A DNA stretch of 63,871 nt, counting the filler, from Octopus bimaculoides (lineage: Eukaryota): NCBI RefSeq assembly GCF_001194135.2. It is 7 parts of 7 records of this genome, joined end to end, with 100 filler letters (N's around TTAATTAATTAA, not from the genome) between each part and the next. Parts side by side here need not be neighbours in the genome. Positions count along the whole stretch, not along the records: positions 1 to 21,832 come from NC_068992.1; 6 more parts are not named here. One strand, given 5' to 3'. How positions within the stretch are numbered: position 1 is the first letter of the stretch; each line of letters starts with the position of its first letter. The notes beneath the pieces were generated by a model. It saw only the letters and a list, made by a program, of their open reading frames with translations, made no database searches and was not told the DNA's origin. The translations under genes were made by a program, and so were the position numbers. Below are positions 1 to 63,871 of this stretch, piece by piece.

Positions 1-23
1 GTGTATATATATATATATATATA

Positions 24-201
24 TCATCATCATCATCGTTTAACGTCCGCTTTCCATGCTAGCATGGGTTGGACGATTTGACTGAGGACTGGTGAAACCG
101 GATGGCAACACCAGGCTCCAGTCTGATTTGGCAGAGTTTCTACAGCTGGATGCCCTTCCTAACGCCAACCACTCAGAGAGTGTAGTGGGTGCTTTTACGT
201 G

Positions 202-202
<1 letters not shown>
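24..202 (-). mobile_element. SINE-like / RTE-3'-end-type retroposon with (GAT)n tail, young copy
   Basis: (CAT)n tail on the + strand followed by a unit identical over ~179 bp to the inverted copy at 21968-22146; related pieces at 3695-3925, 12030-12240 and 12660-13040. Confidence 0.75.
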
Positions 203-233
<31 letters not shown>

Positions 234-358
234 TATGTATGTATGTATGCATGTATGTGTGTGTATGCATATACGTGTGTGTGTGTGTATCATACACACA
301 CACACATATTTAGTAAAAGGCAAAAGATTTATCCGCTTGACTTTTTTTTAATGCCCAG

Positions 359-478
359 CTAATGCTAAGGAACCAGCTATTCCATATACTTCATATGGCA
401 GTACCCTGAACATAATGACAGTTACTACAGCAGATAAACAAATAGATTCAGAGGAAAATACACCAGCATCAGTTCTTG
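359..478 (+). CDS. 120-nt phase 1-1 linker exon of PLAT-repeat membrane-protein gene: (A)NAKEPAIPYTSYGSTLNIMTVTTADKQIDSEENTPASVL(G)
   Basis: Poly-T/CCCAG acceptor, GTATGT donor at 479, only this frame is open; same-length paralogous exon with the same splice sites at 20138-20257. Confidence 0.8.
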
Positions 479-639
479 GTATGTATTTCTTTGATTTACA
501 ATGTCTATGGAATGCTAGTTCCCCCTTCTATAAACCTCTTGATCCATCTCTCCACATTGTTCATATTTATCTGTCTGTCCTTATATTGGTCAGGAGTTGT
601 TTAGCTCAATCTTCTTCTGATATTATATTTTTCCCCCTG

Positions 640-780
640 CACTACCAAGCACTGCACTATCAACTCACAAATGCACTACAGCCTGCATATATAGGACACG
701 AAGGCACTACAATCCCAGAGTCACAGGCAGTAAAAGACTTGGGGATCAGTATGTTCAACAATGCATTATTTTATATTCTG
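640..780 (+). mobile_element. CR1/L2-like LINE reverse transcriptase C-terminal fragment
   Basis: Translation contains TTIPESQAVKDLGI, resembling the VKDLGV thumb motif of CR1/L2 RTs. Confidence 0.5.
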
Positions 781-1228
781 CATCGCCCACCAGATAAGGG
801 ATCGAGGGACCCTATCAAAGGCTTTCTTCAAGTCCACAAAAGCCAAATATAGGGGTTTATCTTTGGCAAGGTATTACTCTTGCAGTTGCCATACCAGGAA
901 TATAGCATCAGTGGTGCTTCTACCTGGCACAAAACCGAACTGCATCTCATCTAAGCAGACTCTCTCCCTAATTAGTTGGGCTATGACCCTCTCCGTAACC
1001 TTCATCACCTGATCCAGCAGTTTGATACCTCTGTAGTTATTTCTATCTAAAGCATCACCTTTACCGTTGTAGCAGTTGACTATGGTGCTGCTACGCCAGT
1101 CATTGGGTATGACTCCATCATGAACTACCTGGTTTACAATACGGGTGACTAGGCCATAACCCACACCACCAGATGTTTTAAGCACCTCAGCAGTGATTCT
1201 TGATGGGCTGCAGGCTTTTCCTGTATAT
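780..1228 (-). mobile_element. RTE-clade LINE reverse transcriptase fragment
   Basis: ORF 874-1254: IPNDWRSSTIVNCYNGKGDALDRNNYRGIKLLDQVMK...QFGFVPGRSTTDAIF; clearly homologous to the RTE at 54184-54760. Confidence 0.92.
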
Positions 1229-1229
1229 A

Positions 1230-1525
1230 TTTTTGTGAAATTAAATGGTGGCAAGATATTTTCTAAATTGGATCTCTCTGACGCGTGCCTACAGATTAGA
1301 GTAGACGATGAATGCTCTAATTTAACAGTGTTTTGTCGACATTTTCAAGATTTTGAAAAAGGCATATAATGAAACAATAACGATTTTGCACTCCAACAAA
1401 TGTACCGAGTGTACCGAGTAACATCTAACCTGAATACACAGTCAGGAATGTTAGCTGCACAATTGATGTTTGCTAGAAAGGTCAGATCTGTTTTTGATAA
1501 GTTGATACCGAGTGAAAATACAAAA
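1230..1525 (+). mobile_element. Ty3/Gypsy pol remnant (RT piece joined to integrase C-terminal piece)
   Basis: FVKLNGGKIFSKLDLSDACLQIRVDDECS (RT motif), then YRVTSNLNTQSGMLAAQLMFARKVRSVFDKLIP (integrase C-terminus). Confidence 0.8.
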
Positions 1526-1750
1526 AAGGTGTGTGTGTGTGTCTTTGTGTTTGTGTCTGTCCCACCACCACTACCCGACCACCAGTATTGGTTTGTTCAC
1601 GTTCCTGTAATGTAGCAGTTTGGCAAAAGAGATTGATACATTAAGTACCAGGCTTCAAACCATAAGTACCGCAGCCGATTCGTTCGATTAAAATCCTTCG
1701 AGGCGGTGCCCCAGCATGGCCGTAGTTCAATGACTGAAAGAAGTAAAAAA
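1526..1750 (+). mobile_element. SINE family B, 3' half
   Basis: (TG)n-GTCCC...GGTGCCCCAGCATGGCC...ACTGAAAGAAGTAAAA; same family as 26180-26515; shared with the duplicated block at 18480-18715. Confidence 0.7.
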
Positions 1751-1823
1751 ATGTATACAAACAGTATTATTACAAACAGTCAATCTATGTAATTAAACAT
1801 TATCTCATGGTGCTTTGTTTCAG

Positions 1824-2080
1824 GTTACTGCTGGAGAATCACATTTTACATTTCAAGCAATTATTTTTCTGGAACCTCAAATTATTTCACTGTTCAATTA
1901 ATCAATGATGAAACACGTGTTTTCTCAAAGAAATTATCTTGTGCAAAAAAATGTAAAAGGGGATCTCAACCAAGCTTTGATTTTTGCACCCCACAAATTG
2001 ATCCAGTAAAAGAATTAAAATTAAATGAAACGGTAAAAAATTTCTTCAAAAAATTCACATCTGGTTGGAGATTGGAAAGC
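1824..2080 (+). CDS. PLAT/LH2-like domain exon A, phase 1-0: (G)YCWRITFYISSNYFSGTSNYFTVQLINDETRVFSKKLSCAKKCKRGSQPSFDFCTPQIDPVKELKLNETVKNFFKKFTSGWRLES
   Basis: TTTGTTTCAG acceptor, GTAAGT donor at 2081, 257-nt open frame. Motifs GT-x-Y-x-x-V-Q-L, RG-x-x-x-SF and W-x-LES follow the PLAT consensus order. Paralogue at 18791. Confidence 0.8.
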
Positions 2081-2689
2081 GTAAGTATTTGGATAGAATT
2101 CTCATTTTTAATCCGTATGTGTGGGTGTGTATGTATGTGTGTGTGTGGATGTGCTTGTGTGTGTGTGTGCATGATATGTGTGTATGCATGTGTGTGATTT
2201 TGCAGCATTATCATGTTACTTAAAAGTTCCTATTTTCGATTCAGGTAATAACATATCAGTATTGAGCTCTTTGGCTACTTTCTCACACTACTTTCAATTC
2301 AGGCATTGAAACAGGTACATAAATACAAGGATATGAAAATATCTCCTTTTAATATGGAATGCAATCATCTCTCTCTCCTTCCCATTCTTTCTCTCTCTCT
2401 CTCACAAAGTAATAGACATACATACACATACAAACACATGCATACATATACATACATACATACATGCATACATACGTATGCATAGATCACTACACCTTGC
2501 TCTGGTATCAGCTGCTACAGTGAATGCAATTGAAAGGCTGACCACTGCATGGTCCACACAGTTATCAATGATAGCTACTAAAGCAACACCTGTTGTTACA
2601 AACAGAGTTAAGCTATCAACAAACATATTCCAGGGTAATAGCTTTTTTTTTTATCTGTAATATTGTTTGTATTGGCAGTGTATCCCTTG

Positions 2690-3350
2690 TCGGCCCTGTT
2701 AACCAAATGCCAAGGCTACACCAGATATAGGAATCGAGTTTAAGCTAGATAAATGCTTATATGTGATAGTCACTTGAGGAAAGATTATTGTCCTGACAGA
2801 GAACATGAATACCAACGGCTTGCCTATCTCCCCAATTTCTAACGATGAAATCTACAAGTACCTCGGAATCGATGAGAATGTAGCATACGTTGGTGCTGTG
2901 ACTAAAGCCAGTAAAACAGCAATAAGAGCAACACTGATAGGATACATGTGAGATGGCGGTAGAGGCATAAGGTCAGTCCAAACAACCTTTGGAATTCGCA
3001 TTGTATCACTCAGATAACACTAGCTGAACAGTAAAGAAAGAAACGAGTACATTCCATGCATACTCAAAAGGAAGAGCAACAACATTATCATAGTTGGAGA
3101 ACTACTGAGTAGGTGTTCTGAGAATCCAGCAGTCTTATGCAAACCAATGGAGGCTGGACTGGCCAACTTAAATAGAAGCTTGAAGGAGAAGCAGGCAGCA
3201 TACCAGCAAAAAGCAATGCATGGGTACATATCCCATAAGCTAGAGAGCAACAACAGTATTGACAGGAAAAGCAGACTCTCCTGGGCCCACAATAGATACA
3301 ATAGGCCCCACCTAGAAGGATTTACCTTCACTGTTCAGAAAATAAGATAG
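2690..3350 (+). mobile_element. R4/Dong-clade non-LTR retrotransposon fragment, decayed
   Basis: DIGIEFKLDKC...GK...YKYLGIDE, GGRGI and MHG...ID...W...LEG motifs, interrupted by stop codons. Confidence 0.75.
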
Positions 3351-3447
3351 CTAAATTCCTTTAACCTGGGCAATGCTGGTTATTTCTGCTAGTATATATG
3401 TATATATATATCATCATCAGTGTCCATGCATGAGTAGGACAATATAC

Positions 3448-3489
<42 letters not shown>

Positions 3490-3546
3490 TTGTTGGGTGT
3501 GTGTTACATGCAACATGGTTTACATTTTTATTTCAATTCTTTGCAG

Positions 3547-3640
3547 ATTAATCTGATGAACTTGAATACTTCAGCTACCTATAGCTGCACATTCAGTAAC
3601 CCTGGTGCTGATGAAAAAGGCTGTAAGCTAAATCCCAAAG
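3547..3640 (+). CDS. PLAT/LH2-like domain exon B, phase 0-1: INLMNLNTSATYSCTFSNPGADEKGCKLNPK(G)
   Basis: TTCTTTGCAG acceptor, GTAAAT donor at 3641, 94 nt. Phase matches the donor at 2081 and completes W-x-LES-I-x-L-x-x-x-x-T-x-x-x-Y. Confidence 0.75.
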
Positions 3641-3694
3641 GTAAATTATATCATATGTCTATGTAGTTAGCAAGCAATATATATATGTATGTAT

Positions 3695-3925
3695 GTCATC
3701 ATCATCGTCATCATCGTGGGTGCTTTTAGGTGCCACTGGCACGAGGGCCAGTCAGGCAGTACTGGCAACGGCCACGTTCAAAATGGTGTATTTTACATGT
3801 CACCTGCACAGGAGCCAGTCCAGCGGCACTGGCAACGATCTCGCTCGAATGCCTTTACACATGCCACCGGCACAAGTGCCAGGGAGGCGACGTTGGCAAC
3901 GATGCATAAATGCGCTATCATAGAA
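3695..3925 (-). mobile_element. SINE-like retroposon piece, same family as 24-202 and 12030-12240
   Basis: GTGGGTGCTTTTA(G/C)GTGCCA...GGCAACG core, closely similar to 12030-12240; (CAT)n at the left end. Confidence 0.65.
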
Positions 3926-4894
3926 AGATTCAAGTAAAAGAACAGAAAAGTTAGACGCGGAGGAATAGAGATAGACACAACAAAGAATATATAGTAAAAT
4001 CATTAAGGGATGTTTAGAATAAACGAAGATAAGATAGAAGATAATTAATGAATGAAACTGTTCTTATATGTTACCCTTTGAATGTTAAAAAGTTAGCTGT
4101 ACAGGATCTTGTTAATCTCTGTCACAGATTTTTAAAAATACTTTACCTTTATTTTCTAATTGATTAATAATTTTAATTAATTTAATTAATTTAGTAAATT
4201 AACCATACTTAATTTTATATCTGTATGTGTGTGTGTGTACATGTGTATATATATATATGTTTATATATGAAATACCTAATGATTTCACTTCTCTACTCCC
4301 ATAATTTAATAACCTGTCTATTGTTTTTTTTTTATATATAACCATTTATTGTATTTTTGCAAGGGTATGTATGCATTAACATTATCGTTGTTGAAATTAA
4401 TTGATGACAATAATTATTTTTATAACTGTATATATTTTTATATTATATATTAATTGTATTGGTACACTGTATTTTCTTGATGGCTTATTTAATGTTCTCG
4501 TTATATTTTCCATATGTTATATATAAATCTCTTTGTATATTCTTCCCTGATGAGATTTTGGCTTATAATAATTAACGAAACTGATTTACTTAAATTAAAT
4601 TTGATTGACTTTATGCTATAAGTGATGAATTGAAACAATTATTCCTATTGTCCATATTCATCCATCTGTCCATATATTTTTTTATTTTTTATTCTTTCAG
4701 TGATCGCTATGTGAATTGTGTCATATGGACAGAAATGTGAATTGTGCCATCTCTGTCAACAACCTGTAGCCTTCTCAGCCTGCAGCTCCACTTTTTCAAG
4801 AACTCAGTAACAATACACTATTTCTTTTTGAATCCTATTATTTGTTTACAACCAAGAAGAATAATCCTTTCTATTATAGAAACAATACCTGAAA

Positions 4895-5075
4895 TTTTAA
4901 GGGAGTGGGTCTAGTCGATTAGATTGATCCCAATGCACAGCTGGTACTTATTTCATCAACCAAAAAAGACAAAGTCAACTCATGCAACATTTAAACTCAG
5001 AACATAAGATGGACAAAATGCTGCTAAGTATTTTGTCCAGTCAGCTAAAAATTCTTCCAGATTGCTGCCTTAGTG
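4895..5075 (-). mobile_element. SINE family A, diverged
   Basis: GTCGAT...CCC...CTGGTACTTATTT...AACTCAGAAC...GCTAAG pattern shared with the copies at 7432-8062. Confidence 0.65.
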
Positions 5076-6104
5076 AAGACGAATAATACAAGGAAGAAGC
5101 GTTACTATAGAAGTGTCATTGTGTCAACATATGCAATTTGAATGACCTATGTCAGTTACTTAAAAAGTTATGCCAACTTTCGCTTTATTTTAGTTACAGT
5201 CCTTATAATATGCTATATACACTATTCATAAATCCTTTTGGAATGTATTTCCCAAATGTACTTTTCTTTGATTTAACTTTTACATACATGGGTTGGTCAT
5301 TATAACCAGATTTATATAATAATATACTGTTTTGAATCGCACTACATTTGGTTTATCCAAACAGAACGTTTGCTAGTTTAAAAATTTACTCGCAAAACTG
5401 TTTCTTTAAATTAGTTCTAACTTAAAATCTGGACATTTATATGACACCAATTATCTCTCATATTCTACCATCCTGCTTGCTACCCAAATAGATAAAGATC
5501 CATAAGATAGAACTCCTTTAGCTCAAGCTTCTTTGGTTATTATATTTTCCTTATTTTATTTTTTCACTGATCCTACTATTCCCATTTCGTTGTTTCCCTT
5601 TCTTCCCTTCTTCTCTTTTGTTATGTATACTTCTACATTTGAGTTATAACTTCCTTTGATGACCTTAAATGTGACACACAGACAAAAACAGACAGGAACA
5701 AGCAGAGTAATATTATAATATTCATTGTTAGAGCTTTAACACTGGTTTTCATATTTGTGACAATGTTAAATTGAACTGTTGTTTCTAGCAAAAGTCTCTG
5801 TCTCGTTCACACTCACGCTTTAAATTCACTTCAGAATCAAAACAATAAACATTGAGCTGTAATTTCTAACCAAAAAAACCTGCCTTCTTTATCATATATC
5901 GCTAGAGAATTTTCTTCAGCGAGGGATTTTTAGACATTTTGTGTCACTAATACTTTTTAGTTAGAAATTCACCTCCTGTAAACCAGTACTTCCCAACCTT
6001 TTTTTCACTTTTGTTACATTTATATTCTTTTCACAATTCAAAATAAAAAAATAATCACTATAAGTGTGACTTTGTTTTTTTTTTCTGTGAATTTATCAGA
6101 ACCA

Positions 6105-6189
6105 ATGGCGGCTAGCTGGTTTGCAAGTATATTTTTGTCGCATTTTGCCCTGTGTTTGCAGTGTCTTCAAATTTTAAATCTTATATACA
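6105..6189 (+). CDS. Candidate first coding (signal-peptide-like) exon MAASWFASIFLSHFALCLQCLQILNLIY, phase 1 end
   Basis: Polypyrimidine tract + CAG at 6097-6099, then ATG at 6105 and a hydrophobic 28-aa stretch. Only a moderate GTGACC donor at 6190. Phase fits the acceptor at 6720. Confidence 0.3.
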
Positions 6190-6269
6190 GTGACCTTGAT
6201 TCTTGAATTAGGGTATAAAATTTCTCCAATAATTATAACATACATTTGTACCATATTGATATATAGAGA

Positions 6270-6515
6270 GTGGAAGTGTGTAGCTTCATGGTAGAGTGTT
6301 GCACTCGTGATCATGAGATTCTGATTTCAATTCCTGGACCAGGTGATGTGTTATGTTCTTAATCAAAGCACTTCATTTCACATTGCTGCACTCCTCTCAG
6401 CTGGTAAAAATGAGTAATCCTGCAACAGACCAATGTCCCACCCAGGGAAGGAACAGACATGTTCCAGAATCCAGGAAACTGGCATTGTGAACCTGTGGCT
6501 TGGAAAAACTTTTTC
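6270..6515 (+). mobile_element. tRNA-derived SINE family D
   Basis: A/B-box-like head (TGGTAGAGTGTTG...GATTTCAATTCC) and GCACTTCATTTCACATTGCTGCA core; inverted relative at 36100-36375. Confidence 0.65.
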
Positions 6516-6719
6516 ATCTTTTTATTTTGGGGCAGGGGTGGGATTGGAGGATATAGTGGATGCAATATTTAGCATGCTCCAGGCCATTGGAACATTTTGA
6601 ACTTGTCCCTTATGTTTCAAACATAATGTGGGAGAGAGGTGATGGTGGTTCTATGTTCCATCAATAAATTTGAAAGAGTATATGTGTTGTTTGAATCTGC
6701 TCTTAAATGTCTATTGCAG

Positions 6720-7021
6720 ACAAGAAAGCAAGAGGCTTAANNNNNNNNNNNNNNNNNNNNNNNNNNNNNNNNNNNNNNNNNNNNNNNNNNNNNNNNNNNN
6801 NNNNNNNNNNNNNNNNNNNNNNNNNNNNNNNNNNNNNNNNNNNNNNNNNNNNNNNNNNNNNNNNNNNNNNNNNNNNNNNNNNNNNNNNNNNNNNNNNNNN
6901 NNNNNNNNNNNNNNNNNNNNNNNNNNNNNNNNNNNNNNNNNNNNNNNNNNNNNNNNNNNNNNNNNNNNNNNNNNNNNNNNCCTGAGAAATACTGTCTTCC
7001 ATACAACCATAGAATTACTGG
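6720..7021 (+). CDS. Exon or exons spanning an N-gap: (D)KKARGL...LRNTVFHTTIELL(G)
   Basis: TTGCAG acceptor just before the gap and a GTGAGT phase-1 donor at 7022 just after it; the interior is unsequenced. Confidence 0.45.
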
Positions 7022-7134
7022 GTGAGTATACCTTAACAAGACCTGGATGAAACTGCTCTGCTTACCCAAAAGGTTATGCATGAATATGAGTTTTAAGAAT
7101 GATGTTAATATTAACATTAACAATTGGGTGGCAA

Positions 7135-8062
7135 GTTGGCAGAATTGATAGCACAGCAGACAAAATGGTTAGCAGCATTTCAATCATATTTATGTTCTGA
7201 ATTCAAATTCTACCCAGGTCAACTTTGCCTTCCTTCCTTTTTGGGTTGATAAAATAAGTACCAGTTGAACACTGGGGTCGATGAAGTTGACTTGTTTTAT
7301 TGACTTGTTTTATGGCTAACATCATCATAATAGTTCCATTGTTTTTAGTGGCAACAGACAATCTCTGAATAAATGAAAATATCAAACAAATATTGTACAG
7401 GAACATCTGTAGGAAGATTTGNNNNNNNNNNGATTGGATCGACCCCAGTACGCAACTAGTACTTATTTTATTGAACCCGAAAGGATGAAAGGCAAAGTTA
7501 ACCTCAGCAGAATTTGAACTCAGAACATAAAGACAGATAAAATACTGCTAAGCCTTTCACCTGGTGTGTTAATATTTCTTGTTTCTTTATTGCCCACAAG
7601 GGGCTAAACTTGGAGGGGACAAACAAGGACAGACAAAGGGATTAAGTCGATTACATCGATTCCAGTGCGTAGCTGGTACTTATTTTATCGATCTCGAAAG
7701 GATGAAAGGGAAAGTCGACCTCGGCGGAATTTGAACTCAGAACGTAACGGCAGACGAAATACCACTAAGCAATTCACCCGGCGCGGTAATGTTTCTGCCA
7801 GCTTGCTGTCTTAAATAAATAAAATATTTATTTCATTATTGCCTGCTGGGGACTAAACATAGATGGGACAAACAAAGACAAACAAAGGGATTAAGTCAAT
7901 TACATTGACCCCAGTGCAAAACTGGTACTTATTTAATTGACCCCGAAAGATGAAAGGCAAAGTTGACCTCGGTGGAATTTGAATTTAGAATGTAAAGACA
8001 GACGAAATAAAGTTAAGCGTTTCGCCCAGCATGCTAACGTTTCTGCCAGCTAGCCGCCTTAA
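7135..8062. mobile_element. Cluster of four family-A SINEs: one on + (7135-7295) and three head-to-tail on - (about 7432-7575, 7580-7810, 7835-8062)
   Basis: Repeated GGCGAAAT...TTCTGAGTTCAAATT...TTTCATCCTTTCGGGGTC...AAGTACCAG consensus. Confidence 0.85.
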
Positions 8063-8772
8063 TAAATAAAATGTTAAACAAGTAAGTATTGTACAGGAAC
8101 ATCTTTGGGAGATTTGTAAATCATAGATAGAAAAAAAACAAAGAATGCTAAGGATTGGTTTTGAAGTGAAGTTTTAAAGAACTTCCTGCTCTCAGTTACT
8201 ATTCAAGTGAATTATTTACGCATGCATACACACATATGCCCATTTTTATGGCACACACATATGTATGTATGTATGTATATATATATACCTATATTTATAA
8301 ATAATTATCTACATAACGTACACAAACGCATGCACACAAGTATTTAAAGTCACACCAATACACTAAAATTATACACAGAAAGGAACATAGAATCTTATTG
8401 ACAAAATATATTAAATCTCACTTTAGACACAAACCCCAAAATATAAGAAGTCACTGTATAGCTTATACATATTGATTCTACACTCTTCATTGGAATTAGT
8501 TTATCAAACCAACGAAAGAACTAACAAACAAACTGATCCCAACAAGATTTGGAATCAGAATATAAAGGATCAAAATTATAAAAAAAAAAAACAACGTTTA
8601 GCTTGACGCTGCATTGATTCGGAGTCGTTGCTGCACTTGTGGAAATTATATTTTTAATTAACCAGTAAGTTGTGGCTCCTTATTTCCTCCATTTATTTCT
8701 TTTTATCGTTTATTTTTTGCTTGTTTTGTCCATTGAAATATAGAACATGCTGTGGCACAACCTTAAAGGGTT

Positions 8773-9116
8773 CAGGAGTTCTCAACCATTTTTTATCTAC
8801 AGACCCCTTTCATAACTATTTTATTCTAGTTGACCCCCATCTCATTACTATTCAATGTTCAAAAACTAGTTTTATAGAAACTTCTTTTAAAATTCCTATT
8901 TTGTTTTTCACACATTAACTTGAGTAGGTTGAACCATATAAAATGTTAAAGAAAAAACACCCAGCTGTTTCTTGCAATACATACAGATAAAGCAAAATTT
9001 TTTCAGGGGCCCTTAAACTGCTATTGGGGATCCCCAATTTTCTATTTTGTTTCTTGGGCCCCTAAAATATTATATGGACCCTAAAGGGCCATATAGACTT
9101 CGGTTGAGAACCACTG
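8773..9116. mobile_element. Non-autonomous hAT-like MITE inserted into a family-B SINE
   Basis: Terminal inverted repeats CAGGAGTTCTCAACC / GGTTGAGAACCACTG; SINE sequence resumes on both sides. No clean 8-bp TSD seen. Confidence 0.7.
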
Positions 9117-10034
9117 GTTTAGATAAACAAATTAACGCCAGTACTTATTTTATTAGTCTTTATCACCAAACCACTAAGTTATGAGGATGTGAACAAACCA
9201 ACATTCACGGTTGAGCAATGGTGGAGGGACAAACAGAAATGCACACGCACACACACACATACATCTAGACAACAGGCTTCTACACAATTTCTGTCTACCA
9301 AATTCACTCAGAGCTGTAGTAGAAGACACTTGACCAAAGTGCCACACAGTGGGACTGATCCAAAACCAAAGAGTTGCAAAGCATGCTTCTTAACCACACA
9401 GCCATGCTAGTGTATTAATTATTATTTCTTCTTGGAACAAACTTGGAAAAATCCAAAATTTATTGAAAAATAGTAATTTATGCATTTTTATGGCATATAT
9501 TTATGACAGGTTGAATTTGCCTTTCATCCTTTCGGGGTTGATAAACGAAGTACTAATCCAGGGTGATGGATGAGCAGAACAGCAAAAACATTGGATCAAG
9601 TGCTTTTTGGCATTTGTTCAACTCGATGTGTTGGAGGAACCAAATTAAACAAAGAGTTCAAATCTTGTCATAGTCCTGTTTGGTTGACAATCTTAATCTG
9701 TTATCCAATTTAACATCACTGCTTGCCATTTTAGGTGCTTTCACTGGAGTCCACGATATTGCTCACGTTTAGATTAGGTCTTTGATTTGAGGCTTCTTTC
9801 CTTTCTCCCTCCCACTCATCTCAGAGTGCTCTGTATGTGTGTATGTATACATACATATTTAGTAGAAAGTGGGTTATACATCTTTAGATTGTATACCTGA
9901 CTTCCTACTATAAAATTAAAATATAACGGAACGCTGAACTCCAGACTAAACAACTTAAACAACATTTTATTTAGGTGGTAAATATATACATCTTTAGTTC
10001 TTGTTGTTACAGCTTCTGTGTGTATGAGCATAGT

Positions 10035-10220
10035 TGTTGGGACGTGGGTATGCAGTTGCGAGCGAGCTGTCGAGTGTAAGTCCGAAAGATGTAGAGAGAC
10101 AGCTTTAATACGTCCATGCTCAATCGCTGGCCAGCGAGAAAGAGAATGAATTGAGCGGGAAACGCTTGCTTGTTTAATTCTACGCATGCGTAAGACTACG
10201 CATGCGCAGGCGTTACTACA
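10035..10220 (-). mobile_element. Probable solo LTR
   Basis: On the - strand it begins TGTAGT, ends CCCAACA and contains an internal ATTAAA; near-matching CATAG/CATAC flanks; GC-richer than its surroundings. Confidence 0.45.
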
Positions 10221-10329
10221 CATACACATTAGTATACATACATACAAACATGATGTAAAACCACCACATGTTTTCGCAGCTAGCGACATACCAACAGATT
10301 CATAGTTCCTGCCAGCCATACTACATTAC

Positions 10330-11170
10330 TGGCTGAAGTAACTGGAAGAGAATCTGGATCAAGGAGAAGGTGTTTAACCAAGATGCTCTCTGGCTGGAAG
10401 AAATCCGAAGAAGTTACTGCTCCTGCGTTACATCCAAGACATACAACATTGATGGTGAAACTCTTGCAACTGCAATCCAGAAACTCTAGGATGGAAAAGC
10501 ACCGGGAAGAGATTTCATTGTTGGATATTGGTACAAGAAGCTAACCTTCTACCGATCATATCTTATCAATTTGTACCAGCAAGATCTCAATGGGAACAGT
10601 AGCATACCACACTGGTTAGCTCTGGCAGAGACAAAATTGATCCCCAAATACAGAACCATCCACACGGCAAAAAATTACTGGCCAAGTGCATGCCAGAACT
10701 TAATGTATAAGATACACACAGCATGCTTAAACCTTTTCCTCCAGGACCATTGTGAAACCAATAACATCATCACAGTAGAACAAGCAGCTGGGAAAAATGG
10801 AGTCTGCAGATTGCTGAGCAATTTGTTAATCAACAGAACTGTGATGTCAGGGGTGCGAGAGCATAGGAGGAACCTAGTTTAAATGTGGCTAGACTACAAA
10901 AACAACTTTGACTCTGTTCCCTACTCAAGGAAGCTAGGAGCCCTTCAACTTGCTAAAGTTCCCGTGAGCATAGTCAATGCCATAGCTGACCTGACTTCAT
11001 CGTGGGCCACCATCTTGAAATTAAACAAAGAGTGACTGCATTATCACTGATAGAATACAGTATTGCAAAGGTATTTTCCAAGGGGACAACCTCTCTGTGA
11101 TGTTGTTTACACTTTCTGTAAACCCCTTGTCATTCATGTTAAGGAAGTTTGAAGGATATTTCACTGGTTC
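10330..11170 (+). mobile_element. R4/Dong-clade LINE reverse transcriptase remnant
   Basis: GKAPG..IVGYWYKKL, PHWL..AETKLIPK, EQAAGK..LLIN, WLDYKNNFDSVP and GIFQGDNLS.MLF.LSVNPLS motifs, with stops and frameshifts. Confidence 0.85.
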
Positions 11171-12029
11171 CATCCTTACTGGTTTCATTTTTTTTTTTGC
11201 ACTTTGAAAGAGCCGCTATTTAAATGTTTTTGTTTTTTATTCTTCAAAGGACAACAATTTTTGATTTGTATTCTTTACCAACACAATGTTTCCATTAATG
11301 ACTACAAGAGCAGGTGTGGCTGTGTGGTAAGAAGTCTGCTTTCCAACCACATTGTTCTGGGTTCAGTCTCATTGCATGAAACCTTGGACAAGTGTCTTCT
11401 GCTTTACTTTGGTTGACTAAAGCTATGTGTGTGAATTTAGTATGTCATTCCGACATACATAGTATATTATTATACTAACAATTGCAAGCTGCACTTGAAA
11501 TTGAATATAAAAAGTATAATACACAATAGAATTCATAGATAATAATAAAACTGTAGTTACATTCATGTAAAACAAATGTCATGTTTATGAAAACAATGAA
11601 CAAAACTCAACTTAATTGCAATATGATTCATACTTATTAAAATGAAGGACACAGTAAAGTACATTATAACTTTAGTCACATGAAACTGTTATATTGTATT
11701 TCTCATTAAAAAGAATATTACAGTATTAAATAATTATACTAGATCCTTCAAAATGGAGGGGACAATTATTGAATGACTACAATATTCAATAATCATACTA
11801 GTTCCTTTGAAACTATTCATTTCCATACATTTCAGAGAAATTGGTCATCTGAAAAAGTGTCCTTTTCAAAAATATAAAAAGATCTATATTTGATGATATA
11901 GCGATAGAAAGATTAAAATTTTAAAGTTTTCTGAAAGGGAACAAAATTCTAAAACTATGTGAAACATTGCCACTATTCATAATACTATGTTTGATCAACT
12001 ATTGCTGATTTAATTTGTAACTTTCTGCT

Positions 12030-12240
12030 GAGTGTGGGTGCTTTTACGTGCCACCGGCACAAAGGCCAGTCAGGCGGTACTGGCAACGGCCACGCTCAAA
12101 ATGGTGTATTTTACGTGCCACCCGCATGAGAGCCAGTCCAGGGGCACTGGCAATGATCTTGCTCAAAAGTCCTTACACATACCACAGGCACAAGTGCCAG
12201 AAAGGCGACACTGGGCACAGGTGCCATCACGATTTCGCTT
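12030..12240 (-). mobile_element. SINE-like retroposon piece, paralogue of 3715-3925
   Basis: ORFs at 12032 and 3693 translate almost identically. Confidence 0.65.
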
Positions 12241-12389
12241 TAAATTTTAACCCATTTTCCAAGAGTTTAATTTCTTCTTTAGATAATATTTGTAATGGGA
12301 AATTTTGAGTAACTGTTCTGACTTTCAATAAAAAGTGATATATTTTCTCTATTTTTAAAAAGTCATTCAAATATTTTGTTTACTTTCAG

Positions 12390-12438
12390 ATTATGAATTG
12401 CATTTTCATTTTACTTTGTCTCCTGCAAATAGTTTACA
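12390..12438 (+). CDS. Candidate 49-nt exon, phase 1-2: (D)YELHFHFTLSPANSL
   Basis: TTACTTTCAG acceptor, GTAAGT donor at 12439, open frame with beta-strand-like alternation. A phase-2 partner exon was not found and may lie in gap 14276-15000. Confidence 0.4.
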
Positions 12439-13046
12439 GTAAGTATTCTAACTTGTAACTTCCTTCATGAATTCTTGAAACAATAATTTTCATCTCATCA
12501 AAACATAGACAACGATTCATTTCAGTTTTATATAATGTTACAATATAATATTTCAGCTGCATTATCATGATTGTGTGTGTATGTGTGTTTTTGTGTGCAC
12601 GCGCGTGTGTGTGTTTGATTGTGTGCGCGTGTATATTTATATATATCATCATCATTATCATTGTCATTTAACATTTGCCTTCCATCTTAGCATGGGTTGG
12701 ACAGTTTAATAGGAGCTCACCAGGCAAGCGACTCCACTATATGTTTGTGTCTATTTTGGCATAGATTTTGGGTTGGACACCCTTCCTAACACCAACCACC
12801 TCACAGAGTAAGCTGAGTGCTTCTTATGTGGCACCAGCATACAAGAGGTCAGTTCGTGGCATGGTTTTTACAACTGGATGCTCTTTCAAATGCTGACCAC
12901 TTTACAGTGTGGACTGGATGCTTTTTAAGTGGCACCAGCACTGGCAGGGTCACCAAGTAACTTGCAAAACAAGGAATCTTTGAGAGGGAAGGGGACATTG
13001 GAGGAGGTGAGCATGTGTTAGATGATGAGAGGTTAGAGTGTGTGTA

Positions 13047-14094
13047 TACTGGGTTTGAACAATAGTCCATACTGTTTATCAGTTGATAATATTTAAACCT
13101 GATTTCATTTTTCATGTGACGGAAGCATATGATACAAATATATATATTCTGAAATGAATCATTTCAACACATCCTTTTATATGATTATTCTGTGCATGGC
13201 TGGTTTTCAGCCAATTAGATAGATTCATTCAAATTGGCCTCAGTGTCAAGAGAGAGCGCCACGCACATGATCAAGCAGAGGACGTTATAATGAATTTATT
13301 ATATCATTGTGGCCAATGATGGAGCCATAAATTCTCAACACATTTTGGCTGGGACTGGTATAGTACACAAAGCAGAAAACCCCAATCTTCAGCTTTTGTG
13401 GAATGGAGTGCCCCATTGATAATTCCCTAATTGGGCCTCGCACTGTGTGTATAGTTCATTGGTACTACTTTTGTAGTAAAAGAGAAAATGAAGGAAAAGG
13501 AGATACATTTTCATCGTTTGATACTATTTTGTTTCTGGAATGTAAAACAAATCACTGTATAAATAACAAAAAAGTGAAATGTGCAGTTTATGGAAATGGT
13601 GCTGTAGCTGGGACTGTTCATATGTGGTTCGCTAGGCTTAAGAATGTGAATCTTGATCTGAAAGACTGTGAATGTTTCAGCAGGCCTTCAGTCCTTGATG
13701 ATGAATCAAACTGAAATGCTAATCATAAGTAATCCAGGTCATACAACACGAAGCATTGCAGAGTTGCTCCACATATGAGTGTTAAGGCCATAAAAGTACT
13801 TGGATATGTAAATTGCCATGGTGTTTTGGTGCTTTATAATTTAACAGAAAACAAAAAGTAATGAACCACATTTCCATCTACAATTCTCTGTTCGAATGCA
13901 TCAAAAATTACCTCTTTTTGAAAAGAACAGTTACAGTTGTTAAAAAGAATGGATTGTTTACAACAATGTGGAATCATGAAGCTACGTCAAAGATCATGAA
14001 TTGCAGTGGAACAATTGAAATCTGTACAAATATCTAAAGAATCCTTTTGAATTTTACTTCAAAACATGGTACAAACTTGTGTTCCAACACAATA
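13047..14094 (+). mobile_element. Decayed mariner element with both TIRs
   Basis: YGNGAV..TVHMWFARLKNVNLDLKD..FSRPS (mariner N-terminal HTH region); ends TACTGGGTTTGAAC and GTTCCAACACAATA are imperfect inverted repeats flanked by TA. Confidence 0.8.
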
Positions 14095-15903
14095 TATATC
14101 TTTTACTTTTTATCTTTTTTCTTTTACTTGTTTCAGTCATTGGAGTGTGACCATGCTGGGGCACTTCCGTGAAAGATTTTAGTTGAACAAATCAAACTAA
14201 GCACTTGTTATTTTTCTAAGATGGAAACTAAAAGAAGCCTGTCATATATATACATACATATATATATATATATANNNNNNNNNNNNNNNNNNNNNNNNNN
14301 NNNNNNNNNNNNNNNNNNNNNNNNNNNNNNNNNNNNNNNNNNNNNNNNNNNNNNNNNNNNNNNNNNNNNNNNNNNNNNNNNNNNNNNNNNNNNNNNNNNN
14401 NNNNNNNNNNNNNNNNNNNNNNNNNNNNNNNNNNNNNNNNNNNNNNNNNNNNNNNNNNNNNNNNNNNNNNNNNNNNNNNNNNNNNNNNNNNNNNNNNNNN
14501 NNNNNNNNNNNNNNNNNNNNNNNNNNNNNNNNNNNNNNNNNNNNNNNNNNNNNNNNNNNNNNNNNNNNNNNNNNNNNNNNNNNNNNNNNNNNNNNNNNNN
14601 NNNNNNNNNNNNNNNNNNNNNNNNNNNNNNNNNNNNNNNNNNNNNNNNNNNNNNNNNNNNNNNNNNNNNNNNNNNNNNNNNNNNNNNNNNNNNNNNNNNN
14701 NNNNNNNNNNNNNNNNNNNNNNNNNNNNNNNNNNNNNNNNNNNNNNNNNNNNNNNNNNNNNNNNNNNNNNNNNNNNNNNNNNNNNNNNNNNNNNNNNNNN
14801 NNNNNNNNNNNNNNNNNNNNNNNNNNNNNNNNNNNNNNNNNNNNNNNNNNNNNNNNNNNNNNNNNNNNNNNNNNNNNNNNNNNNNNNNNNNNNNNNNNNN
14901 NNNNNNNNNNNNNNNNNNNNNNNNNNNNNNNNNNNNNNNNNNNNNNNNNNNNNNNNNNNNNNNNNNNNNNNNNNNNNNNNNNNNNNNNNNNNNNNNNNNN
15001 ACGATATTTCGTCTGTCTTTAAGTTCTGAGTTCAAATGTAAAGAAGACAAAAGACAAAGACATGTGAGGGAACAATAAGTAGATGTATTAATTTGATGCT
15101 CAGGTTGAGTGGATAAGTCTCTGATGCTTTGAGCTTTGCTCTTTAATGGAAAGAGGAAAAACAATGGAGAGAGACGGAAAAAATTTAGAGAGAAATGAAA
15201 TGTGTTAGAATTAACGGTTTAACATGATGAAATGACTAGAAAAAAAAAAAAGAGGCTGAGTGGAGGGGAGATAATAACGGTGACCTGGTTGAACACATAC
15301 ACCTGTGTGTATGTAAGAATGATATGTGTGAGTATCTATGTGTGAATGGGAGCAAGTGCATGTGAATGTATGTTTGTGTGAGCTTAAAATTATATGAGCT
15401 TGTGTGTGTATGTGTATGTGTGTTTGTGTAGACGTGTGTATATGTGTGAGAGTGTGAGAGGCTGTGCAAAGCATACATATGTGTGTGTGTGTGTGTCTGT
15501 TTGTCCCCACCACCACTTGATAACACATGTTGGTTTGTTTATGTCCCCATACCTTACCAATTCAGCAAAAAAGAACTTATAAAATAAGTAATAGGCTTAA
15601 AATGAAAAACTAAATATCGGACTTCATTCCTTTGACCAAAATTCTCCAAAGAATTGCCCCAGCATGGCTGCAGTTTAAAGACTGAAACAAGTAACATATG
15701 AAAAATAAAGATTCTGTTTAAATATCTGGATCAATAGCCTAATACTACAGTTAATAACAACCATTGACATGAAAGATACAACTAATATTCAGAAAATCTT
15801 TGAACTTTGAACCTCAGCAGTCTTTCAAATAATATAAATTTTCCATCAAATGAATTTAAGTTTTTTGTCCAATTTCTGACACTAATTATCAATAATTCTC
15901 TAG

Positions 15904-15975
15904 GCAATGAGGATCAGAATAAACATTCCAAGAGTGCAAAAGATCTACAAATACAGAACAATCGAATGCCAAAAG
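15904..15975 (+). CDS. 72-nt phase 1-1 linker exon: (G)NEDQNKHSKSAKDLQIQNNRMPK(G)
   Basis: CTGAC/CTAAT branch-like motifs, TTCTCTAG acceptor, GTATGT donor at 15976, open frame; phase fits PLAT exon 18791. Confidence 0.65.
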
Positions 15976-16827
15976 GTATGTATTAGAATAATATATGCTT
16001 TAAGCATATTTGCAGTGTGCTGCCAAATCGGATATCGTTTATTTCTATAATCTTGTACTATCATCTGCTTCAATCTTAGCAAAATATTAATAAACATATG
16101 GAGATATCAAATTCGGGAAATTACAATTCCTTACATTCCCATTGTTTTCCCCAAATTGCAGTTACTATCTATTGGCTACAAATCCTGGCAGATGTGTCAC
16201 TATTTTTCCCTGAAGAGGTAGAATTTGGGTTCGAAATGCACAGTGCTAGAACATATACATGAAGGCAGCCTATCCAATTCTCAAACAATTCTGCCAGTTC
16301 CCTAATCTTGACTAGTAATTTTCTTTTATCAACCTCAAGCAAATGAAAAGCAAAGTTGGTCTCAATGAACAGAATAGCCAAAAGTCAAAAGTTAAGTGGT
16401 AGTATTACGTACATTCTAAAAATGTCTCTGTTATCTACTTCAGTCTTTTGAAAAGCATCCCACCTCTCTCTCTCTCTCTCTCCATTTTTCCATACATACT
16501 TGAAATTGCTATCTGTCCACCCCTGTTGTTCTTCTCACTCCAGAGCCCACCCTGACACCTTGTTACCACTGTCTTTATCTCTTTTCCAAGATCCACCCTC
16601 ATTACTTCCACCCACTCTTGTATGATCCTTTCTACCATAGGCACAAAGCCTGACATTTTAGGGGATGGAGCAAATCTATTACATCAGCCCCCAATACTTA
16701 ACTGGTACTTATTTCATTGACCCTTGAAGGGTGAAAAGTAAAGTCTGCTTCTGCCAAATTTGAACTCAGAACATAAAAACAACCAAAAGGCCACTAAGCA
16801 TTTTGTCCTGCATGCAAACGATTATGC

Positions 16828-17272
16828 AGGCTTTCACCGATTTTTCAACACCCTGATCCATATTTGGCGTGTAAACATAAGCTCCTCATCAGTGCTTTCA
16901 TTTTCGTGATTCCTGGAGATCCCATGTGGAATTCTTTTAGCATACGATTTTACAAAGAAACAGGTATTACAACCCGCTGAGTGTGCATAAGTATGTCATC
17001 ACATATCGAATACCATTTCGAAATTGTTACACTCAGCTACAGGAGTTTTTGCATTTGTTCCTGACTTTTACTATTTTTTTCATTTTTATTAAGAACACAT
17101 CCTTCTCTGCTTTAACTTTTATTTCCTCTGAAGTGATGGGCAGTTTGTGTACTATGTTGCAGAGTAGGTATTTTATTTCGATTTCAGCTTTTAATGCCAC
17201 TATTACTCTGTCCTCTAACTGTTCATTGTATTTAAGTATCAATCTTGACAGCCCATCCGCATGTCCCAAGTA
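16828..17272 (-). mobile_element. Ty3/Gypsy pol remnant (RNase H end to integrase zinc-binding region)
   Basis: GHADGLSRLI...EDRVIVAL...LPITSEEIK, then RVVIP..LKEFHMGSPGITKMKALMRS, with a stop and a frameshift. Confidence 0.85.
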
Positions 17273-18790
17273 GGTATACCCAAGAGAGCACACATGTACA
17301 CACACATACACACACACACATATACACAAGGTAACTTGTACACATGCATTAATGAGCTGACGCCATCAGGTCAAGTGCATATGCGCGCGCACACACACAG
17401 ACGCACACATACATACTCACCACATGCACACATCCACGCACTCATACAGCAGGTATGCCCTTCCCCCCACACACACTGGTATTTGGTTTCGTTTAAGATT
17501 CTTGCACATAACACCCATCCAAATGCCACAAACATCCTGTCCAACACGTGGTCCAAGAAGTACATTTTCTACTTGGTGTATTCGATGTCGCTGATTATTC
17601 CATCCTTATGCAACAAAACTATGTGACCCATATTGACCAATAACAGCCGAATCTCCAGTAGTCATGCTGAATTTCCTCCACCACTCCGTTCGGATGCCTA
17701 AACCTGAAAAGCTAGGTTCGTGTGAAGCGCCTACGAAACTTTAAGTTGCATTGAGCTGAATTAAACTGTTATTAGATACTAATATATGTACTCCTAGGAA
17801 ATGTGTTGAGTAATTCTTTCTTACTTTTGTCCATTCAGTCGTACAAATATGTATGCGGTGGTGGTGTAATCTGCATAGTATACATACATACAGGGTTAAT
17901 TTATCCATAAATTGGAGATTGAAAAAGAATGACAAACTGCTTTAATCCATTTTTGAAACTTATTGGGTTCTTGTCAGAAGTGTCTACATCCTAGAGAAAT
18001 GAGTAGACAATCTGTTTTTATACACAACAGATCCAGTAGCTTCAAGGAACTGGAGCTATTTATTTGCAAGCTATAAGTATTTAACACTTTATTTGACACC
18101 AATAGACTGTCAACGGAGATTCGTACAAATATACGATGAGCTATTTTCAGGTTCTATCTATCAAATCCACTCACAATGCTTTCATTAGTCTGAGGTTATA
18201 ATAGAAGAAACTTGCTCAAGGTGCTGTGAATGGGATGGAACGCAAGCCCACATGGTTTGGAAGTAAGCTTCACCACTACAGAGTCACACCTGTACCTCAA
18301 AAATATTTATTAAGTAGTTATAAATATAGACGCAAACGTTGTTATGTAGTAGGAAGTTTACTTCCCCAGCACACACATGGTTCTGAGTTCAATCCTACTG
18401 CTTGACACCTAGGGCAAATGTCGTTTACTATAGCCCCAGGCCAACCAAAGCTTTGTGAGTAGATTTAACGAAGAAGCCCATCCTATATGTATATGTGTGT
18501 ATGTTTGTGTGTGTGTGTCTTTGCATTTGTGTTTGCCCCACCACCACTACTCGACCACCAGTATTGATTTGTTCATGTTCTTGTAACATAGCGGTTTGGC
18601 AAATGAGATCAATGCAATAAGCACCAGGCTTTAAACAACCGATTTGTTCAACTAAAATCCTTCGAGGCGGTGCCCCAGCATGGCCGTAGTTCAATGACTG
18701 AAAGAAGTAAAAGATAAAATGTATACAAACAGTATTATTACAAACAGTCAATCTATGCAATAAACATTATCTCATTGTGCTTTGTTTCAG

Positions 18791-18875
18791 GTTACTGCTG
18801 GAGAATCAAATTCTATATTCCAAGGAAACTTTTGTCTGGAACCTCAAACTATATCACTGTTCAATTAATCAATGA
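18791..18875 (+). CDS. PLAT/LH2-like exon A, second copy, truncated by N-gap: (G)YCWRIKFYIPRKLLSGTSNYITVQLIN
   Basis: 74/85 nt identical to 1824-1908, with the same acceptor and a near-identical upstream intron. Confidence 0.8.
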
Positions 18876-20137
18876 NNNNNNNNNNNNNNNNNNNNNNNNN
18901 NNNNNNNNNNNNNNNNNNNNNNNNNNNNNNNNNNNNNNNNNNNNNNNNNNNNNNNNNNNNNNNNNNNNNNNNNNNNNNNNNNNNNNNNNNNNNNNNNNNN
19001 NNNNNNNNNNNNNNNNNNNNNNNNNNNNNNNNNNNNNNNNNNNNNNNNNNNNNNNNNNNNNNNNNNNNNNNNNNNNNNNNNNNNNNNNNNNNNNNNNNNN
19101 NNNNNNNNNNNNNNNNNNNNNNNNNNNNNNNNNNNNNNNNNNNNNNNNNNNNNNNNNNNNNNNNNNNNNNNNNNNNNNNNNNNNNNNNNNNNNNNNNNNN
19201 NNNNNNNNNNNNNNNNNNNNNNNNNNNNNNNNNNNNNNNNNNNNNNNNNNNNNNNNNNNNNNNNNNNNNNNNNNNNNNNNNNNNNNNNNNNNNNNNNNNN
19301 NNNNNNNNNNNNNNNNNNNNNNNNNNNNNNNNNNNNNNNNNNNNNNNNNNNNNNNNNNNNNNNNNNNNNNNNNNNNNNNNNNNNNNNNNNNNNNNNNNNN
19401 NNNNNNNNNNNNNNNNNNNNNNNNNNNNNNNNNNNNNNNNNNNNNNNNNNNNNNNNNNNNNNNNNNNNNNNNNNNNNNNNNNNNNNNNNNNNNNNNNNNN
19501 NNNNNNNNNNNNNNNNNNNNNNNNNNNNNNNNNNNNNNNNNNNNNNNNNNNNNNNNNNNNNNNNNNNNNNNNNNNNNNNNNNNNNNNNNNNNNNNNNNNN
19601 NNNNNNNNNNNNNNNNNNNNNNNNNNNNNNNNNNNNNNNNNNNNNNNNNNNNNNNNNNNNNNNNNNNNNNNNNNNNNNNNNNNNNNNNNNNNNNNNNNNN
19701 NNNNNNNNNNNNNNNNNCCTCCGAAAACCTTCCATACCTTGCCACGATTCAGAATACCGAAAGGATCTTCACCTCTTACATCACACCTTTCTTCCTACTT
19801 TAACGCCGAGGTGGTATAATTTCCTGGGAGAGAAATAATTTTGCGGCTGAGGATAGCTTTATATTGTAAATTATACACATATAAAGCTTGAAACACGTGT
19901 ACCGCGGAATCCTTTGTAGTTTTGTTGTTATTTTTGGATTTACAATTTATTCTTTCACCGCAACCACTAGCTAGCATACACAGGTGCTTACAATTGTCAA
20001 GTATTACCTCTAAATTTTAATTTACCTATATATATATATATATATATGCATGTATGTATATGTATCTATATATGTGTGTGTATATATATTTAGTAAAAGG
20101 CAAAAGATTTATATGCTTAACTTTTTTTAATACCCAG

Positions 20138-20257
20138 AACATGTTAAGAAGCCAAATATTCCATATAATCCAAATAGCAGTACCTCGAACATAATAACAA
20201 TTACTACAGAAAATGACCAAATAGATTCAGGGGAAAATACATCAGCATTAGTTCTTG
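20138..20257 (+). CDS. 120-nt phase 1-1 linker exon, second copy: HVKKPNIPYNPNSSTSNIITITTENDQIDSGENTSALVL(G)
   Basis: CCCAG acceptor, GTGTGT donor; colinear with 359-478 with no indels (97/120 nt identical); flanking introns also homologous. Confidence 0.8.
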
Positions 20258-20514
20258 GTGTGTATTTCTTTGATTTACAGTGTATATGGAATGCTAGTTC
20301 CGCCTTTTTTAAACTTCTTCATCCATCGCTCCATTCTGTCCATATTCATCCATCAGGCCATACATAGGATAGGACTTGTTTAGCTCAATCTTCTGATGAT
20401 ATTATATTTTCCCTTTTTAATTCTTTCATAGATCCCTCTGTGAATTGTGTCATCTCTGTCAACAACCAATACAAGTTCATACATTTTTGTATATATACAC
20501 ATACACACAGATAG

Positions 20515-20555
<41 letters not shown>

Positions 20556-20569
20556 GCATTTGATGGTGT

Positions 20570-20720
20570 ATTTCACATCTTCTCTAATCGAACTGGTCAG
20601 CCCGATGTATAGAGAAGGGCAGAGAGAGCAAGTGATGCAGTAGATGACATTGGTAGAAGTGCAGGTGAAGTGTATACGAGATAGATATTTATTCAAGTGA
20701 GTCTGAATAATGGTGTCGCT
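20570..20720 (-). mobile_element. Penelope-like element GIY-YIG endonuclease fragment
   Basis: HFTCTSTNVIYCITCSLCPSLYIG: the VIY...CxxC..YIG signature. Confidence 0.8.
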
Positions 20721-20924
20721 ATGTATATCTTTATGTGTGAGTGTGAGACAACTAATGTTAGTGTGTTTACATCTCTGTAACTTAGCAGTTCGGGAAAAGA
20801 CACCGATAGAATAAGCATCAGACTTACAAAGAATTATCCCAGGATAATATCATTTATCTATTTATTTATTTTTTTTTTTGTCTTTATAGATACTGATACT
20901 ACATTTTTTATTTTGTATTTGTAG

Positions 20925-20987
20925 ATACTGCTCATACTTCAGCCTCTGCTCATAAGAAGCTGAATAAGAAAGCTCAAAGAAAAATAG
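20925..20987 (+). CDS. 63-nt phase 1-1 juxtamembrane exon: (D)TAHTSASAHKKLNKKAQRKI
   Basis: TTTGTAG acceptor, GTATGA donor at 20988, open frame; joins the TM exon in frame. Confidence 0.65.
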
Positions 20988-21553
20988 GTATGAGTGTATT
21001 ATACAATATATTTAAGAATATAATGCTGTAAAGTAAGCNNNNNNNNNNCTCTCTCTCTCTCTCCTGCTTGCTTTCACTCTCCCCTATCTCTCTCTCACTA
21101 ACCATTGACACTACTCTTTCCCTTCCACCTCCTCATGTCCCTTCCATTACACCAATCCAGCATTGTCCCCTTTTGACTATCACAACAATAAGTGTTCTAA
21201 CCACCCTACTTTAACTATTCCCTCAACACCTCACCTATAGTCATCCTTTTCCCCTCCTATTCTCCCTATCAGCCAGTGCATGACTGAGATGACACAAAAG
21301 CATGACAAAGCAACAAATTGTGTTGATGTTCATCAGAACAATGACTCCAGAGAAAGAATATTTGAGATGGCTGTCTTCCTAAATACAGTATGAAAGATGA
21401 TTAAAATGATTCATGGTGTTTGAATGAATTCAAATAATATTAAAGGTAACAGAAAAGCTACAAATTGTTGAAATGTTTAACCACAAAAGAAGCAAAAATC
21501 AAACAAGCAAATTCTCCTTTTTAATGCATTCCATTTTTCTCTTAACATTTCAG

Positions 21554-21620
21554 TAATTCTATGCAGTGTTCTTATACCAACAATAGTCCTTCTTTGTATG
21601 TTATGCATCATAGTTACCAG
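21554..21620 (+). CDS. Transmembrane exon, phase 1-2: (V)ILCSVLIPTIVLLCMLCIIVT(R)
   Basis: TTTCAG acceptor, CAG|GTATGT donor; encodes a 22-residue uncharged hydrophobic segment. Confidence 0.75.
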
Positions 21621-21714
21621 GTATGTAATATAAGACTACATCTTACTACTGAGACTGTTTTAGAGTATCATTATTATTTTAACTTTTTTCTCTATTTCTA
21701 CTGTACTGAGTCAG

Positions 21715-21757
21715 AGGACGAAGAGCAGTGCTCATCTCCCATTTTCAAGACATATAA
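21715..21757 (+). CDS. Probable terminal coding exon: (R)GRRAVLISHFQDI*
   Basis: Polypyrimidine tract + TCAG acceptor, phase 2, basic residues after the TM segment. An alternative AG at 21709-21710 gives a different tail. Confidence 0.45.
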
Positions 21758-21933
21758 GACTGGAAGGACGAAGGGAAGGAGTTATACTCTAACTGTACCC
21801 CTAGTTTGAATGTTTGTAGGGTCTTTCCACACNNNNNNNNNNNNNNNNNNNNNNNNNNNNNNNNNNNNNNNNNNNNTTAATTAATTAANNNNNNNNNNNN
21901 NNNNNNNNNNNNNNNNNNNNNNNNNNNNNNNNA

Positions 21934-22153
21934 CACCATTTCGAGCGTGGCCGTTTTCGTGCGGGTGACACGTAAAAGCACCCACTACACTCTCTGAGTG
22001 GTTGGCGTTAGGAAGGGCATCCAGCTGTAGAAACTCTGCCAAATCAGACTGGAGCCTGGTGTTGCCATCCGGTTTCACCAGTCCTCAGTCAAATCGTCCA
22101 ACCCATGCTAGCATGGAAAGCGGACGTTAAACGATGATGATGATGATGATGAT
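21934..22153 (+). mobile_element. SINE-like / RTE-3'-end-type retroposon with (GAT)n tail, young copy
   Basis: Exact reverse complement of 24-202 over ~179 bp. Confidence 0.75.
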
Positions 22154-22463
22154 ATAAATCAGACATGGAAAAACAAAACAATAAATTGATCAATTATAAA
22201 TTCAACTCAATTTAAATATTTTATACAAACAAATGACACATCTCATAAATTACAGCTGTTTCCACTTCATTAACAAAACAAAGTTTTTTCAACAATAATC
22301 AAATAATGAAAATATTTATAATTTCTAAATCTTTTCAAGGACGCTATTTGAACAAACTTATTTTACACCTAGCCAAACTGATGTATGTATGTATGTATGT
22401 ATGTATGTATGTATGTATGTATGTATGCATGTATGTATGTGTGTGTGTGTGTGTGTGTGTGTG

Positions 22464-22507
<44 letters not shown>

Positions 22508-22739
22508 TGGTTGGTTGGACATCTTTCAATTTCCACCTTGCAGAGGACTATAGCAAAAGACACATGTTTAAAGTGTCATGCTGACATGAACTCAAAACCT
22601 TGTGGCTGGGAAGCAAACTTCTTACCACATAGCTATCCCTTCCTAAGTTTTTTAAAAATTAAAAAAAAACAAAGAAAATTAATTGCAGACCCTTCTAGGT
22701 GTTTATAGGGGATTTAGCTGGTATTTCTAGCTGTTTGAA

Positions 22740-23665
22740 CTATGACAAGAGGGCTCTTGTGTTGTCTTGTGGTGGTAGTGGTGATTGTGACAGCAGTGGT
22801 CTTGGTGGTAGTTCTCAGTGTGGTAGCAGTGCTTGCAGTGGTACCACAAGAGAGTTCAGGTGAGTGCTGGGGTTGGGGGCTGCGGTGGTAGTTTTTGTAG
22901 CTGCCATGTTTAGACTGTGGCAGTGGTGATGGTAGTACCAGAAAGGTGGTACCCCATTGGTATAAGCTGTAATGGCAGTGATGGTGGCAGTAGTTGTAGT
23001 AGAGGTGATAGTGGCAGTTATAGCAGAAATGTTGTGAAGGTGTAATTGTGGTTGTTGATAGTGATGGTGGTAGTGGTGGTGGTGGTGGTGGTGGTGGCTT
23101 TGGTTTCAGTCGACGTTTATGGTGGTAGAGGTGGTGGTAATATTGCTTGTGGCGGTTGTAGTTGAGGTGGTGGTGGTGGTTTCGGTTGCAGTTGATGTAT
23201 TATGATGGTGGTGGTGGTAGTGGTGTTGGTGGTAATAAAGATGACATGCTGATATTTGAGATGTGGTGGTGGTGGTGGTAGCAGTGGTAGTTTTTGTTGC
23301 TCTCGTTTTCATAGTGGTGGTGCCGTTGGCAGTGTAATCGTAGTAGTACAAGTGATTGTAGTCTTGGTGGTAGTAGTGATTGTATTATTTGACAAATAAA
23401 GCAATCATCATCATCATCAGTAGATGTAGTTGTGGTAGTAGCAGGTGATGGAAGTAGTATTCCTCAGACAACAGTAGGAGAGACAACATTGGAGACAGTG
23501 GTGGTGGTGGTGGTCATAATTATAGTGGTGGTGGTGATCATCGTCATAGTGGTGGTAGTGGTGGTGGTGGTGTATAGTAGTAATTGTAGTAGTTGTAGTA
23601 GTTGCGGTGGTGATGGTAGTGGATGTGGTAGCAGTCACATGTATGATAGTAGTAGTAGCAGCAGC

Positions 23666-23697
<32 letters not shown>

Positions 23698-23813
23698 AAG
23701 TGGTTGTGGTGATGGCTGTTGTCCTTGGAGTTCTTTTGTTGTTGCTGCTGACGTAGTTGAAGTTGTTGATGGGTAGTGGTGGTGGTGGTTGTGGTGGTGG
23801 GGGTTGGGGTGGT
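22740..23813. repeat. ~1 kb degenerate (GGT/AGT/GTG)n trinucleotide low-complexity tract
   Basis: Direct inspection; it produces the spurious poly-T/H/V/S ORFs. Confidence 0.9.
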
Positions 23814-24504
23814 NNNNNNNNNNNNNNNNNNNNNNNNNNNNNNNNNNNNNNNNNNNNNNNNNNNNNNNNNNNNNNNNNNNNNNNNNNNNNNNNNNNNNNN
23901 NNNNNNNNNNNNNNNNNNNNNNNNNNNNNNNNNNNNNNNNNNNNNNNNNNNNNNNNNNNNNNNNNNNNNNNNNNNNNNNNNNNNNNNNNNNNNNNNNNNN
24001 NNNNNNNNNNNNNNNNNNNNNNNNNNNNNNNNNNNNNNNNNNNNNNNNNNNNNNNNNNNNNNNNNNNNNNNNNNNNNNNNNNNNNNNNNNNNNNNNNNNN
24101 NNNNNNNNNNNNNNNNNNNNNNNNNNNNNNNNNNNNNNNNNNNNNNNNNNNNNNNNNNNNNNNNNNNNNNNNNNNNNNNNNNNNNNNNNNNNNNNNNNNN
24201 NNNNNNNNNNNNNNNNNNNNNNNNNNNNNNNNNNNNNNNNNNNNNNNNNNNNNNNNNNNNNNNNNNNNNNNNNNNNNNNNNNNNNNNNNNNNNNNNNNNN
24301 NNNNNNCATTTTGTGGGGGTGGGGGTGGCGGCGGTGAGATGAAAGTTAATTAGTGACCACCCATGAGGTATATACTAAGTCTATTGTTCCTTAGAAGAGG
24401 AAAGAGAACAGAAAAAAAGAAGAAGAGGAAGAGAGAGAGAGAGATTGAAGTTAACTTCAGGCACTGGTTAATGGTTAATGGTTAAAGTCTTATTGTTATT
24501 GTTG

Positions 24505-24798
24505 GTACATGTGTTCTTCTGCTCAGTAAGTAGCTTGCTTCCCAACCACATGGTTCCGGGTTCAGTCCCACTGCATTGCACTTTGGCCAAGTGTCTTCTA
24601 CTATAGCCACAAGCCGACTAATACCTTGTGAGTGGATTTGGTAGACGGAAACTGAAAGAAGCCCGTCGTATATATGTGTGTGTATGAGTGTTTCTTCCCC
24701 ACCCCTACCCACCACTTCTTGACAACTGGTGTTGGTGTATTTACATCGCCATAACTTAGCAGTCCAGCAGAAGAGACTGATAGAATAAGTACCAGTTG
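24505..24798 (+). mobile_element. tRNA-derived SINE family B
   Basis: GGTAAGTAGCTTGCTT-like head, GGTTCAGTCCC B-box-like motif, GCAAGTGTCTTCTACTATAGCC core and an internal (TG)n tract. Confidence 0.85.
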
Positions 24799-24799
24799 T

Positions 24800-24997
24800 G
24801 AGACATAGGATCTTCCAGCAGCCACCCTCTTCATCCAGTGTATTTACTACCTTCTTCAGGCACTTGCTGTAGGCTTCCGTGTTGAGTCTAGGGCTGTGCA
24901 GGAAGATGAATGGAGGAGAAATGTCACCATCACTAGCGATCACTCCAAACACCATGAAGTTCACTGGATGTTTGATTTTTATCACTCTCAGTACATG
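24800..24997 (-). mobile_element. Tc1/mariner-superfamily (maT/DD37D-like) transposase fragment
   Basis: KIKHPVNFMVFGVIASDGDISPPFIF...RLNTEAYSKCL; same family as 46180-46580. Confidence 0.7.
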
Positions 24998-25104
24998 TTC
25001 GTATTGGAGTTTCTGGTACTTCGTATTGGAGTTTCTGGTACTTCGTATTGGAGTTTCTGGTACTTCGTATTGGAGCTTTCATCGTTTCATATTGGAGCTT
25101 CTGG
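24998..25104. repeat. 22-bp minisatellite (TACTTCGTATTGGAGTTTCTGG), ~4.5 copies
   Basis: Two exact units plus partial and degenerate units, with no spacers between them. Confidence 0.9.
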
Positions 25105-25335
25105 CATGCATGCTAAGCAGTACAGCATATTGTTTACAAATTTTCTGGCAGAGTAAATTACGTCTTGGCGCTATTTTTCTCACAGACGGTGCCCAGCTGA
25201 CCCTACTATACTGTGTTGTTGACAAAATCAAAAACAAACCAATGCACATGTGCGAAATTAAAAATATAATATGGTGGTAATTCACCCATCGCACCCTGTA
25301 TACACACACACACATATCTACATATATATATATAT

Positions 25336-25449
25336 ATTTTTAAAAAATAACGTTGACCACTAACGTGGACAATTAATGTGCTAGAAATAGATCACATCTT
25401 CTAACACAATAATTGTCCACGTTAGTGGTCAACGTTATTTTTTAAAAAT
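25336..25449. repeat. Near-perfect palindrome / MITE-like hairpin
   Basis: 40-bp perfect inverted arms, extending to ~51 bp with 2 mismatches; 12-nt loop. Confidence 0.9.
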
Positions 25450-26179
25450 GTNNNNNNNNNNNNNNNNNNNNNNNNNNNNNNNNNNNNNNNNNNNNNNNNN
25501 NNNNNNNNNNNNNNNNNNNNNNNNNNNNNNNNNNNNNNNNNNNNNNNNNNNNNNNNNNNNNNNNNNNNNNNNNNNNNNNNNNNNNNNNNNNNNNNNNNNN
25601 NNNNNNNNNNNNNNNNNNNNNNNNNNNNNNNNNNNNNNNNNNNNNNNNNNNNNNNNNNNNNNNNNNNNNNNNNNNNNNNNNNNNNNNNNNNNNNNNNNNN
25701 NNNNNNNNNNNNNNNNNNNNNNNNNNNNNNNNNNNNNNNNNNNNNNNNNNNNNNNNNNNNNNNNNNNNNNNNNNNNNNNNNNNNNNNNNNNNNNNNNNNN
25801 NNNNNNNNNNNNNNNNNNNNNNNNNNNNNNNNNNNNNNNNNNNNNNNNNNNNNNNNNNNNNNNNNNNNNNNNNNNNNNNNNNNNNNNNNNNNNNNNNNNN
25901 NNNNNNNNNNNNNNNNNNNNNNNNNNNNNNNNNNNNNNNNNNNNNNNNNNNNNNNNNNNNNNNNNNNNNNNNNNNNNNNNNNNNNNNNNNNNNNNNNNNN
26001 NNNNNNNNNNNNNNNNNNNNNNNNNNNNNNNNNNNNNNNNNNNNNNNNNNNNNNNNNNNNNNNNNNNNNNNNNNNNNNNNNNNNNNNNNNNNNNNNNNNN
26101 NNNNNNNNNNNNNNNNNNNNNNNNNNNNNNNNNNNNNNNNNNNNNNNNNNGAATCTATTTACATCAGCCCCAGTGTTGA

Positions 26180-26990
26180 ACGGGTACTTGGGCAAGTGTC
26201 TTCTACTATAGCCTTGGGCCGACCAAAGCCTTGTGAGTGGATTTGGTAGACGGAAACTGAAAGAAGCCCGTCGTATGTATATATGTGTATATATACATGT
26301 ATGTGTGTATGTTTGTGTGTCTGTGTTTGTTCCCGCAACATCGCTTGACAACCGATGCTGGTGTGTTCACGTCCCCGTAACTTAGCGGTTCGGCAGAAAG
26401 AGACCGATAGAATAAGTACTTGGCTTCCAAAGAATAAGTCCTGGGGTCGATTTGCTCGACTAAAGGCAGTGCTCCAGCATGGCCGCAGTCACATGACTGA
26501 AACAAGTAAAAGAGTATATATATATCCTTTATCTTTTGCGTGTTTCAGTCCTTCGAGTGTGGCCGTGCTGGGGCACTATCTTATAGAACTTTTAGTCGAA
26601 TGAATTGACCCCAATACTTTCTTGTAAACCTGGTACTTGTTGTAGTGGTCTTTGCTGAACTGCTAGGTTTATGGGGATGTAAACGAACCAACATCAGTTG
26701 TCAAGCGGTGGTGATACACACATATGTATGTGTGTGTGTGTGTGTGTCTGTGTGTGTGTGTGTCTGTGTGTGTGTGTGTGTGTCTGTCTGTGTCTGTGTG
26801 TGTGTGTGTCTCTGTGTGTGTGTGTACACACATGATGGGCTTCTTTCAGTTTCCATCAATCAAATTCACTTAGAAAGCTTTGGTTGACCCAAGACTAGAG
26901 TAGAGATCACTTGCCCAAGGTGTCTTATAAACACACACACACACATATAGATATATATATATACACACATACAAACACGCATACACATAC
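26180..26990. mobile_element. Tail-to-tail inverted pair of family-B SINEs (+ about 26180-26515, - about 26520-26925)
   Basis: The same consensus is read forward and then in reverse complement, and the copies abut. Confidence 0.8.
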
Positions 26991-27421
26991 ACACACACAC
27001 ATATACACACATACTTATATAAAGGTGCTTGTGTATGTATGTGTATGTGGAAATTTCATCAGCAGCAGCATTTTACATCCACCTTCCCTCTTCCATGCTG
27101 GCATGGGTTGGACATAAACGAGATCAATGGATTGATAGGCAGGTGGCCTCATAGAATAAAGAGATAGTGTCCTTTGCTGTCATTTGTGTGTTGCTGATAC
27201 AGCCATGGTTGTTGTTGTTGTATGTGGTAATTAGTAAGTGATGTCATTTCAATGACATTTTCAGCTACACCTTACTTTTTCTGCGGCTATATCATGTATG
27301 CCTACGTTACTTGTGAATGCATATGTATATGTGTGAGTGTATATGTGTATATGAGTGAGTGTGTAGATATATCTGTTTGCAACTATGAGTACCTATATTA
27401 CATAATGACATTTGTAATATA

Positions 27422-27458
<37 letters not shown>

Positions 27459-27494
27459 TTATATACATATACATATATACATATATATTTACAC

Positions 27495-27566
<72 letters not shown>

Positions 27567-28202
27567 GTGTATGTTTATATGTTTATGTATTGTATATATG
27601 AAATATATATATTATGTATGGATATATATATATTTGTGTGTGTGTGTGTGTATGTACATGTATGTTTATATGTATATGTATATCAAATACATATATTATG
27701 TATGCATATATACAATATATATACATAAATGTCAACATACGATTTATGATGATGATGATGATAATAATGTGTGTTTCTGTTTGGGTGGGCGTGTCTAAGT
27801 GTTCTGGTATGTCATGTATGCAGCCACTGCTTGTTTTCGCTCCCCTCACCCAAGAGAGCAGTGGGGGGGGGGGGCAGGTTAGTGTGTCTGTGTGGTAAGA
27901 AGTTTGCTTGACAACCATCTGGTCATGGGATCAACCCTTCGCATGGCACTGTGGGTAAATGTCTTCTACTAAAAGTCTCTGGTGAACTGAAACCTTGTGG
28001 ATTTGGTAAATGGAAACTGAAAGAAGCCTCTCGTACATACAAGCGTTCAGGATACATTTGACAATTTTCTTATGTCTCCTTTTTTCAGGAACAGCTTGTA
28101 TGCATATACATATATATATTTATGTATATACATACATATGTATATACACCATCCAAGAAGCAAGCAATTATTATTATTTCTCTTTCTCTTATCTTTACCC
28201 AG

Positions 28203-28399
28203 GAACTTTGAATCTCTTCGATATGGCATGAAGAGCAAGACGGCGCAGAGCAGGGCAGAGAGTGAATACTACTACAGGTGGATGCTGCGCGAGGATACAG
28301 ATGCCTGCATGCTGCGGTTGTTCGAGTGTTTTATGGAGAGTGCACCACAGCTGACACTGCAATTGTACATCCTGGTGGTGGACCCTGCTGATGCATCAA
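28203..28399 (+). CDS. XK-related protein copy A, exon 2 (phase 2-1)
   Basis: CCCAG acceptor, A|GTAATG donor at 28400; D..MLRLFECFMESAPQLTLQLYI is the XK-family signature; same length (197 nt) as 42054-42250. Confidence 0.9.
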
Positions 28400-28829
28400 G
28401 TAATGAAAGTTGTCTTTGTTTTGTTTTTTTTTGGCATTGTTATGAAGGGGTGGGCACACCTGTGGTGGTTATGGATCTTGCTTTGCAACCATAGACTTCT
28501 GGGTTCCATCTAACTGCACGCCACCCCACAATGTTGTCAGGCGCTCACAGCCCTCTACCTGTCAGACTATGGGATCAGTGGATGTTTCACTTTTGGAAAT
28601 TTATAGAGGATTAATGGTGGAGAAGTGTGACGATGTTCTTGGGAAAACTCCAGGCATCAGCGGAAATGACCTGGCCAGTCTGCTCCGGAGGGCTTTCTAG
28701 TTGGGCAGGACCCTAGATAACTTCCGAATGTCCTTGGCCTGACAGTGCTGCTGGTTGGGGTGGGTGCACTCCCAGTTCGAGATAAACTCTACATACGTGG
28801 ATGTTTAAGGATGTTGAACAAAACACCCA

Positions 28830-29044
28830 TGTTTCCAAAAGTGAATTATTCCAACCCCAAAGAATTCCTCTCAACACATGGCTATGATGCTCCCCCACTA
28901 CTTCTGCTCGTGATCAGAGATGCACATATCGTCAGCCACCAAGGGACATGCTCAACAGGTTAAGGTCAAACAACTGACAAGCAAATCTGTGGTATTGAGC
29001 AGAATATTTGCCATGGCCCATCTTTTATACCAACGCAAAACAAT

Positions 29045-29045
<1 letters not shown>
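28830..29045 (-). mobile_element. Probable SINE-type interspersed repeat in XK-A intron 2
   Basis: Non-coding segment followed by an (ATT)n tract; recognised only by resemblance to octopus repeats. Confidence 0.35.
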
Positions 29046-29096
<51 letters not shown>

Positions 29097-29493
29097 CATT
29101 ATTATTATAACTTACGATGAAAGTAAACAAACAAAGTTTGTTTTAGAAGCATTGAAAACAAACTTTGTTTACTTTCATCGTAAGTTGAATTTAACGTTAG
29201 CGTCTTATGAAGCTAAATTTATAAGTTCTAAAATTGCAGAAGAATTCGTTACTGGGCAGTTTAGCTTAATGGTAAAGCACTTGACGTGTAATCACAGGGA
29301 TGTGAGTTCGAGTTTCATGGCTGGCCAGTAGCGTATTTTTCTGCAATGTATGGATAATTTATCCTGATCACGCTATTTATTAGCATTATCACGCGTTTGA
29401 GAATAAAAAAAATAAATAAATAAATAAATTATTTCTCTATCTTATTATTATAATGTTTATTATTATTTTTCTTTTTTTTCTTTCTTTCTACAG

Positions 29494-30413
29494 ATCCACT
29501 GAGGATCATTACCCTCCTCTCTTCTTGGATTGGAATCTGTTGGTCGCTGGCCTCATACTACAGATCGTTACGATTCTCACAAGATAACAAAGAGAACTTG
29601 ACCGTCTGTGGCACAGTGGCTTACTTTCTATGGCGGCTGCTCGAGGTTGGACCCCGCATCGTCATCATCTCCATGTTCATGACACAATACTACTTCTGGG
29701 TCGCTGTGCCTCTCTCGTTGCATTGGCTTTTTGTCTTTATCTGGCTTCAAATACAGCAATTGAAATTCTGTCAGAATGCCATGTGGCAGCCATTTTTCAA
29801 CATGATGTGTGCTTTTGTCTCAATCTTCTGCTTCCTCAATGTAAAAGATGGGACGTCTCGCTATCGTTGCATTCTCTTCTATGCCATTTTCTACACAGAG
29901 AATATTGTGCTGTTTGCACTCTGGTTCCGCTTCACCGACCACATGGGCACCTGGTATCACCTGACTGCATTCTTCTTTGTGCTGTGTGGTGCTGTGCTTC
30001 AGGCAATCCTTTTTTGCTGCTACTACTGCTGCTGTCACCCGGAAAGTAAGTCCCTCATTATCTGTAAGGAGTACAACAGCCATGAAATGTTTACCTCACT
30101 CTGCTTCCCAATTCCAGCAACACAGACCAACGAACATGAAAAGAAGGTACCACCAAACATGATAGCCTACAACGAGAAGCAAGAAAGAAACCAAAAACTT
30201 GACCAAGGGCCTGGATATGCCCCTCACAAGCGGAGCAACATCTCAATGGTAACTGTAACACCACCCATATCAGAACAGTCTTTAGCAATGGCTTGCAGTG
30301 GGCACAGCCTGGATGGTGACGTATCCAGTTACCCCTCGTTCTCAACTAGCGACACAAAACCTTGCTTAGATTCAGTATCAAACACTTCAAGGAAGACAGA
30401 GACAAACGTTTGA
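29494..30413 (+). CDS. XK-related protein copy A, terminal exon 3
   Basis: TTTCTACAG acceptor, phase 1, in frame with ORF 29598-30413. SW..I.WSLASY, LW..EVGPRI, FYTENIVL and YY...HP motifs, several TM segments, stop TGA at 30411-30413. Confidence 0.93.
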
Positions 30414-30838
30414 GCTGAGTTTAAGTTGAGCAGAATTAAACTAAGTTGAGCTTAATCTGATTTCAGTTGAGTTGGGTAGATCTGAAATGAATTGGGCTGA
30501 TTTGAGTTAATTTCAGTTGAGCTGACATCAGTTGTGGTGAACTCAGCTGATCTGAACTGAATTTCATTACTTAGCTGATCTGAGCGGAGATGAATTGAGC
30601 ATGGTTCAGTTGATCTTATGTTTAGCTTAATTCTTTTTAACTCAGTTCAGCTTGGCTATGCCTCATTCAGCTCAACTCTACTTCACTGAGCTGAGCTTAG
30701 CTCTACTTAGTTCAATTCAGTTTAGTTCTACTTAACTCAGCTCAACCTAACTCCACTTAGCTCAGTTAACTTGAGCTCTCTTCAGCTCAGTTCAGTTCAA
30801 TTTATCTCAGCCAAACTCAACTAAATTCATCTTAAGTA
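30411..30838. repeat. Degenerate pentamer satellite (TGAGC/TTGAG, then GCTCA/CTCAA) with a mid-array polarity switch
   Basis: 15 AGCT motifs counted in ~430 nt; the 5' and 3' halves use complementary pentamers. Confidence 0.85.
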
Positions 30839-31330
30839 GAAGCCATAGGAAGCAGTTTCCTTTCTACAAAAAGATTCTTGTGTCTGAGTTTGTGTATGTA
30901 AATAGTTGTATCAATGTATTTACGCCTACCAAACCAACACACACACACACACACATACACACACACACTTACTCAACATTCGGAGTAGAAGAAGTAAATG
31001 TATCTATTTAATATTTCATTAAAATGATCCTCCTCCCCCACCTTCAAACCACTGCCACCTTTACAAAACTACATTCATTTCCTTCACTTTTCAGAGTGAG
31101 AGAAACAAAGCAAATTCGTTAAGAGGAATTGTTAGAAATTTATTAACAGGTACAAGAATAAACAAAAAAACTTGCCAGATAAGAATTTTTTTTTTTTGCC
31201 CTAGATTTTGGAATATTAACGACCTGTAAGGATACCATATTTTATTATGTAACCATAATATGCTACAGAGTGTATTAAACATTTTTATAAGCCAACACTG
31301 TGTATTACTGTGTTAGCAGTGCTATTACAT

Positions 31331-31574
31331 CATGTCATAAGGTTATCTCTACAAACTTTCTATAGAAATTGAATCCAGTACTGAATTTTGTTACGACATT
31401 TCCTATACAAGACATCAGATGCAAACAAACAATGAGATTGAAGATGAAAGAAGATGAAAAATGAAAGATCTCACTGTTTGCTTATATCTGATGTCTCAGA
31501 TACGAAATGTCATAACAAAATCAGTACTGGCTACAATTTCTATTGAAAACCTCTAGGGATGACCTTATCACATG
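31331..31574. repeat. Fold-back MITE-like element with ~105-bp imperfect arms
   Basis: CATGTCATAAGG...CCAGTACTGA..TTTTGTTA.GACATTTC...GACATCAGAT is mirrored in reverse complement around a GA-rich loop. Confidence 0.85.
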
Positions 31575-32036
31575 ATTTTGGAATATGTGAGTTGATTCAA
31601 TGATTTGTATTCGACCATATGCATTAATCCTGAAGACAAATGTTATTTCTCGGAGAAGCATTATTTTGTATTACGTTTTATGTAGTCCTACAGTAACACG
31701 TGTCTGCTTCAGGTGTAAACTTCAGAGAAATATATTCGGCCATAAAGATATATTATTTTAAACACTACACACACACACACACACACACATATATACAGAT
31801 ATATATATATAGTTTTAGGGAAAAGAACCAAGGTTCATGAACTCATCGATGAAAATCCACTAAAACTATATATATATATATATTTTATACTGTGAAACTT
31901 AATTTAATTTTAATATTTAATAAATTGAATTTAATTGAGTTTTAACCTGTAAATTTGGATTTTTATCCTTAATATTATTATTATATACATACATATATAT
32001 ACAAATATATATGCATGCATACATACATACACACAG

Positions 32037-32083
<47 letters not shown>

Positions 32084-32326
32084 CAGATCAAAAGAGTTTG
32101 ATTCAGATTCCTTGATACTTTAAATTTCAAAGTGCTATGTTTATCCTCAGCCCTTGAGATCTTCAAATGGTTGAGGATTACCATCAAGCTTTGAAAATCA
32201 GAGTACCAAAGAATTTTAATCAAGCTATTTTGCTTCATAAATAGAACTCTCAATAAAACAAATTGAGTGTCCCCCTCTTTCATTTGTCCACTCACTCATA
32301 TATGTATGTGTATATGTGTGTGTGTG

Positions 32327-32368
<42 letters not shown>

Positions 32369-33664
32369 AGAATAAGGGCAGGGAATCGTCAATTAATAAT
32401 TTTCCCAAGTAGTTCAGTATGAAAAAACCTTTATCGGTAAAACCATTTATCATCATAAATATACAGGGATTAGCATTGAGTTGCTTCTCCAACATACTGA
32501 AAATTTAGAAATAGCAGNNNNNNNNNNNNNNNNNNNNNNNNNNNNNNNNNNNNNNNNNNNNNNNNNNNNNNNNNNNNNNNNNNNNNNNNNNNNNNNNNNN
32601 NNNNNNNNNNNNNNNNNNNNNNNNNNNNNNNNNNNNNNNNNNNNNNNNNNNNNNNNNNNNNNNNNNNNNNNNNNNNNNNNNNNNNNNNNNNNNNNNNNNN
32701 NNNNNNNNNNNNNNNNNNNNNNNNNNNNNNNNNNNNNNNNNNNNNNNNNNNNNNNNNNNNNNNNNNNNNNNNNNNNNNNNNNNNNNNNNNNNNNNNNNNN
32801 NNNNNNNNNNNNNNNNNNNNNNNNNNNNNNNNNNNNNNNNNNNNNNNNNNNNNNNNNNNNNNNNNNNNNNNNNNNNNNNNNNNNNNNNNNNNNNNNNNNN
32901 NNNNNNNNNNNNNNNNNNNNNNNNNNNNNNNNNNNNNNNNTATATATATATATATATAGCAATGTATTTATGTATGCATTTATATATCTAAATATTTATA
33001 TATGTATTCATATATCTATATGTATGTATTTATATCACTATATATTTATATATGTATTCATATATCTATATGTATGTATTTATATCACTATATATTTATA
33101 TATGTATTTCTACATGAATTTAATACAGAATTGCAAAAGAGTTACTAATAATTTTATAGCTTTATCATACTTGAAATTGGCAGATTTATAAAACACAGCT
33201 TGTATTCCCAAGTAATCTTTCAGGCTCTGTGTATGTGTTAGATTTGTTTTGAAAACCAGGATGCTGGACTGTAAGAAAATAACGAAAAAAAAAGAGAAGG
33301 AAAAAAAATTTATCTATATATTTATATACATATCTATCTATCTATCTATCTGTCTCTCTCTTTCTCTTTCACTTATGTTGCAATTCTAATAACCAGGAGC
33401 AGAACTTGAATATATGCTTGCTTCTGAATGAAGTGTTAGTCAGGTACAGAGGGGTTATAAGAAAAGAGATGACTAAGAAATAACCGATTATCGTATGAAG
33501 TTTATTAAAATAATCCGGTATTCCTTTGACTTCTCTTGTTTGTATATTTACACACACACACACACACACACATACACACTATATATCATGTTGCTATATA
33601 GTAGCTTCTACCATAGCACCAATCCAATGACAGCATTTTTATACCTCATGTATTTTGGCCCCTG

Positions 33665-33707
<43 letters not shown>

Positions 33708-33963
33708 TATGTTTTTATCTGTGTGTGTATCCTATCTTCTTTCTATCTTGTTTCAGTCATTTGACTGCGACCATGCTGGAGTAGCAACGTGAAGTGATTG
33801 AGTTGAACAAATCAATCCTTGGGCTTACTTTTTGAAGCCTGTTACTTAGCCTATCAGTCCCTTTTACAGGGATGCAAACACACTAACAACGGTTGTCAAG
33901 AGGTGATGGGAAACAAACACACACGCACAGATACACACACACACACTCACAAATATATATATG

Positions 33964-34007
<44 letters not shown>

Positions 34008-35184
34008 ATTATGTGTATTTCTTCTATCTTAATGAATAAAAATTCTTCTGATAGAATAAATGGTTTAATAGAAACCAANNNNNNNNNNNNNNNNNNNNNN
34101 NNNNNNNNNNNNNNNNNNNNNNNNNNNNNNNNNNNNNNNNNNNNNNNNNNNNNNNNNNNNNNNNNNNNNNNNNNNNNNNNNNNNNNNNNNNNNNNNNNNN
34201 NNNNNNNNNNNNNNNNNNNNNNNNNNNNNNNNNNNNNNNNNNNNNNNNNNNNNNNNNNNNNNNNNNNNNNNNNNNNNNNNNNNNNNNNNNNNNNNNNNNN
34301 NNNNNNNNNNNNNNNNNNNNNNNNNNNNNNNNNNNNNNNNNNNNNNNNNNNNNNNNNNNNNNNNNNNNNNNNNNNNNNNNNNNNNNNNNNNNNNNNNNNN
34401 NNNNNNNNNNNNNNNNNNNNNNNNNNNNNNNNNNNNNNNNNNNNNNNNNNNNNNNNNNNNNNNNNNNNNNNNNNNNNNNNNNNNNNNNNNNNNNNNNNNA
34501 TATATATATATATATATACACATGTATGTTCATACAACATAACTCTGTGATGTCTATACATGACAAATAAGCAATTACAGTTCAATATAACATACTACAC
34601 ACAAACACACACACACACACATATACCATAAATCTACACCTGTAGATATGCCGTTATTATGCAATCAGTTGCATCTCTTGTCATGTAGTCTTCATTATTC
34701 AGTTTGGTTGAAAAGAACAAAGGGCAGATTTCTTTTTTCTTTATTTTATTTTTACAATAACGTCTGTCAATGGTCTTGTTTGACATAATAAATACAATTT
34801 ATTTTTAGAGAAAATATTTTAAACAATGTCTCTTCCTATCTATGCATTTATCTGGCCAGAACAAAATACAATTTTTTTTCTACACAAAATTATTTCTCTG
34901 GTGTCCCCTTCATACTATGTTTTTTTTTTTGATTTTTTTTGTGTGTATTACTTGTACTGAGTCTGGAAGGGTGGAGCAGAACTCATGACTTTTGCAAGAC
35001 CCCTGAGACCAGTGAGATCAATGTTTTGTTTACATACCTGTGGGTCAAATCCAGCAGAAAAGACATGAGCAGGGAAAAGATTCTAGAAGAGTCGATGGAC
35101 TACAGAAAATGGGATGAGCTTGTCATTGTGTTGTTTCAAAAGTTTTGCAATATTTTGGTGGCTAATTGACTTACCACAAAAGCA

Positions 35185-35700
35185 GCTGAGCTTTCAAAGT
35201 AGACGTCTTCATGTTGCATCATCTGAAGCCTCCTTTCTGCCAGTTCTTTGATCCCATGTTGATACCTGTTTTTTGTCCTTCAAGGTGAAACATTCCTTCA
35301 ATGAAGCTTCCACCTCCTCTTGGTTGATGAAGCATCGCAAGCACAAGAAATGAGCCATGGATAAGAACAAGCAATAATCCGAGGGGAGATATTTTGCTGC
35401 AACCATAACGTGCACAAGCAGGGGTTAAGTAAGGACCAGCTTCCAGGACCTGTCACCAAACCTGGCTGTTTCAAACACAAGGGGATGCTCTGCATCTGGT
35501 AGAATTACAAGGGGATAATTCATGATAAGTTCATGTGGGATCAAAGAACAGGTAAAAAAAAAAAAAGGTCGCTTCAGATGGTGCAACACGATGGCCTCTA
35601 CTTCAAATGCTCGGCTGTTTTTGTTGCAACTTGATGGATAAAGCAAATAAGTCACGGAAACATTGCAAACCTTTTGACTTAGCATAGAAGTTAATTCAGG
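35185..35700. mobile_element. Rearranged mariner transposase remnant
   Basis: Minus strand 35200-35400 reads LPSDYCLFLSMAHFL..F.NQEEVE; plus strand 35400-35640 reads KPG...KGMLCIW*NYKGIIH...DQ.T. Confidence 0.7.
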
Positions 35701-36099
35701 GCTGTGAGAGAACGTAGATGCAAGAAGGGTGATCAGAGGTGGAGAGACAAATGAATGGAGGCAGGAGACCAAGCAGCTCCCTAAGAACAGAGGCCATTGT
35801 AGTAGTGGTAAAAAACACAGAGAGAGGAGGCAGCATACTTACAGGGCCAGAGTGGGGAGCATGTCTGTGAATCTATTTGGAAATACAGAATTTCGTTACA
35901 AAATAACATCTAATTTTTATGTTTGTTTGTCTTCAATGAGTGTTTTTCCTCATCCAAAATCTCTCTTCACTTCTCTCTGTCTAATTTAAAATGCAATATT
36001 TCTCACTAAAATATCACTTTTAATGTTTGTCTGTCTCTTCATTACTCTGTCTGTGTGTCTTTCTGTCATAATCCATTATCACTGTATCAGCCACACAAT

Positions 36100-36375
36100 C
36101 GGTTGTTGTTGTTATACACCACTGGTCACAGTGCGCTTTCTCACATTGTCATAGCTCTCAAATGATGCCATCCTGCTGGCTAAGCTAGGAGGCAAACATC
36201 CCCCTTGAACAAAATGCCAGTCCATTGTAGGGTGTATACTTTTACAGCTGAGTGGACTGCAGCAATGTCAAATGAAGTATTTTGCTCAAGAACACAACTC
36301 ACTGCTGCTCCGGGAATTGAAACCATGATCTTGCAATCATGAGTGCAACACCCTCACCACTTGGCCATACACCTT
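36100..36375 (-). mobile_element. tRNA-derived SINE family D
   Basis: Reverse complement begins TGGCCAAGTGGTGAGGGTGTTGCACTCATGATTGCAAGATCATGGTTTCAATTCCCGG (A/B boxes). Confidence 0.75.
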
Positions 36376-36800
36376 TGCCATAATCCAATATATCCACACA
36401 AAATCTTCCCTTTGTATCATCCCATAATTCCTCCTATATCCTCTCTAAATCACAAGACTCACATTTTATCTGTACCATGTGTTTCATTAAAAAACGTTCT
36501 TCTTGTATCTCATGTTTGTTTAATAATTATAGTTTATCTATGCAGTCTTCTATTGTATCCAAATCTCTCTAACAATGTTTGTATAATTAAAATTTTAATT
36601 ATAAATTTTCTATGCCAATCTGTTAATCTAATCTTTTGTATATGTTTTTAATAAAATATTTTATATAAATATAATTAGTGTCTCGTTTTTCATCTACCTT
36701 TTTTTTTTGTGATGATTTTGTTGCTAATTCAGGGTAATTAACTCAGCTGGTGTTAATTACTTCTCAATAATATTGATATTTAAACATACTTGTATGTGTG

Positions 36801-36865
<65 letters not shown>

Positions 36866-37079
36866 ATACACTATGGAAGACTGGTGAGATCGTTATTTGT
36901 ATGGATGTAAAGATTGGTCAATATTTAGTATGTAATTTAGTTATTGTAGGTTTACTATTAATACGGATACAGATGTGCTTAGGTTTATGTGTTTATTTTT
37001 GTTTAATTTTAAAGCTTTTAATCCTGCCTATATTTGATTGAATACTGTTGTACATAGGGTAAATTTGTTTGAAAGTTGT

Positions 37080-37114
<35 letters not shown>

Positions 37115-37304
37115 GTATGTTTGTTACCAAACAACACTTCTTTTAGTGCTGTTGACACTGCCAGATTGAATGGTCCTGCCCAGGTGTCGAAACCATAATG
37201 ACATCTGTGGGGCAGCTGATGATGGAAGTATGTTGGATTGCTGGTATGGTTGTTTGTGTATTTGTGGAGTAGTTATAACCCACCCTTTTGATATATTTTA
37301 TATG

Positions 37305-37335
<31 letters not shown>

Positions 37336-37643
37336 AACTGAAATAAAACATCCATAGAATACACTATCTGGTGTATGTGACTTGTGTCTTGAGGAAGTCT
37401 TGTGCAACCTGTTAAGGAAAAAAAATCTTGGTAAACAAGCATGCTCAAAATATACCGAGATGTGCCCACCATGCCAAATATGCATTCTCCAGATACAGCT
37501 CTGTGAAATAATAATAATAATAATAATTCAGTGAACTCTCTCCCTCTCCTCTTCTTCCTATCCATGTGTACACGTGTCAGGTTGTATTGCTCACTCTCTC
37601 TTTCTTTCTTTCTTTCTTTCTTTCTCTATCTCTCTCTCTCTCC

Positions 37644-37676
<33 letters not shown>

Positions 37677-38480
37677 GCAATATAAAAATATACAAGGTGT
37701 AAAGACACTGAAGATTCAGTATACACCACGTGGCAAAATTATGAGTTGAAAATATGTGTAAAAAAAATTTCAAAAGTGGAAGAGAAATGCCTTCGTTTCA
37801 TATAGTTTAATATCTTTTTTTAAAATATATTGCATACTGTATGGATGTTGTGAAATCCAACCGGTTTTCGCTATGTAAATTAGCTTTTCAAGGGACATTG
37901 TACAGTAATCAGTTCTCGTGACAGAGGGGTTTCGTCATTTTGGATGTTTGAAGAATAAGAAGAATGATGAGTTTGGGGAGTGAACCAAGGGAAGCAGCAG
38001 GGGGACAACTGGCTCCTTAGTAGAATTTTTTTTAAGAAAATGGGACTTTGTACCAGCTGCAGATTTGGTCTGTGGTACTCAGCAAGCTGTCCTGCAGGAA
38101 TTCTCAGTTGCTCTCTATGTCACAAGTTTGTAACTCCTCCTCCCTCTCATCAAATTTCTCAATTAGGATGTCCCTAAATCTCTTACCACACACACACATG
38201 CACGCACAGAAACATGCACAACAGGTTTCTTTCAGTTTCCGTCTACCAAATAAACTCATAAGTCTTTGGTTGGCTCGAGGCTATAGTAGAATACACTTGC
38301 CAAAGACAGGATAGAAGCTGAAGCCAAGCTTCATACCACATGACCACACCTGCACATGCATGAATGCACACAGATGATAGTTGCAGGAATGCACATATGT
38401 TAACTATACTTCCTGAAAGACTGCTGCATAAACACAGTCAGTGCACTGTGAGGTACACCCAAGATATTTTGACCTAAATT

Positions 38481-38524
<44 letters not shown>

Positions 38525-38529
<5 letters not shown>

Positions 38530-38695
38530 CGACGGGGCTTCTTTCAGTTTCCATCTACCAAATCCACTCACAAGGCTTTGGTCGGCCTGAGGCTATAGTA
38601 GGAGACACTTGCCCAAGGTGCCACACAGTGGGAGACTGAACCCGGAACCATGTAGTTGGTAAGCAAGCTACTTACCACACAGCCACTCCTGCGCC
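38525..38695 (-). mobile_element. SINE family B, 5' half with well-preserved head
   Basis: Reverse complement GGCGCAGGAGTGGCTGTGTGGTAAGTAGCTTGCTTACC...GGTTCAGTC. Confidence 0.85.
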
Positions 38696-39339
38696 TATAT
38701 TTAGATTTATTTAAAAGATTTCATGCAGCATTGGTCTACAACCATTTATAATTAATTCTGAATGAAACTGATAGAATAAAAATACTGGGGTCAATTCGAT
38801 TCATCTGACTAATAATTCTACAAGGCAGTGCCCCAGCATGTCCACAGTCCAGTGACTGAAATAAGTAAAAGATAAATGACACCCACAACAGGCGTCTTTC
38901 AGTTTCTGTCTACCAAATCCACCCATGAGGCTATGGTCGACCCATGTCTATAGTAGAAAACATTTGCCAAAGGTAGGACCTAGCTTCTTACCCGACCACA
39001 CCTGCACATGCGTGAATGCATACAAATAGCTGAAGGAAAGCACATATATTAAAATATACTTCCTGAAAGACTGCTGCATAAACACATTCAACACACTGTG
39101 ACGCACACCCAAGATATTTTGACCTGCCTCAATTAATAATCATTAGAGGTGTGTGCAGCTAATTATAATGTACATTGACATATACATTCATTAAAGCTAG
39201 CACACACACACATTAATTAAGAAAACATTGATTCCTATATGTATGTATATATGTAATTTTCACAGGTATTTATGAACAATACATAACCAATATTATATGT
39301 CTGTCTGTCTATCTATATATCTATCTATCTATCTATATG

Positions 39340-39379
<40 letters not shown>

Positions 39380-39933
39380 AAAGAGACCACAAAGTGGACT
39401 GTTGATGTGCTAGAAGAAGATCACCAAAAAGTTCTCAAGAAAAAATTAGTGAAGCAAAAACATACGGGCGAGGCTAGTGAAAATTATAGAAATAAATATC
39501 ATTTTATATGTATTATCTGTTATGGTATTAAATTGATATTAATTAATATCAAANNNNNNNNNNATATATATATATATATATACATAACCCCACACACACA
39601 CAACATATATTTTGCTGAGATCCTGACTAACCTAAGCATCAAAAAGTTTAAGTAGAAAAAAATCTTTAAGGAAGATTACGAATAAAAAGAAAATATTAAG
39701 AATTTGCTTGCATTACTGTGAGGATTAGAACACACAACTCCTTGGATTTTAAAAAAAAAACTCTGTAAACCCCCTGGAACCATTAAAAAGAAACCGTTGC
39801 CCCAAATTGCTCTCTAGCACGTCTGGATTGGAACATCTCTCCTTGGACTAGACACTGAATTCTCAACCTAAGATCAAATCAAACCTGCAACCTCAACCAA
39901 AGAATTAAAATAAATATCAGTAATACAAATAAA

Positions 39934-40325
39934 ATGGCTTGCCCCTGTTCTTTTTGTTTGTCTACTGCGCGACAAACAAAATATGAGAGAGCCCCAAACA
40001 AAACCGACAAAAACTTGGAAGATCCATCCATGTTTGATCAAATCTTCATTCTATTGACAATGATCTTAATCCTTGTTGATGTTTCTTCTGACTTGGTACT
40101 CGCATTCTCTTACCTGAATAGATCGCATTACGTCTGGTTCGGCCTCACACTGGCCTTTGTCCTGGTGCCTTCTGTCTCAAACTCGATCCTCAGTCTGTAT
40201 TTTTACTACCACGACTATAAAGAGGAACAGCAGTTCAAATCAAAGGACCCAAATTTCAGATCTTCTTCCACCTTATGGATATTACGTATCGTCTTCACCA
40301 TCCTCCAGATGGCGCCTATCGTCAG
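39934..40325 (+). CDS. XK-related protein copy B, exon 1
   Basis: AAAATGG start; DVSSDLVLA (D..D in TM1), WFGLTLAFVLVPS and LQMAPIVR are XK N-terminal motifs; AG|GTAGGA phase-2 donor at 40326. Confidence 0.92.
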
Positions 40326-41058
40326 GTAGGAAAAGCTTTTCTTATTATTCTTGCTGCTGCTGTTGTTGTTGTTGCTTAAGCCCAGGTGAGTCCTAGTCAA
40401 AGTTGTTCCAGCTGTGACCATCCCGTCTTTCAAACATAGAATACCATGGTTGTCTTTGCCTCTTGTCCCTTCAGGGTCAATACAGGTTCTGTACTGGGGC
40501 TCATTCTCTCTCTCTTCCCCCCTCCTCTCCCACTCTCCTCTCCCTCTCTCTCTGGAAGAAACTTTCTCAGGAATCGCCTCTGCTAAGTCTAAAACAAATA
40601 CATATTTTGTGATAGCACCATTGTGGCTAGTTCTATGCACATACGCCCTAGAAACGGGGAAACCGGGCCCATGAGCCTGGCTAAGCATTGAAAGGGCGAC
40701 GTTTACCGTTAGGACTACACATACATTCCAATGTTTACACAACTACGTGAAATTTTTACAGGACACACACTCAGGCATATAAAAAAAAAACACGTGTCAC
40801 AAACGAAGCAAAAACAAAACATTTTTCTTTTCTTTTTTTCTTCTTATTTTCATTTTTCGAACTAACACAGACAGAGTGAACCATTGATAAGTTTAAAAAC
40901 ACCACACAAACTATGCTCGGAGATAAATCTATCAACAAAATAAATACGGATTTGTTAACCTTGAGAAGCTGCGTTACGGGCAATGTTTACATGGCTATTT
41001 GCATTAGTTTTCTTTGCTTCTGAAGTACGTATTTTTACAGTCCTATGGTGGTTATTTT

Positions 41059-41250
41059 ATAAATAAAAATATTCAAGGGAAGTAACTGAACGTCTTACCA
41101 GTATTCTCCGTACATCTCTGTTTATAAATAAATCGCACACGTTATTTGATTGACGTTAGGGTTAGGGTGTGATTTATTTATAAACAGCTAGAAGAAAACG
41201 GATAATACTGGTAAGTCGTTCAGTTATTTCCCTTGAATATTTTTATTTAT
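41059..41250. repeat. Fold-back MITE-like element in XK-B intron 1, ~80-bp arms
   Basis: ATAAATAAAAATATTCAAGGGAA.TAACTGAACG.CTTACCAGTATT is mirrored; the loop region contains TTAGGGTTAGGG. Confidence 0.88.
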
Positions 41251-41299
41251 TTTTTTATCCCCCTAAACTTGAAGATTACCTTATTATTATTATTATTAA

Positions 41300-41844
41300 G
41301 GCAATTTTCCTATGCCTAGTGGCTGTAGCGAAAGAGGTGATATGGTGGACCCGTTTGAAAGGGTTAAAGACAGACACTTTCCTCTTTGGCCAAGGCCTCA
41401 TCAACTTTTTCAAGTTCCACTTGAAAAGGGAGAAGAGAGGGAAGTGCTGTCTCATAGCAACTTCGTTGAAAGATGGGTGACTGTTGGAAGAATGGCCAGT
41501 ATAAACGGACCAATTCTGAGAATACACCTGTAGAAAAAAAAGAAAGAAAAAAGGTAATGTAAAAGGAGAAAGGGCTCTATACCCCTTTCTTATTTTTTCT
41601 GACCAGGCTCCCGTGGTTTTATGGGTTTTTCCACGTGTAACCTTTCCTTTTTCGAAGCGCCTCCCCCTTTGGGAGTTCTACTTATTTATTTATCTATTTA
41701 TTTATTATATCTTTCTCCGTTTTCTTCCTCTGTTTAAACGAACTTTCCTACCTTTTCGGACAAAACCCTTTGAAACCTTCGTCCTGTCTTTGTCCTTACA
41801 TGTTTTTAATTGATATTAGCCCTTGTGGTCAATAAAACGAATTA

Positions 41845-41885
<41 letters not shown>
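41300..41885 (+). mobile_element. 3' end of a LINE (L1/Tx1-like): ORF2 C-terminus, 3' UTR, AATAAA and (ATT)n tail
   Basis: CLVAVAKEVIWWTRLKGL...INFFKFHLK / VLS..FVERWVTV, then a T-rich UTR, AATAAA at about 41831 and an (ATT)n tract. Confidence 0.55.
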
Positions 41886-41886
<1 letters not shown>

Positions 41887-42053
41887 AATATATAAAGGAA
41901 TGAGGTAACTCCTCCAGAAGTAGATTGACAAAATTATTTTTTGAACCCGTTGAAAATACACAAGGTGTTGAAATATCGTTCACTACATGACAAGGGCACG
42001 CTTCTATTATTATTATTATTACTATTATTATTATTTCTCCTTCTCTTATTCAG

Positions 42054-42250
42054 GAACTTGGAAACTTTTCGATATGGTATAAAAAGTAAGACGACGCAGA
42101 GCAAGGATGACCACATATACTACAACAAATGGATGCTGCGTGAGAGTGCAGACGCCCGGATGTTGGGTCTGTTTGAGTGTTTTATGGAGAGTGCACCACA
42201 GCTGACACTGCAGTTGCATATCCTGGTGGTGGACCCTACTACTACACTAG
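42054..42250 (+). CDS. XK-related protein copy B, exon 2 (phase 2-1)
   Basis: TTCAG acceptor, G|GTAATG donor at 42251; in phase with exon 1; DARMLGLFECFMESAPQLTLQLHI. Confidence 0.9.
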
Positions 42251-42539
42251 GTAATGCACCTTGTTGTTGTTTCTTTCTATTTTTAGATTTAATTGTTATG
42301 AAGGGGTGGACATGGCTGGCTTCTGTGGTTCGGGAGTATGCTTTGCAACAATGGACTTCTGGGTTCCATCTTCCTGCACACCGCTACCCTGCTTGATCAC
42401 TGCCTACTTGTAAGAGGGACTGTGAGGAGACAGAAATTGTATGGGAGTCTGTAGTGTGTATATACGCATATGCGTATATACGAATTTATGTATATATGTG
42501 TTTATATGTATATATATATATGTATGAGTATATATTTAT

Positions 42540-42577
<38 letters not shown>

Positions 42578-42876
42578 ATATATATATATATATATATATA
42601 TANNNNNNNNNNNNNNNNNNNNNNNNNNNNNNNNNNNNNNNNNNNNTTAATTAATTAANNNNNNNNNNNNNNNNNNNNNNNNNNNNNNNNNNNNNNNNNN
42701 NNTATATATATATATATATTCATACATACATATATATATACATACATATATAGCGACGCATACATACACACACACACACACACACACACTCACACACACA
42801 TATATATATATATACATTCATACATGCGTGCATACATACATATATACATACACACACACACACATGCATGCATGCA

Positions 42877-42911
<35 letters not shown>

Positions 42912-43150
42912 GTATATATATGTATGTATATATAGAGTGTGTTAATGTTGTTTATAGAACCATCAATGTGAAAAGCCACTTAACTGACATTTTGTACCAA
43001 TTTCAGTTCAGTGTCAACTCTGTTTGTGTCGCAGGTCAGAGGTACTTGTTCGGTCTAAGTCATTAGGCCACGACTACACATCACTGATGTCACATGTGCA
43101 GATGTATCAACCTGTCTGTCTCTTTGTCATTCAGTTTGCCTATCTATCTG

Positions 43151-43197
<47 letters not shown>

Positions 43198-43304
43198 CTG
43201 TCTGTCTGTCTGTCTTTTGTATTTTGTCCCCTCTGTGTTGAGCCCTGTGTGGCTAATAAAGAAACCTATCTTTGTGATCGTTCATCCATCCATCCATCCA
43301 TCTA

Positions 43305-43615
43305 GGCAGCGAGCTGGCAGAAACGTTAGAACGCCGGGCGAAATGCCTAGCAGTATTTCGTCTGCTGTTACGTTCTGAGTTCGAATTCCGCCGAGGTCGA
43401 CTTCGCCTTTCATCCTTTCGGGGTCGATTAAATAAGTACCAGNNNNNNNNNNNNNNNNNNNNNNNNNNNNNNNNNNNNNNNNNNNNNNNNNNNNNNNNNN
43501 NNNNNNNNNNNNNNNNNNNNNNNAATCACTGGGGTCGATGTAATCGACTTAATCCCCTTGTCTGTCCTTGTTTGTCCCCTCTATGTTTAGCCCCCCTGTG
43601 GGCAATAAAGAAATC
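43305..43615 (+). mobile_element. SINE family A, split by an N-gap
   Basis: GGCAGCGAGCTGGCAGAAACGTTAG...GCAATAAAGAAAT, close to the family consensus. Confidence 0.88.
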
Positions 43616-44399
43616 TATCTATCTATCTATCTATCTATCTGTCTGTCTGTCTGTCTGTCTGCCTTTCTATCTATTCATCTATGTATCTAAATACACACAC
43701 AAGAGTAAAAGAGTGTATATATATAAATAATATATGAGTATATGCATATATATGTACATGTATGTACATACCTTCATCTACATGTATATATAGATGCATA
43801 TCTGGGTACATGACGTTGCAAAAAAACATGGACAAATGATAAACATGGTACAAAAAACAGACAGGCCACATAGAGGACATATCCTTCATCAGCTGCCACC
43901 ATTATAACACTGGCGTTTCGAAGAGTTAGGGCAGGACGCATCGTTAAAATGGCTCTTCCCACGGACACAAATTAAATTTGTTCCATGGAGGATAGTGGCG
44001 GACGGAGCTTGTGAGCTGAAACTAGATATACAAATTATATACATAATTATAATAATTATAATTTTACTTGCCACAAGGGCGAAGGATGCGGGAGACAATA
44101 CAAAGACAGACATAAATTGTAGGGGTTTACATATAATGAAATGATAAAAGTAAGTATACATGGTATACACTGAGAAAAAAGGGATATATGCGTAGATATA
44201 TGTCGGCAAAAGTGAGTAATCTTGCGATGGACCAGTGACCCATCCAGGTGGAGAATTTATATGCCACAGAAAGTGGGAAACCGGCCCTTGTGAGTCCGTA
44301 TGACTCGAGAAGGGGCTTTATCTTTAACCAGCATCTACACGTGATCTGAACTAGCCAATGAGAACGAACCTTGCTTATGATTTCATGACAATCAAGCTT

Positions 44400-45295
44400 A
44401 ACTATTTATTTATCTATCTATCTATCTATCTATCTATTTATCCATATACCTGTTTATATTTATCTGTCTATCAGTTAATGTGTCTATCTATCTATCTATC
44501 TATTTATCCATCTACCTGTCTATATTTATTTACCTATCTATCTATCTACTTATCCATCTATCTATTTATAGTCTATCTCTCTATCACACTTCTCACTCTC
44601 CTCCTCCCCTCTTCACATCTTCTCCTCCTCCTTTCTTTATCTCAATCACACAGCACTGTCTGTCTGCCTGTCTGTCTGTCTGCCTGTCTGTCTGTCTGCC
44701 TGTCTGTCTGTCTGCCTGTCTGTCTGACACTCCCTGCCTCACACCTCTCGGTCTCCTCTTCCTCTTCTTCTCCCCCTCCCCCCTCTCTCTCTCTGTTATG
44801 CTTTACTCTCTTTCTCGTCCTATCTATTTTTATGACACCTTTTTCTCTCTCTAGACGTTTCTTACTATATTCTCTCTTCCTCTCTCTCTCTCTCTCCCAC
44901 TTTCTCCCTCTCCCTCTCTTCTACTCTCCTCTCTCCCGTCTCCCTCTCCTCCATCTCTATCATACTAACGCCTTTCGCCTCTTCTCTCTCCCCCTCTATT
45001 TCAATCTTACTCCCCACCTCTTTCCTCCACCCCTGTCTAACACAAACTCTATTACTCCTCCTTACACCCACACTCTCCTTCCTCTCTTCTTCCTCTCTCT
45101 TACTCTCTCTCTCTCTCTCTCGCTTTCACTCACTCTTTCACTTTGACTTCTACCTGTGTCACACACCTCTCTCCCCTCCTCCTCCTCCTCTTCCTCCTCC
45201 TCTTTCTCCTCCTCTCTATCATTCTATCACATATCCCACTCTCTCTTCCCCTGCCATGACCATAGCTCTACCCTCTCTCTCTCTCTCTCTCTCTC
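44400..45295. repeat. Compound (TCTA)n/(TCTG)n/(CT)n polypyrimidine tract
   Basis: Direct inspection. Confidence 0.9.
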
Positions 45296-46179
45296 NNNNN
45301 NNNNNNNNNNNNNNNNNNNNNNNNNNNNNNNNNNNNNNNNNNNNNNNNNNNNNNNNNNNNNNNNNNNNNNNNNNNNNNNNNNNNNNNNNNNNNNNNNNNN
45401 NNNNNNNNNNNNNNNNNNNNNNNNNNNNNNNNNNNNNNNNNNNNNNNNNNNNNNNNNNNNNNNNNNNNNNNNNNNNNNNNNNNNNNNNNNNNNNNNNNNN
45501 NNNNNNNNNNNNNNNNNNNNNNNNNNNNNNNNNNNNNNNNNNNNNNNNNNNNNNNNNNNNNNNNNNNNNNNNNNNNNNNNNNNNNNNNNNNNNNNNNNNN
45601 NNNNNNNNNNNNNNNNNNNNNNNNNNNNNNNNNNNNNNNNNNNNNNNNNNNNNNNNNNNNNNNNNNNNNNNNNNNNNNNNNNNNNNNNNNNNNNNNNNNN
45701 NNNNNNNNNNNNNNNNNNNNNNNNNNNNNNNNNNNNNNNNNNNNNNNNNNNNNNNNNNNNNNNNNNNNNNNNNNNNNNNNNNNNNNNNNNNNNNNNNNNN
45801 NNNNNNNNNNNNNNNNNNNNNNNNNNNNNNNNNNNNNNNNNNNNNNNNNNNNNNNNNNNNNNNNNNNNNNNNNNNNNNNNNNNNNNNNNNNNNNNNNNNN
45901 NNNNNNNNNNNNNNNNNNNNNNNNNNNNNNNNNNNNNNNNNNNNNNNNNNNNNNNNNNNNNNNNNNNNNNNNNNNNNNNNNNNNNNNNNNNNNNNNNNNN
46001 NNNNNNNNNNNNNNNNNNNNNNNNNNNNNNNNNNNNNNNNNNNNNNNNNNNNNNNNNNNNNNNNNNNNACCACCATCAACATCAACGCTACAACCAACAC
46101 CAACGCAAACACCTACGCCACCACCACCACCACCACCACCACCGGCACTGAGTGTCAATCTGAGGACTGTATGTACTGA

Positions 46180-46580
46180 GAGTGGTAAAGATCAAACATT
46201 CCGTCAGCATCATGGTGTTTGGAGTGATCACGTATTGATGGCGACGTTATGCCTCCATTCACCTTCCCACACGGCACCATGAGACACAAGCAGGAGAACC
46301 AAGTCCTGGCTGTCAGATAATTTCTGCCATCACATCACCCCTAATATCTGGCCACCTAACTCAACTCCCCAGACTGCAGCCCCCTTTATTATTGTGTGTG
46401 GAGCGCAGTTGAGCGAGAAACCAACAAATCTCTTTGTAACACCAAAGATGAACGGAAGGCAAGGATTATGGCAGCATTCACCAACCTAAACAAGGAGACC
46501 GTCCAGAAGAGTAGCAGAAGATACCGAAGTTGTCTGGAGGTCGTCGTTGAAGCCAATGGTGATTTTATTGAATAAATTTA
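46180..46580 (+). mobile_element. Tc1/mariner-superfamily (maT/DD37D-like) transposase remnant, internally deleted
   Basis: KIKHSVSIMVFGVI..GDVMPPFTFPHG...NIWPPNS.PDCSP...VW.AVERETNK...VVEANGDFIE*. Confidence 0.75.
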
Positions 46581-46720
46581 CTCTTTAGTATNNNNNNNNN
46601 NNNNNNNNNNNNNNNNNNNNNNNNNNNNNNNNNNNTTAATTAATTAANNNNNNNNNNNNNNNNNNNNNNNNNNNNNNNNNNNNNNNNNNNNTATATATGT
46701 ATATATATATATATATATAT

Positions 46721-46775
<55 letters not shown>

Positions 46776-47278
46776 AATATTAAGTAAATGTAAATATTAT
46801 AAATGAAGAAAAATTATATAAAAAAAACACGTAGAAATAATCCAACAATAACATGAACTGAAAGGAAATCAGTATCGAGTACAAGATAGAGTCACTAAAG
46901 GCAGTAACATCTCTGCTCTCTGCCTTGATAGTTTCATTTTTCATTACAAATGTGTCAGTAGAAAGTCATCAGGCTGTCAATTTGGTTGCAGAAGCATCGC
47001 TTCGAAATTGCAACTAATGGATAAGTGTGAAAATAATGATATACATAAAACCTTTCCAAAATATTATTCTAAAATAAAATAACATAAAATATCAATACCA
47101 AAAGAGAAAAAAAAAATGCAGTAGAAAAATCCAAAGTTCCCGCCAATTTACCTTACAGGAATCAATCACAAAACTATATTCCGGAATATATCTCCGAGGA
47201 GTTTCGAACAATTATTGTTGAGGAACAATTCAATGTATCGCGTTTCCTAGGAATATCATCGTATACAAGTCACCAAGG

Positions 47279-47398
<120 letters not shown>

Positions 47399-47466
47399 TT
47401 AACTATCTATTTATCTATTTATCTATCTTTCTATTTATCTATCTATCTATTTATTTATTTATTTAT

Positions 47467-47500
<34 letters not shown>

Positions 47501-48336
47501 GTCTGTCTGTTTGTCTATATGTGCGTGTGCGTATGTGTGAGTGTGTATATGCGTGTTTGTCTATGTGTATGTGCGTGTATGTGTGAGAACGTTTGTGTGT
47601 GCACATGCATAATACATACATATATGTATGCATACATGCATACACACACACAAACACACACACACACGCTTTTATAAATATATATATAACGTTATGGCAG
47701 GTGTGAAATATTTTATTTTGTGTTACTGTAATTACTTTTATTATCATACTGAGAGCGTAAAGATATTTATCGACGATATATCTTCTTTCCTTTCCAGAGA
47801 AATATAACGTATTAAAGTGTTTTTTCAGTGCTACATTGGATATTTTACTTTACTGATCTAATGTGACGGATGTACAAAATATTTCTCATAAAAGATGGAT
47901 TTAATTCTCAGAGCATATTTACTGATGTACACTAATCTCTATCTGTAACTAAATATTATTTCAAATTAGATATAACTTTAACATGGGACTATTCAGTTTG
48001 AAAGCTTACTATTTTCTGTTTCCTTTACAATTTTTAAAGGTCTCAAAACGCATACGAAACTATTGCATCATATTTGAATATTCGAATTGTTCTCTTTATA
48101 TTTGATTCATTAATAGATGTTATTTTGTTCGGCAAAATTACCTCTTTCTCCCGAGGTCGCTTTCTAAACGTGCGCGCGCATACATACACACATAACATAT
48201 AAACAGACGTTCATACGCATAGATACATACATACATATGCACTCTTACATACATACACACATACATACATGCATGCATATATAGGTATGTATATATATAT
48301 ATATAAAGAGAGAGAATTTATAGAATCATATATATA

Positions 48337-48571
48337 TATTGGGTTGGTGCATGATTATTACGGCTTTTTTTCAACAAATTTTATTCAACAAAACAATAAC
48401 AAAATTATACAAAAGCATCTTTAAATGACGGTCTGACTGTCTGCCAAGCAAATGGGAAGCATCGACTGAAGTAGATGGTGAATATGCTCCGGAATACTCA
48501 TTTAAAGATGTTTTTGTTACATATTATTGTTTTTGTTGAATAAAATTTGTTGAAAAAAGCCGCAATGCACC
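48337..48571 (+). mobile_element. Mariner-derived MITE (internal deletion derivative)
   Basis: TA-TTGGGTTGGTGCA terminus, ~90-bp inverted arms, and a core encoding LPSKWEA...DGEYAPE* (mariner C-terminus). Confidence 0.8.
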
Positions 48572-49539
48572 GCCATGATAGATCGCTAGCCACTACACAT
48601 TTTTTTTTCTCTCCTTATATCTTTTAGTGGAAGAGCGTAGGCTCGAAACGTTGAAGTCCACTCATTGTCAAACAGATCTCAGAATATCTGTATAGCTGTA
48701 CGAAACGGCACACGAAGACAATCGCCGAATAACGAAATTCGTATTAGAAAATTATATTGTAAATGTATAGGAGCAGTAAACAATGTTTAATTTCAGATTT
48801 CTCGATGTAAACATGTAGCTTCTACAGAAATCATTTGTGGTGCATGATGTCATTAATTTTAAAACAATTTCTCAATTAACAAATTTCTATTAGAAAGTAT
48901 TCAATGTATTTCTGTACCTCATTCAGTTTCAATGAAAATAGAATCATTGTCCATAATGAAATCATTTGATACTGTTATATCGCACGTTCGGATGACCTCT
49001 ACTCAACTACTCAACTACGCTTCTCTTTATTTTGGCACTACGGCCACAGCACAGAGGACGACTTTACAGGGACAGACAATACAATACAAAACGTGGGTTA
49101 CATTTAACGAATGATGACATGAATTATTTAAATGAAAAGATGAAATGGCTTACGAGTACCCCAAAGCTCGCAGTTCCATTTAACTGTTCTTTTATACAGT
49201 TTTATACAGTTTATGATCTTTTTTATTTTACAGTTGTATTATGTGGCAATAGATCCTCTGTCGTCACAACGTTTGGCAGATTATCATAGCCCACATATAA
49301 CCCACTCGCTGTAATATCTTGCGGATACATCTCTTTAAGTCTCTTCATCACCTCCTCTTCTACCAATGCAGCTTTCTCATTTCCTCCAAACATTTCTGGA
49401 TCTAATTTTACTCTTACTAGTCCTTTTAGTTTTGATATCTTCTTCTCTATCTCTATATCTTTTGTATACTAAATTAACGTTCGATAATTTCTTTTCGGTC
49501 TTTCACATATCATTGCTTCATACATCTTCTCTTGTAGTA

Positions 49540-49903
49540 GAGGCGCAATGGCCCAGTGGTTAGGGCAGCGGACTCGCGATCATAGGATCGCGGTTTCGAT
49601 TCCCAGACCGGGCGTTGTGAGTGTTTATTGAGCGAAAACACCTAAAGCTCCGGCAGGGGATGGTGGCGAACCCCGCTGTACTCTTCCACCACAACTTACT
49701 CTTACTTCCTGTTTCTGTTGTGCCTGTAATTCAAAGGGTCATCCTTGTCACACTGTGTCAGGCTGAATATCCCCGAGAACTACGTTAAGGGTACACGTGT
49801 CTGTAGAGTGCTCAGCCACATGCACGTTAATTTCACGAACAGGCTGTTCCGTTGATCGGATCAACTGGAACTCTCGACGCCGTTAGCGACGGAGTGCCAA
49901 GAA
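49540..49903 (+). mobile_element. Full-length tRNA-derived SINE (family E) with target-site duplication
   Basis: A box TGGCCCAGTGGTTAGG, B box GGTTTCGATTCCC; flanks ACATCTTCTCTTGTA / ACATCTCTTGTA. Confidence 0.85.
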
Positions 49904-50818
49904 CATCTCTTGTACTCTCTTCTCCCAATCGTCAAGTTTCGCCTTTTTTTTCCGGGTCTCTTACATACGTATAATCTGGTTCTTGGGTTCGATTCTCAGT
50001 TGTTTCCTCTATGGTTTCCCTTTCCGCCGTGTCTTCTTTTTCCCTTTCTTTTTTTTTCGGGTTTTTTTTAACGTCTAGACTTCTCCCTCTATGTCTACGT
50101 ATTGGGCTAGCTTACTTCATCGTCTGGGGGTGTCGACACAACAGATACAAATATATTTTAAGTACAACAATATAAATCAAACAAACATGCAAGACCTGAA
50201 AAATACGTTATAGCATTTCAGCTTCTACAATTTAGTGAAGCGTTCGTTAACGTGCAAAAGAGACCGAAGTGTAAACCCTTCCATTCCAATAGCAGATTTT
50301 ATAAAATTAGAGCAGTGTGTAATACTTCAGTAACTGTACAACGTATTGCTGAAGCCTCTTTTCATTAATTCCTCGAGATAATGTAATCAACGAAACACAA
50401 AACGCAACAAGTCACTTATTTTCAGTTGAGTGTCACCGACAACATCGATAACAAACCACAAAACTGTCAATAAACTGTAAAGTTGTACGAAAAGAAGACA
50501 GAGATGAGAGAAGGAATATGACGACGGTGGGTGGGGAATTTCAGTGGTAGACTCTGTTGGAGACGGGAATTCTATAAGCTGGTGACTTATGCTCTCAGTA
50601 AGGAAAATAATTAAATCTTTGAGATCATGAACGTATATTTCATTACGTTCGAGCTGGGTTATTCTCCACAATTCCTGACTGATTATACACATGATATCCC
50701 TGGTGAATGTGGTTATTTCTTATTATTCATATTTATTGTCAATCATAAAATTTAATAGAAAAGTTATTTGAATCATACGAAGACGTGTATATTCAACGTA
50801 ACATATTCATGAATAGTG

Positions 50819-50859
<41 letters not shown>

Positions 50860-51255
50860 CAGTCGCCGAACACGCCGAACACAAATACACATAACTATAC
50901 ATTTCGTTAATTCTTAGTACGTACATATTTGTAAGGCGATGAGCTGGCAGAAGCGTTAGCACATAGGGCGAAATGTTTAGCGGTATTTCGGCTGTCTTTA
51001 CGTTCTGAGTTCAAATTCTGCCGAGGNNNNNNNNNNNNNNNNNNNNNNNNNNNNNNNNNNNNNNNNNNNNNNNNNNNNNNNNNNNNNNNNNNNNNNNNNN
51101 NNNNNNNNNNNNNNNNNNNNNNNNNNNNNNNNNNNNNNNNNNNNNNNNNNNNNNNNNNNNNNNNNNNNNNNNNNNNNNNNNNNNNNNNNNNNNNNNNNNN
51201 NNNNNNNNNNNNNNNNNNNNNNNNNNNNNNNNNNNNNNNNNNNNNNNNNNNNNNN

Positions 51256-51292
<37 letters not shown>

Positions 51293-52206
51293 CTTCTATC
51301 TGTCTATCTATCTATCTCCCACTTTATCTTTGTCTATGCGCGTCTTTCACGCTCTCTTTCGCTGTTTTCTTTCTCTTTTACTTTTTACTTCCTTCAGTTA
51401 TCAGAAACCCAGCCAGGAGGCACTACCGTGAAGAAATTTTAGTGGAACAAATAGGTTCTCAGTACATAACAAAATTTTTATATAGATTTTATCCGTATAT
51501 TTAATTGTAGATTCAACCGGAATAAATTCAGTGCTGAATTATTCCGTATATACACGTGTACCAAGATGTAATTTGAAAAGCCCGCTTGTTACATGGATAC
51601 ATAAGTGTGAACATTTCAATGTATTATGTTCGATATATTTGGTGTTCGTCTGGCGTGAGAATTTTATTCATTTGTTTTTGTTCTTAGTATGCCTGCACTG
51701 ACGATTAGAAAGTGGATTATGTACACTATAAAATAATTTGCGGCTGAATCTGTTTTTAGGCGACGACTTCCAAGTTGCATTCCTTACTATGGGTACACTG
51801 TATATTTATGAAGGTAGTTTTGACTTTAGGAGTCCCATATAGCCTGAAGAATTTATGTGTAGTAATGCTCTTAATATAATAAATGTATTTAAACAAAAAG
51901 AATAAATTAATTACATATTTTGTATAAATTATTCCCTTAACTGGTTGTTGACGCTGACAACTTGATAAATTCTTATATAGATTTTATCCTTTATTTACAC
52001 AAAATGATTAACGATTTAGGATTAGAAGCCTAAATTTACAAAAATATGGTCAAAATGAACACCGTATAAATAACACCTATGAATCGTGCATCCATACTAN
52101 NNNNNNNNNNNNNNNNNNNNNNNNNNNNNNNNNNNNNNNNNNNTTAATTAATTAANNNNNNNNNNNNNNNNNNNNNNNNNNNNNNNNNNNNNNNNNNNNG
52201 GAAGTT

Positions 52207-52557
52207 AATTATTTATTATTAACAAATTGGTCGTCTTTGCATTTTACAGTCCTTTCAATTAATACTCAATCATTTAATTACAAATTTGTACATTAAATTT
52301 GCATTTATCAGAGGCAAAAATGATGTACCATGGGATGTTATATGTGGACCTATCAATTCATTTCAGCAGACCCTGAAATGAATTCATAGTTCCACATATA
52401 ACGTTGCAAGATACACCTTTTTTTTTTTTCTCTGATGAAATTATGCTCATGTCACATCAATGCAAAATTAATGTACAAATTTGTAATTCAATTATTGATT
52501 ATTAATTGAAACAGCTGTCAGGAGCAAAGATGACCAATTTGTTAATAATTAATAATT
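52207..52557. repeat. ~350-bp imperfect palindrome (fold-back element)
   Basis: Arms mirrored from AATTATT.ATTATTAACAAATTGGTC to CATTTCAG; 6-nt loop near 52370. Confidence 0.88.
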
Positions 52558-52722
52558 CTTTTAACTGGATATAATGCTTAATATATATCTATTCTTTTAA
52601 GGGAATTTCATTCCCCAACAATATTAGGTATTGAACCATTATTTCCTTAGATGCAACCATCCCTTCATAAGGTTAACATATACTCTAATTAAATATATAT
52701 GTATATATATATACACACACAA

Positions 52723-52769
<47 letters not shown>

Positions 52770-52770
<1 letters not shown>

Positions 52771-55582
52771 ATTCGGCAGGTAAGTTGTTACACACTCCTG
52801 AGTGGATTCCGACTTCTGTGGTCACTGTCCTTTGTCTATATCAACCAACAACTGACACAATGAGATTGTATAGATGCCTGAAAGAAGGTACATTGATGTA
52901 TGTTGCGTCCAAGACGTTAGGTGGAGAGGAGCTTCAGCCAGGTTCCTCACAGGTAAGACACATAGGTATAAAATCTGGGAAGGTAACAGTTACGGAGTAA
53001 GTAGTGTGGGCATACTTCTTGCAGAGAAATGGGTGGATAATATTATAGAAGTAGTTAAAATATGTCATAGCATACTTAAGCTCAGGCTAATCTTGCAGAA
53101 TAGTATAGCTACAATTATATCTGCCAACGCACCACAAGTGGGCTTACCAAATGAACAGAAGGACCGCTTTTATGATATTCTGCAGGCTACCTCCAAGATG
53201 AGTGACAATGATCTCATCTTCATGGCTGGGGATTTCAATGGGCATGTCAGGCGGCAGCCCGGTATCTACCATGGTGTTCATGGGAGCCATGGAATCAGTT
53301 CCCAAAACAAAGAGGGAACAAGACTACTGGACTTCTGTGATACAACTAACCTTTTGATCTGCAACACCAACTTCAGGAAGCCAGTTAGTCACCTGATAAC
53401 TTATCAATGAGGTGACTCTGCTAGCCAAAATGATTTCATTCTCTCCAGGCAACGGAGTGCATAGTTGCTCTCAAATGCAAAGAGTCTCCCTGGTGAAGAA
53501 TGTACTCCCAGCACAGACTAGTCATTAGCGACTTTAGACTCCAGGCCAGAAGGAAGCCAAGAAGCATCCCAATCTGAAAAAGGATTTGGAAGCTTAAGGA
53601 CCCTTCAAATGGTCAGAGATTTAGGGACATCTTAACTGAGAAATTTAATGAGAGGAAGGAGCAGCTACACACTTGTGATATAGAGGGCAACTAGGAATTC
53701 CTGAGGGATAGCTTACTGAATGCCACAGACCAAATCTGTGGCTGGTGCAAAGTTCCTTTCAGATCTAGGGTAACATGGTGGTGGAACAGTACTGTAGACA
53801 GGGCCATTAGAGCAAAGAAACAGACCTAGATGAGTAGGGGCAACAGGGAACTGTATCAGATAGCCAGAAGAGAAGCTAGGAGACAAGTATATCTAGCCAA
53901 GGGAGAAGCAAAAAAGAAGTTTGTCTTTGTTCAGCGCTGTGAGGACCAACAAACTGAAGTATTTCAGATTGCAAGACAGTGTGTGAGAGAAAATTGTGAT
54001 GCCATAGGAGAGAAATGTGTCCGCATGGATGATGGTTCACTTGTTTTGAATGAGTCTGCGGAGAAAGAGGCTTAGAGATGCCATTATGAAAGACTGCTGA
54101 ACGTGGAGAATGAATGGGAGGAGGAGAGCCTGCCAAATATTGACCCAACAGATGGCCCAGCTATTTGAATTGACAGTACCCTGGTGGATAAAGCAATTAA
54201 GGATGTGAAGATAGGAAAATACCCCGGCCCATCAGGAATCACTGCTGAGATGCTTAAAATATCTAGCAGTGTGGGTTATGGTCTAGTCACCCATATTGTA
54301 AATCAGATGGTTCATGAAGGAGTCATACCCAATGACTGGTGTAGCAGCACCTTAGTCAACCGCTACAAAGGTAAAGGTGATGCCTTAGATAGAAATAATT
54401 ACAAATGTATCAAATTGTTGGATCAGGTGATGAAATTTACGGAGAGAGTCATAGCCCAACTAATCTGGGAGAGAGTTAGTCTAGATGAGATGCAGTCTGG
54501 TTTTCTGTCAGGTGGAAACACCACTGATGTTATATATTTCTGGTAAAGCAACTGCAGGAGAAATACCTAGCCAAAGATAAACCTCTGTACTTGGCTTTTG
54601 TTGACTTGGAGAAAACTTTTGACAGAGTCCCCCAATCCCTTATCTGGTGGTCAATGTGGAAACTAGGGATAGACGAGTGATTGGTGAGAGCCGTACAAGC
54701 CCTGTACAGGGACGCTATCAGTAAGGTGAGGGTGGGCAACAAGTACAGCGAAGAATTCATGGTACAAGTAGGTGTTCACCAAGGATCAGTGCTCAGCACC
54801 CTTTTGTTCATTATAGTCCTCCAGGCAATAAAAGAGGAATTCCAGACAGGCTGCCCCTGGGAGCTCCTCTATGCTGATGACCTTGTTCTTATAGCTGAAT
54901 CACTACCAGAACTAGAGAAGAAGTTCTACATATGGAAACAAGGTATAGAATCAAAGGGCCTTAGAGTTTATCTAGCAAAACCAAAGTCATAGTAAATAGG
55001 AAGGCAGACAAATCCCCTCAGGTGGATGGCCCTGCTCAATCTGCAGAAAAGGTGTAGGTAGAAACTCCATAATATGCAACCAGTGTAAACTCTGGACACA
55101 CAAAAGATGCAGTAACATCAAAGGAAGGTTAACAGAGAAACTATCCTTTGTATGTGGGAGGTGCACAGGCATAATAAATGCTGAACATGTGTGGAAAATT
55201 GATAGCATCTGGTATCTAGGTGACCAGGTAAGTAGTGGAGGTGGATGTTCCAAGAGCGTAGCTGTGAGAATAAGATTAGGATGGACAAAGTTCAGAGGGC
55301 TCCTACCCCTGCTGGCAACAAAGGGCCTCTCTCTCAGAGTGAAAAGCAAATTGTTTGATGTCTGTGTGTGAACATCAATGCTGCATGGCAGTGAAACATG
55401 GGTATAACAGCTGAGAACATGTATAGGCTTAAAAGAAATGAAGTCAGTATGCGTCGCTGGATGTGCAATGTCAGTGTGTATGTTTGATAGAGTGTAAGCA
55501 TCTTGAGAGAAAAGTTAGGCATAAGAAGAATCAGATGTAGTGTGCAAGAGAGACAACTGCGCTGGTATGGTCATGTGATGTG
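52770..55582 (+). mobile_element. Near full-length decayed RTE-clade LINE ORF (AP endonuclease, RT, PHD-like finger)
   Basis: APE motifs IDVCCVQDVRW and AGDFNGHV; RT motifs FVDLEKTFDRVP, GVHQGSVLS.LLF and LLYADD; many stops and frameshifts. Confidence 0.95.
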
Positions 55583-56324
55583 CAATTAGAAAACCATCAC
55601 TTTCAAAAACAAATGTTACAAAGTGTTTAGAGTGGAGTAAAAACCTACAGAATTGGTCCCTAGAACAGTGGAAGAATGTTATTTTCTCGAACGAGTCATC
55701 CTTTACTTATTTCCAACCACTGGCCGAGTATACATGTGGAGACAGCCAAAAGAAGCATTTGTTCCAGACTGTCTTCTTCCAACTGTTAAACATGGAGAAG
55801 GATCTGTGATGATGGGGGGGGGGGCTATATCTTGGAAATCTGCCAGCTCAATGGTTTCCCTTCATGGCAGAATTAATAGTCAAGACTATTTAAGCATTTT
55901 ATCTAATCAAATTTGTTCTATGTTTGCGGAACTGTTTCTGGAGGGAAACACAATCTTTCAGGATGATAATGCACCAATTCACACAGATAAAGTTGTTACT
56001 GAATGGCACGAGGAACATTCTAGTGCAGTTGAACATCTTATCTGGCCACCACAGTCCCCAGATCTCAATATTATTGAACTGTTATGGTGCATTTTAGAAA
56101 AACAAGTAAGGAGTCGATATCCTCCACCATCATCACTACAAGAACTGGAGACTGTTTTAGCTGAAGAATGGACAAAAATTCCTTTGGAAACAATTCAAAC
56201 TTTGTATGAGTCCGTACCTCGTACAATTCTTCAAGTTGTAATCACTTCCAAAGGCAGTCCTACCCCATATCAAAATAAATTTGTTTGAAATTGAAGGTGT
56301 TTCCATTATTTTGTCTAACCCCTG
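55583..56324 (+). mobile_element. Tc1-like transposon, 3' two-thirds, DD36E-type catalytic spacing, inactive
   Basis: VIFSNES (first Asp mutated), VKHG.GSVM, FQDDNAPIH and WPPQSPDLNIIE.LW; right TIR ends ...AACCCCTG-TA. Confidence 0.92.
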
Positions 56325-56339
56325 TATATGTATATATTT

Positions 56340-56680
56340 TTTTTATTCTTTTACTTGTTTCAGTCATTTGACTGTGGCTATGCTGGAGCACCACCTTAAA
56401 GTGTGTTAGTCAAAGAAATTAACCCCAGGATTTATTCTTTGTAAGCCTAGTAATCATTCTATCAATCTCTTTTGCCAAACTGCTAAGTTACAGGGACATA
56501 AACATGCCAGCATCATTTGAAAAAGGGCTTCTTCCAGTTTCCATCTACCAAATCCACTTACAAGGCTTTGGTTGGCCAGAGACTATAGTAGAAGACACTT
56601 GCGCTTGGTGCCATGCCATGGGACTGAACCCAGAACCATGTGGTTGAGAAGCAAGCTTCTTACCACACCTAACACCTATA
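56340..56680 (-). mobile_element. SINE family B
   Basis: Reverse complement of the 26180-26515 consensus. Confidence 0.8.
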
Positions 56681-56729
56681 TATTTATATATCCTCCGACG
56701 CTACTCTATCTCTTTCTCTTTCCTTTCTC

Positions 56730-56856
56730 CCCCCCCCTCGTTCTTCCTCTGTACTACTACGTATCTCGCCTTAACCCTCTTGTTCTTCCTCTGTACTACT
56801 ACGTATCTCGCCTTACCCCTCTTGTTCTTCCTCTGTTACTACTACGTATTTCCTTT
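56730..56856. repeat. 42-bp minisatellite, ~3 copies, running into a gap
   Basis: CCCTCTTGTTCTTCCTCTGTACTACTACGTATCTCGCCTTA repeated without spacers. Confidence 0.9.
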
Positions 56857-57787
56857 NNNNNNNNNNNNNNNNNNNNNNNNNNNNNNNNNNNNNNNNNNNN
56901 TTAATTAATTAANNNNNNNNNNNNNNNNNNNNNNNNNNNNNNNNNNNNNNNNNNNNTTTGATTTGTTTGTTTGTATTCGCTGCGGCCCTTCACTTGAGAA
57001 ATGTGCCAATAGAGGAGTCATTTTCTCTCCTTTGTTCAAAGTCTGTTTTCCTTTTCATTTGTTCGTCGCTTCTCAGATCCCTTTTAAGCAATGAATGTTA
57101 ATTTCCTCCCTTTTCATCTTTCCCAGTTCGATAAAGTAAAATACCCGTGAAGCACAGATGTTGAGTAAATCAATTATTTAGCCCCCCCCCCCACGCTCCC
57201 ATGGCCTGGTGCATGTACAGTACCGGACCTCTTATCCGGCTTCCGGAAGTTCGGAAACTCCCAGAAATCCGGAAATAATGTGCATCTTTTCGAAGATGGT
57301 TAATTTGCATAGCTTTTATCTTTTACTTGTTTCACTCATTTGACTGCGGCCACGCTGGGCACCGTCTTGAAGGTTTTAGTCGAATAAATCCACCCTAGGG
57401 ATTTTTTCGTTGTTGTTATTTGAAGGCTAATACTTGCCCAAGGTGCCACGCAGTGGGACTGAACCCGGAACCATGTGGTTGGTAAAAATAAAAGAGCAGA
57501 ATTTCCTTGTTCCAAAAGAATTCCTTTATTTACGCATTGGTTCTATGCCTCATTTCCAAAGTGTTTCTATCAGCTTTCTAAAATTTTGTTTCTAATTTCA
57601 CTATATGATCGCTATGTCCGTCTCTGCTACTTAACATACCAATTTAATTAAGTTTTCTTATTTCATTACGACAGATTAGGCTCAGATATCTAAGATATCT
57701 CAATTGTTATGTCATAATATATCTCACAGCATGAAACCAATTAAAATTGACGAAACGTCTGCTGGACAATTCACCAACCCTTTATAT

Positions 57788-57850
57788 CAGTAATGGCGAA
57801 TCTATGACACGTGTCACACAAGTGACACGTCGCGTGGTTTTAGGTGATGT
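57788..57850 (+). mobile_element. hAT-like transposon terminus fragment
   Basis: CAGTAATGGCGAATCTATGACACGTGTC...TGACACGT resembles hAT TIR/subterminal motifs; the other end was not found. Confidence 0.45.
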
Positions 57851-58016
57851 ACGATAAATTTTAAATAAAAAGGGGGAAAAAATATCCTTTCCTGCCATGT
57901 CATGTTATTAAAAAAAAAAAATAATAATCTACAAGAATTTATCAGAAACTAAAATATTTGTTTAAGGCAGCAAGCTGGAAGAGTCGTGCGCACATCGGAT
58001 AAATAGATTAATAGAT

Positions 58017-58384
58017 AAACAAGAGCACTCAGAGAGCGCAAATCTCCGCCAAGGCAAGACCAACGTCCTCTCAACGATTAGCCAGAGATAATGTTTAGAA
58101 TGGGAATATATGAAATAAACTCGACTGCTCGCTCAAACGAGAATGCTAAAAATGAACCCGACCGTTCTCAAAAATAAGGTTTAAAATAAAAACAGGAAAA
58201 ATAATTCAGAATCCTTGTCCAATATCGGATCGATTTCAAAATATAATCAGTTCGTGCCAGTCAAGGGGCCAAACATCCCTGATTCATCCGAATCCATGCA
58301 GCGGTTCTTGAGATATCTTGTCCACGGCCAAACAATCAAACACGACTGAAAACAATACCTCCGCCCTCGCTAAGGCGGAACTAA
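58017..58384. mobile_element. Non-autonomous Helentron/HINE-like element (tentative)
   Basis: CTCCGCC near the 5' end and a CTCCGCC...GGCGGA stem-loop at the 3' end; no TSD. Confidence 0.4.
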
Positions 58385-58389
58385 TGGTT

Positions 58390-58620
58390 AGCGACGAGAA
58401 TGGTTAGCACGTCGGGCGAAATGTTTAGCGGTATTTCGTCTGCCGTTACGTTCTGAGTTCAAATTCCGCCGAGGCCAACTTTGCCTTTCATCCTTTCGGG
58501 GGTTGATGAAATAAGTACCAGCTACGCCCAAGGGGGTCTATGTAATCGACTTAATCCCTTTGTCTGTCCTTGTTTGTCCCTTCTATGTTTAACCCCCTGT
58601 GGGCTATAAAGAAATAAATA
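58390..58620 (+). mobile_element. SINE family A
   Basis: Matches the 43305-43615 consensus. Confidence 0.85.
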
Positions 58621-59207
58621 ACATAACATAACCTTTTGCGGTGTTTCTTCCAGCTATCTGCAGGTCCGTCCCCAGACTTTGGTGCCTGGAGATGCTTCAA
58701 AATATACTGGGTAGGCACAAATTTCTGAATCGGAGGGGACACCACTGAATAGTTAAAAGACAGTGCTCTCCAGTGCCCCCGCCCCTTAGCGACGATCATG
58801 TTAGTCAGACATCAAAGAATGTATTGCAGGCTGGGATTTTTGCAAACTGTATTTTCTACATCTGGGGGTACACCACTGAACAGTGAGGGGGCGGTGCCGT
58901 CCTGTACACCCGCTTAGCGACGGCCACCGCTCTTTACGGTATGAGTTGAAATCCTGGCGAGGAACTGAACCCGAAACCATGTTGTTGTAAACAGTCATGC
59001 TTGTGTCTTATTCAGAAAAATGCGACCCCTTCAACGTTTGTATTGTTACTTGCAGGTATATTGCACTTCAGGGCGTCGGAAGGCTTCCGAAAAACCAGAT
59101 CTACATCAGCTGTACGAGTTACTACACAGCTGCTGCTACATGTTAACAAAATCTACCCGGATATTTGCTGCTTGTCTCCCACTTTCTTTACTCTTCATCA
59201 ATTTCTT

Positions 59208-59258
<51 letters not shown>

Positions 59259-59574
59259 ATCTATCTATCCCTCTTTCTCCTCTCCTTTATCTGTCTCTTT
59301 CTCTTCGGGAGTTAAATAATTACCGGAATGATGATGGTGGTAGTGGCGGTGGTATAATAGTGATGGCGTTGTTGTTGTTGTTGTTTTTAGTAGTAGTGGT
59401 GGTGGTCACGATGATGCCAGTGGTAGTGGTACATTTTACGCTTATTTTCTCCCCGCACCCCAAAAAAAGTTCACNNNNNNNNNNNNNNNNNNNNNNNNNN
59501 NNNNNNNNNNNNNNNNNNTTAATTAATTAANNNNNNNNNNNNNNNNNNNNNNNNNNNNNNNNNNNNNNNNNNNN

Positions 59575-59614
<40 letters not shown>

Positions 59615-60287
59615 TTAAAAGATGACATGGAAGATGGAGTGTAACTAGAAGCTTTATTTAGCATAACAATCGGTTCGGCTGCTTTCTGTACTGCTCCCTA
59701 GTGTGTGGGAAATGATGTAATGACATCAGATGCATTGCACTGTGCAAAAAAAGAAGAGCCTTATCAGGTGACATAATAGGCATCAAAACTTATAAGATTT
59801 ACATTTCACTCCAAGCTAGATGCTGGTAGTATTATGGTGTGTTGCTAGTAGTTCGCACACATTGGTGAAGTAAGGATACTTGTGGGCTGTATACAGGAAG
59901 TGGTTGATAAAAAATACAAAGAATATAATGTAAAGTGGGGGAGGTGTTAGTGGCATTGAATTGAAAAGCCCTAAAACATGTGGAGACCTTTGATGGATGG
60001 TTATGGCTGGCAAGCATGATGGTGTGGTCAGAAATTTGGTGGGAGTGTGATTCCTGTCTTTAGATGTGATGGCTGTTTAGTTACCCCGTGGTCCATATCA
60101 ATATTGGAACATACACTGATTCACACCTATGCCTATATAAACACATACAACTACACACTCACATACACATGCACATATGCACAAATTTATACGTACTAAT
60201 GCCATTCAGTGTAAATACATAAATGCATCCATCTATTTATACATATACACAGACAGACACACACACAGACACACACAGACACACATA

Positions 60288-60327
<40 letters not shown>

Positions 60328-60379
60328 GGCACACATCACTCATCTTGTCGATTCATACCCTCACCTATATAGACACGTA

Positions 60380-61314
60380 GAATCTGTTCAGTTTGGTGCA
60401 CATATTTTCTAATTAACTTTTTAAGTAAACAGTTTGAAACTTTGTATACTGGAGGAATTTCTCAACCAGAACACAGTTTACTTTGAACAGGTTTGACAAA
60501 ATTTCACATTTTGGAAGTTATTTCATGCTAAAGTTGTTGTATTTGGGTAATTTTAGCCAACCAACGATATGCACTCAGTTGAAGAAAGTTACAGCTGTTT
60601 GCAATAGTAATCAAAGAAGAACAACTTCCAGGTCATCTCTACTAAATGTCACCACTGTGTTCTGTTCGTATGTCAATCGAAATCGATGCCACCTTTATCC
60701 TTTCTTCCTTTCTAATCAGCACCCTGCATTCCTTACTCTTTCCCCCCATACTGGCGTGCCTGAAAGAAAACAAGGCATACTTGTTTTGTTTTACCTTCAT
60801 GTCTTCATAATGCTATTTTTAATCTAATAAAGTCTTTCATATTGACGAAATGTGTTTTTTGTTGATTATAGTAAGATAAAATCATAACAATAACAATAGT
60901 TGTAATATAAGGCATTCTGAAACTACATACGCGTCAACAACACACCTTTATATGCTTACTGGTTACTCCCACATGAGAATCACTCCCAAAAAATTGTTTA
61001 ATATGCAACACAGGCAGTAAAGAAAAAATAAAATAGAACTGAGTGGTGACATTTAGTAGAGATGATCCGAAAGTTGTTCCTCTTCGATTACTATCGCAAA
61101 CAGCAGTAGCTTTCTTCAGCTGAATACATGTCATTGGCTGAAATTACCCAAACATGACAACCTTAATATGAAATAATTCTAAAATATGAAATTTTGTCAA
61201 AAACGTTCAAAGTAAACTGTGTTCTGCATGAGATATTCCACCAGTATATAAAGTTTCAAACTGGTTGGTTACAAAAAATTAATTAAAAAATCTGTGAGCC
61301 AAATTGAACAGATC
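60380..61314. mobile_element. Non-autonomous DNA element with ~285-bp terminal inverted repeats
   Basis: 60380-60667 is the reverse complement of 61036-61314; ORFs 60483 (+) and 60934 (-) share QLKK.TAVC.SN...SSLLNVTT. Confidence 0.85.
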
Positions 61315-61379
61315 TGACACATACAAGTACACACTCATCTATATGCATCTATTTGTATTACTCACAGATGCAAATTTTC

Positions 61380-62400
61380 GTTGCATCTTGCAACCTTTCC
61401 AATAGTTTTGACTCTGTCCATTATTCACACTGCGTTCTCTTTGTTTGTTTGTGTGCATGTGTGTGTGTATACACATGCACGTATGTATGTATGAGTGTGA
61501 ATTTGTATGTATTCTGCATATTCATGCGTTTGCATGTCTGTGTTTGTGTGTTTTTATATGTGTGTGTGAGTGTGTGTGTGTGTGTGTGTGTACCTCTGTC
61601 TCCTTGTGTATGCATGTCTGAGTGTTTGTATGTGTGTGTGTGTGTTTTGCAACTATGTATCATGTTTGTATGTATGGATGTGTATTTCCATATGTGTGGA
61701 CATCTGTTTCTATATGTGTCCTTGTGTGAAGTAAAGTGTGTGTGTATATATGGTCATGTGTTTCAGTCTCCATTTGTGTAAGTGTATGTATGTGTGCTTG
61801 TCTGTTCATATAACGTATGTACCTATCCGTCTGTATGTTGATCTGTTTACTTTTATATCCATATGCTTACATACATGTGCATATACATATATATGCATAC
61901 ACCCACATACACATACATACATACATACATCTATCTACATAACAGCCCACTAACTATTCTACTCTACCTGTGTAAACTGTGGGTATGATATCAACTATGT
62001 ATATTTCCTGTTTAGTATTGGGAAAGTTTCATTTATGAGGACGTACCCCTGTATTTGTCTGAGTATTGGGTCCTTTAAGTGCTTGGATAAGATGCGGATG
62101 TCAAGTTGACCCAGGTTGCCTCCATGTTGGTCCTTGACAAGCACACATACGTACACATACACAAATGAAGACTGAAACACAATGCCATATATATATACAC
62201 ACACTTTACTTCACACAAGGACACATATGGAGACGCACGTCCACACATATGGAGATACACATCCATACATACAAACACGGTACATTGTTGCAAAACACAC
62301 ACACACACACACACACACACTCAGACATACACACACAAGGGGACAGAAGTACACACACATGCAAACGCACACATTCACACACACACATACATACATACAT

Positions 62401-62435
<35 letters not shown>

Positions 62436-62571
62436 TGCATACACACACATACATACATGCATGTGTATGCACACACATAATAACCCACACACATGCACAC
62501 AAGCAAACAAAAAGAACACAGTATGAATAACGGACAGAGTCAAAACTATTGGAAATGTTGTAAGATGCAAC
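61380..62571. repeat. Large inverted duplication: arms 61380-61802 and 62136-62571 around a ~330-bp spacer
   Basis: Unique anchors GTTGCATCTT..TTTCCAATAGTTTTGACTCTGTCC and GTCCTTGTGTGAAGTAAAGTGTG are mirrored; (TG)n-rich interior. Confidence 0.88.
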
Positions 62572-63871
62572 AACAACTTTAGAAAAATATAAAAAAGAAA
62601 TGTGGAAATTTTACTGGTGAGTGTGTTAAATTATAAGGCACTAGATTATAAGGCACTAGATATAGATATAGATATTTGCGTATTTAAATATCTACCAAAT
62701 GTTTTGGTAAAATAAGTATTGTAACTGTTACCAAAGTAGCAAAATTCTCACTTGAAAAGTTGTTTATACTTGGTTTAGATATAATGACTTTCGTATAGGT
62801 GATACAATTTTGGGTGCATAACAATTGAAATAAGAACCATGACACAATCCTATATATTAATAAAACTTGTTTATTATCCTATGTCCATTTTGATGCAAGA
62901 TCCCGACATACTCTTGTCTGAGATAAGAAATTAGGGCCTTCCATCTCTTCTGGGCCAAGTTACATTAATTCACAACAGACAACATTATTATTTGTATATA
63001 AATTACATGTATATAGAGAAGTTCTAATCAGGCTGTTTCAACATGAACATATTGAAACTGCTTGCAATATCGGTTAAGAAAGCCGTTATATAGTAGAGTA
63101 ACTAAGTACAATTGTTAACCTAGTATATTAAGTGACGACTTGCTTAGGGTGCTGTTTCATCAAATAAGAAAACCGTTAGAGGTTTGAGAAGAAAATAAAG
63201 GAGAAGAAAAATTACCTATAACAGATCTTGCAGAAAAACAAATCAATGGTCAAAGGGAGGTAAGTCTAGCAAAATAAGGCTTTTGATCTACATAATTTAC
63301 ATCATTGTGATTAACCCTATCAAATAATTATATTTATTTTTGTTATTCTTTTTAAGTTTTAAATGATTTTGAGAAATAATTTAAGGATATGTAATCAAGA
63401 TAAAAAAAAGTAGGTAACATTCAGATTGAAACTATACAAAATTTAAATATACATTACATTAACTTAGTAGAGGAATTATGAATACAATATTAATGAAGGC
63501 AAACAGTAAACAAGTATGGCAATGCCATCGATACAAAAATACATAGAACTATAAAGGATAAATCAAGTAACTAAGATAAAAAATTATATATAAACATAAA
63601 TATGAAAAAGGGTATATGAAAATAAAATTTATTCCATGTTAAATTAATATAAATGTACGGATTTAACTAACCCTTCCAAGGTAAATTTCTAACTAAAGTA
63701 TGTAAATGTATACTTCATCACATGGTTACATCTGTATGCTCTATATGTAATTTGGTTAACCAGGTTACCTTTGGAGAAAGGTATGAAATACAATTCTAAA
63801 TTACAGAGAGAGCAAAATTCTTTGCCCTTGTCGTATGGGAATGATTTTCCTAGAATTGACCATTTATATAT

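What the first reader, a model, noticed from the sequence alone, without database searches (positions are those of the whole stretch)
359..21757. Hidden modular membrane protein built from repeated PLAT-like domains and phase-1 linker exons
SEEN: a phase-compatible exon chain the ORF track does not resolve: 359-478 (phase 1-1), 1824-2080 (1-0), 3547-3640 (0-1), 15904-15975 (1-1), 18791-gap, 20138-20257 (1-1), 20925-20987 (1-1), 21554-21620 (TM, 1-2) and 21715-21757 (tail). Exons 1824+3547 give a ~117-aa domain with the PLAT/LH2 motif order (GT, RG..SF, W.LES.I). ESTABLISHED: PLAT domains are lipid/protein-binding beta-sandwiches known from lipoxygenases, lipases, polycystin-1 and the multi-PLAT protein LOXHD1. 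Symmetrical phase-1 modules plus a separate TM exon are typical of shuffled cell-surface receptors. INFERENCE: a Cys-containing multi-PLAT single-pass protein is an architecture I do not recognise and may be a lineage-specific receptor or adhesion family. A linker exon upstream of the first PLAT suggests more repeats 5' of the window.
Basis: partly seen in the sequence, partly recalled or inferred. Interest (0 to 1): 0.85.

Follow-up and report, generated by a model that had tools for sequence, protein, structure and literature searches.

The report
Two octopus PLAT-like genes, not one
The exons are real, but they belong to two neighbouring genes of an octopus-only family: an already annotated secreted protein with three PLAT-like domains, and an apparently unannotated membrane-anchored relative.

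Summary
The window is Octopus bimaculoides chromosome CM046612.1 (100% identical to L003). Splice sites plus open frames alone prove nothing: about 450 such chance segments lie on each strand.

The chain joins two tandem genes.
- Gene A is LOC106876762 (XP_014780935/6, UniProt 'Ig-like domain-containing protein'). It starts upstream of the window. It encodes a secreted protein with three PLAT-like domains and no membrane helix.
It continues with 15904-15975, 18791-gap, 20138-20257, 20925-20987 and the membrane exon 21554-21620.

The 'tail' exon 21715-21757 has no support. Relatives carry a 100-140 aa tyrosine-rich tail encoded about 2 kb further on, beyond the window.

Pfam's PLAT model does not match. 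Two AlphaFold models (pLDDT 64 and 72) nevertheless hit only PLAT domains in the PDB (TM up to 0.72). The family was found only in Octopus. Comparison with O. vulgaris shows that the in-window PLAT module of gene A was inserted into an intron. Function remains inferred.

The parts
359..478 (+). Gene A (LOC106876762): Ser/Thr-rich linker cassette exon, phase 1-1. Present in isoform X1 and skipped in X2.
   Evidence: 100% identical to P0013 residues 274-313; absent from P0012 and P0014.
640..4660 (+). Duplicated segment carrying both exons of one PLAT-like module, inserted into the intron that follows the linker exon. Boundaries are approximate.
   Evidence: Window 306-636 matches L001 67377-67705 and window 4665-5984 matches L001 67685-69005. 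These are contiguous in O. vulgaris and in gene B. The interior, 1529-3694, matches the PLAT exon region L001 39248-49738.
1824..2080 (+). Gene A: first-half exon of the third PLAT-like domain (phase 1 to 0).
   Evidence: 100% identical to P0013; AG/GT sites; same exon boundaries in O. vulgaris.
3547..3640 (+). Gene A: second-half exon of the third PLAT-like domain (phase 0 to 1).
   Evidence: 100% identical to P0013 residues 400-430.
4701..4714 (+). The acceptor AG is specific to this copy.
   Evidence: One match to the pattern, with 0.02 expected by chance. Sequence. The coding range of the gene on record ends at L003 22801, which is window 4714. Gene B and O. vulgaris lack the AG at this site.
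6050..6100 (.). Duplication breakpoint. To the left is intron-after-linker sequence; to the right is the 5' flanking region of the next gene. Gene A therefore lacks stalk, membrane-helix and tail exons.
   Evidence: Window 6049-6100 matches L001 69232-69281. Window 6096-9864 is collinear with L001 2621-8368, upstream of the O. vulgaris gene.
12390..12438 (+).
   Evidence: 100% protein identity to residues 1-16 of gene A. Sequence. Mean column identity across gene A, gene B and O. vulgaris is 95%, flanks included.
15712..15774 (+). Decayed copy of the alternative first exon used by paralogue P0001: no in-frame ATG, a stop codon upstream, and donor AT instead of GT.
   Evidence: 81% protein identity to P0001 residues 8-28; sequence; lies next to a dispersed repeat.
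15904..15975 (+). Gene B: exon 2, the N-terminal segment after the signal peptide (phase 1-1).
   Evidence: Homologue of gene A exon 2 with the same splice sites.
18791..18875 (+). Gene B: start of the PLAT-like first-half exon, cut by the assembly gap.
   Evidence: GYCWRIKFYIPRKLLSGTSNYITVQLIN. The exon and its upstream intron are 87-90% identical in DNA to the gene A modules.
18876..19717 (.). Assembly gap that should hold the rest of the PLAT-like domain of gene B (inferred, not seen).
   Evidence: No copy of the second-half exon lies in 19718-20137.
20138..20257 (+). Gene B: Ser/Thr-rich linker exon (phase 1-1).
   Evidence: Paralogue of 359-478 (58% protein, 81% DNA identity); matches the linker exons at L001 67429-67548 and L002 26586-26693.
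20925..20987 (+). Gene B: stalk exon (phase 1-1).
   Evidence: Matches the stalk of P0003 and P0001. P0001 reads through its donor into the intron.
21303..21647 (+). Block 95.4% identical to both O. vulgaris paralogues, made up of about 250 nt of upstream intron, the membrane-helix exon and 27 nt after the donor.
   Evidence: elsewhere in the locus identity is 80-88%.
21554..21620 (+). Gene B: transmembrane exon (VILCSVLIPTIVLLCMLCIIVT, phase 1 to 2), flanked by basic residues.
   Evidence: 100% protein identity to L001 and L002; Kyte-Doolittle 19-residue mean 2.96.
21715..21757 (+).
   Evidence: No homology to O. vulgaris beyond 21647. The cytoplasmic exon of relatives lies 1.9-2.3 kb after the membrane exon.

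Best explanation
The window holds the 3' part of one gene and most of the next, in a tandem array of an Octopus-restricted family.

Family building blocks:
- a signal peptide and a short N-terminal exon;
- one or more ~117-aa cysteine- and glycan-bearing beta-sandwich domains with a PLAT/LH2-like fold, each split over two exons that together are phase 1-1;
- a Ser/Thr-rich linker and stalk;
- a very conserved membrane helix;
- in relatives, a 100-140 aa acidic, tyrosine-rich cytoplasmic tail.

Shown:
- Gene A (LOC106876762) is a truncated upstream duplicate. It lost the stalk, membrane-helix and tail exons at a breakpoint near 6.05-6.1 kb.
- It gained an extra PLAT module by insertion of a ~4 kb duplicated segment into the intron after its linker exon.
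- It ends in a new 4-codon exon, so it encodes a secreted protein with three PLAT-like domains.
- Gene B (12393 to beyond 21832) keeps the ancestral type I membrane layout.

Inferred:
- The membrane forms act as cell-surface recognition receptors.
- Their PLAT-like ectodomain binds a lipid surface or a protein ligand.
- Their tail signals through tyrosine phosphorylation.
- Gene A supplies a soluble multivalent binder or decoy.
- Module-wise alternative splicing and fast ectodomain evolution diversify binding.
For: Identity and annotation:
- The window is 100% identical to L003 (CM046612.1).
- P0013, P0012, P0002 and P0014 are isoforms of gene A, and all end VIAM-stop.
- Gene A has no hydrophobic segment after its signal peptide.

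Second gene:
- Signal exon at 12393-12438 with an ATG and a consensus donor.
- Exon 2 homology.
- The exon order matches the O. vulgaris genes for P0003 and P0004.

Rearrangements: the insertion and the breakpoint are seen against O. vulgaris and against gene B.

Fold:
- AlphaFold models with pLDDT 63.5 and 71.6, pTM 0.59 and 0.68, with eight strands.
- All top 50 Foldseek PDB hits in both runs are PLAT-bearing proteins (12-, 5-, 8R-, 11R- and 15-lipoxygenases, pancreatic lipases, lipoprotein lipase, Rab6IP1). The best is TM 0.72, rmsd 3.0 A over 118 columns.
- hhalign against six verified PLAT domains aligns 82 columns in register, P=0.027. Controls: C2 domain P=0.51, beta2-microglobulin P=0.16.

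Extracellular character: signal peptide, two conserved N-glycan sequons and four to six Cys per domain (four invariant).

Restricted range: a profile search of 1.84 billion representative proteins found only Octopus relatives.

Fast ectodomain evolution:
- dN/dS is 0.48-1.64 for the PLAT exons.
- The linker exon is 81% identical, against 83-92% for its flanking introns.
- The PLAT exon is 87% identical, against 91.5% for its upstream intron.
- The membrane-exon block is 95% identical between species.

Tail: tail exons with repeated acidic Tyr motifs are present in O. vulgaris, in O. sinensis, and upstream of gene A in O. bimaculoides at L003 3766-4020.
Against: - No RNA data were available, so exon joining in gene B is inferred from phase and homology only.
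- The gap at 18876-19717 hides most of gene B's domain, and the window ends before any cytoplasmic exon.
- No annotated O. bimaculoides protein carries the membrane helix, so gene B could be broken or unexpressed.
- Pfam PF01477 and PDB sequence searches find no PLAT match.
- The structure models are of moderate confidence and rest on 2-6 closely related sequences.
- The dN/dS values rest on few substitutions and are also compatible with relaxed constraint.
- Nothing tested here bears on ligand, lipid binding, expression site or phosphorylation.
Confidence: 0.75

Rival explanations
1. One reading: one long gene whose transcript runs from the multi-PLAT exons (359-3640) through 15904-15975 and the second PLAT to the membrane exon. 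This would give a multi-PLAT single-pass receptor, with the signal exon at 12393 as an unused relic.
For: The junction 3640 (phase 1) to 15904 (phase 1) is in frame. Tandem family members are known to produce read-through chimeras. The terminal VIAM exon is short and derives from intron sequence.
Against: - Two annotation pipelines, and all four isoforms on record, stop at 4712-4714.
- The exon at 12393 keeps its ATG, a consensus donor and 100% protein identity to gene A's signal peptide.
- 6096-9864 is homologous to the 5' flank of the O. vulgaris gene.
- The O. vulgaris genes are single units with this exon order.
Confidence: 0.07
2. Gene B is not a working gene. It would be a decaying duplicate, or a scaffold join of unrelated contigs that only looks like a gene.
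For: - Five gaps lie in the window, and one removes most of the domain.
- No annotated O. bimaculoides protein has the membrane helix or the tail.
- Sequence after 21647 has no counterpart in O. vulgaris.
- A decayed first-exon relic lies at 15712-15774.
- dN/dS is near 1.
Against: - Every visible exon of gene B is open, with intact AG/GT sites and compatible phases.
- The exon order is collinear with O. vulgaris over 9 kb.
- The signal and membrane exons are 95-100% conserved.
- Gaps in this assembly are enough to explain the missing annotation.
Confidence: 0.12
3. The domain is not a PLAT homologue. It would be another beta-sandwich (Ig-like, as UniProt labels it, or C2-like), and the Foldseek hits would reflect general sandwich geometry in a mediocre model.
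For: - There is no PF01477 match.
- The UniProt name is 'Ig-like domain-containing protein'.
- Model pLDDT is only 64-72.
- Identity to the hits is 10-19%.
- hhalign probability is low (1.8%).
Against: - Two separate models both give only PLAT-bearing proteins, from four unrelated families, among the top 50 hits, with no Ig or C2 entry.
- TM reaches 0.72 over the full domain length.
- The models have eight strands, as in PLAT.
- The profile alignment to PLAT is in register over 82 columns and beats the Ig and C2 controls.
- No Ig family in Pfam matches at E<=10.
Confidence: 0.12

Closest known systems
PLAT/LH2 domains of lipoxygenases and of pancreatic and lipoprotein lipases (Pfam PF01477)
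   Same: The size is the same (~115-120 aa). Both are predicted or known eight-stranded beta-sandwiches. The motif order is the same (aromatic-x-hydrophobic first strand, G-T loop, R-G..S-F, W-x-L-x-x-I). These are the best and only class of structural matches. In lipases the domain is also extracellular.
   Different: No sequence-level match to the Pfam model. Four to six cysteines (four invariant) and two N-glycan sites per domain. Not attached to a catalytic domain. Each domain is split over two exons that together form a phase 1-1 cassette.
Multi-PLAT proteins LOXHD1 and polycystin-1/REJ family
   Same: Gene A strings three PLAT-like domains in one polypeptide. Polycystin-type proteins also combine PLAT with membrane anchoring.
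   Different: No detectable sequence relationship. LOXHD1 is cytoplasmic, and the polycystin-1 PLAT domain faces the cytoplasm. Here the domains follow a signal peptide and are extracellular. The membrane form is single-pass with probably one domain.
Annotated but uncharacterised Octopus proteins: LOC106876762 (XP_014780935/6; UniProt A0A0L8GHW4, GI40, GJ50, GHR7), LOC106876757, O. vulgaris CAI9731026 and CAI9731029, O. sinensis LOC118765596 and LOC118765597
   Same: Gene A is LOC106876762 itself. Gene B shares every module with the O. vulgaris genes.
   Different: None of these entries is described as PLAT-like, and none has a Pfam domain on record. The gene B product has no entry. The O. vulgaris and O. 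sinensis models are partial or merged.
Tandemly arrayed, fast-evolving invertebrate recognition receptors that have soluble and membrane forms (a comparison from general knowledge, e.g. snail FREPs)
   Same: Tandem array, lineage restriction, ectodomain exons diverging as fast as or faster than introns, module-wise isoforms, and a secreted paralogue next to membrane paralogues.
   Different: A different domain type. No expression, ligand or immune data. This analogy was not tested here.

Membership tests
PLAT/LH2 domain (Pfam PF01477) | Match to the family HMM at or above the gathering score | tested here: not met
   No PF01477 hit at E<=10 for the window domain or for any of five family members. 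A profile search of PDB sequences found nothing.
PLAT/LH2 domain (Pfam PF01477) | Eight-stranded beta-sandwich that superposes on solved PLAT domains | tested here: met
   Two AlphaFold models (pLDDT 63.5 and 71.6) with eight strands. All top 50 Foldseek PDB hits are PLAT-bearing proteins, E down to 1.2e-4 and TM up to 0.72. This rests on prediction, not experiment.
PLAT/LH2 domain (Pfam PF01477) | Profile-profile similarity in register with known PLAT domains | tested here: inconclusive
   hhalign of A4 against six PLAT domains verified in the PDB: 82 columns, P=0.027, probability 1.8%. Controls: C2 domain P=0.51, beta2-microglobulin P=0.16.
PLAT/LH2 domain (Pfam PF01477) | Binding of membranes, lipid or partner protein, often Ca2+-dependent | not testable with these tools
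   Needs a binding assay.
Multi-PLAT proteins (LOXHD1 / polycystin-1 type) | Several PLAT domains in one polypeptide | tested here: met
Gene A isoform X1 has three domains, and the third is encoded in the window.
Multi-PLAT proteins (LOXHD1 / polycystin-1 type) | Sequence relationship to LOXHD1 or PKD1/REJ proteins | tested here: not met
   An exhaustive profile search found only Octopus proteins; the remaining hits are repeat noise.
Ig-like domain proteins (the UniProt label of gene A) | Match to an immunoglobulin-superfamily model or fold | tested here: not met
   No Ig family in Pfam at E<=10. No Ig fold among the top 50 Foldseek hits. hhalign against beta2-microglobulin gives P=0.16 over 8 columns.
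Type I single-pass membrane protein (gene B) | N-terminal signal peptide and one membrane helix with basic residues on the cytoplasmic side | tested here: met
   MNCIFILLCLLQIVY at 12393-12438. VILCSVLIPTIVLLCMLCIIVT, flanked by RKI and R, with Kyte-Doolittle mean 2.96.
Type I single-pass membrane protein (gene B) | Both features on one transcript with an unbroken reading frame | not testable with these tools
   No RNA data. The gap at 18876-19717 interrupts the coding sequence, and the 3' end lies outside the window.

The most novel reading that the evidence does not exclude
Octopuses may carry a private receptor system: arrays of type I receptors with an extracellular, disulfide-bonded PLAT-like lipid- or surface-binding domain and a phosphotyrosine-signalling tail, alongside secreted multi-domain paralogues. 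Diversity would come from exon-module duplication, intronic insertion of modules, and splicing that even recombines half-domains. P0002 and P0014 join the first half of domain 1 to the second half of domain 2. This would be a new class of invertebrate recognition molecule.
Probability: 0.15. Interest if true: 0.7.

Novelty: new variant of a known kind. Interest (0 to 1): 0.4.

Why it matters
The finding corrects a tempting but wrong gene model, in which exon phase compatibility bridged two tandem genes. It assigns a fold to a set of 'uncharacterised' or 'Ig-like' Octopus proteins that no sequence model recognises. It points to an apparently unannotated membrane-anchored member in O. bimaculoides. 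The locus is also a clean example of domain gain by insertion of a phase-symmetric exon pair into an intron, and of a secreted paralogue born by truncating a receptor gene. If the family proves to be a recognition receptor system it would interest cephalopod biologists. As it stands, it is one of many lineage-specific families in these genomes.

Tried and rejected
- Pfam scans of the spliced chains and of five family domains found no PLAT or Ig family. Only weak, sub-threshold hits to single-pass stalk families (TMEM154, Mid2) appeared for the C-terminal chain.
- PDB sequence searches with one sequence and with a profile found nothing.
- The word-index protein search with the five-sequence profile returned nothing at all, not even known members. 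It says nothing about distribution.
- Contig look-ups for P0001 and P0012 failed, because only the longest isoform is on record. P0013 worked.
- I first took the 81% match of P0001's first exon at 15712-15774 for the start of gene B. I rejected this: there is no in-frame ATG, a stop codon lies upstream, the donor is AT, and the site adjoins a dispersed repeat. The true signal exon is at 12393.
- A search for stalk, membrane-helix or linker exons of gene A between 3640 and 12393 found none.
- Rfam found no RNA family in the window.
- Literature searches for the accessions and for octopus PLAT proteins found no relevant paper.
- Hits P0005-P0009 of the exhaustive search are repeat or low-complexity noise.

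Full report
**1. What is in the sequence**

That alone is not evidence. The + strand of this AT-rich window holds 449 AG..GT, phase 1-1, open segments of 60-260 nt, and the - strand holds 470. The exons are validated by homology instead.

A self-comparison shows two duplicated blocks. Block 306-635 matches 20086-20413 at 83%. Block 1530-1908 matches 18506-18875 at 87%, where the gap cuts it. So the linker exon and the first PLAT-like exon each occur twice.

**2. Identity of the locus**

The word-index search found one relative, O. bimaculoides XP_014780931 (P0001). The exhaustive profile search added P0002 (UniProt A0A0L8GJ50, 'Ig-like domain-containing protein', O. bimaculoides). It also added two neighbouring O. 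vulgaris proteins, P0003 and P0004. A further search added O. sinensis LOC118765596/7 and O. bimaculoides LOC106876762 isoforms X1 and X2 (P0013, P0012).

The genomic locus of P0013 (L003, GCA_001194135.2, CM046612.1:8766033-8798833) is 100% identical to the window. Window position 1 is L003 position 18088. The window is therefore Octopus bimaculoides.

**3. Gene A**

Isoform X1 (434 aa) reads as follows:
- signal peptide;
- a short N-terminal exon;
- domain 1 (L003 11991-12251 and 14054-14147);
- domain 2 (L003 15318-15578 and 16470-16563);
- linker (window 359-478);
- domain 3 (window 1824-2080 and 3547-3640);
- V-I-A-M and a stop codon.

The last four codons come from an exon at 4701-4714 with a strong acceptor (ttattctttcag) and TGA at 4712-4714. 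The coding range of the gene on record ends exactly there (L003 22801).

X2 skips the linker exon. The UniProt isoforms P0002 and P0014 join the first half of domain 1 to the second half of domain 2. After the signal peptide the product has no hydrophobic segment (maximum 19-residue Kyte-Doolittle mean 0.56). Gene A is therefore a secreted protein with three domains. It is already annotated, though uncharacterised.

**4. Gene B**

P0002 residues 1-16 match window 12393-12440 at 100%. The sequence shows an acceptor (ttactttcag), ATG at 12393, and the exon end TAC A followed by GTAAGT at 12439, which is phase 1. This exon and its flanks are about 95% conserved among gene A, gene B and O. vulgaris.

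It joins in frame to 15904-15975, giving Y-S-N-E-D-Q-N-K. That exon is the homologue of gene A's exon 2 and has the same splice sites. Then follow 18791-18875 (cut by the gap), linker 20138-20257, stalk 20925-20987 and the membrane exon 21554-21620.

The O. vulgaris genes have this same order: signal, N-terminal exon, two domain exons with identical boundaries and phases, linker, (stalk), membrane exon, and a large cytoplasmic exon.

The search with P0004, which carries the membrane helix and tail, found no O. bimaculoides protein with these parts. Gene B seems to be unannotated.

**5. How the two genes arose**

The comparison is with O. vulgaris.
- Window 306-636 matches L001 67377-67705 (linker exon and the start of the next intron).
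- Window 4665-5984 matches L001 67685-69005 (the continuation of that intron).
- The ~4 kb between them (1529-3694) matches the region of the two domain exons (L001 39248-49738).

Gene B and O. vulgaris are uninterrupted at this point. So a duplicated segment carrying both exons of a domain (257 + 94 = 351 nt, phase 1-1) was inserted into the intron after the linker.

At about 6050-6100 the homology jumps from L001 69.3 kb to L001 2.6 kb. Window 6096-9864 is collinear with the 5' flank of the O. vulgaris gene. Gene A is thus a truncated upstream copy without stalk, membrane-helix or tail exons. Its terminal exon uses an AG that gene B and O. vulgaris lack.

Upstream of gene A, L003 3766-4020 encodes a cytoplasmic-tail exon of a third member.

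**6. Gaps**

- 6741-6980 is bridged collinearly (L001 3263 to 3381).
- 7422-7431 lies in the same stretch between genes A and B, which is collinear with O. vulgaris on both sides (window 6981-7421 and 8087-9864). The sequence just to its right is a repeat with many matches, so this gap is not bridged one-to-one. It touches no exon.
- 14275-15000 and 21039-21048 lie in introns of gene B, and the order of their flanks is preserved.
- 18876-19717 interrupts the domain of gene B. The rest of the first-half exon and the whole second-half exon are not visible anywhere in 19718-20137. That gene B has a complete domain is an inference.

**7. The tail**

The block 21303-21647 is 95.4% identical to both O. 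vulgaris paralogues, against 80-88% elsewhere. It comprises about 250 nt of intron, the membrane exon and 27 nt after the donor. All similarity ends at 21647.

In O. vulgaris the next coding exon lies 1.9-2.3 kb further on. It encodes RHRYKKSKSNLISEEM... followed by repeats rich in acidic residues and tyrosine. The window ends 212 nt after the membrane exon.

**8. The domain**

- Pfam finds no PLAT, and no Ig, at E<=10. PDB sequence searches find nothing.
- AlphaFold with two sequences gave pLDDT 63.5 and pTM 0.59. With six rows it gave 71.6 and 0.68, with eight strands and all five models at or above 60.
- In both Foldseek searches of the PDB, all top 50 hits are proteins with a PLAT domain: pancreatic lipases and related proteins, lipoprotein lipase, several lipoxygenases and Rab6IP1. 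The best is E=1.2e-4, TM 0.72 and rmsd 3.0 A over 118 columns.
- A targeted hhalign test used six PLAT domains whose sequences I checked against the PDB. It aligned 82 columns in register with P=0.027. A C2 domain gave P=0.51 and beta2-microglobulin gave P=0.16.
- The fold claim is therefore supported. Membership in the Pfam family is not shown by sequence.
- The domains follow a signal peptide. They carry two conserved N-glycan sequons and four to six cysteines each, four of them invariant across the family. They are therefore extracellular.

**9. Evolution**

- Between paralogues and species, dN/dS of the domain exons is 0.48-1.64.
- The linker exon is 81% identical between genes A and B, while its flanking introns are 83-92% identical.
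- The first-half domain exon is 87% identical, against 91.5% for its upstream intron.
- Counts are small. Still, the ectodomain evolves at least as fast as intron, whereas the signal and membrane exons are nearly invariant.
- The exhaustive search found no relative outside Octopus.

**10. Function (inferred)**

The layout has five notable features:
- an extracellular binding domain on a glycosylated stalk;
- a conserved membrane helix;
- a tyrosine-rich tail in relatives;
- a tandem array with a secreted multi-domain paralogue;
- fast-evolving ectodomains.

This suggests a surface recognition receptor with a soluble counterpart. By analogy with PLAT domains, the domain would contact a lipid surface or a protein partner. 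No result here tests this.

**11. Verdict**

The gene model is wrong in one key join and at the 3' end. Half of the finding is already annotated. Interest is moderate.

Noticed in passing
window 21303-21647: The membrane exon, about 250 nt of upstream intron and 27 nt after the donor are 95.4% identical to two O. vulgaris paralogues, against 80-88% for the rest of the locus. Conserved intron flanks of this kind often mark a regulated, alternatively used exon (membrane versus secreted forms).
   Followed up: partly
L003 11991-16563 (off-window part of gene A); proteins P0002 and P0014: Two UniProt isoforms join the first-half exon of domain 1 to the second-half exon of domain 2, making a hybrid domain. 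This could be real combinatorial splicing, or a transcript-assembly artefact across near-identical repeats.
   Followed up: no
window 15712-15774: A relic of the alternative first exon used by paralogue LOC106876757 (81% protein identity). It has a stop codon upstream, no in-frame ATG and donor AT. It lies directly after a dispersed repeat.
   Followed up: yes
window 1529-1750, 15476-15709, 18506-18730, 14104-14193 (-), 9138-9310 (-): A dispersed SINE-like repeat of ~200 nt (core ...GCCCCAGCATGGCCGTAGTTCAATGACTGAAA...) has many copies in the O. vulgaris loci. It sits just upstream of both first-half domain exons. No Rfam family matches it.
   Followed up: partly
window 4-201: Another dispersed repeat, with at least seven copies in L001 at 78-91% identity, lies just upstream of the linker exon of gene A. 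It is absent from the same place in gene B.
   Followed up: no
window 781-1254 (-): A reverse-transcriptase fragment, probably from a LINE-type retroelement (the element type was not tested), lies in the intron between the linker and the PLAT exon. Its RVT_1 match is weak (E=7e-4, below the cut-off). Copies occur in both O. vulgaris loci.
   Followed up: partly
window 7432-8072: Three to four tandem copies of a ~220-250 nt unit (about 80% identical) lie between genes A and B. Related copies are scattered in the O. vulgaris loci. Tandem Repeats Finder did not report them at score 80.
   Followed up: no
window 3716-3891 and 12034-12209: A GC-rich element (87% identical copies) sits just after the last domain exon of gene A and about 200 nt upstream of the signal exon of gene B. 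The second copy contains a 67-nt unit repeated 1.9 times (12042-12168). Copies also occur in O. vulgaris.
   Followed up: no
L003 3766-4020: A cytoplasmic-tail exon of a third family member lies about 6 kb upstream of gene A's start codon. Its membrane exon was not found and may lie in the gap at L003 2803-3402.
   Followed up: partly
L001 28729-28791, ~30026-30378 and 33207-33308: In O. vulgaris the exon 2 region is triplicated. The copy most like the O. bimaculoides exon has donor TT instead of GT, and the annotated model uses another copy.
   Followed up: partly

What the first reader, a model, noticed from the sequence alone, without database searches (positions are those of the whole stretch)
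359..20257. Duplicated 120-nt exons differ at 17 of 39 full codons and every change alters the amino acid
SEEN: a hand alignment of 359-478 against 20138-20257 gives 23 nt differences and no indels: 11 at codon position 1, 8 at position 2, 4 at position 3. No codon differs silently only. The other two frames contain stops, so the frame is not mis-assigned. INFERENCE: this fits diversifying selection on an exposed S/T/N-rich stalk, as in recognition or immune-type receptors. The sample is small (40 codons), and gene conversion or chance cannot be excluded.
Basis: partly seen in the sequence, partly recalled or inferred. Interest (0 to 1): 0.75.

Follow-up and report, generated by a model that had tools for sequence, protein, structure and literature searches.

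The report
Fast-diverging linker exons of octopus paralogues
The two 120-base exons are real coding exons, but they belong to two neighbouring duplicated octopus genes of an uncharacterised membrane-protein family, and their all-amino-acid-changing differences hint at positive selection without proving it.

Summary
359-478 and 20138-20257 differ at 23 of 120 bases with no indels, and 17 of 39 codons differ, all changing the amino acid.

The window is Octopus bimaculoides chromosome CM046612.1. Exon A is a cassette exon of LOC106876762: isoform X1 includes it and X2 skips it. It links the second and third PLAT/LH2-like domains of a protein with no membrane anchor. Exon B is the membrane-proximal stalk exon of the next tandem paralogue, whose order is signal-peptide exon, PLAT exon, B, C, TM exon. 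So these are paralogous exons of two gene units, not two exons of one stalk. No Ig or other immune-type domain was found.

Four independent DNA copies were available (A, B and two from O. vulgaris). A one-ratio codon model gives omega about 3.3, with LRT p 0.004-0.03 and a parametric bootstrap p of 0.018. Codon positions 1+2 evolve 1.6 times faster than the flanking introns (p 0.03).

The signal is weak in three ways:
- It was picked post hoc and rests on 39 codons.
- It partly reflects a low dS, which is expected for a cassette exon.
- It is not significant on the branches outside the discovery pair (omega 2.3-2.5, p 0.16-0.19).

Verdict: a real, fast-evolving linker module. Positive selection is suggestive only.

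The parts
307..358 (+). Conserved 3' end of the intron before exon A: branch-point-like CTTGAC, T-run and CAG acceptor
   Evidence: 4/51 differences from copy B. The motif tttaatRcccag is kept in all 5 DNA copies.
359..478 (+). Exon A: a 120-nt phase 1-1 cassette exon of LOC106876762. It encodes (A)NAKEPAIPYTSYGSTLNIMTVTTADKQIDSEENTPASVL, the linker between the 2nd and 3rd PLAT-like domains.
   Evidence: The exact peptide is in XP_014780935.1 (isoform X1, P0009) and A0A0L8GJ50 (P0007). It is absent from isoform X2 (P0006). tblastn places it at L004 18445-18567, which is window 358-480.
479..634 (+). Duplicated intron flank downstream of exon A, with donor G|gtatgt
   Evidence: 27/156 differences from copy B. 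It aligns in 4 copies. Homology to the other copies stops at about 634.
1824..2080 (+). PLAT-like domain c, exon 1, of LOC106876762 (…YCWRITFYISSNYFSGTSNY…GWRLES)
   Evidence: tblastn with P0009 and P0003; exon limits.
3547..3640 (+). PLAT-like domain c, exon 2 (INLMNLNTSATYSCTFSNPGADEKGCKLNPK), ending in phase 1
4643..4764 (+). Remnant of a third copy (A') of the linker-exon unit. Only the downstream flank survives and the exon itself is missing. It contains the terminal mini-exon 4701-4714 (TG ATC GCT ATG TGA, giving …K-VIAM-stop) of LOC106876762.
   Evidence: Sequence comparison with copy B, L003 and L001. The CDS of P0009 ends at L004 22801, which is window 4714. Sequence read.
4686..6039 (+). 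Intron orthologous to the intron that directly follows the stalk exon in O. vulgaris and O. sinensis
   Evidence: 87.7-87.8% identity to L003 26843-28178 and L001 5212-6547
12393..12438 (+). Signal-peptide exon (MNCIFILLCLLQIVY) of the second gene unit
   Evidence: tblastn with P0003 and P0009. Sequence and splice sites. The surrounding 269 nt (12239-12507) are 98.1% identical to the region around the gene-1 signal exon.
15904..15975 (+). Exon 2 of the second gene unit (S-NEDQNKHSKSAKDLQIQNNRMPK), phase 1-1
   Evidence: Read. It is similar to residues 17-39 of P0009.
18791..18875 (+). Start of PLAT-like exon 1 of the second gene unit (YCWRIKFYIPRKLLSGTSNYITVQLIN…), cut off by assembly gap 18876-19717
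   Evidence: 89.7% identity to the domain-b region of gene 1
20086..20137 (+). Conserved acceptor flank of exon B
20138..20257 (+). Exon B: 120 nt, phase 1-1, encoding HVKKPNIPYNPNSSTSNIITITTENDQIDSGENTSALVL. It is the membrane-proximal stalk exon of the second gene unit.
   Evidence: Homologous to the annotated stalk exons of O. vulgaris CAI9731029 and CAI9731026. It is collinear with L003. Its phase fits exon C and the TM exon (sequence).
20258..20467 (+). Duplicated intron flank downstream of exon B
20925..20987 (+). Exon C (inferred): 63 nt, phase 1-1, encoding (D)TAHTSASAHKKLNKKAQRKI, a second short stalk exon
   Evidence: AG/GT sites and frame read. The region is homologous to L002 75401-75522 and 85346-85500, which hold the annotated mini-exons of P0003. 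No counterpart was found in L001 or L003.
21424..21445 (+). Short alternative first exon (ATG AAT TCA AAT AAT ATT AAA G), as used by the O. sinensis model XP LOC118765596
   Evidence: P0001 begins MNSNNIK and continues into the TM exon. The same bases occur in the window and in L001.
21554..21620 (+). Transmembrane exon ((V)ILCSVLIPTIVLLCMLCIIVT-R)
   Evidence: All 22 residues of the exon are identical to P0001 and P0002. The surrounding DNA is 94.8-95.4% identical to L001 and L003.

Best explanation
The two sequences are paralogous copies of one exon module. The module is a symmetrical (phase 1-1) 120-nt exon encoding a Cys-free, acidic, Ser/Thr-rich spacer of about 40 residues. It belongs to an Octopus-only tandem gene family with this architecture: signal peptide, one to three PLAT/LH2-like beta-sandwich domains, spacer exon(s), a TM helix and a tyrosine-rich tail.

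Every ectodomain module (PLAT pair, spacer, exon C) is phase 1-1. Segmental duplication therefore copied whole modules in frame.
- Copy A ended up as an optional inter-domain linker in LOC106876762, a member with no TM that ends in VIAM-stop.
- Copy B is the juxtamembrane stalk of the next gene.
- A third copy lost its exon.

Shown:
- The gene structures, the cassette status of A, the paralogy and the PLAT-like fold.
- Amino-acid-changing positions in the spacer evolve at least as fast as neighbouring introns.
- A scaffold of residues is kept (consensus xVKEPTIPYTxYxSTxNIMTITTxDEQTDSEENTSASVL).

Inferred:
- The spacer needs only length, composition and a few anchor residues. Most replacements are therefore tolerated or mildly favoured.
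- Synonymous sites are somewhat held back by splicing signals of a skippable exon.
- Together these give omega above 1 without requiring strong diversifying selection.
For: Identity and location:
- The window equals L004 minus 18087, i.e. O. bimaculoides CM046612.1.
- Exon A is in X1 and skipped in X2.
- The gene-1 CDS ends at window 4714.
- The window also holds the signal, exon 2, PLAT, B, C and TM exons of a second unit.
- O. vulgaris CAI9731027 has the same PLAT-linker-PLAT order on a gap-free assembly.

Coding status:
- Five DNA copies keep the acceptor, the donor and the frame.
- The O. sinensis and O. vulgaris copy has two in-frame 6-nt deletions.
- Seven protein copies share 8 invariant columns.

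Rates:
- Omega is 3.3, LRT p 0.004-0.033, bootstrap p 0.018.
- dN tree length is 0.58, the flanking-intron tree 0.37 and the dS tree 0.18.
- Positions 1+2 run at 1.61 times the flank rate (p 0.027) and position 3 at 0.67 times (not significant).
- The PLAT exons of the same genes also average omega about 1, with M2a against M1a at p 0.02. Fast ectodomain evolution is thus family-wide, not specific to this exon.

Fold: the AF2 model has pLDDT 72, and the Foldseek top hits are all PLAT domains of lipoxygenases and lipases, TM 0.6-0.74.
Against: - Omega is nominally above 1 in several tests. Pure tolerance of replacements would give omega no higher than 1.
- The splicing-constraint explanation for the low dS is imported from mammalian data and was not tested here.
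- Position 3 is not significantly slower than the introns (p 0.25).
- Gene 2 has no protein model in the databases searched. Inclusion of B in O. bimaculoides mRNA is therefore inferred from the O. vulgaris models only.
Confidence: 0.6

Rival explanations
1. The spacer is under true diversifying (positive) selection. Replacements at exposed positions are favoured, for example because the ectodomain meets variable ligands or pathogens.
For: - M0 omega is 2.8-4.2, LRT p 0.004-0.033.
- The bootstrap gives P(omega at least as high as observed) = 0.018.
- Codon positions 1+2 run at 1.61 times the intron flank rate, p 0.027.
- All ten pairwise omegas exceed 1 wherever differences exist.
- Hypervariable columns 11, 16 and 24 carry 4-5 different residues among 7 copies.
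- The adjacent PLAT exons also show a class with omega about 2.1.
- The family is tandemly duplicated and lineage-restricted.
Against: - The exon was chosen because it lacked silent changes, so there is ascertainment bias.
- Only 39 codons and 4 independent sequences were available.
- Branches outside the discovery pair give omega 2.3-2.5 with p 0.16-0.19.
- The exon-wide rate is not above the introns (1.27 times, p 0.23).
- Part of the signal is a low dS.
- Gene conversion among tandem paralogues (a 98% tract at the signal exon) and double-hit codons can inflate such tests.
- No functional or domain evidence points to a recognition role.
Confidence: 0.3
2. One or both copies are dead, neutrally drifting pseudo-exons. 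The open frame and the replacement pattern would then be chance.
For: - The exon-wide substitution rate is similar to the flanking introns.
- A 39-codon frame stays open in about 57% of neutral simulations.
- No O. bimaculoides protein model containing B was found.
Against: - Neutral drift predicts equal rates at all codon positions. Positions 1+2 are 2.36 times faster than position 3 (p 0.016).
- A silent-free pattern arises in only about 1% of neutral trials.
- All five copies keep the frame and both splice sites, and the indels are in frame.
- A and the O. vulgaris copies are in annotated proteins.
- Eight columns are invariant across seven copies.
Confidence: 0.06
3. A and B are alternative exons of a single gene, either mutually exclusive or tandemly repeated within one stalk.
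For: They have the same length, the same phase and conserved flanking introns. The O. vulgaris models CAI9731027 and CAI9731028 run several units together.
Against: - A stop codon lies at 4712-4714, and a new signal-peptide exon at 12393 sits between them.
- A is followed by a complete PLAT domain, not by the TM exon.
- The O. vulgaris run-together models contain a cytoplasmic tail followed by a second signal peptide. That marks them as chimeras of adjacent genes.
Confidence: 0.03

Closest known systems
Alternatively spliced cassette exons with raised dN/dS and lowered dS (e.g. Plass & Eyras 2006, PMC1543662)
   Same: Exon A is included in isoform X1 and skipped in X2. Its length is a multiple of three and it is phase-symmetrical. 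Its flanking intron ends are better conserved than the exon (7.8% against 19.2%). dS (0.18) is below the intron rate (0.37) while dN is high.
   Different: The published pattern is statistical and mammalian. Here the comparison is among paralogues, not orthologues. Whether B is alternatively spliced is unknown.
Mucin-like, Ser/Thr-rich juxtamembrane stalks of single-pass membrane proteins (sub-threshold Pfam matches to TMEM154 and Mid2)
   Same: The spacer has no Cys and is 26-38% Ser+Thr. It is acidic and lies directly before the TM helix in gene 2 and in the O. vulgaris proteins. It shows no predicted secondary structure, though only in a poor model.
   Different: It is a single exon of fixed length with a recognisable conserved motif, not a variable-number tandem repeat. 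The Pfam scores (15-19 bits) are below the cut-offs (23-30). Glycosylation was not tested.
PLAT/LH2 domain proteins (lipoxygenases, pancreatic and lipoprotein lipases, polycystin-1, LOXHD1)
   Same: The ~117-residue module next to the spacer is predicted as an eight-stranded beta sandwich. Its best structural matches are all PLAT domains (TM 0.6-0.74, Foldseek E from 3e-5).
   Different: There is no sequence-level match to Pfam PLAT. The octopus module has conserved cysteines and N-glycosylation sequons, lies behind a signal peptide, and is attached to a TM anchor and tyrosine-rich tail rather than to an enzyme.
Tandemly duplicated, lineage-specific receptor-like gene clusters with fast-evolving ectodomains
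   Same: At least three adjacent members occur in O. bimaculoides and four consecutively numbered models (CAI9731026-CAI9731029) lie on one O. vulgaris chromosome. Ectodomain omega is about 1 or higher, while the TM exon is 100% conserved. There are signs of local gene conversion.
   Different: No ligand, expression pattern or function is known. No Ig, lectin, LRR or other recognised recognition domain is present.

Membership tests
Duplicated exons within one gene (tandem or mutually exclusive exons) | Both exons lie in the same transcription unit with no stop codon or new start between them | tested here: not met
   The LOC106876762 CDS ends at window 4714. A signal-peptide exon of a second unit lies at 12393.
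Duplicated exons within one gene (tandem or mutually exclusive exons) | Same length, same phase and homologous flanking introns | tested here: met
   Both are 120 nt and phase 1-1. The flanks are 85% identical.
Cassette (skippable) alternative exon | Annotated isoforms with and without the exon, with the frame preserved on skipping | tested here: met
   For A, XP_014780935.1 contains it and XP_014780936.1 lacks it. For B this was not testable. Transcript reads were not available.
Exon under positive selection | dN/dS significantly above 1 in a phylogenetic test that is robust to model choice | tested here: inconclusive
   Omega is 3.3, p 0.004-0.033, bootstrap 0.018. The test is post hoc with 4 sequences, and p is 0.16-0.19 on the non-discovery branches.
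Exon under positive selection | Replacement rate above a neutral reference other than dS | tested here: inconclusive
   Positions 1+2 run at 1.61 times the flanking introns, p 0.027. The whole exon runs at 1.27 times, p 0.23.
Ig-superfamily or immune-type receptor | An Ig, lectin, LRR or comparable recognition domain in the ectodomain | tested here: not met
   No Pfam family reaches its threshold. The fold of the repeated module matches PLAT, not Ig, despite UniProt's automatic 'Ig-like domain-containing' label.
PLAT/LH2 domain (for the neighbouring module) | Sequence match to the Pfam PLAT profile | tested here: not met
   PLAT is absent from the hmmscan output even at E <= 1.
PLAT/LH2 domain (for the neighbouring module) | Eight-stranded beta-sandwich fold superposable on solved PLAT domains | tested here: met
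   AF2 gives pLDDT 72 and 8 strands. The top 50 Foldseek hits are lipoxygenase and lipase PLAT domains, TMq up to 0.74. The model confidence is moderate.
Mucin-like stalk | High Ser/Thr/Pro content, no Cys, position between the ectodomain and the TM helix | tested here: met
   S+T is 10-15 of 35-39 residues, Cys is 0 and Pro is 2-6. B is followed by exon C and the TM exon. For A, the position criterion is not met, because it lies between domains.
Mucin-like stalk | Dense O-glycosylation | not testable with these tools
   This needs glycoproteomics or expression of the ectodomain.

The most novel reading that the evidence does not exclude
Octopuses carry a lineage-specific tandem cluster of single-pass receptors. 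Their ectodomains are built from PLAT-fold modules and acidic Ser/Thr spacers, and their tails carry tyrosine motifs. The whole ectodomain (PLAT modules and spacer alike) would be under diversifying selection. This would be a previously unrecognised recognition-receptor family (immune or chemotactile) built on a fold not otherwise known in that role.
Probability: 0.2. Interest if true: 0.6.

Novelty: new member of a known kind. Interest (0 to 1): 0.32.

Why it matters
If the raised replacement rate is adaptive, this small orphan family would be a candidate for lineage-specific recognition in cephalopods, whose immune and chemotactile receptor repertoires are poorly known. The PLAT fold would then gain an unexpected extracellular receptor role. 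If it is not adaptive, the case shows how a short, skippable, disordered linker exon can give dN/dS above 1 without adaptation. The practical gains are these:
- The 'Ig-like' label on the O. bimaculoides proteins is not supported by the predicted fold.
- An apparently unannotated TM-anchored paralogue sits next to LOC106876762.
- The O. vulgaris models CAI9731027 and CAI9731028 look like chimeras of adjacent genes.

Tried and rejected
- **Word-index protein searches.** Searches with the A, B and O. sinensis peptides found only the TM-exon match. I first read this as 'exons not annotated anywhere'. That was wrong: P0007, P0009 and P0002 contain the exact peptides. Those negative results are unreliable.
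- **Insertion reading.** Window 637-4685 first looked like a transposon-type insertion into A's intron. It actually holds the third PLAT domain of gene 1, and 4643-4764 is the remnant of a third spacer unit.
- **Simple orthology of B.** By flanking-intron identity, the O. vulgaris and O. sinensis exon matches the lost third unit A'. All four DNA copies are roughly equidistant in a star-like tree.
- **Family and structure libraries.** The Pfam scan found nothing above threshold. The PDB sequence search found nothing. Rfam found nothing. Literature searches for the locus names and for octopus PLAT proteins found nothing relevant.
- **Full-length AF2 model of P0003**. Mean pLDDT is 41.6, so it is uninformative beyond a TM helix and a coil-like stalk.
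- **More DNA copies.** P0005, P0006, P0007 and P0008 are not on record, and the P0011 gene range is too long.
- **Exon C counterpart.** None was found in the O. sinensis or O. vulgaris 029 locus, consistent with P0002 splicing the stalk exon straight to the TM exon.
- **Excess of double-hit codons.** About 4.5 codons with two or more changes are expected from 23 changes over 40 codons (my Poisson arithmetic). Five are seen (plus the split codon), so there is no excess.

Full report
**1. The observation**

Window 359-478 and 20138-20257 are 120 bases each and differ at 23 positions with no indels. Only the frame beginning at the third base is open in both; the other two frames carry stops. In that frame 17 of 39 full codons differ, and every one changes the amino acid. 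Differences fall 11/7/3 by codon position, or 11/8/4 when the two bases of the split 5' codon are counted.

How unusual this is depends on the test.
- Nei-Gojobori gives Sd 1.5, Nd 19.5, pS 0.056, pN 0.216 and dN/dS 4.4, but Fisher p = 0.10.
- 23 random substitutions with the observed 15:8 transition:transversion split leave no silent-only codon in about 1% of 100,000 trials. They keep the frame open in about 57%.

The duplication is not confined to the exon. 229-634 aligns with 20028-20413 at 79.8%. Flank divergence is 15.0% (31/207) against 19.2% in the exon (p = 0.36).

**2. Assembly gaps**

Neither exon nor its flanks touches a gap. The two copies sit in different contigs of one scaffold (1-6740 and 19718-21038).
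- The pieces from 16362 to 21647 are collinear, on the same strand, with the gap-free O. vulgaris chromosome.
- The exon order in between is signal peptide at 12393, exon 2 at 15904 and PLAT exon at 18791. This is the normal order for the family.
- Gap 18876-19717 truncates a PLAT exon and must also hide the second PLAT exon. In O. vulgaris the corresponding introns are about 9 kb each. The stated gap length, and hence the A-B distance, is therefore a lower bound.

**3. What the locus is**

- The TM exon at 21554-21620 matched an O. sinensis protein, LOC118765596 (P0001).
- An exhaustive HMMER search with P0001, followed by a family search, found a small Octopus-only family.
- The window is identical to O. 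bimaculoides GCA_001194135.2 CM046612.1; window position equals L004 position minus 18087.
- Exon A is present, letter for letter, in XP_014780935.1 (LOC106876762 isoform X1) and in UniProt A0A0L8GJ50. It is absent from isoform X2. It is therefore an annotated cassette exon.
- In X1 it lies between the second and third copies of a ~117-residue module. The third copy is encoded at window 1824-2080 and 3547-3640. The CDS then ends in a 14-base terminal exon at 4701-4714 (…K-VIAM-stop).
- O. vulgaris CAI9731027 shows the same module-linker-module order on a gap-free assembly.

Downstream, the window holds a second complete unit: a signal-peptide exon (12393-12438), exon 2 (15904-15975), a PLAT exon start (18791-18875, cut by the gap), exon B, a short exon C (20925-20987) and the TM exon.
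- The phases are compatible throughout. B ends in phase 1, C is 1-1 and the TM exon starts in phase 1.
- Homologous stalk exons are annotated as coding in O. vulgaris CAI9731029, where the stalk is spliced directly to the TM exon, and in CAI9731026, where the order is stalk, C-like mini-exons, TM.

A and B are thus paralogous exons of two adjacent gene units, not two exons of one stalk.

A third unit (A') survives only as a flank remnant at 4643-4764, followed by 4686-6039. That second stretch is 87.7% identical to the intron right after the stalk exon in O. vulgaris and O. sinensis. The four DNA copies available (A, B, O. vulgaris 029 which equals O. sinensis, and O. vulgaris 026) are therefore best treated as mutually paralogous. 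Their distances are nearly star-like.

**4. Are they coding?**

- All five DNA copies keep the acceptor tttaatRcccag, the donor G|gtRtgt and the frame.
- The O. sinensis and O. vulgaris copy has two 6-nt in-frame deletions.
- Seven protein copies give the consensus xVKEPTIPYTxYxSTxNIMTITTxDEQTDSEENTSASVL, with 8 invariant columns and hypervariable columns at 11, 16 and 24.
- The peptide has no Cys, 26-38% Ser+Thr and net acidic charge.

**5. The neighbouring module**

- Pfam finds nothing above threshold, and PDB sequences give nothing.
- An AF2 model built from six copies (pLDDT 72, pTM 0.68, eight strands) matches PLAT/LH2 domains of lipoxygenases, pancreatic lipase and lipoprotein lipase. 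TM-scores are 0.6-0.74 and Foldseek E-values start at 3e-5.
- The automatic 'Ig-like' label in UniProt is not supported.
- The tail of P0001 carries several tyrosine motifs and gives sub-threshold matches to TMEM154, SCIMP and Comm. These do not establish family membership.

**6. Selection tests with more copies**

- Pairwise omega is 1.1-6.5. Only one pair reaches p 0.04, uncorrected.
- A one-ratio codon model that I wrote (GY94-type, 4 taxa) gives omega 2.8-4.2 over three topologies and two frequency models. The LRT against omega = 1 gives p 0.004-0.033. The best topology gives 3.26 with p 0.018, and fixing kappa at 2 or 3 changes little.
- A parametric bootstrap under omega = 1 (742 replicates) gives P(omega at least as high as observed) = 0.018 and a two-sided p of 0.030.
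- Tree lengths are dN 0.58 and dS 0.18. The flanking introns have tree length 0.37.
- Relative to the flanks, the whole exon runs at 1.27 times (p 0.23), positions 1+2 at 1.61 times (p 0.027) and position 3 at 0.67 times (p 0.25). Positions 1+2 run at 2.36 times position 3 (p 0.016).
- Splitting the tree gives omega 4.4-6.4 on the A and B terminal branches (p 0.025-0.11) and 2.3-2.5 on the remaining branches (p 0.16-0.19).
- The PLAT exons of the same genes average omega about 1.0-1.6. M2a fits better than M1a (p 0.02), with 43% of sites at omega about 0 and 57% at about 2.1.

**7. Reading the tests**

The result is not neutral drift. Codon positions differ in rate, and in the direction opposite to purifying selection. 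It is also more than a peculiarity of this exon, because the whole ectodomain is fast while the TM exon is invariant.

The case for positive selection stays suggestive, for five reasons.
- The exon was picked because it lacked silent changes.
- There are 39 codons and four independent sequences.
- The lineages outside the discovery pair agree in direction but are not significant.
- About half of the omega excess comes from a dS below the intron rate. [quoted passage not shown]
- Tandem paralogues exchange sequence: a 269-nt tract at the signal exon is 98% identical while the rest of the genes is 78-90%. Such exchange can inflate codon-model tests.

**8. Verdict**

However, they lie in two genes, no immune-type domain is present, and selection is unproven.

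The finding is a new, modestly interesting example of a known kind: a fast-evolving, phase-symmetrical linker exon carried along by tandem gene duplication. The most novel reading still open is a PLAT-fold receptor family under diversifying selection in octopuses.

Noticed in passing
window 12239-12507 vs L004 9847-10115: The signal-peptide exon region of gene 2 is 98.1% identical to that of gene 1. The other paralogous stretches of the two genes are 78-90% identical. This looks like a local gene-conversion tract between tandem paralogues.
   Followed up: partly
window 21049-21302 vs L004 1610-1863; L004 3736-4227: The intron before the TM exon is 98.4% identical to a stretch about 37 kb upstream. 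That stretch is followed by a tail-like exon (61% identical to the P0001 tail). A further tandem family member ('gene 0') therefore lies upstream of LOC106876762.
   Followed up: partly
window 4701-4714 (inside 4643-4764): The terminal VIAM-stop mini-exon of LOC106876762 uses an acceptor inside the leftover intron flank of a spacer unit whose exon has been lost. This turns a TM-type gene layout into a TM-less, presumably secreted, three-PLAT protein.
   Followed up: partly
L001 12064-12516 and 12479-12973; L003 33706-34152 and 34115-34609: The cytoplasmic-tail exon is tandemly duplicated in O. sinensis and O. vulgaris. The O. sinensis model P0001 uses the second copy, and the O. vulgaris model P0002 uses the first.
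   Followed up: no
window 1824-2080 + 3547-3640, and L004/L002/L003 homologues: The PLAT-like domain exons average omega about 1. A site model with a positively selected class fits better (M2a vs M1a, p 0.02; 57% of sites at omega 2.1). There are only five sequences, and gene conversion was not controlled.
   Followed up: partly
proteins P0006, P0007, P0009, P0010 (UniProt A0A0L8GI40, A0A0L8GJ50, A0A0L8GHW4, A0A0L8GHR7): These are labelled 'Ig-like domain-containing protein'. The predicted fold of the repeated module matches PLAT/LH2 domains instead, and no Pfam Ig family is hit.
   Followed up: yes
proteins P0005 (CAI9731028) and P0011 (CAI9731027), O. vulgaris: These models run a TM segment and cytoplasmic tail straight into a second signal peptide and more PLAT domains. 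They look like chimeras of adjacent tandem genes. The P0011 gene range is 153 kb.
   Followed up: no
(tool behaviour): The word-index protein search missed P0007, P0009 and P0002, although they contain the query peptides exactly. Negative results from that search should not be read as absence.
   Followed up: yes
window 4-201 and 12629-12830; L001 1067-1261: These are copies of an interspersed SINE-like element (88% identity between the window and O. sinensis copies), flanked by TA/TG microsatellites directly upstream of exon A. Rfam finds no RNA family in the window.
   Followed up: partly
window 874-1254 (-) and 10284-11204 (+): Open frames with reverse-transcriptase-like motifs (e.g. FGFVPGRSTTDAIF, and IFQGDNLSVMLF). 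These are probably LINE remnants in the introns and the intergenic space.
   Followed up: no
window 7432-8075: An internal direct repeat with a period of roughly 220-250 bp (74-79% identity between copies). Related copies occur at 7141-7293 (inverted), 4861-5072 and 16622-16827.
   Followed up: no
window 20883-20924: Just upstream of exon C, the motif ATACTGATACTAC follows its own AG and resembles the start of exon C (ATACTGCTCATAC). It may be a small duplication or an alternative acceptor.
   Followed up: no
P0001 residues about 110-175 (tail exon, outside the window): The cytoplasmic tail carries tyrosine motifs of the YxN and YxxM types (YSNV, YENG, YIDM). It gives sub-threshold matches to SCIMP, TMEM154 and Comm, which hints at an adaptor-like signalling tail.
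   Followed up: no
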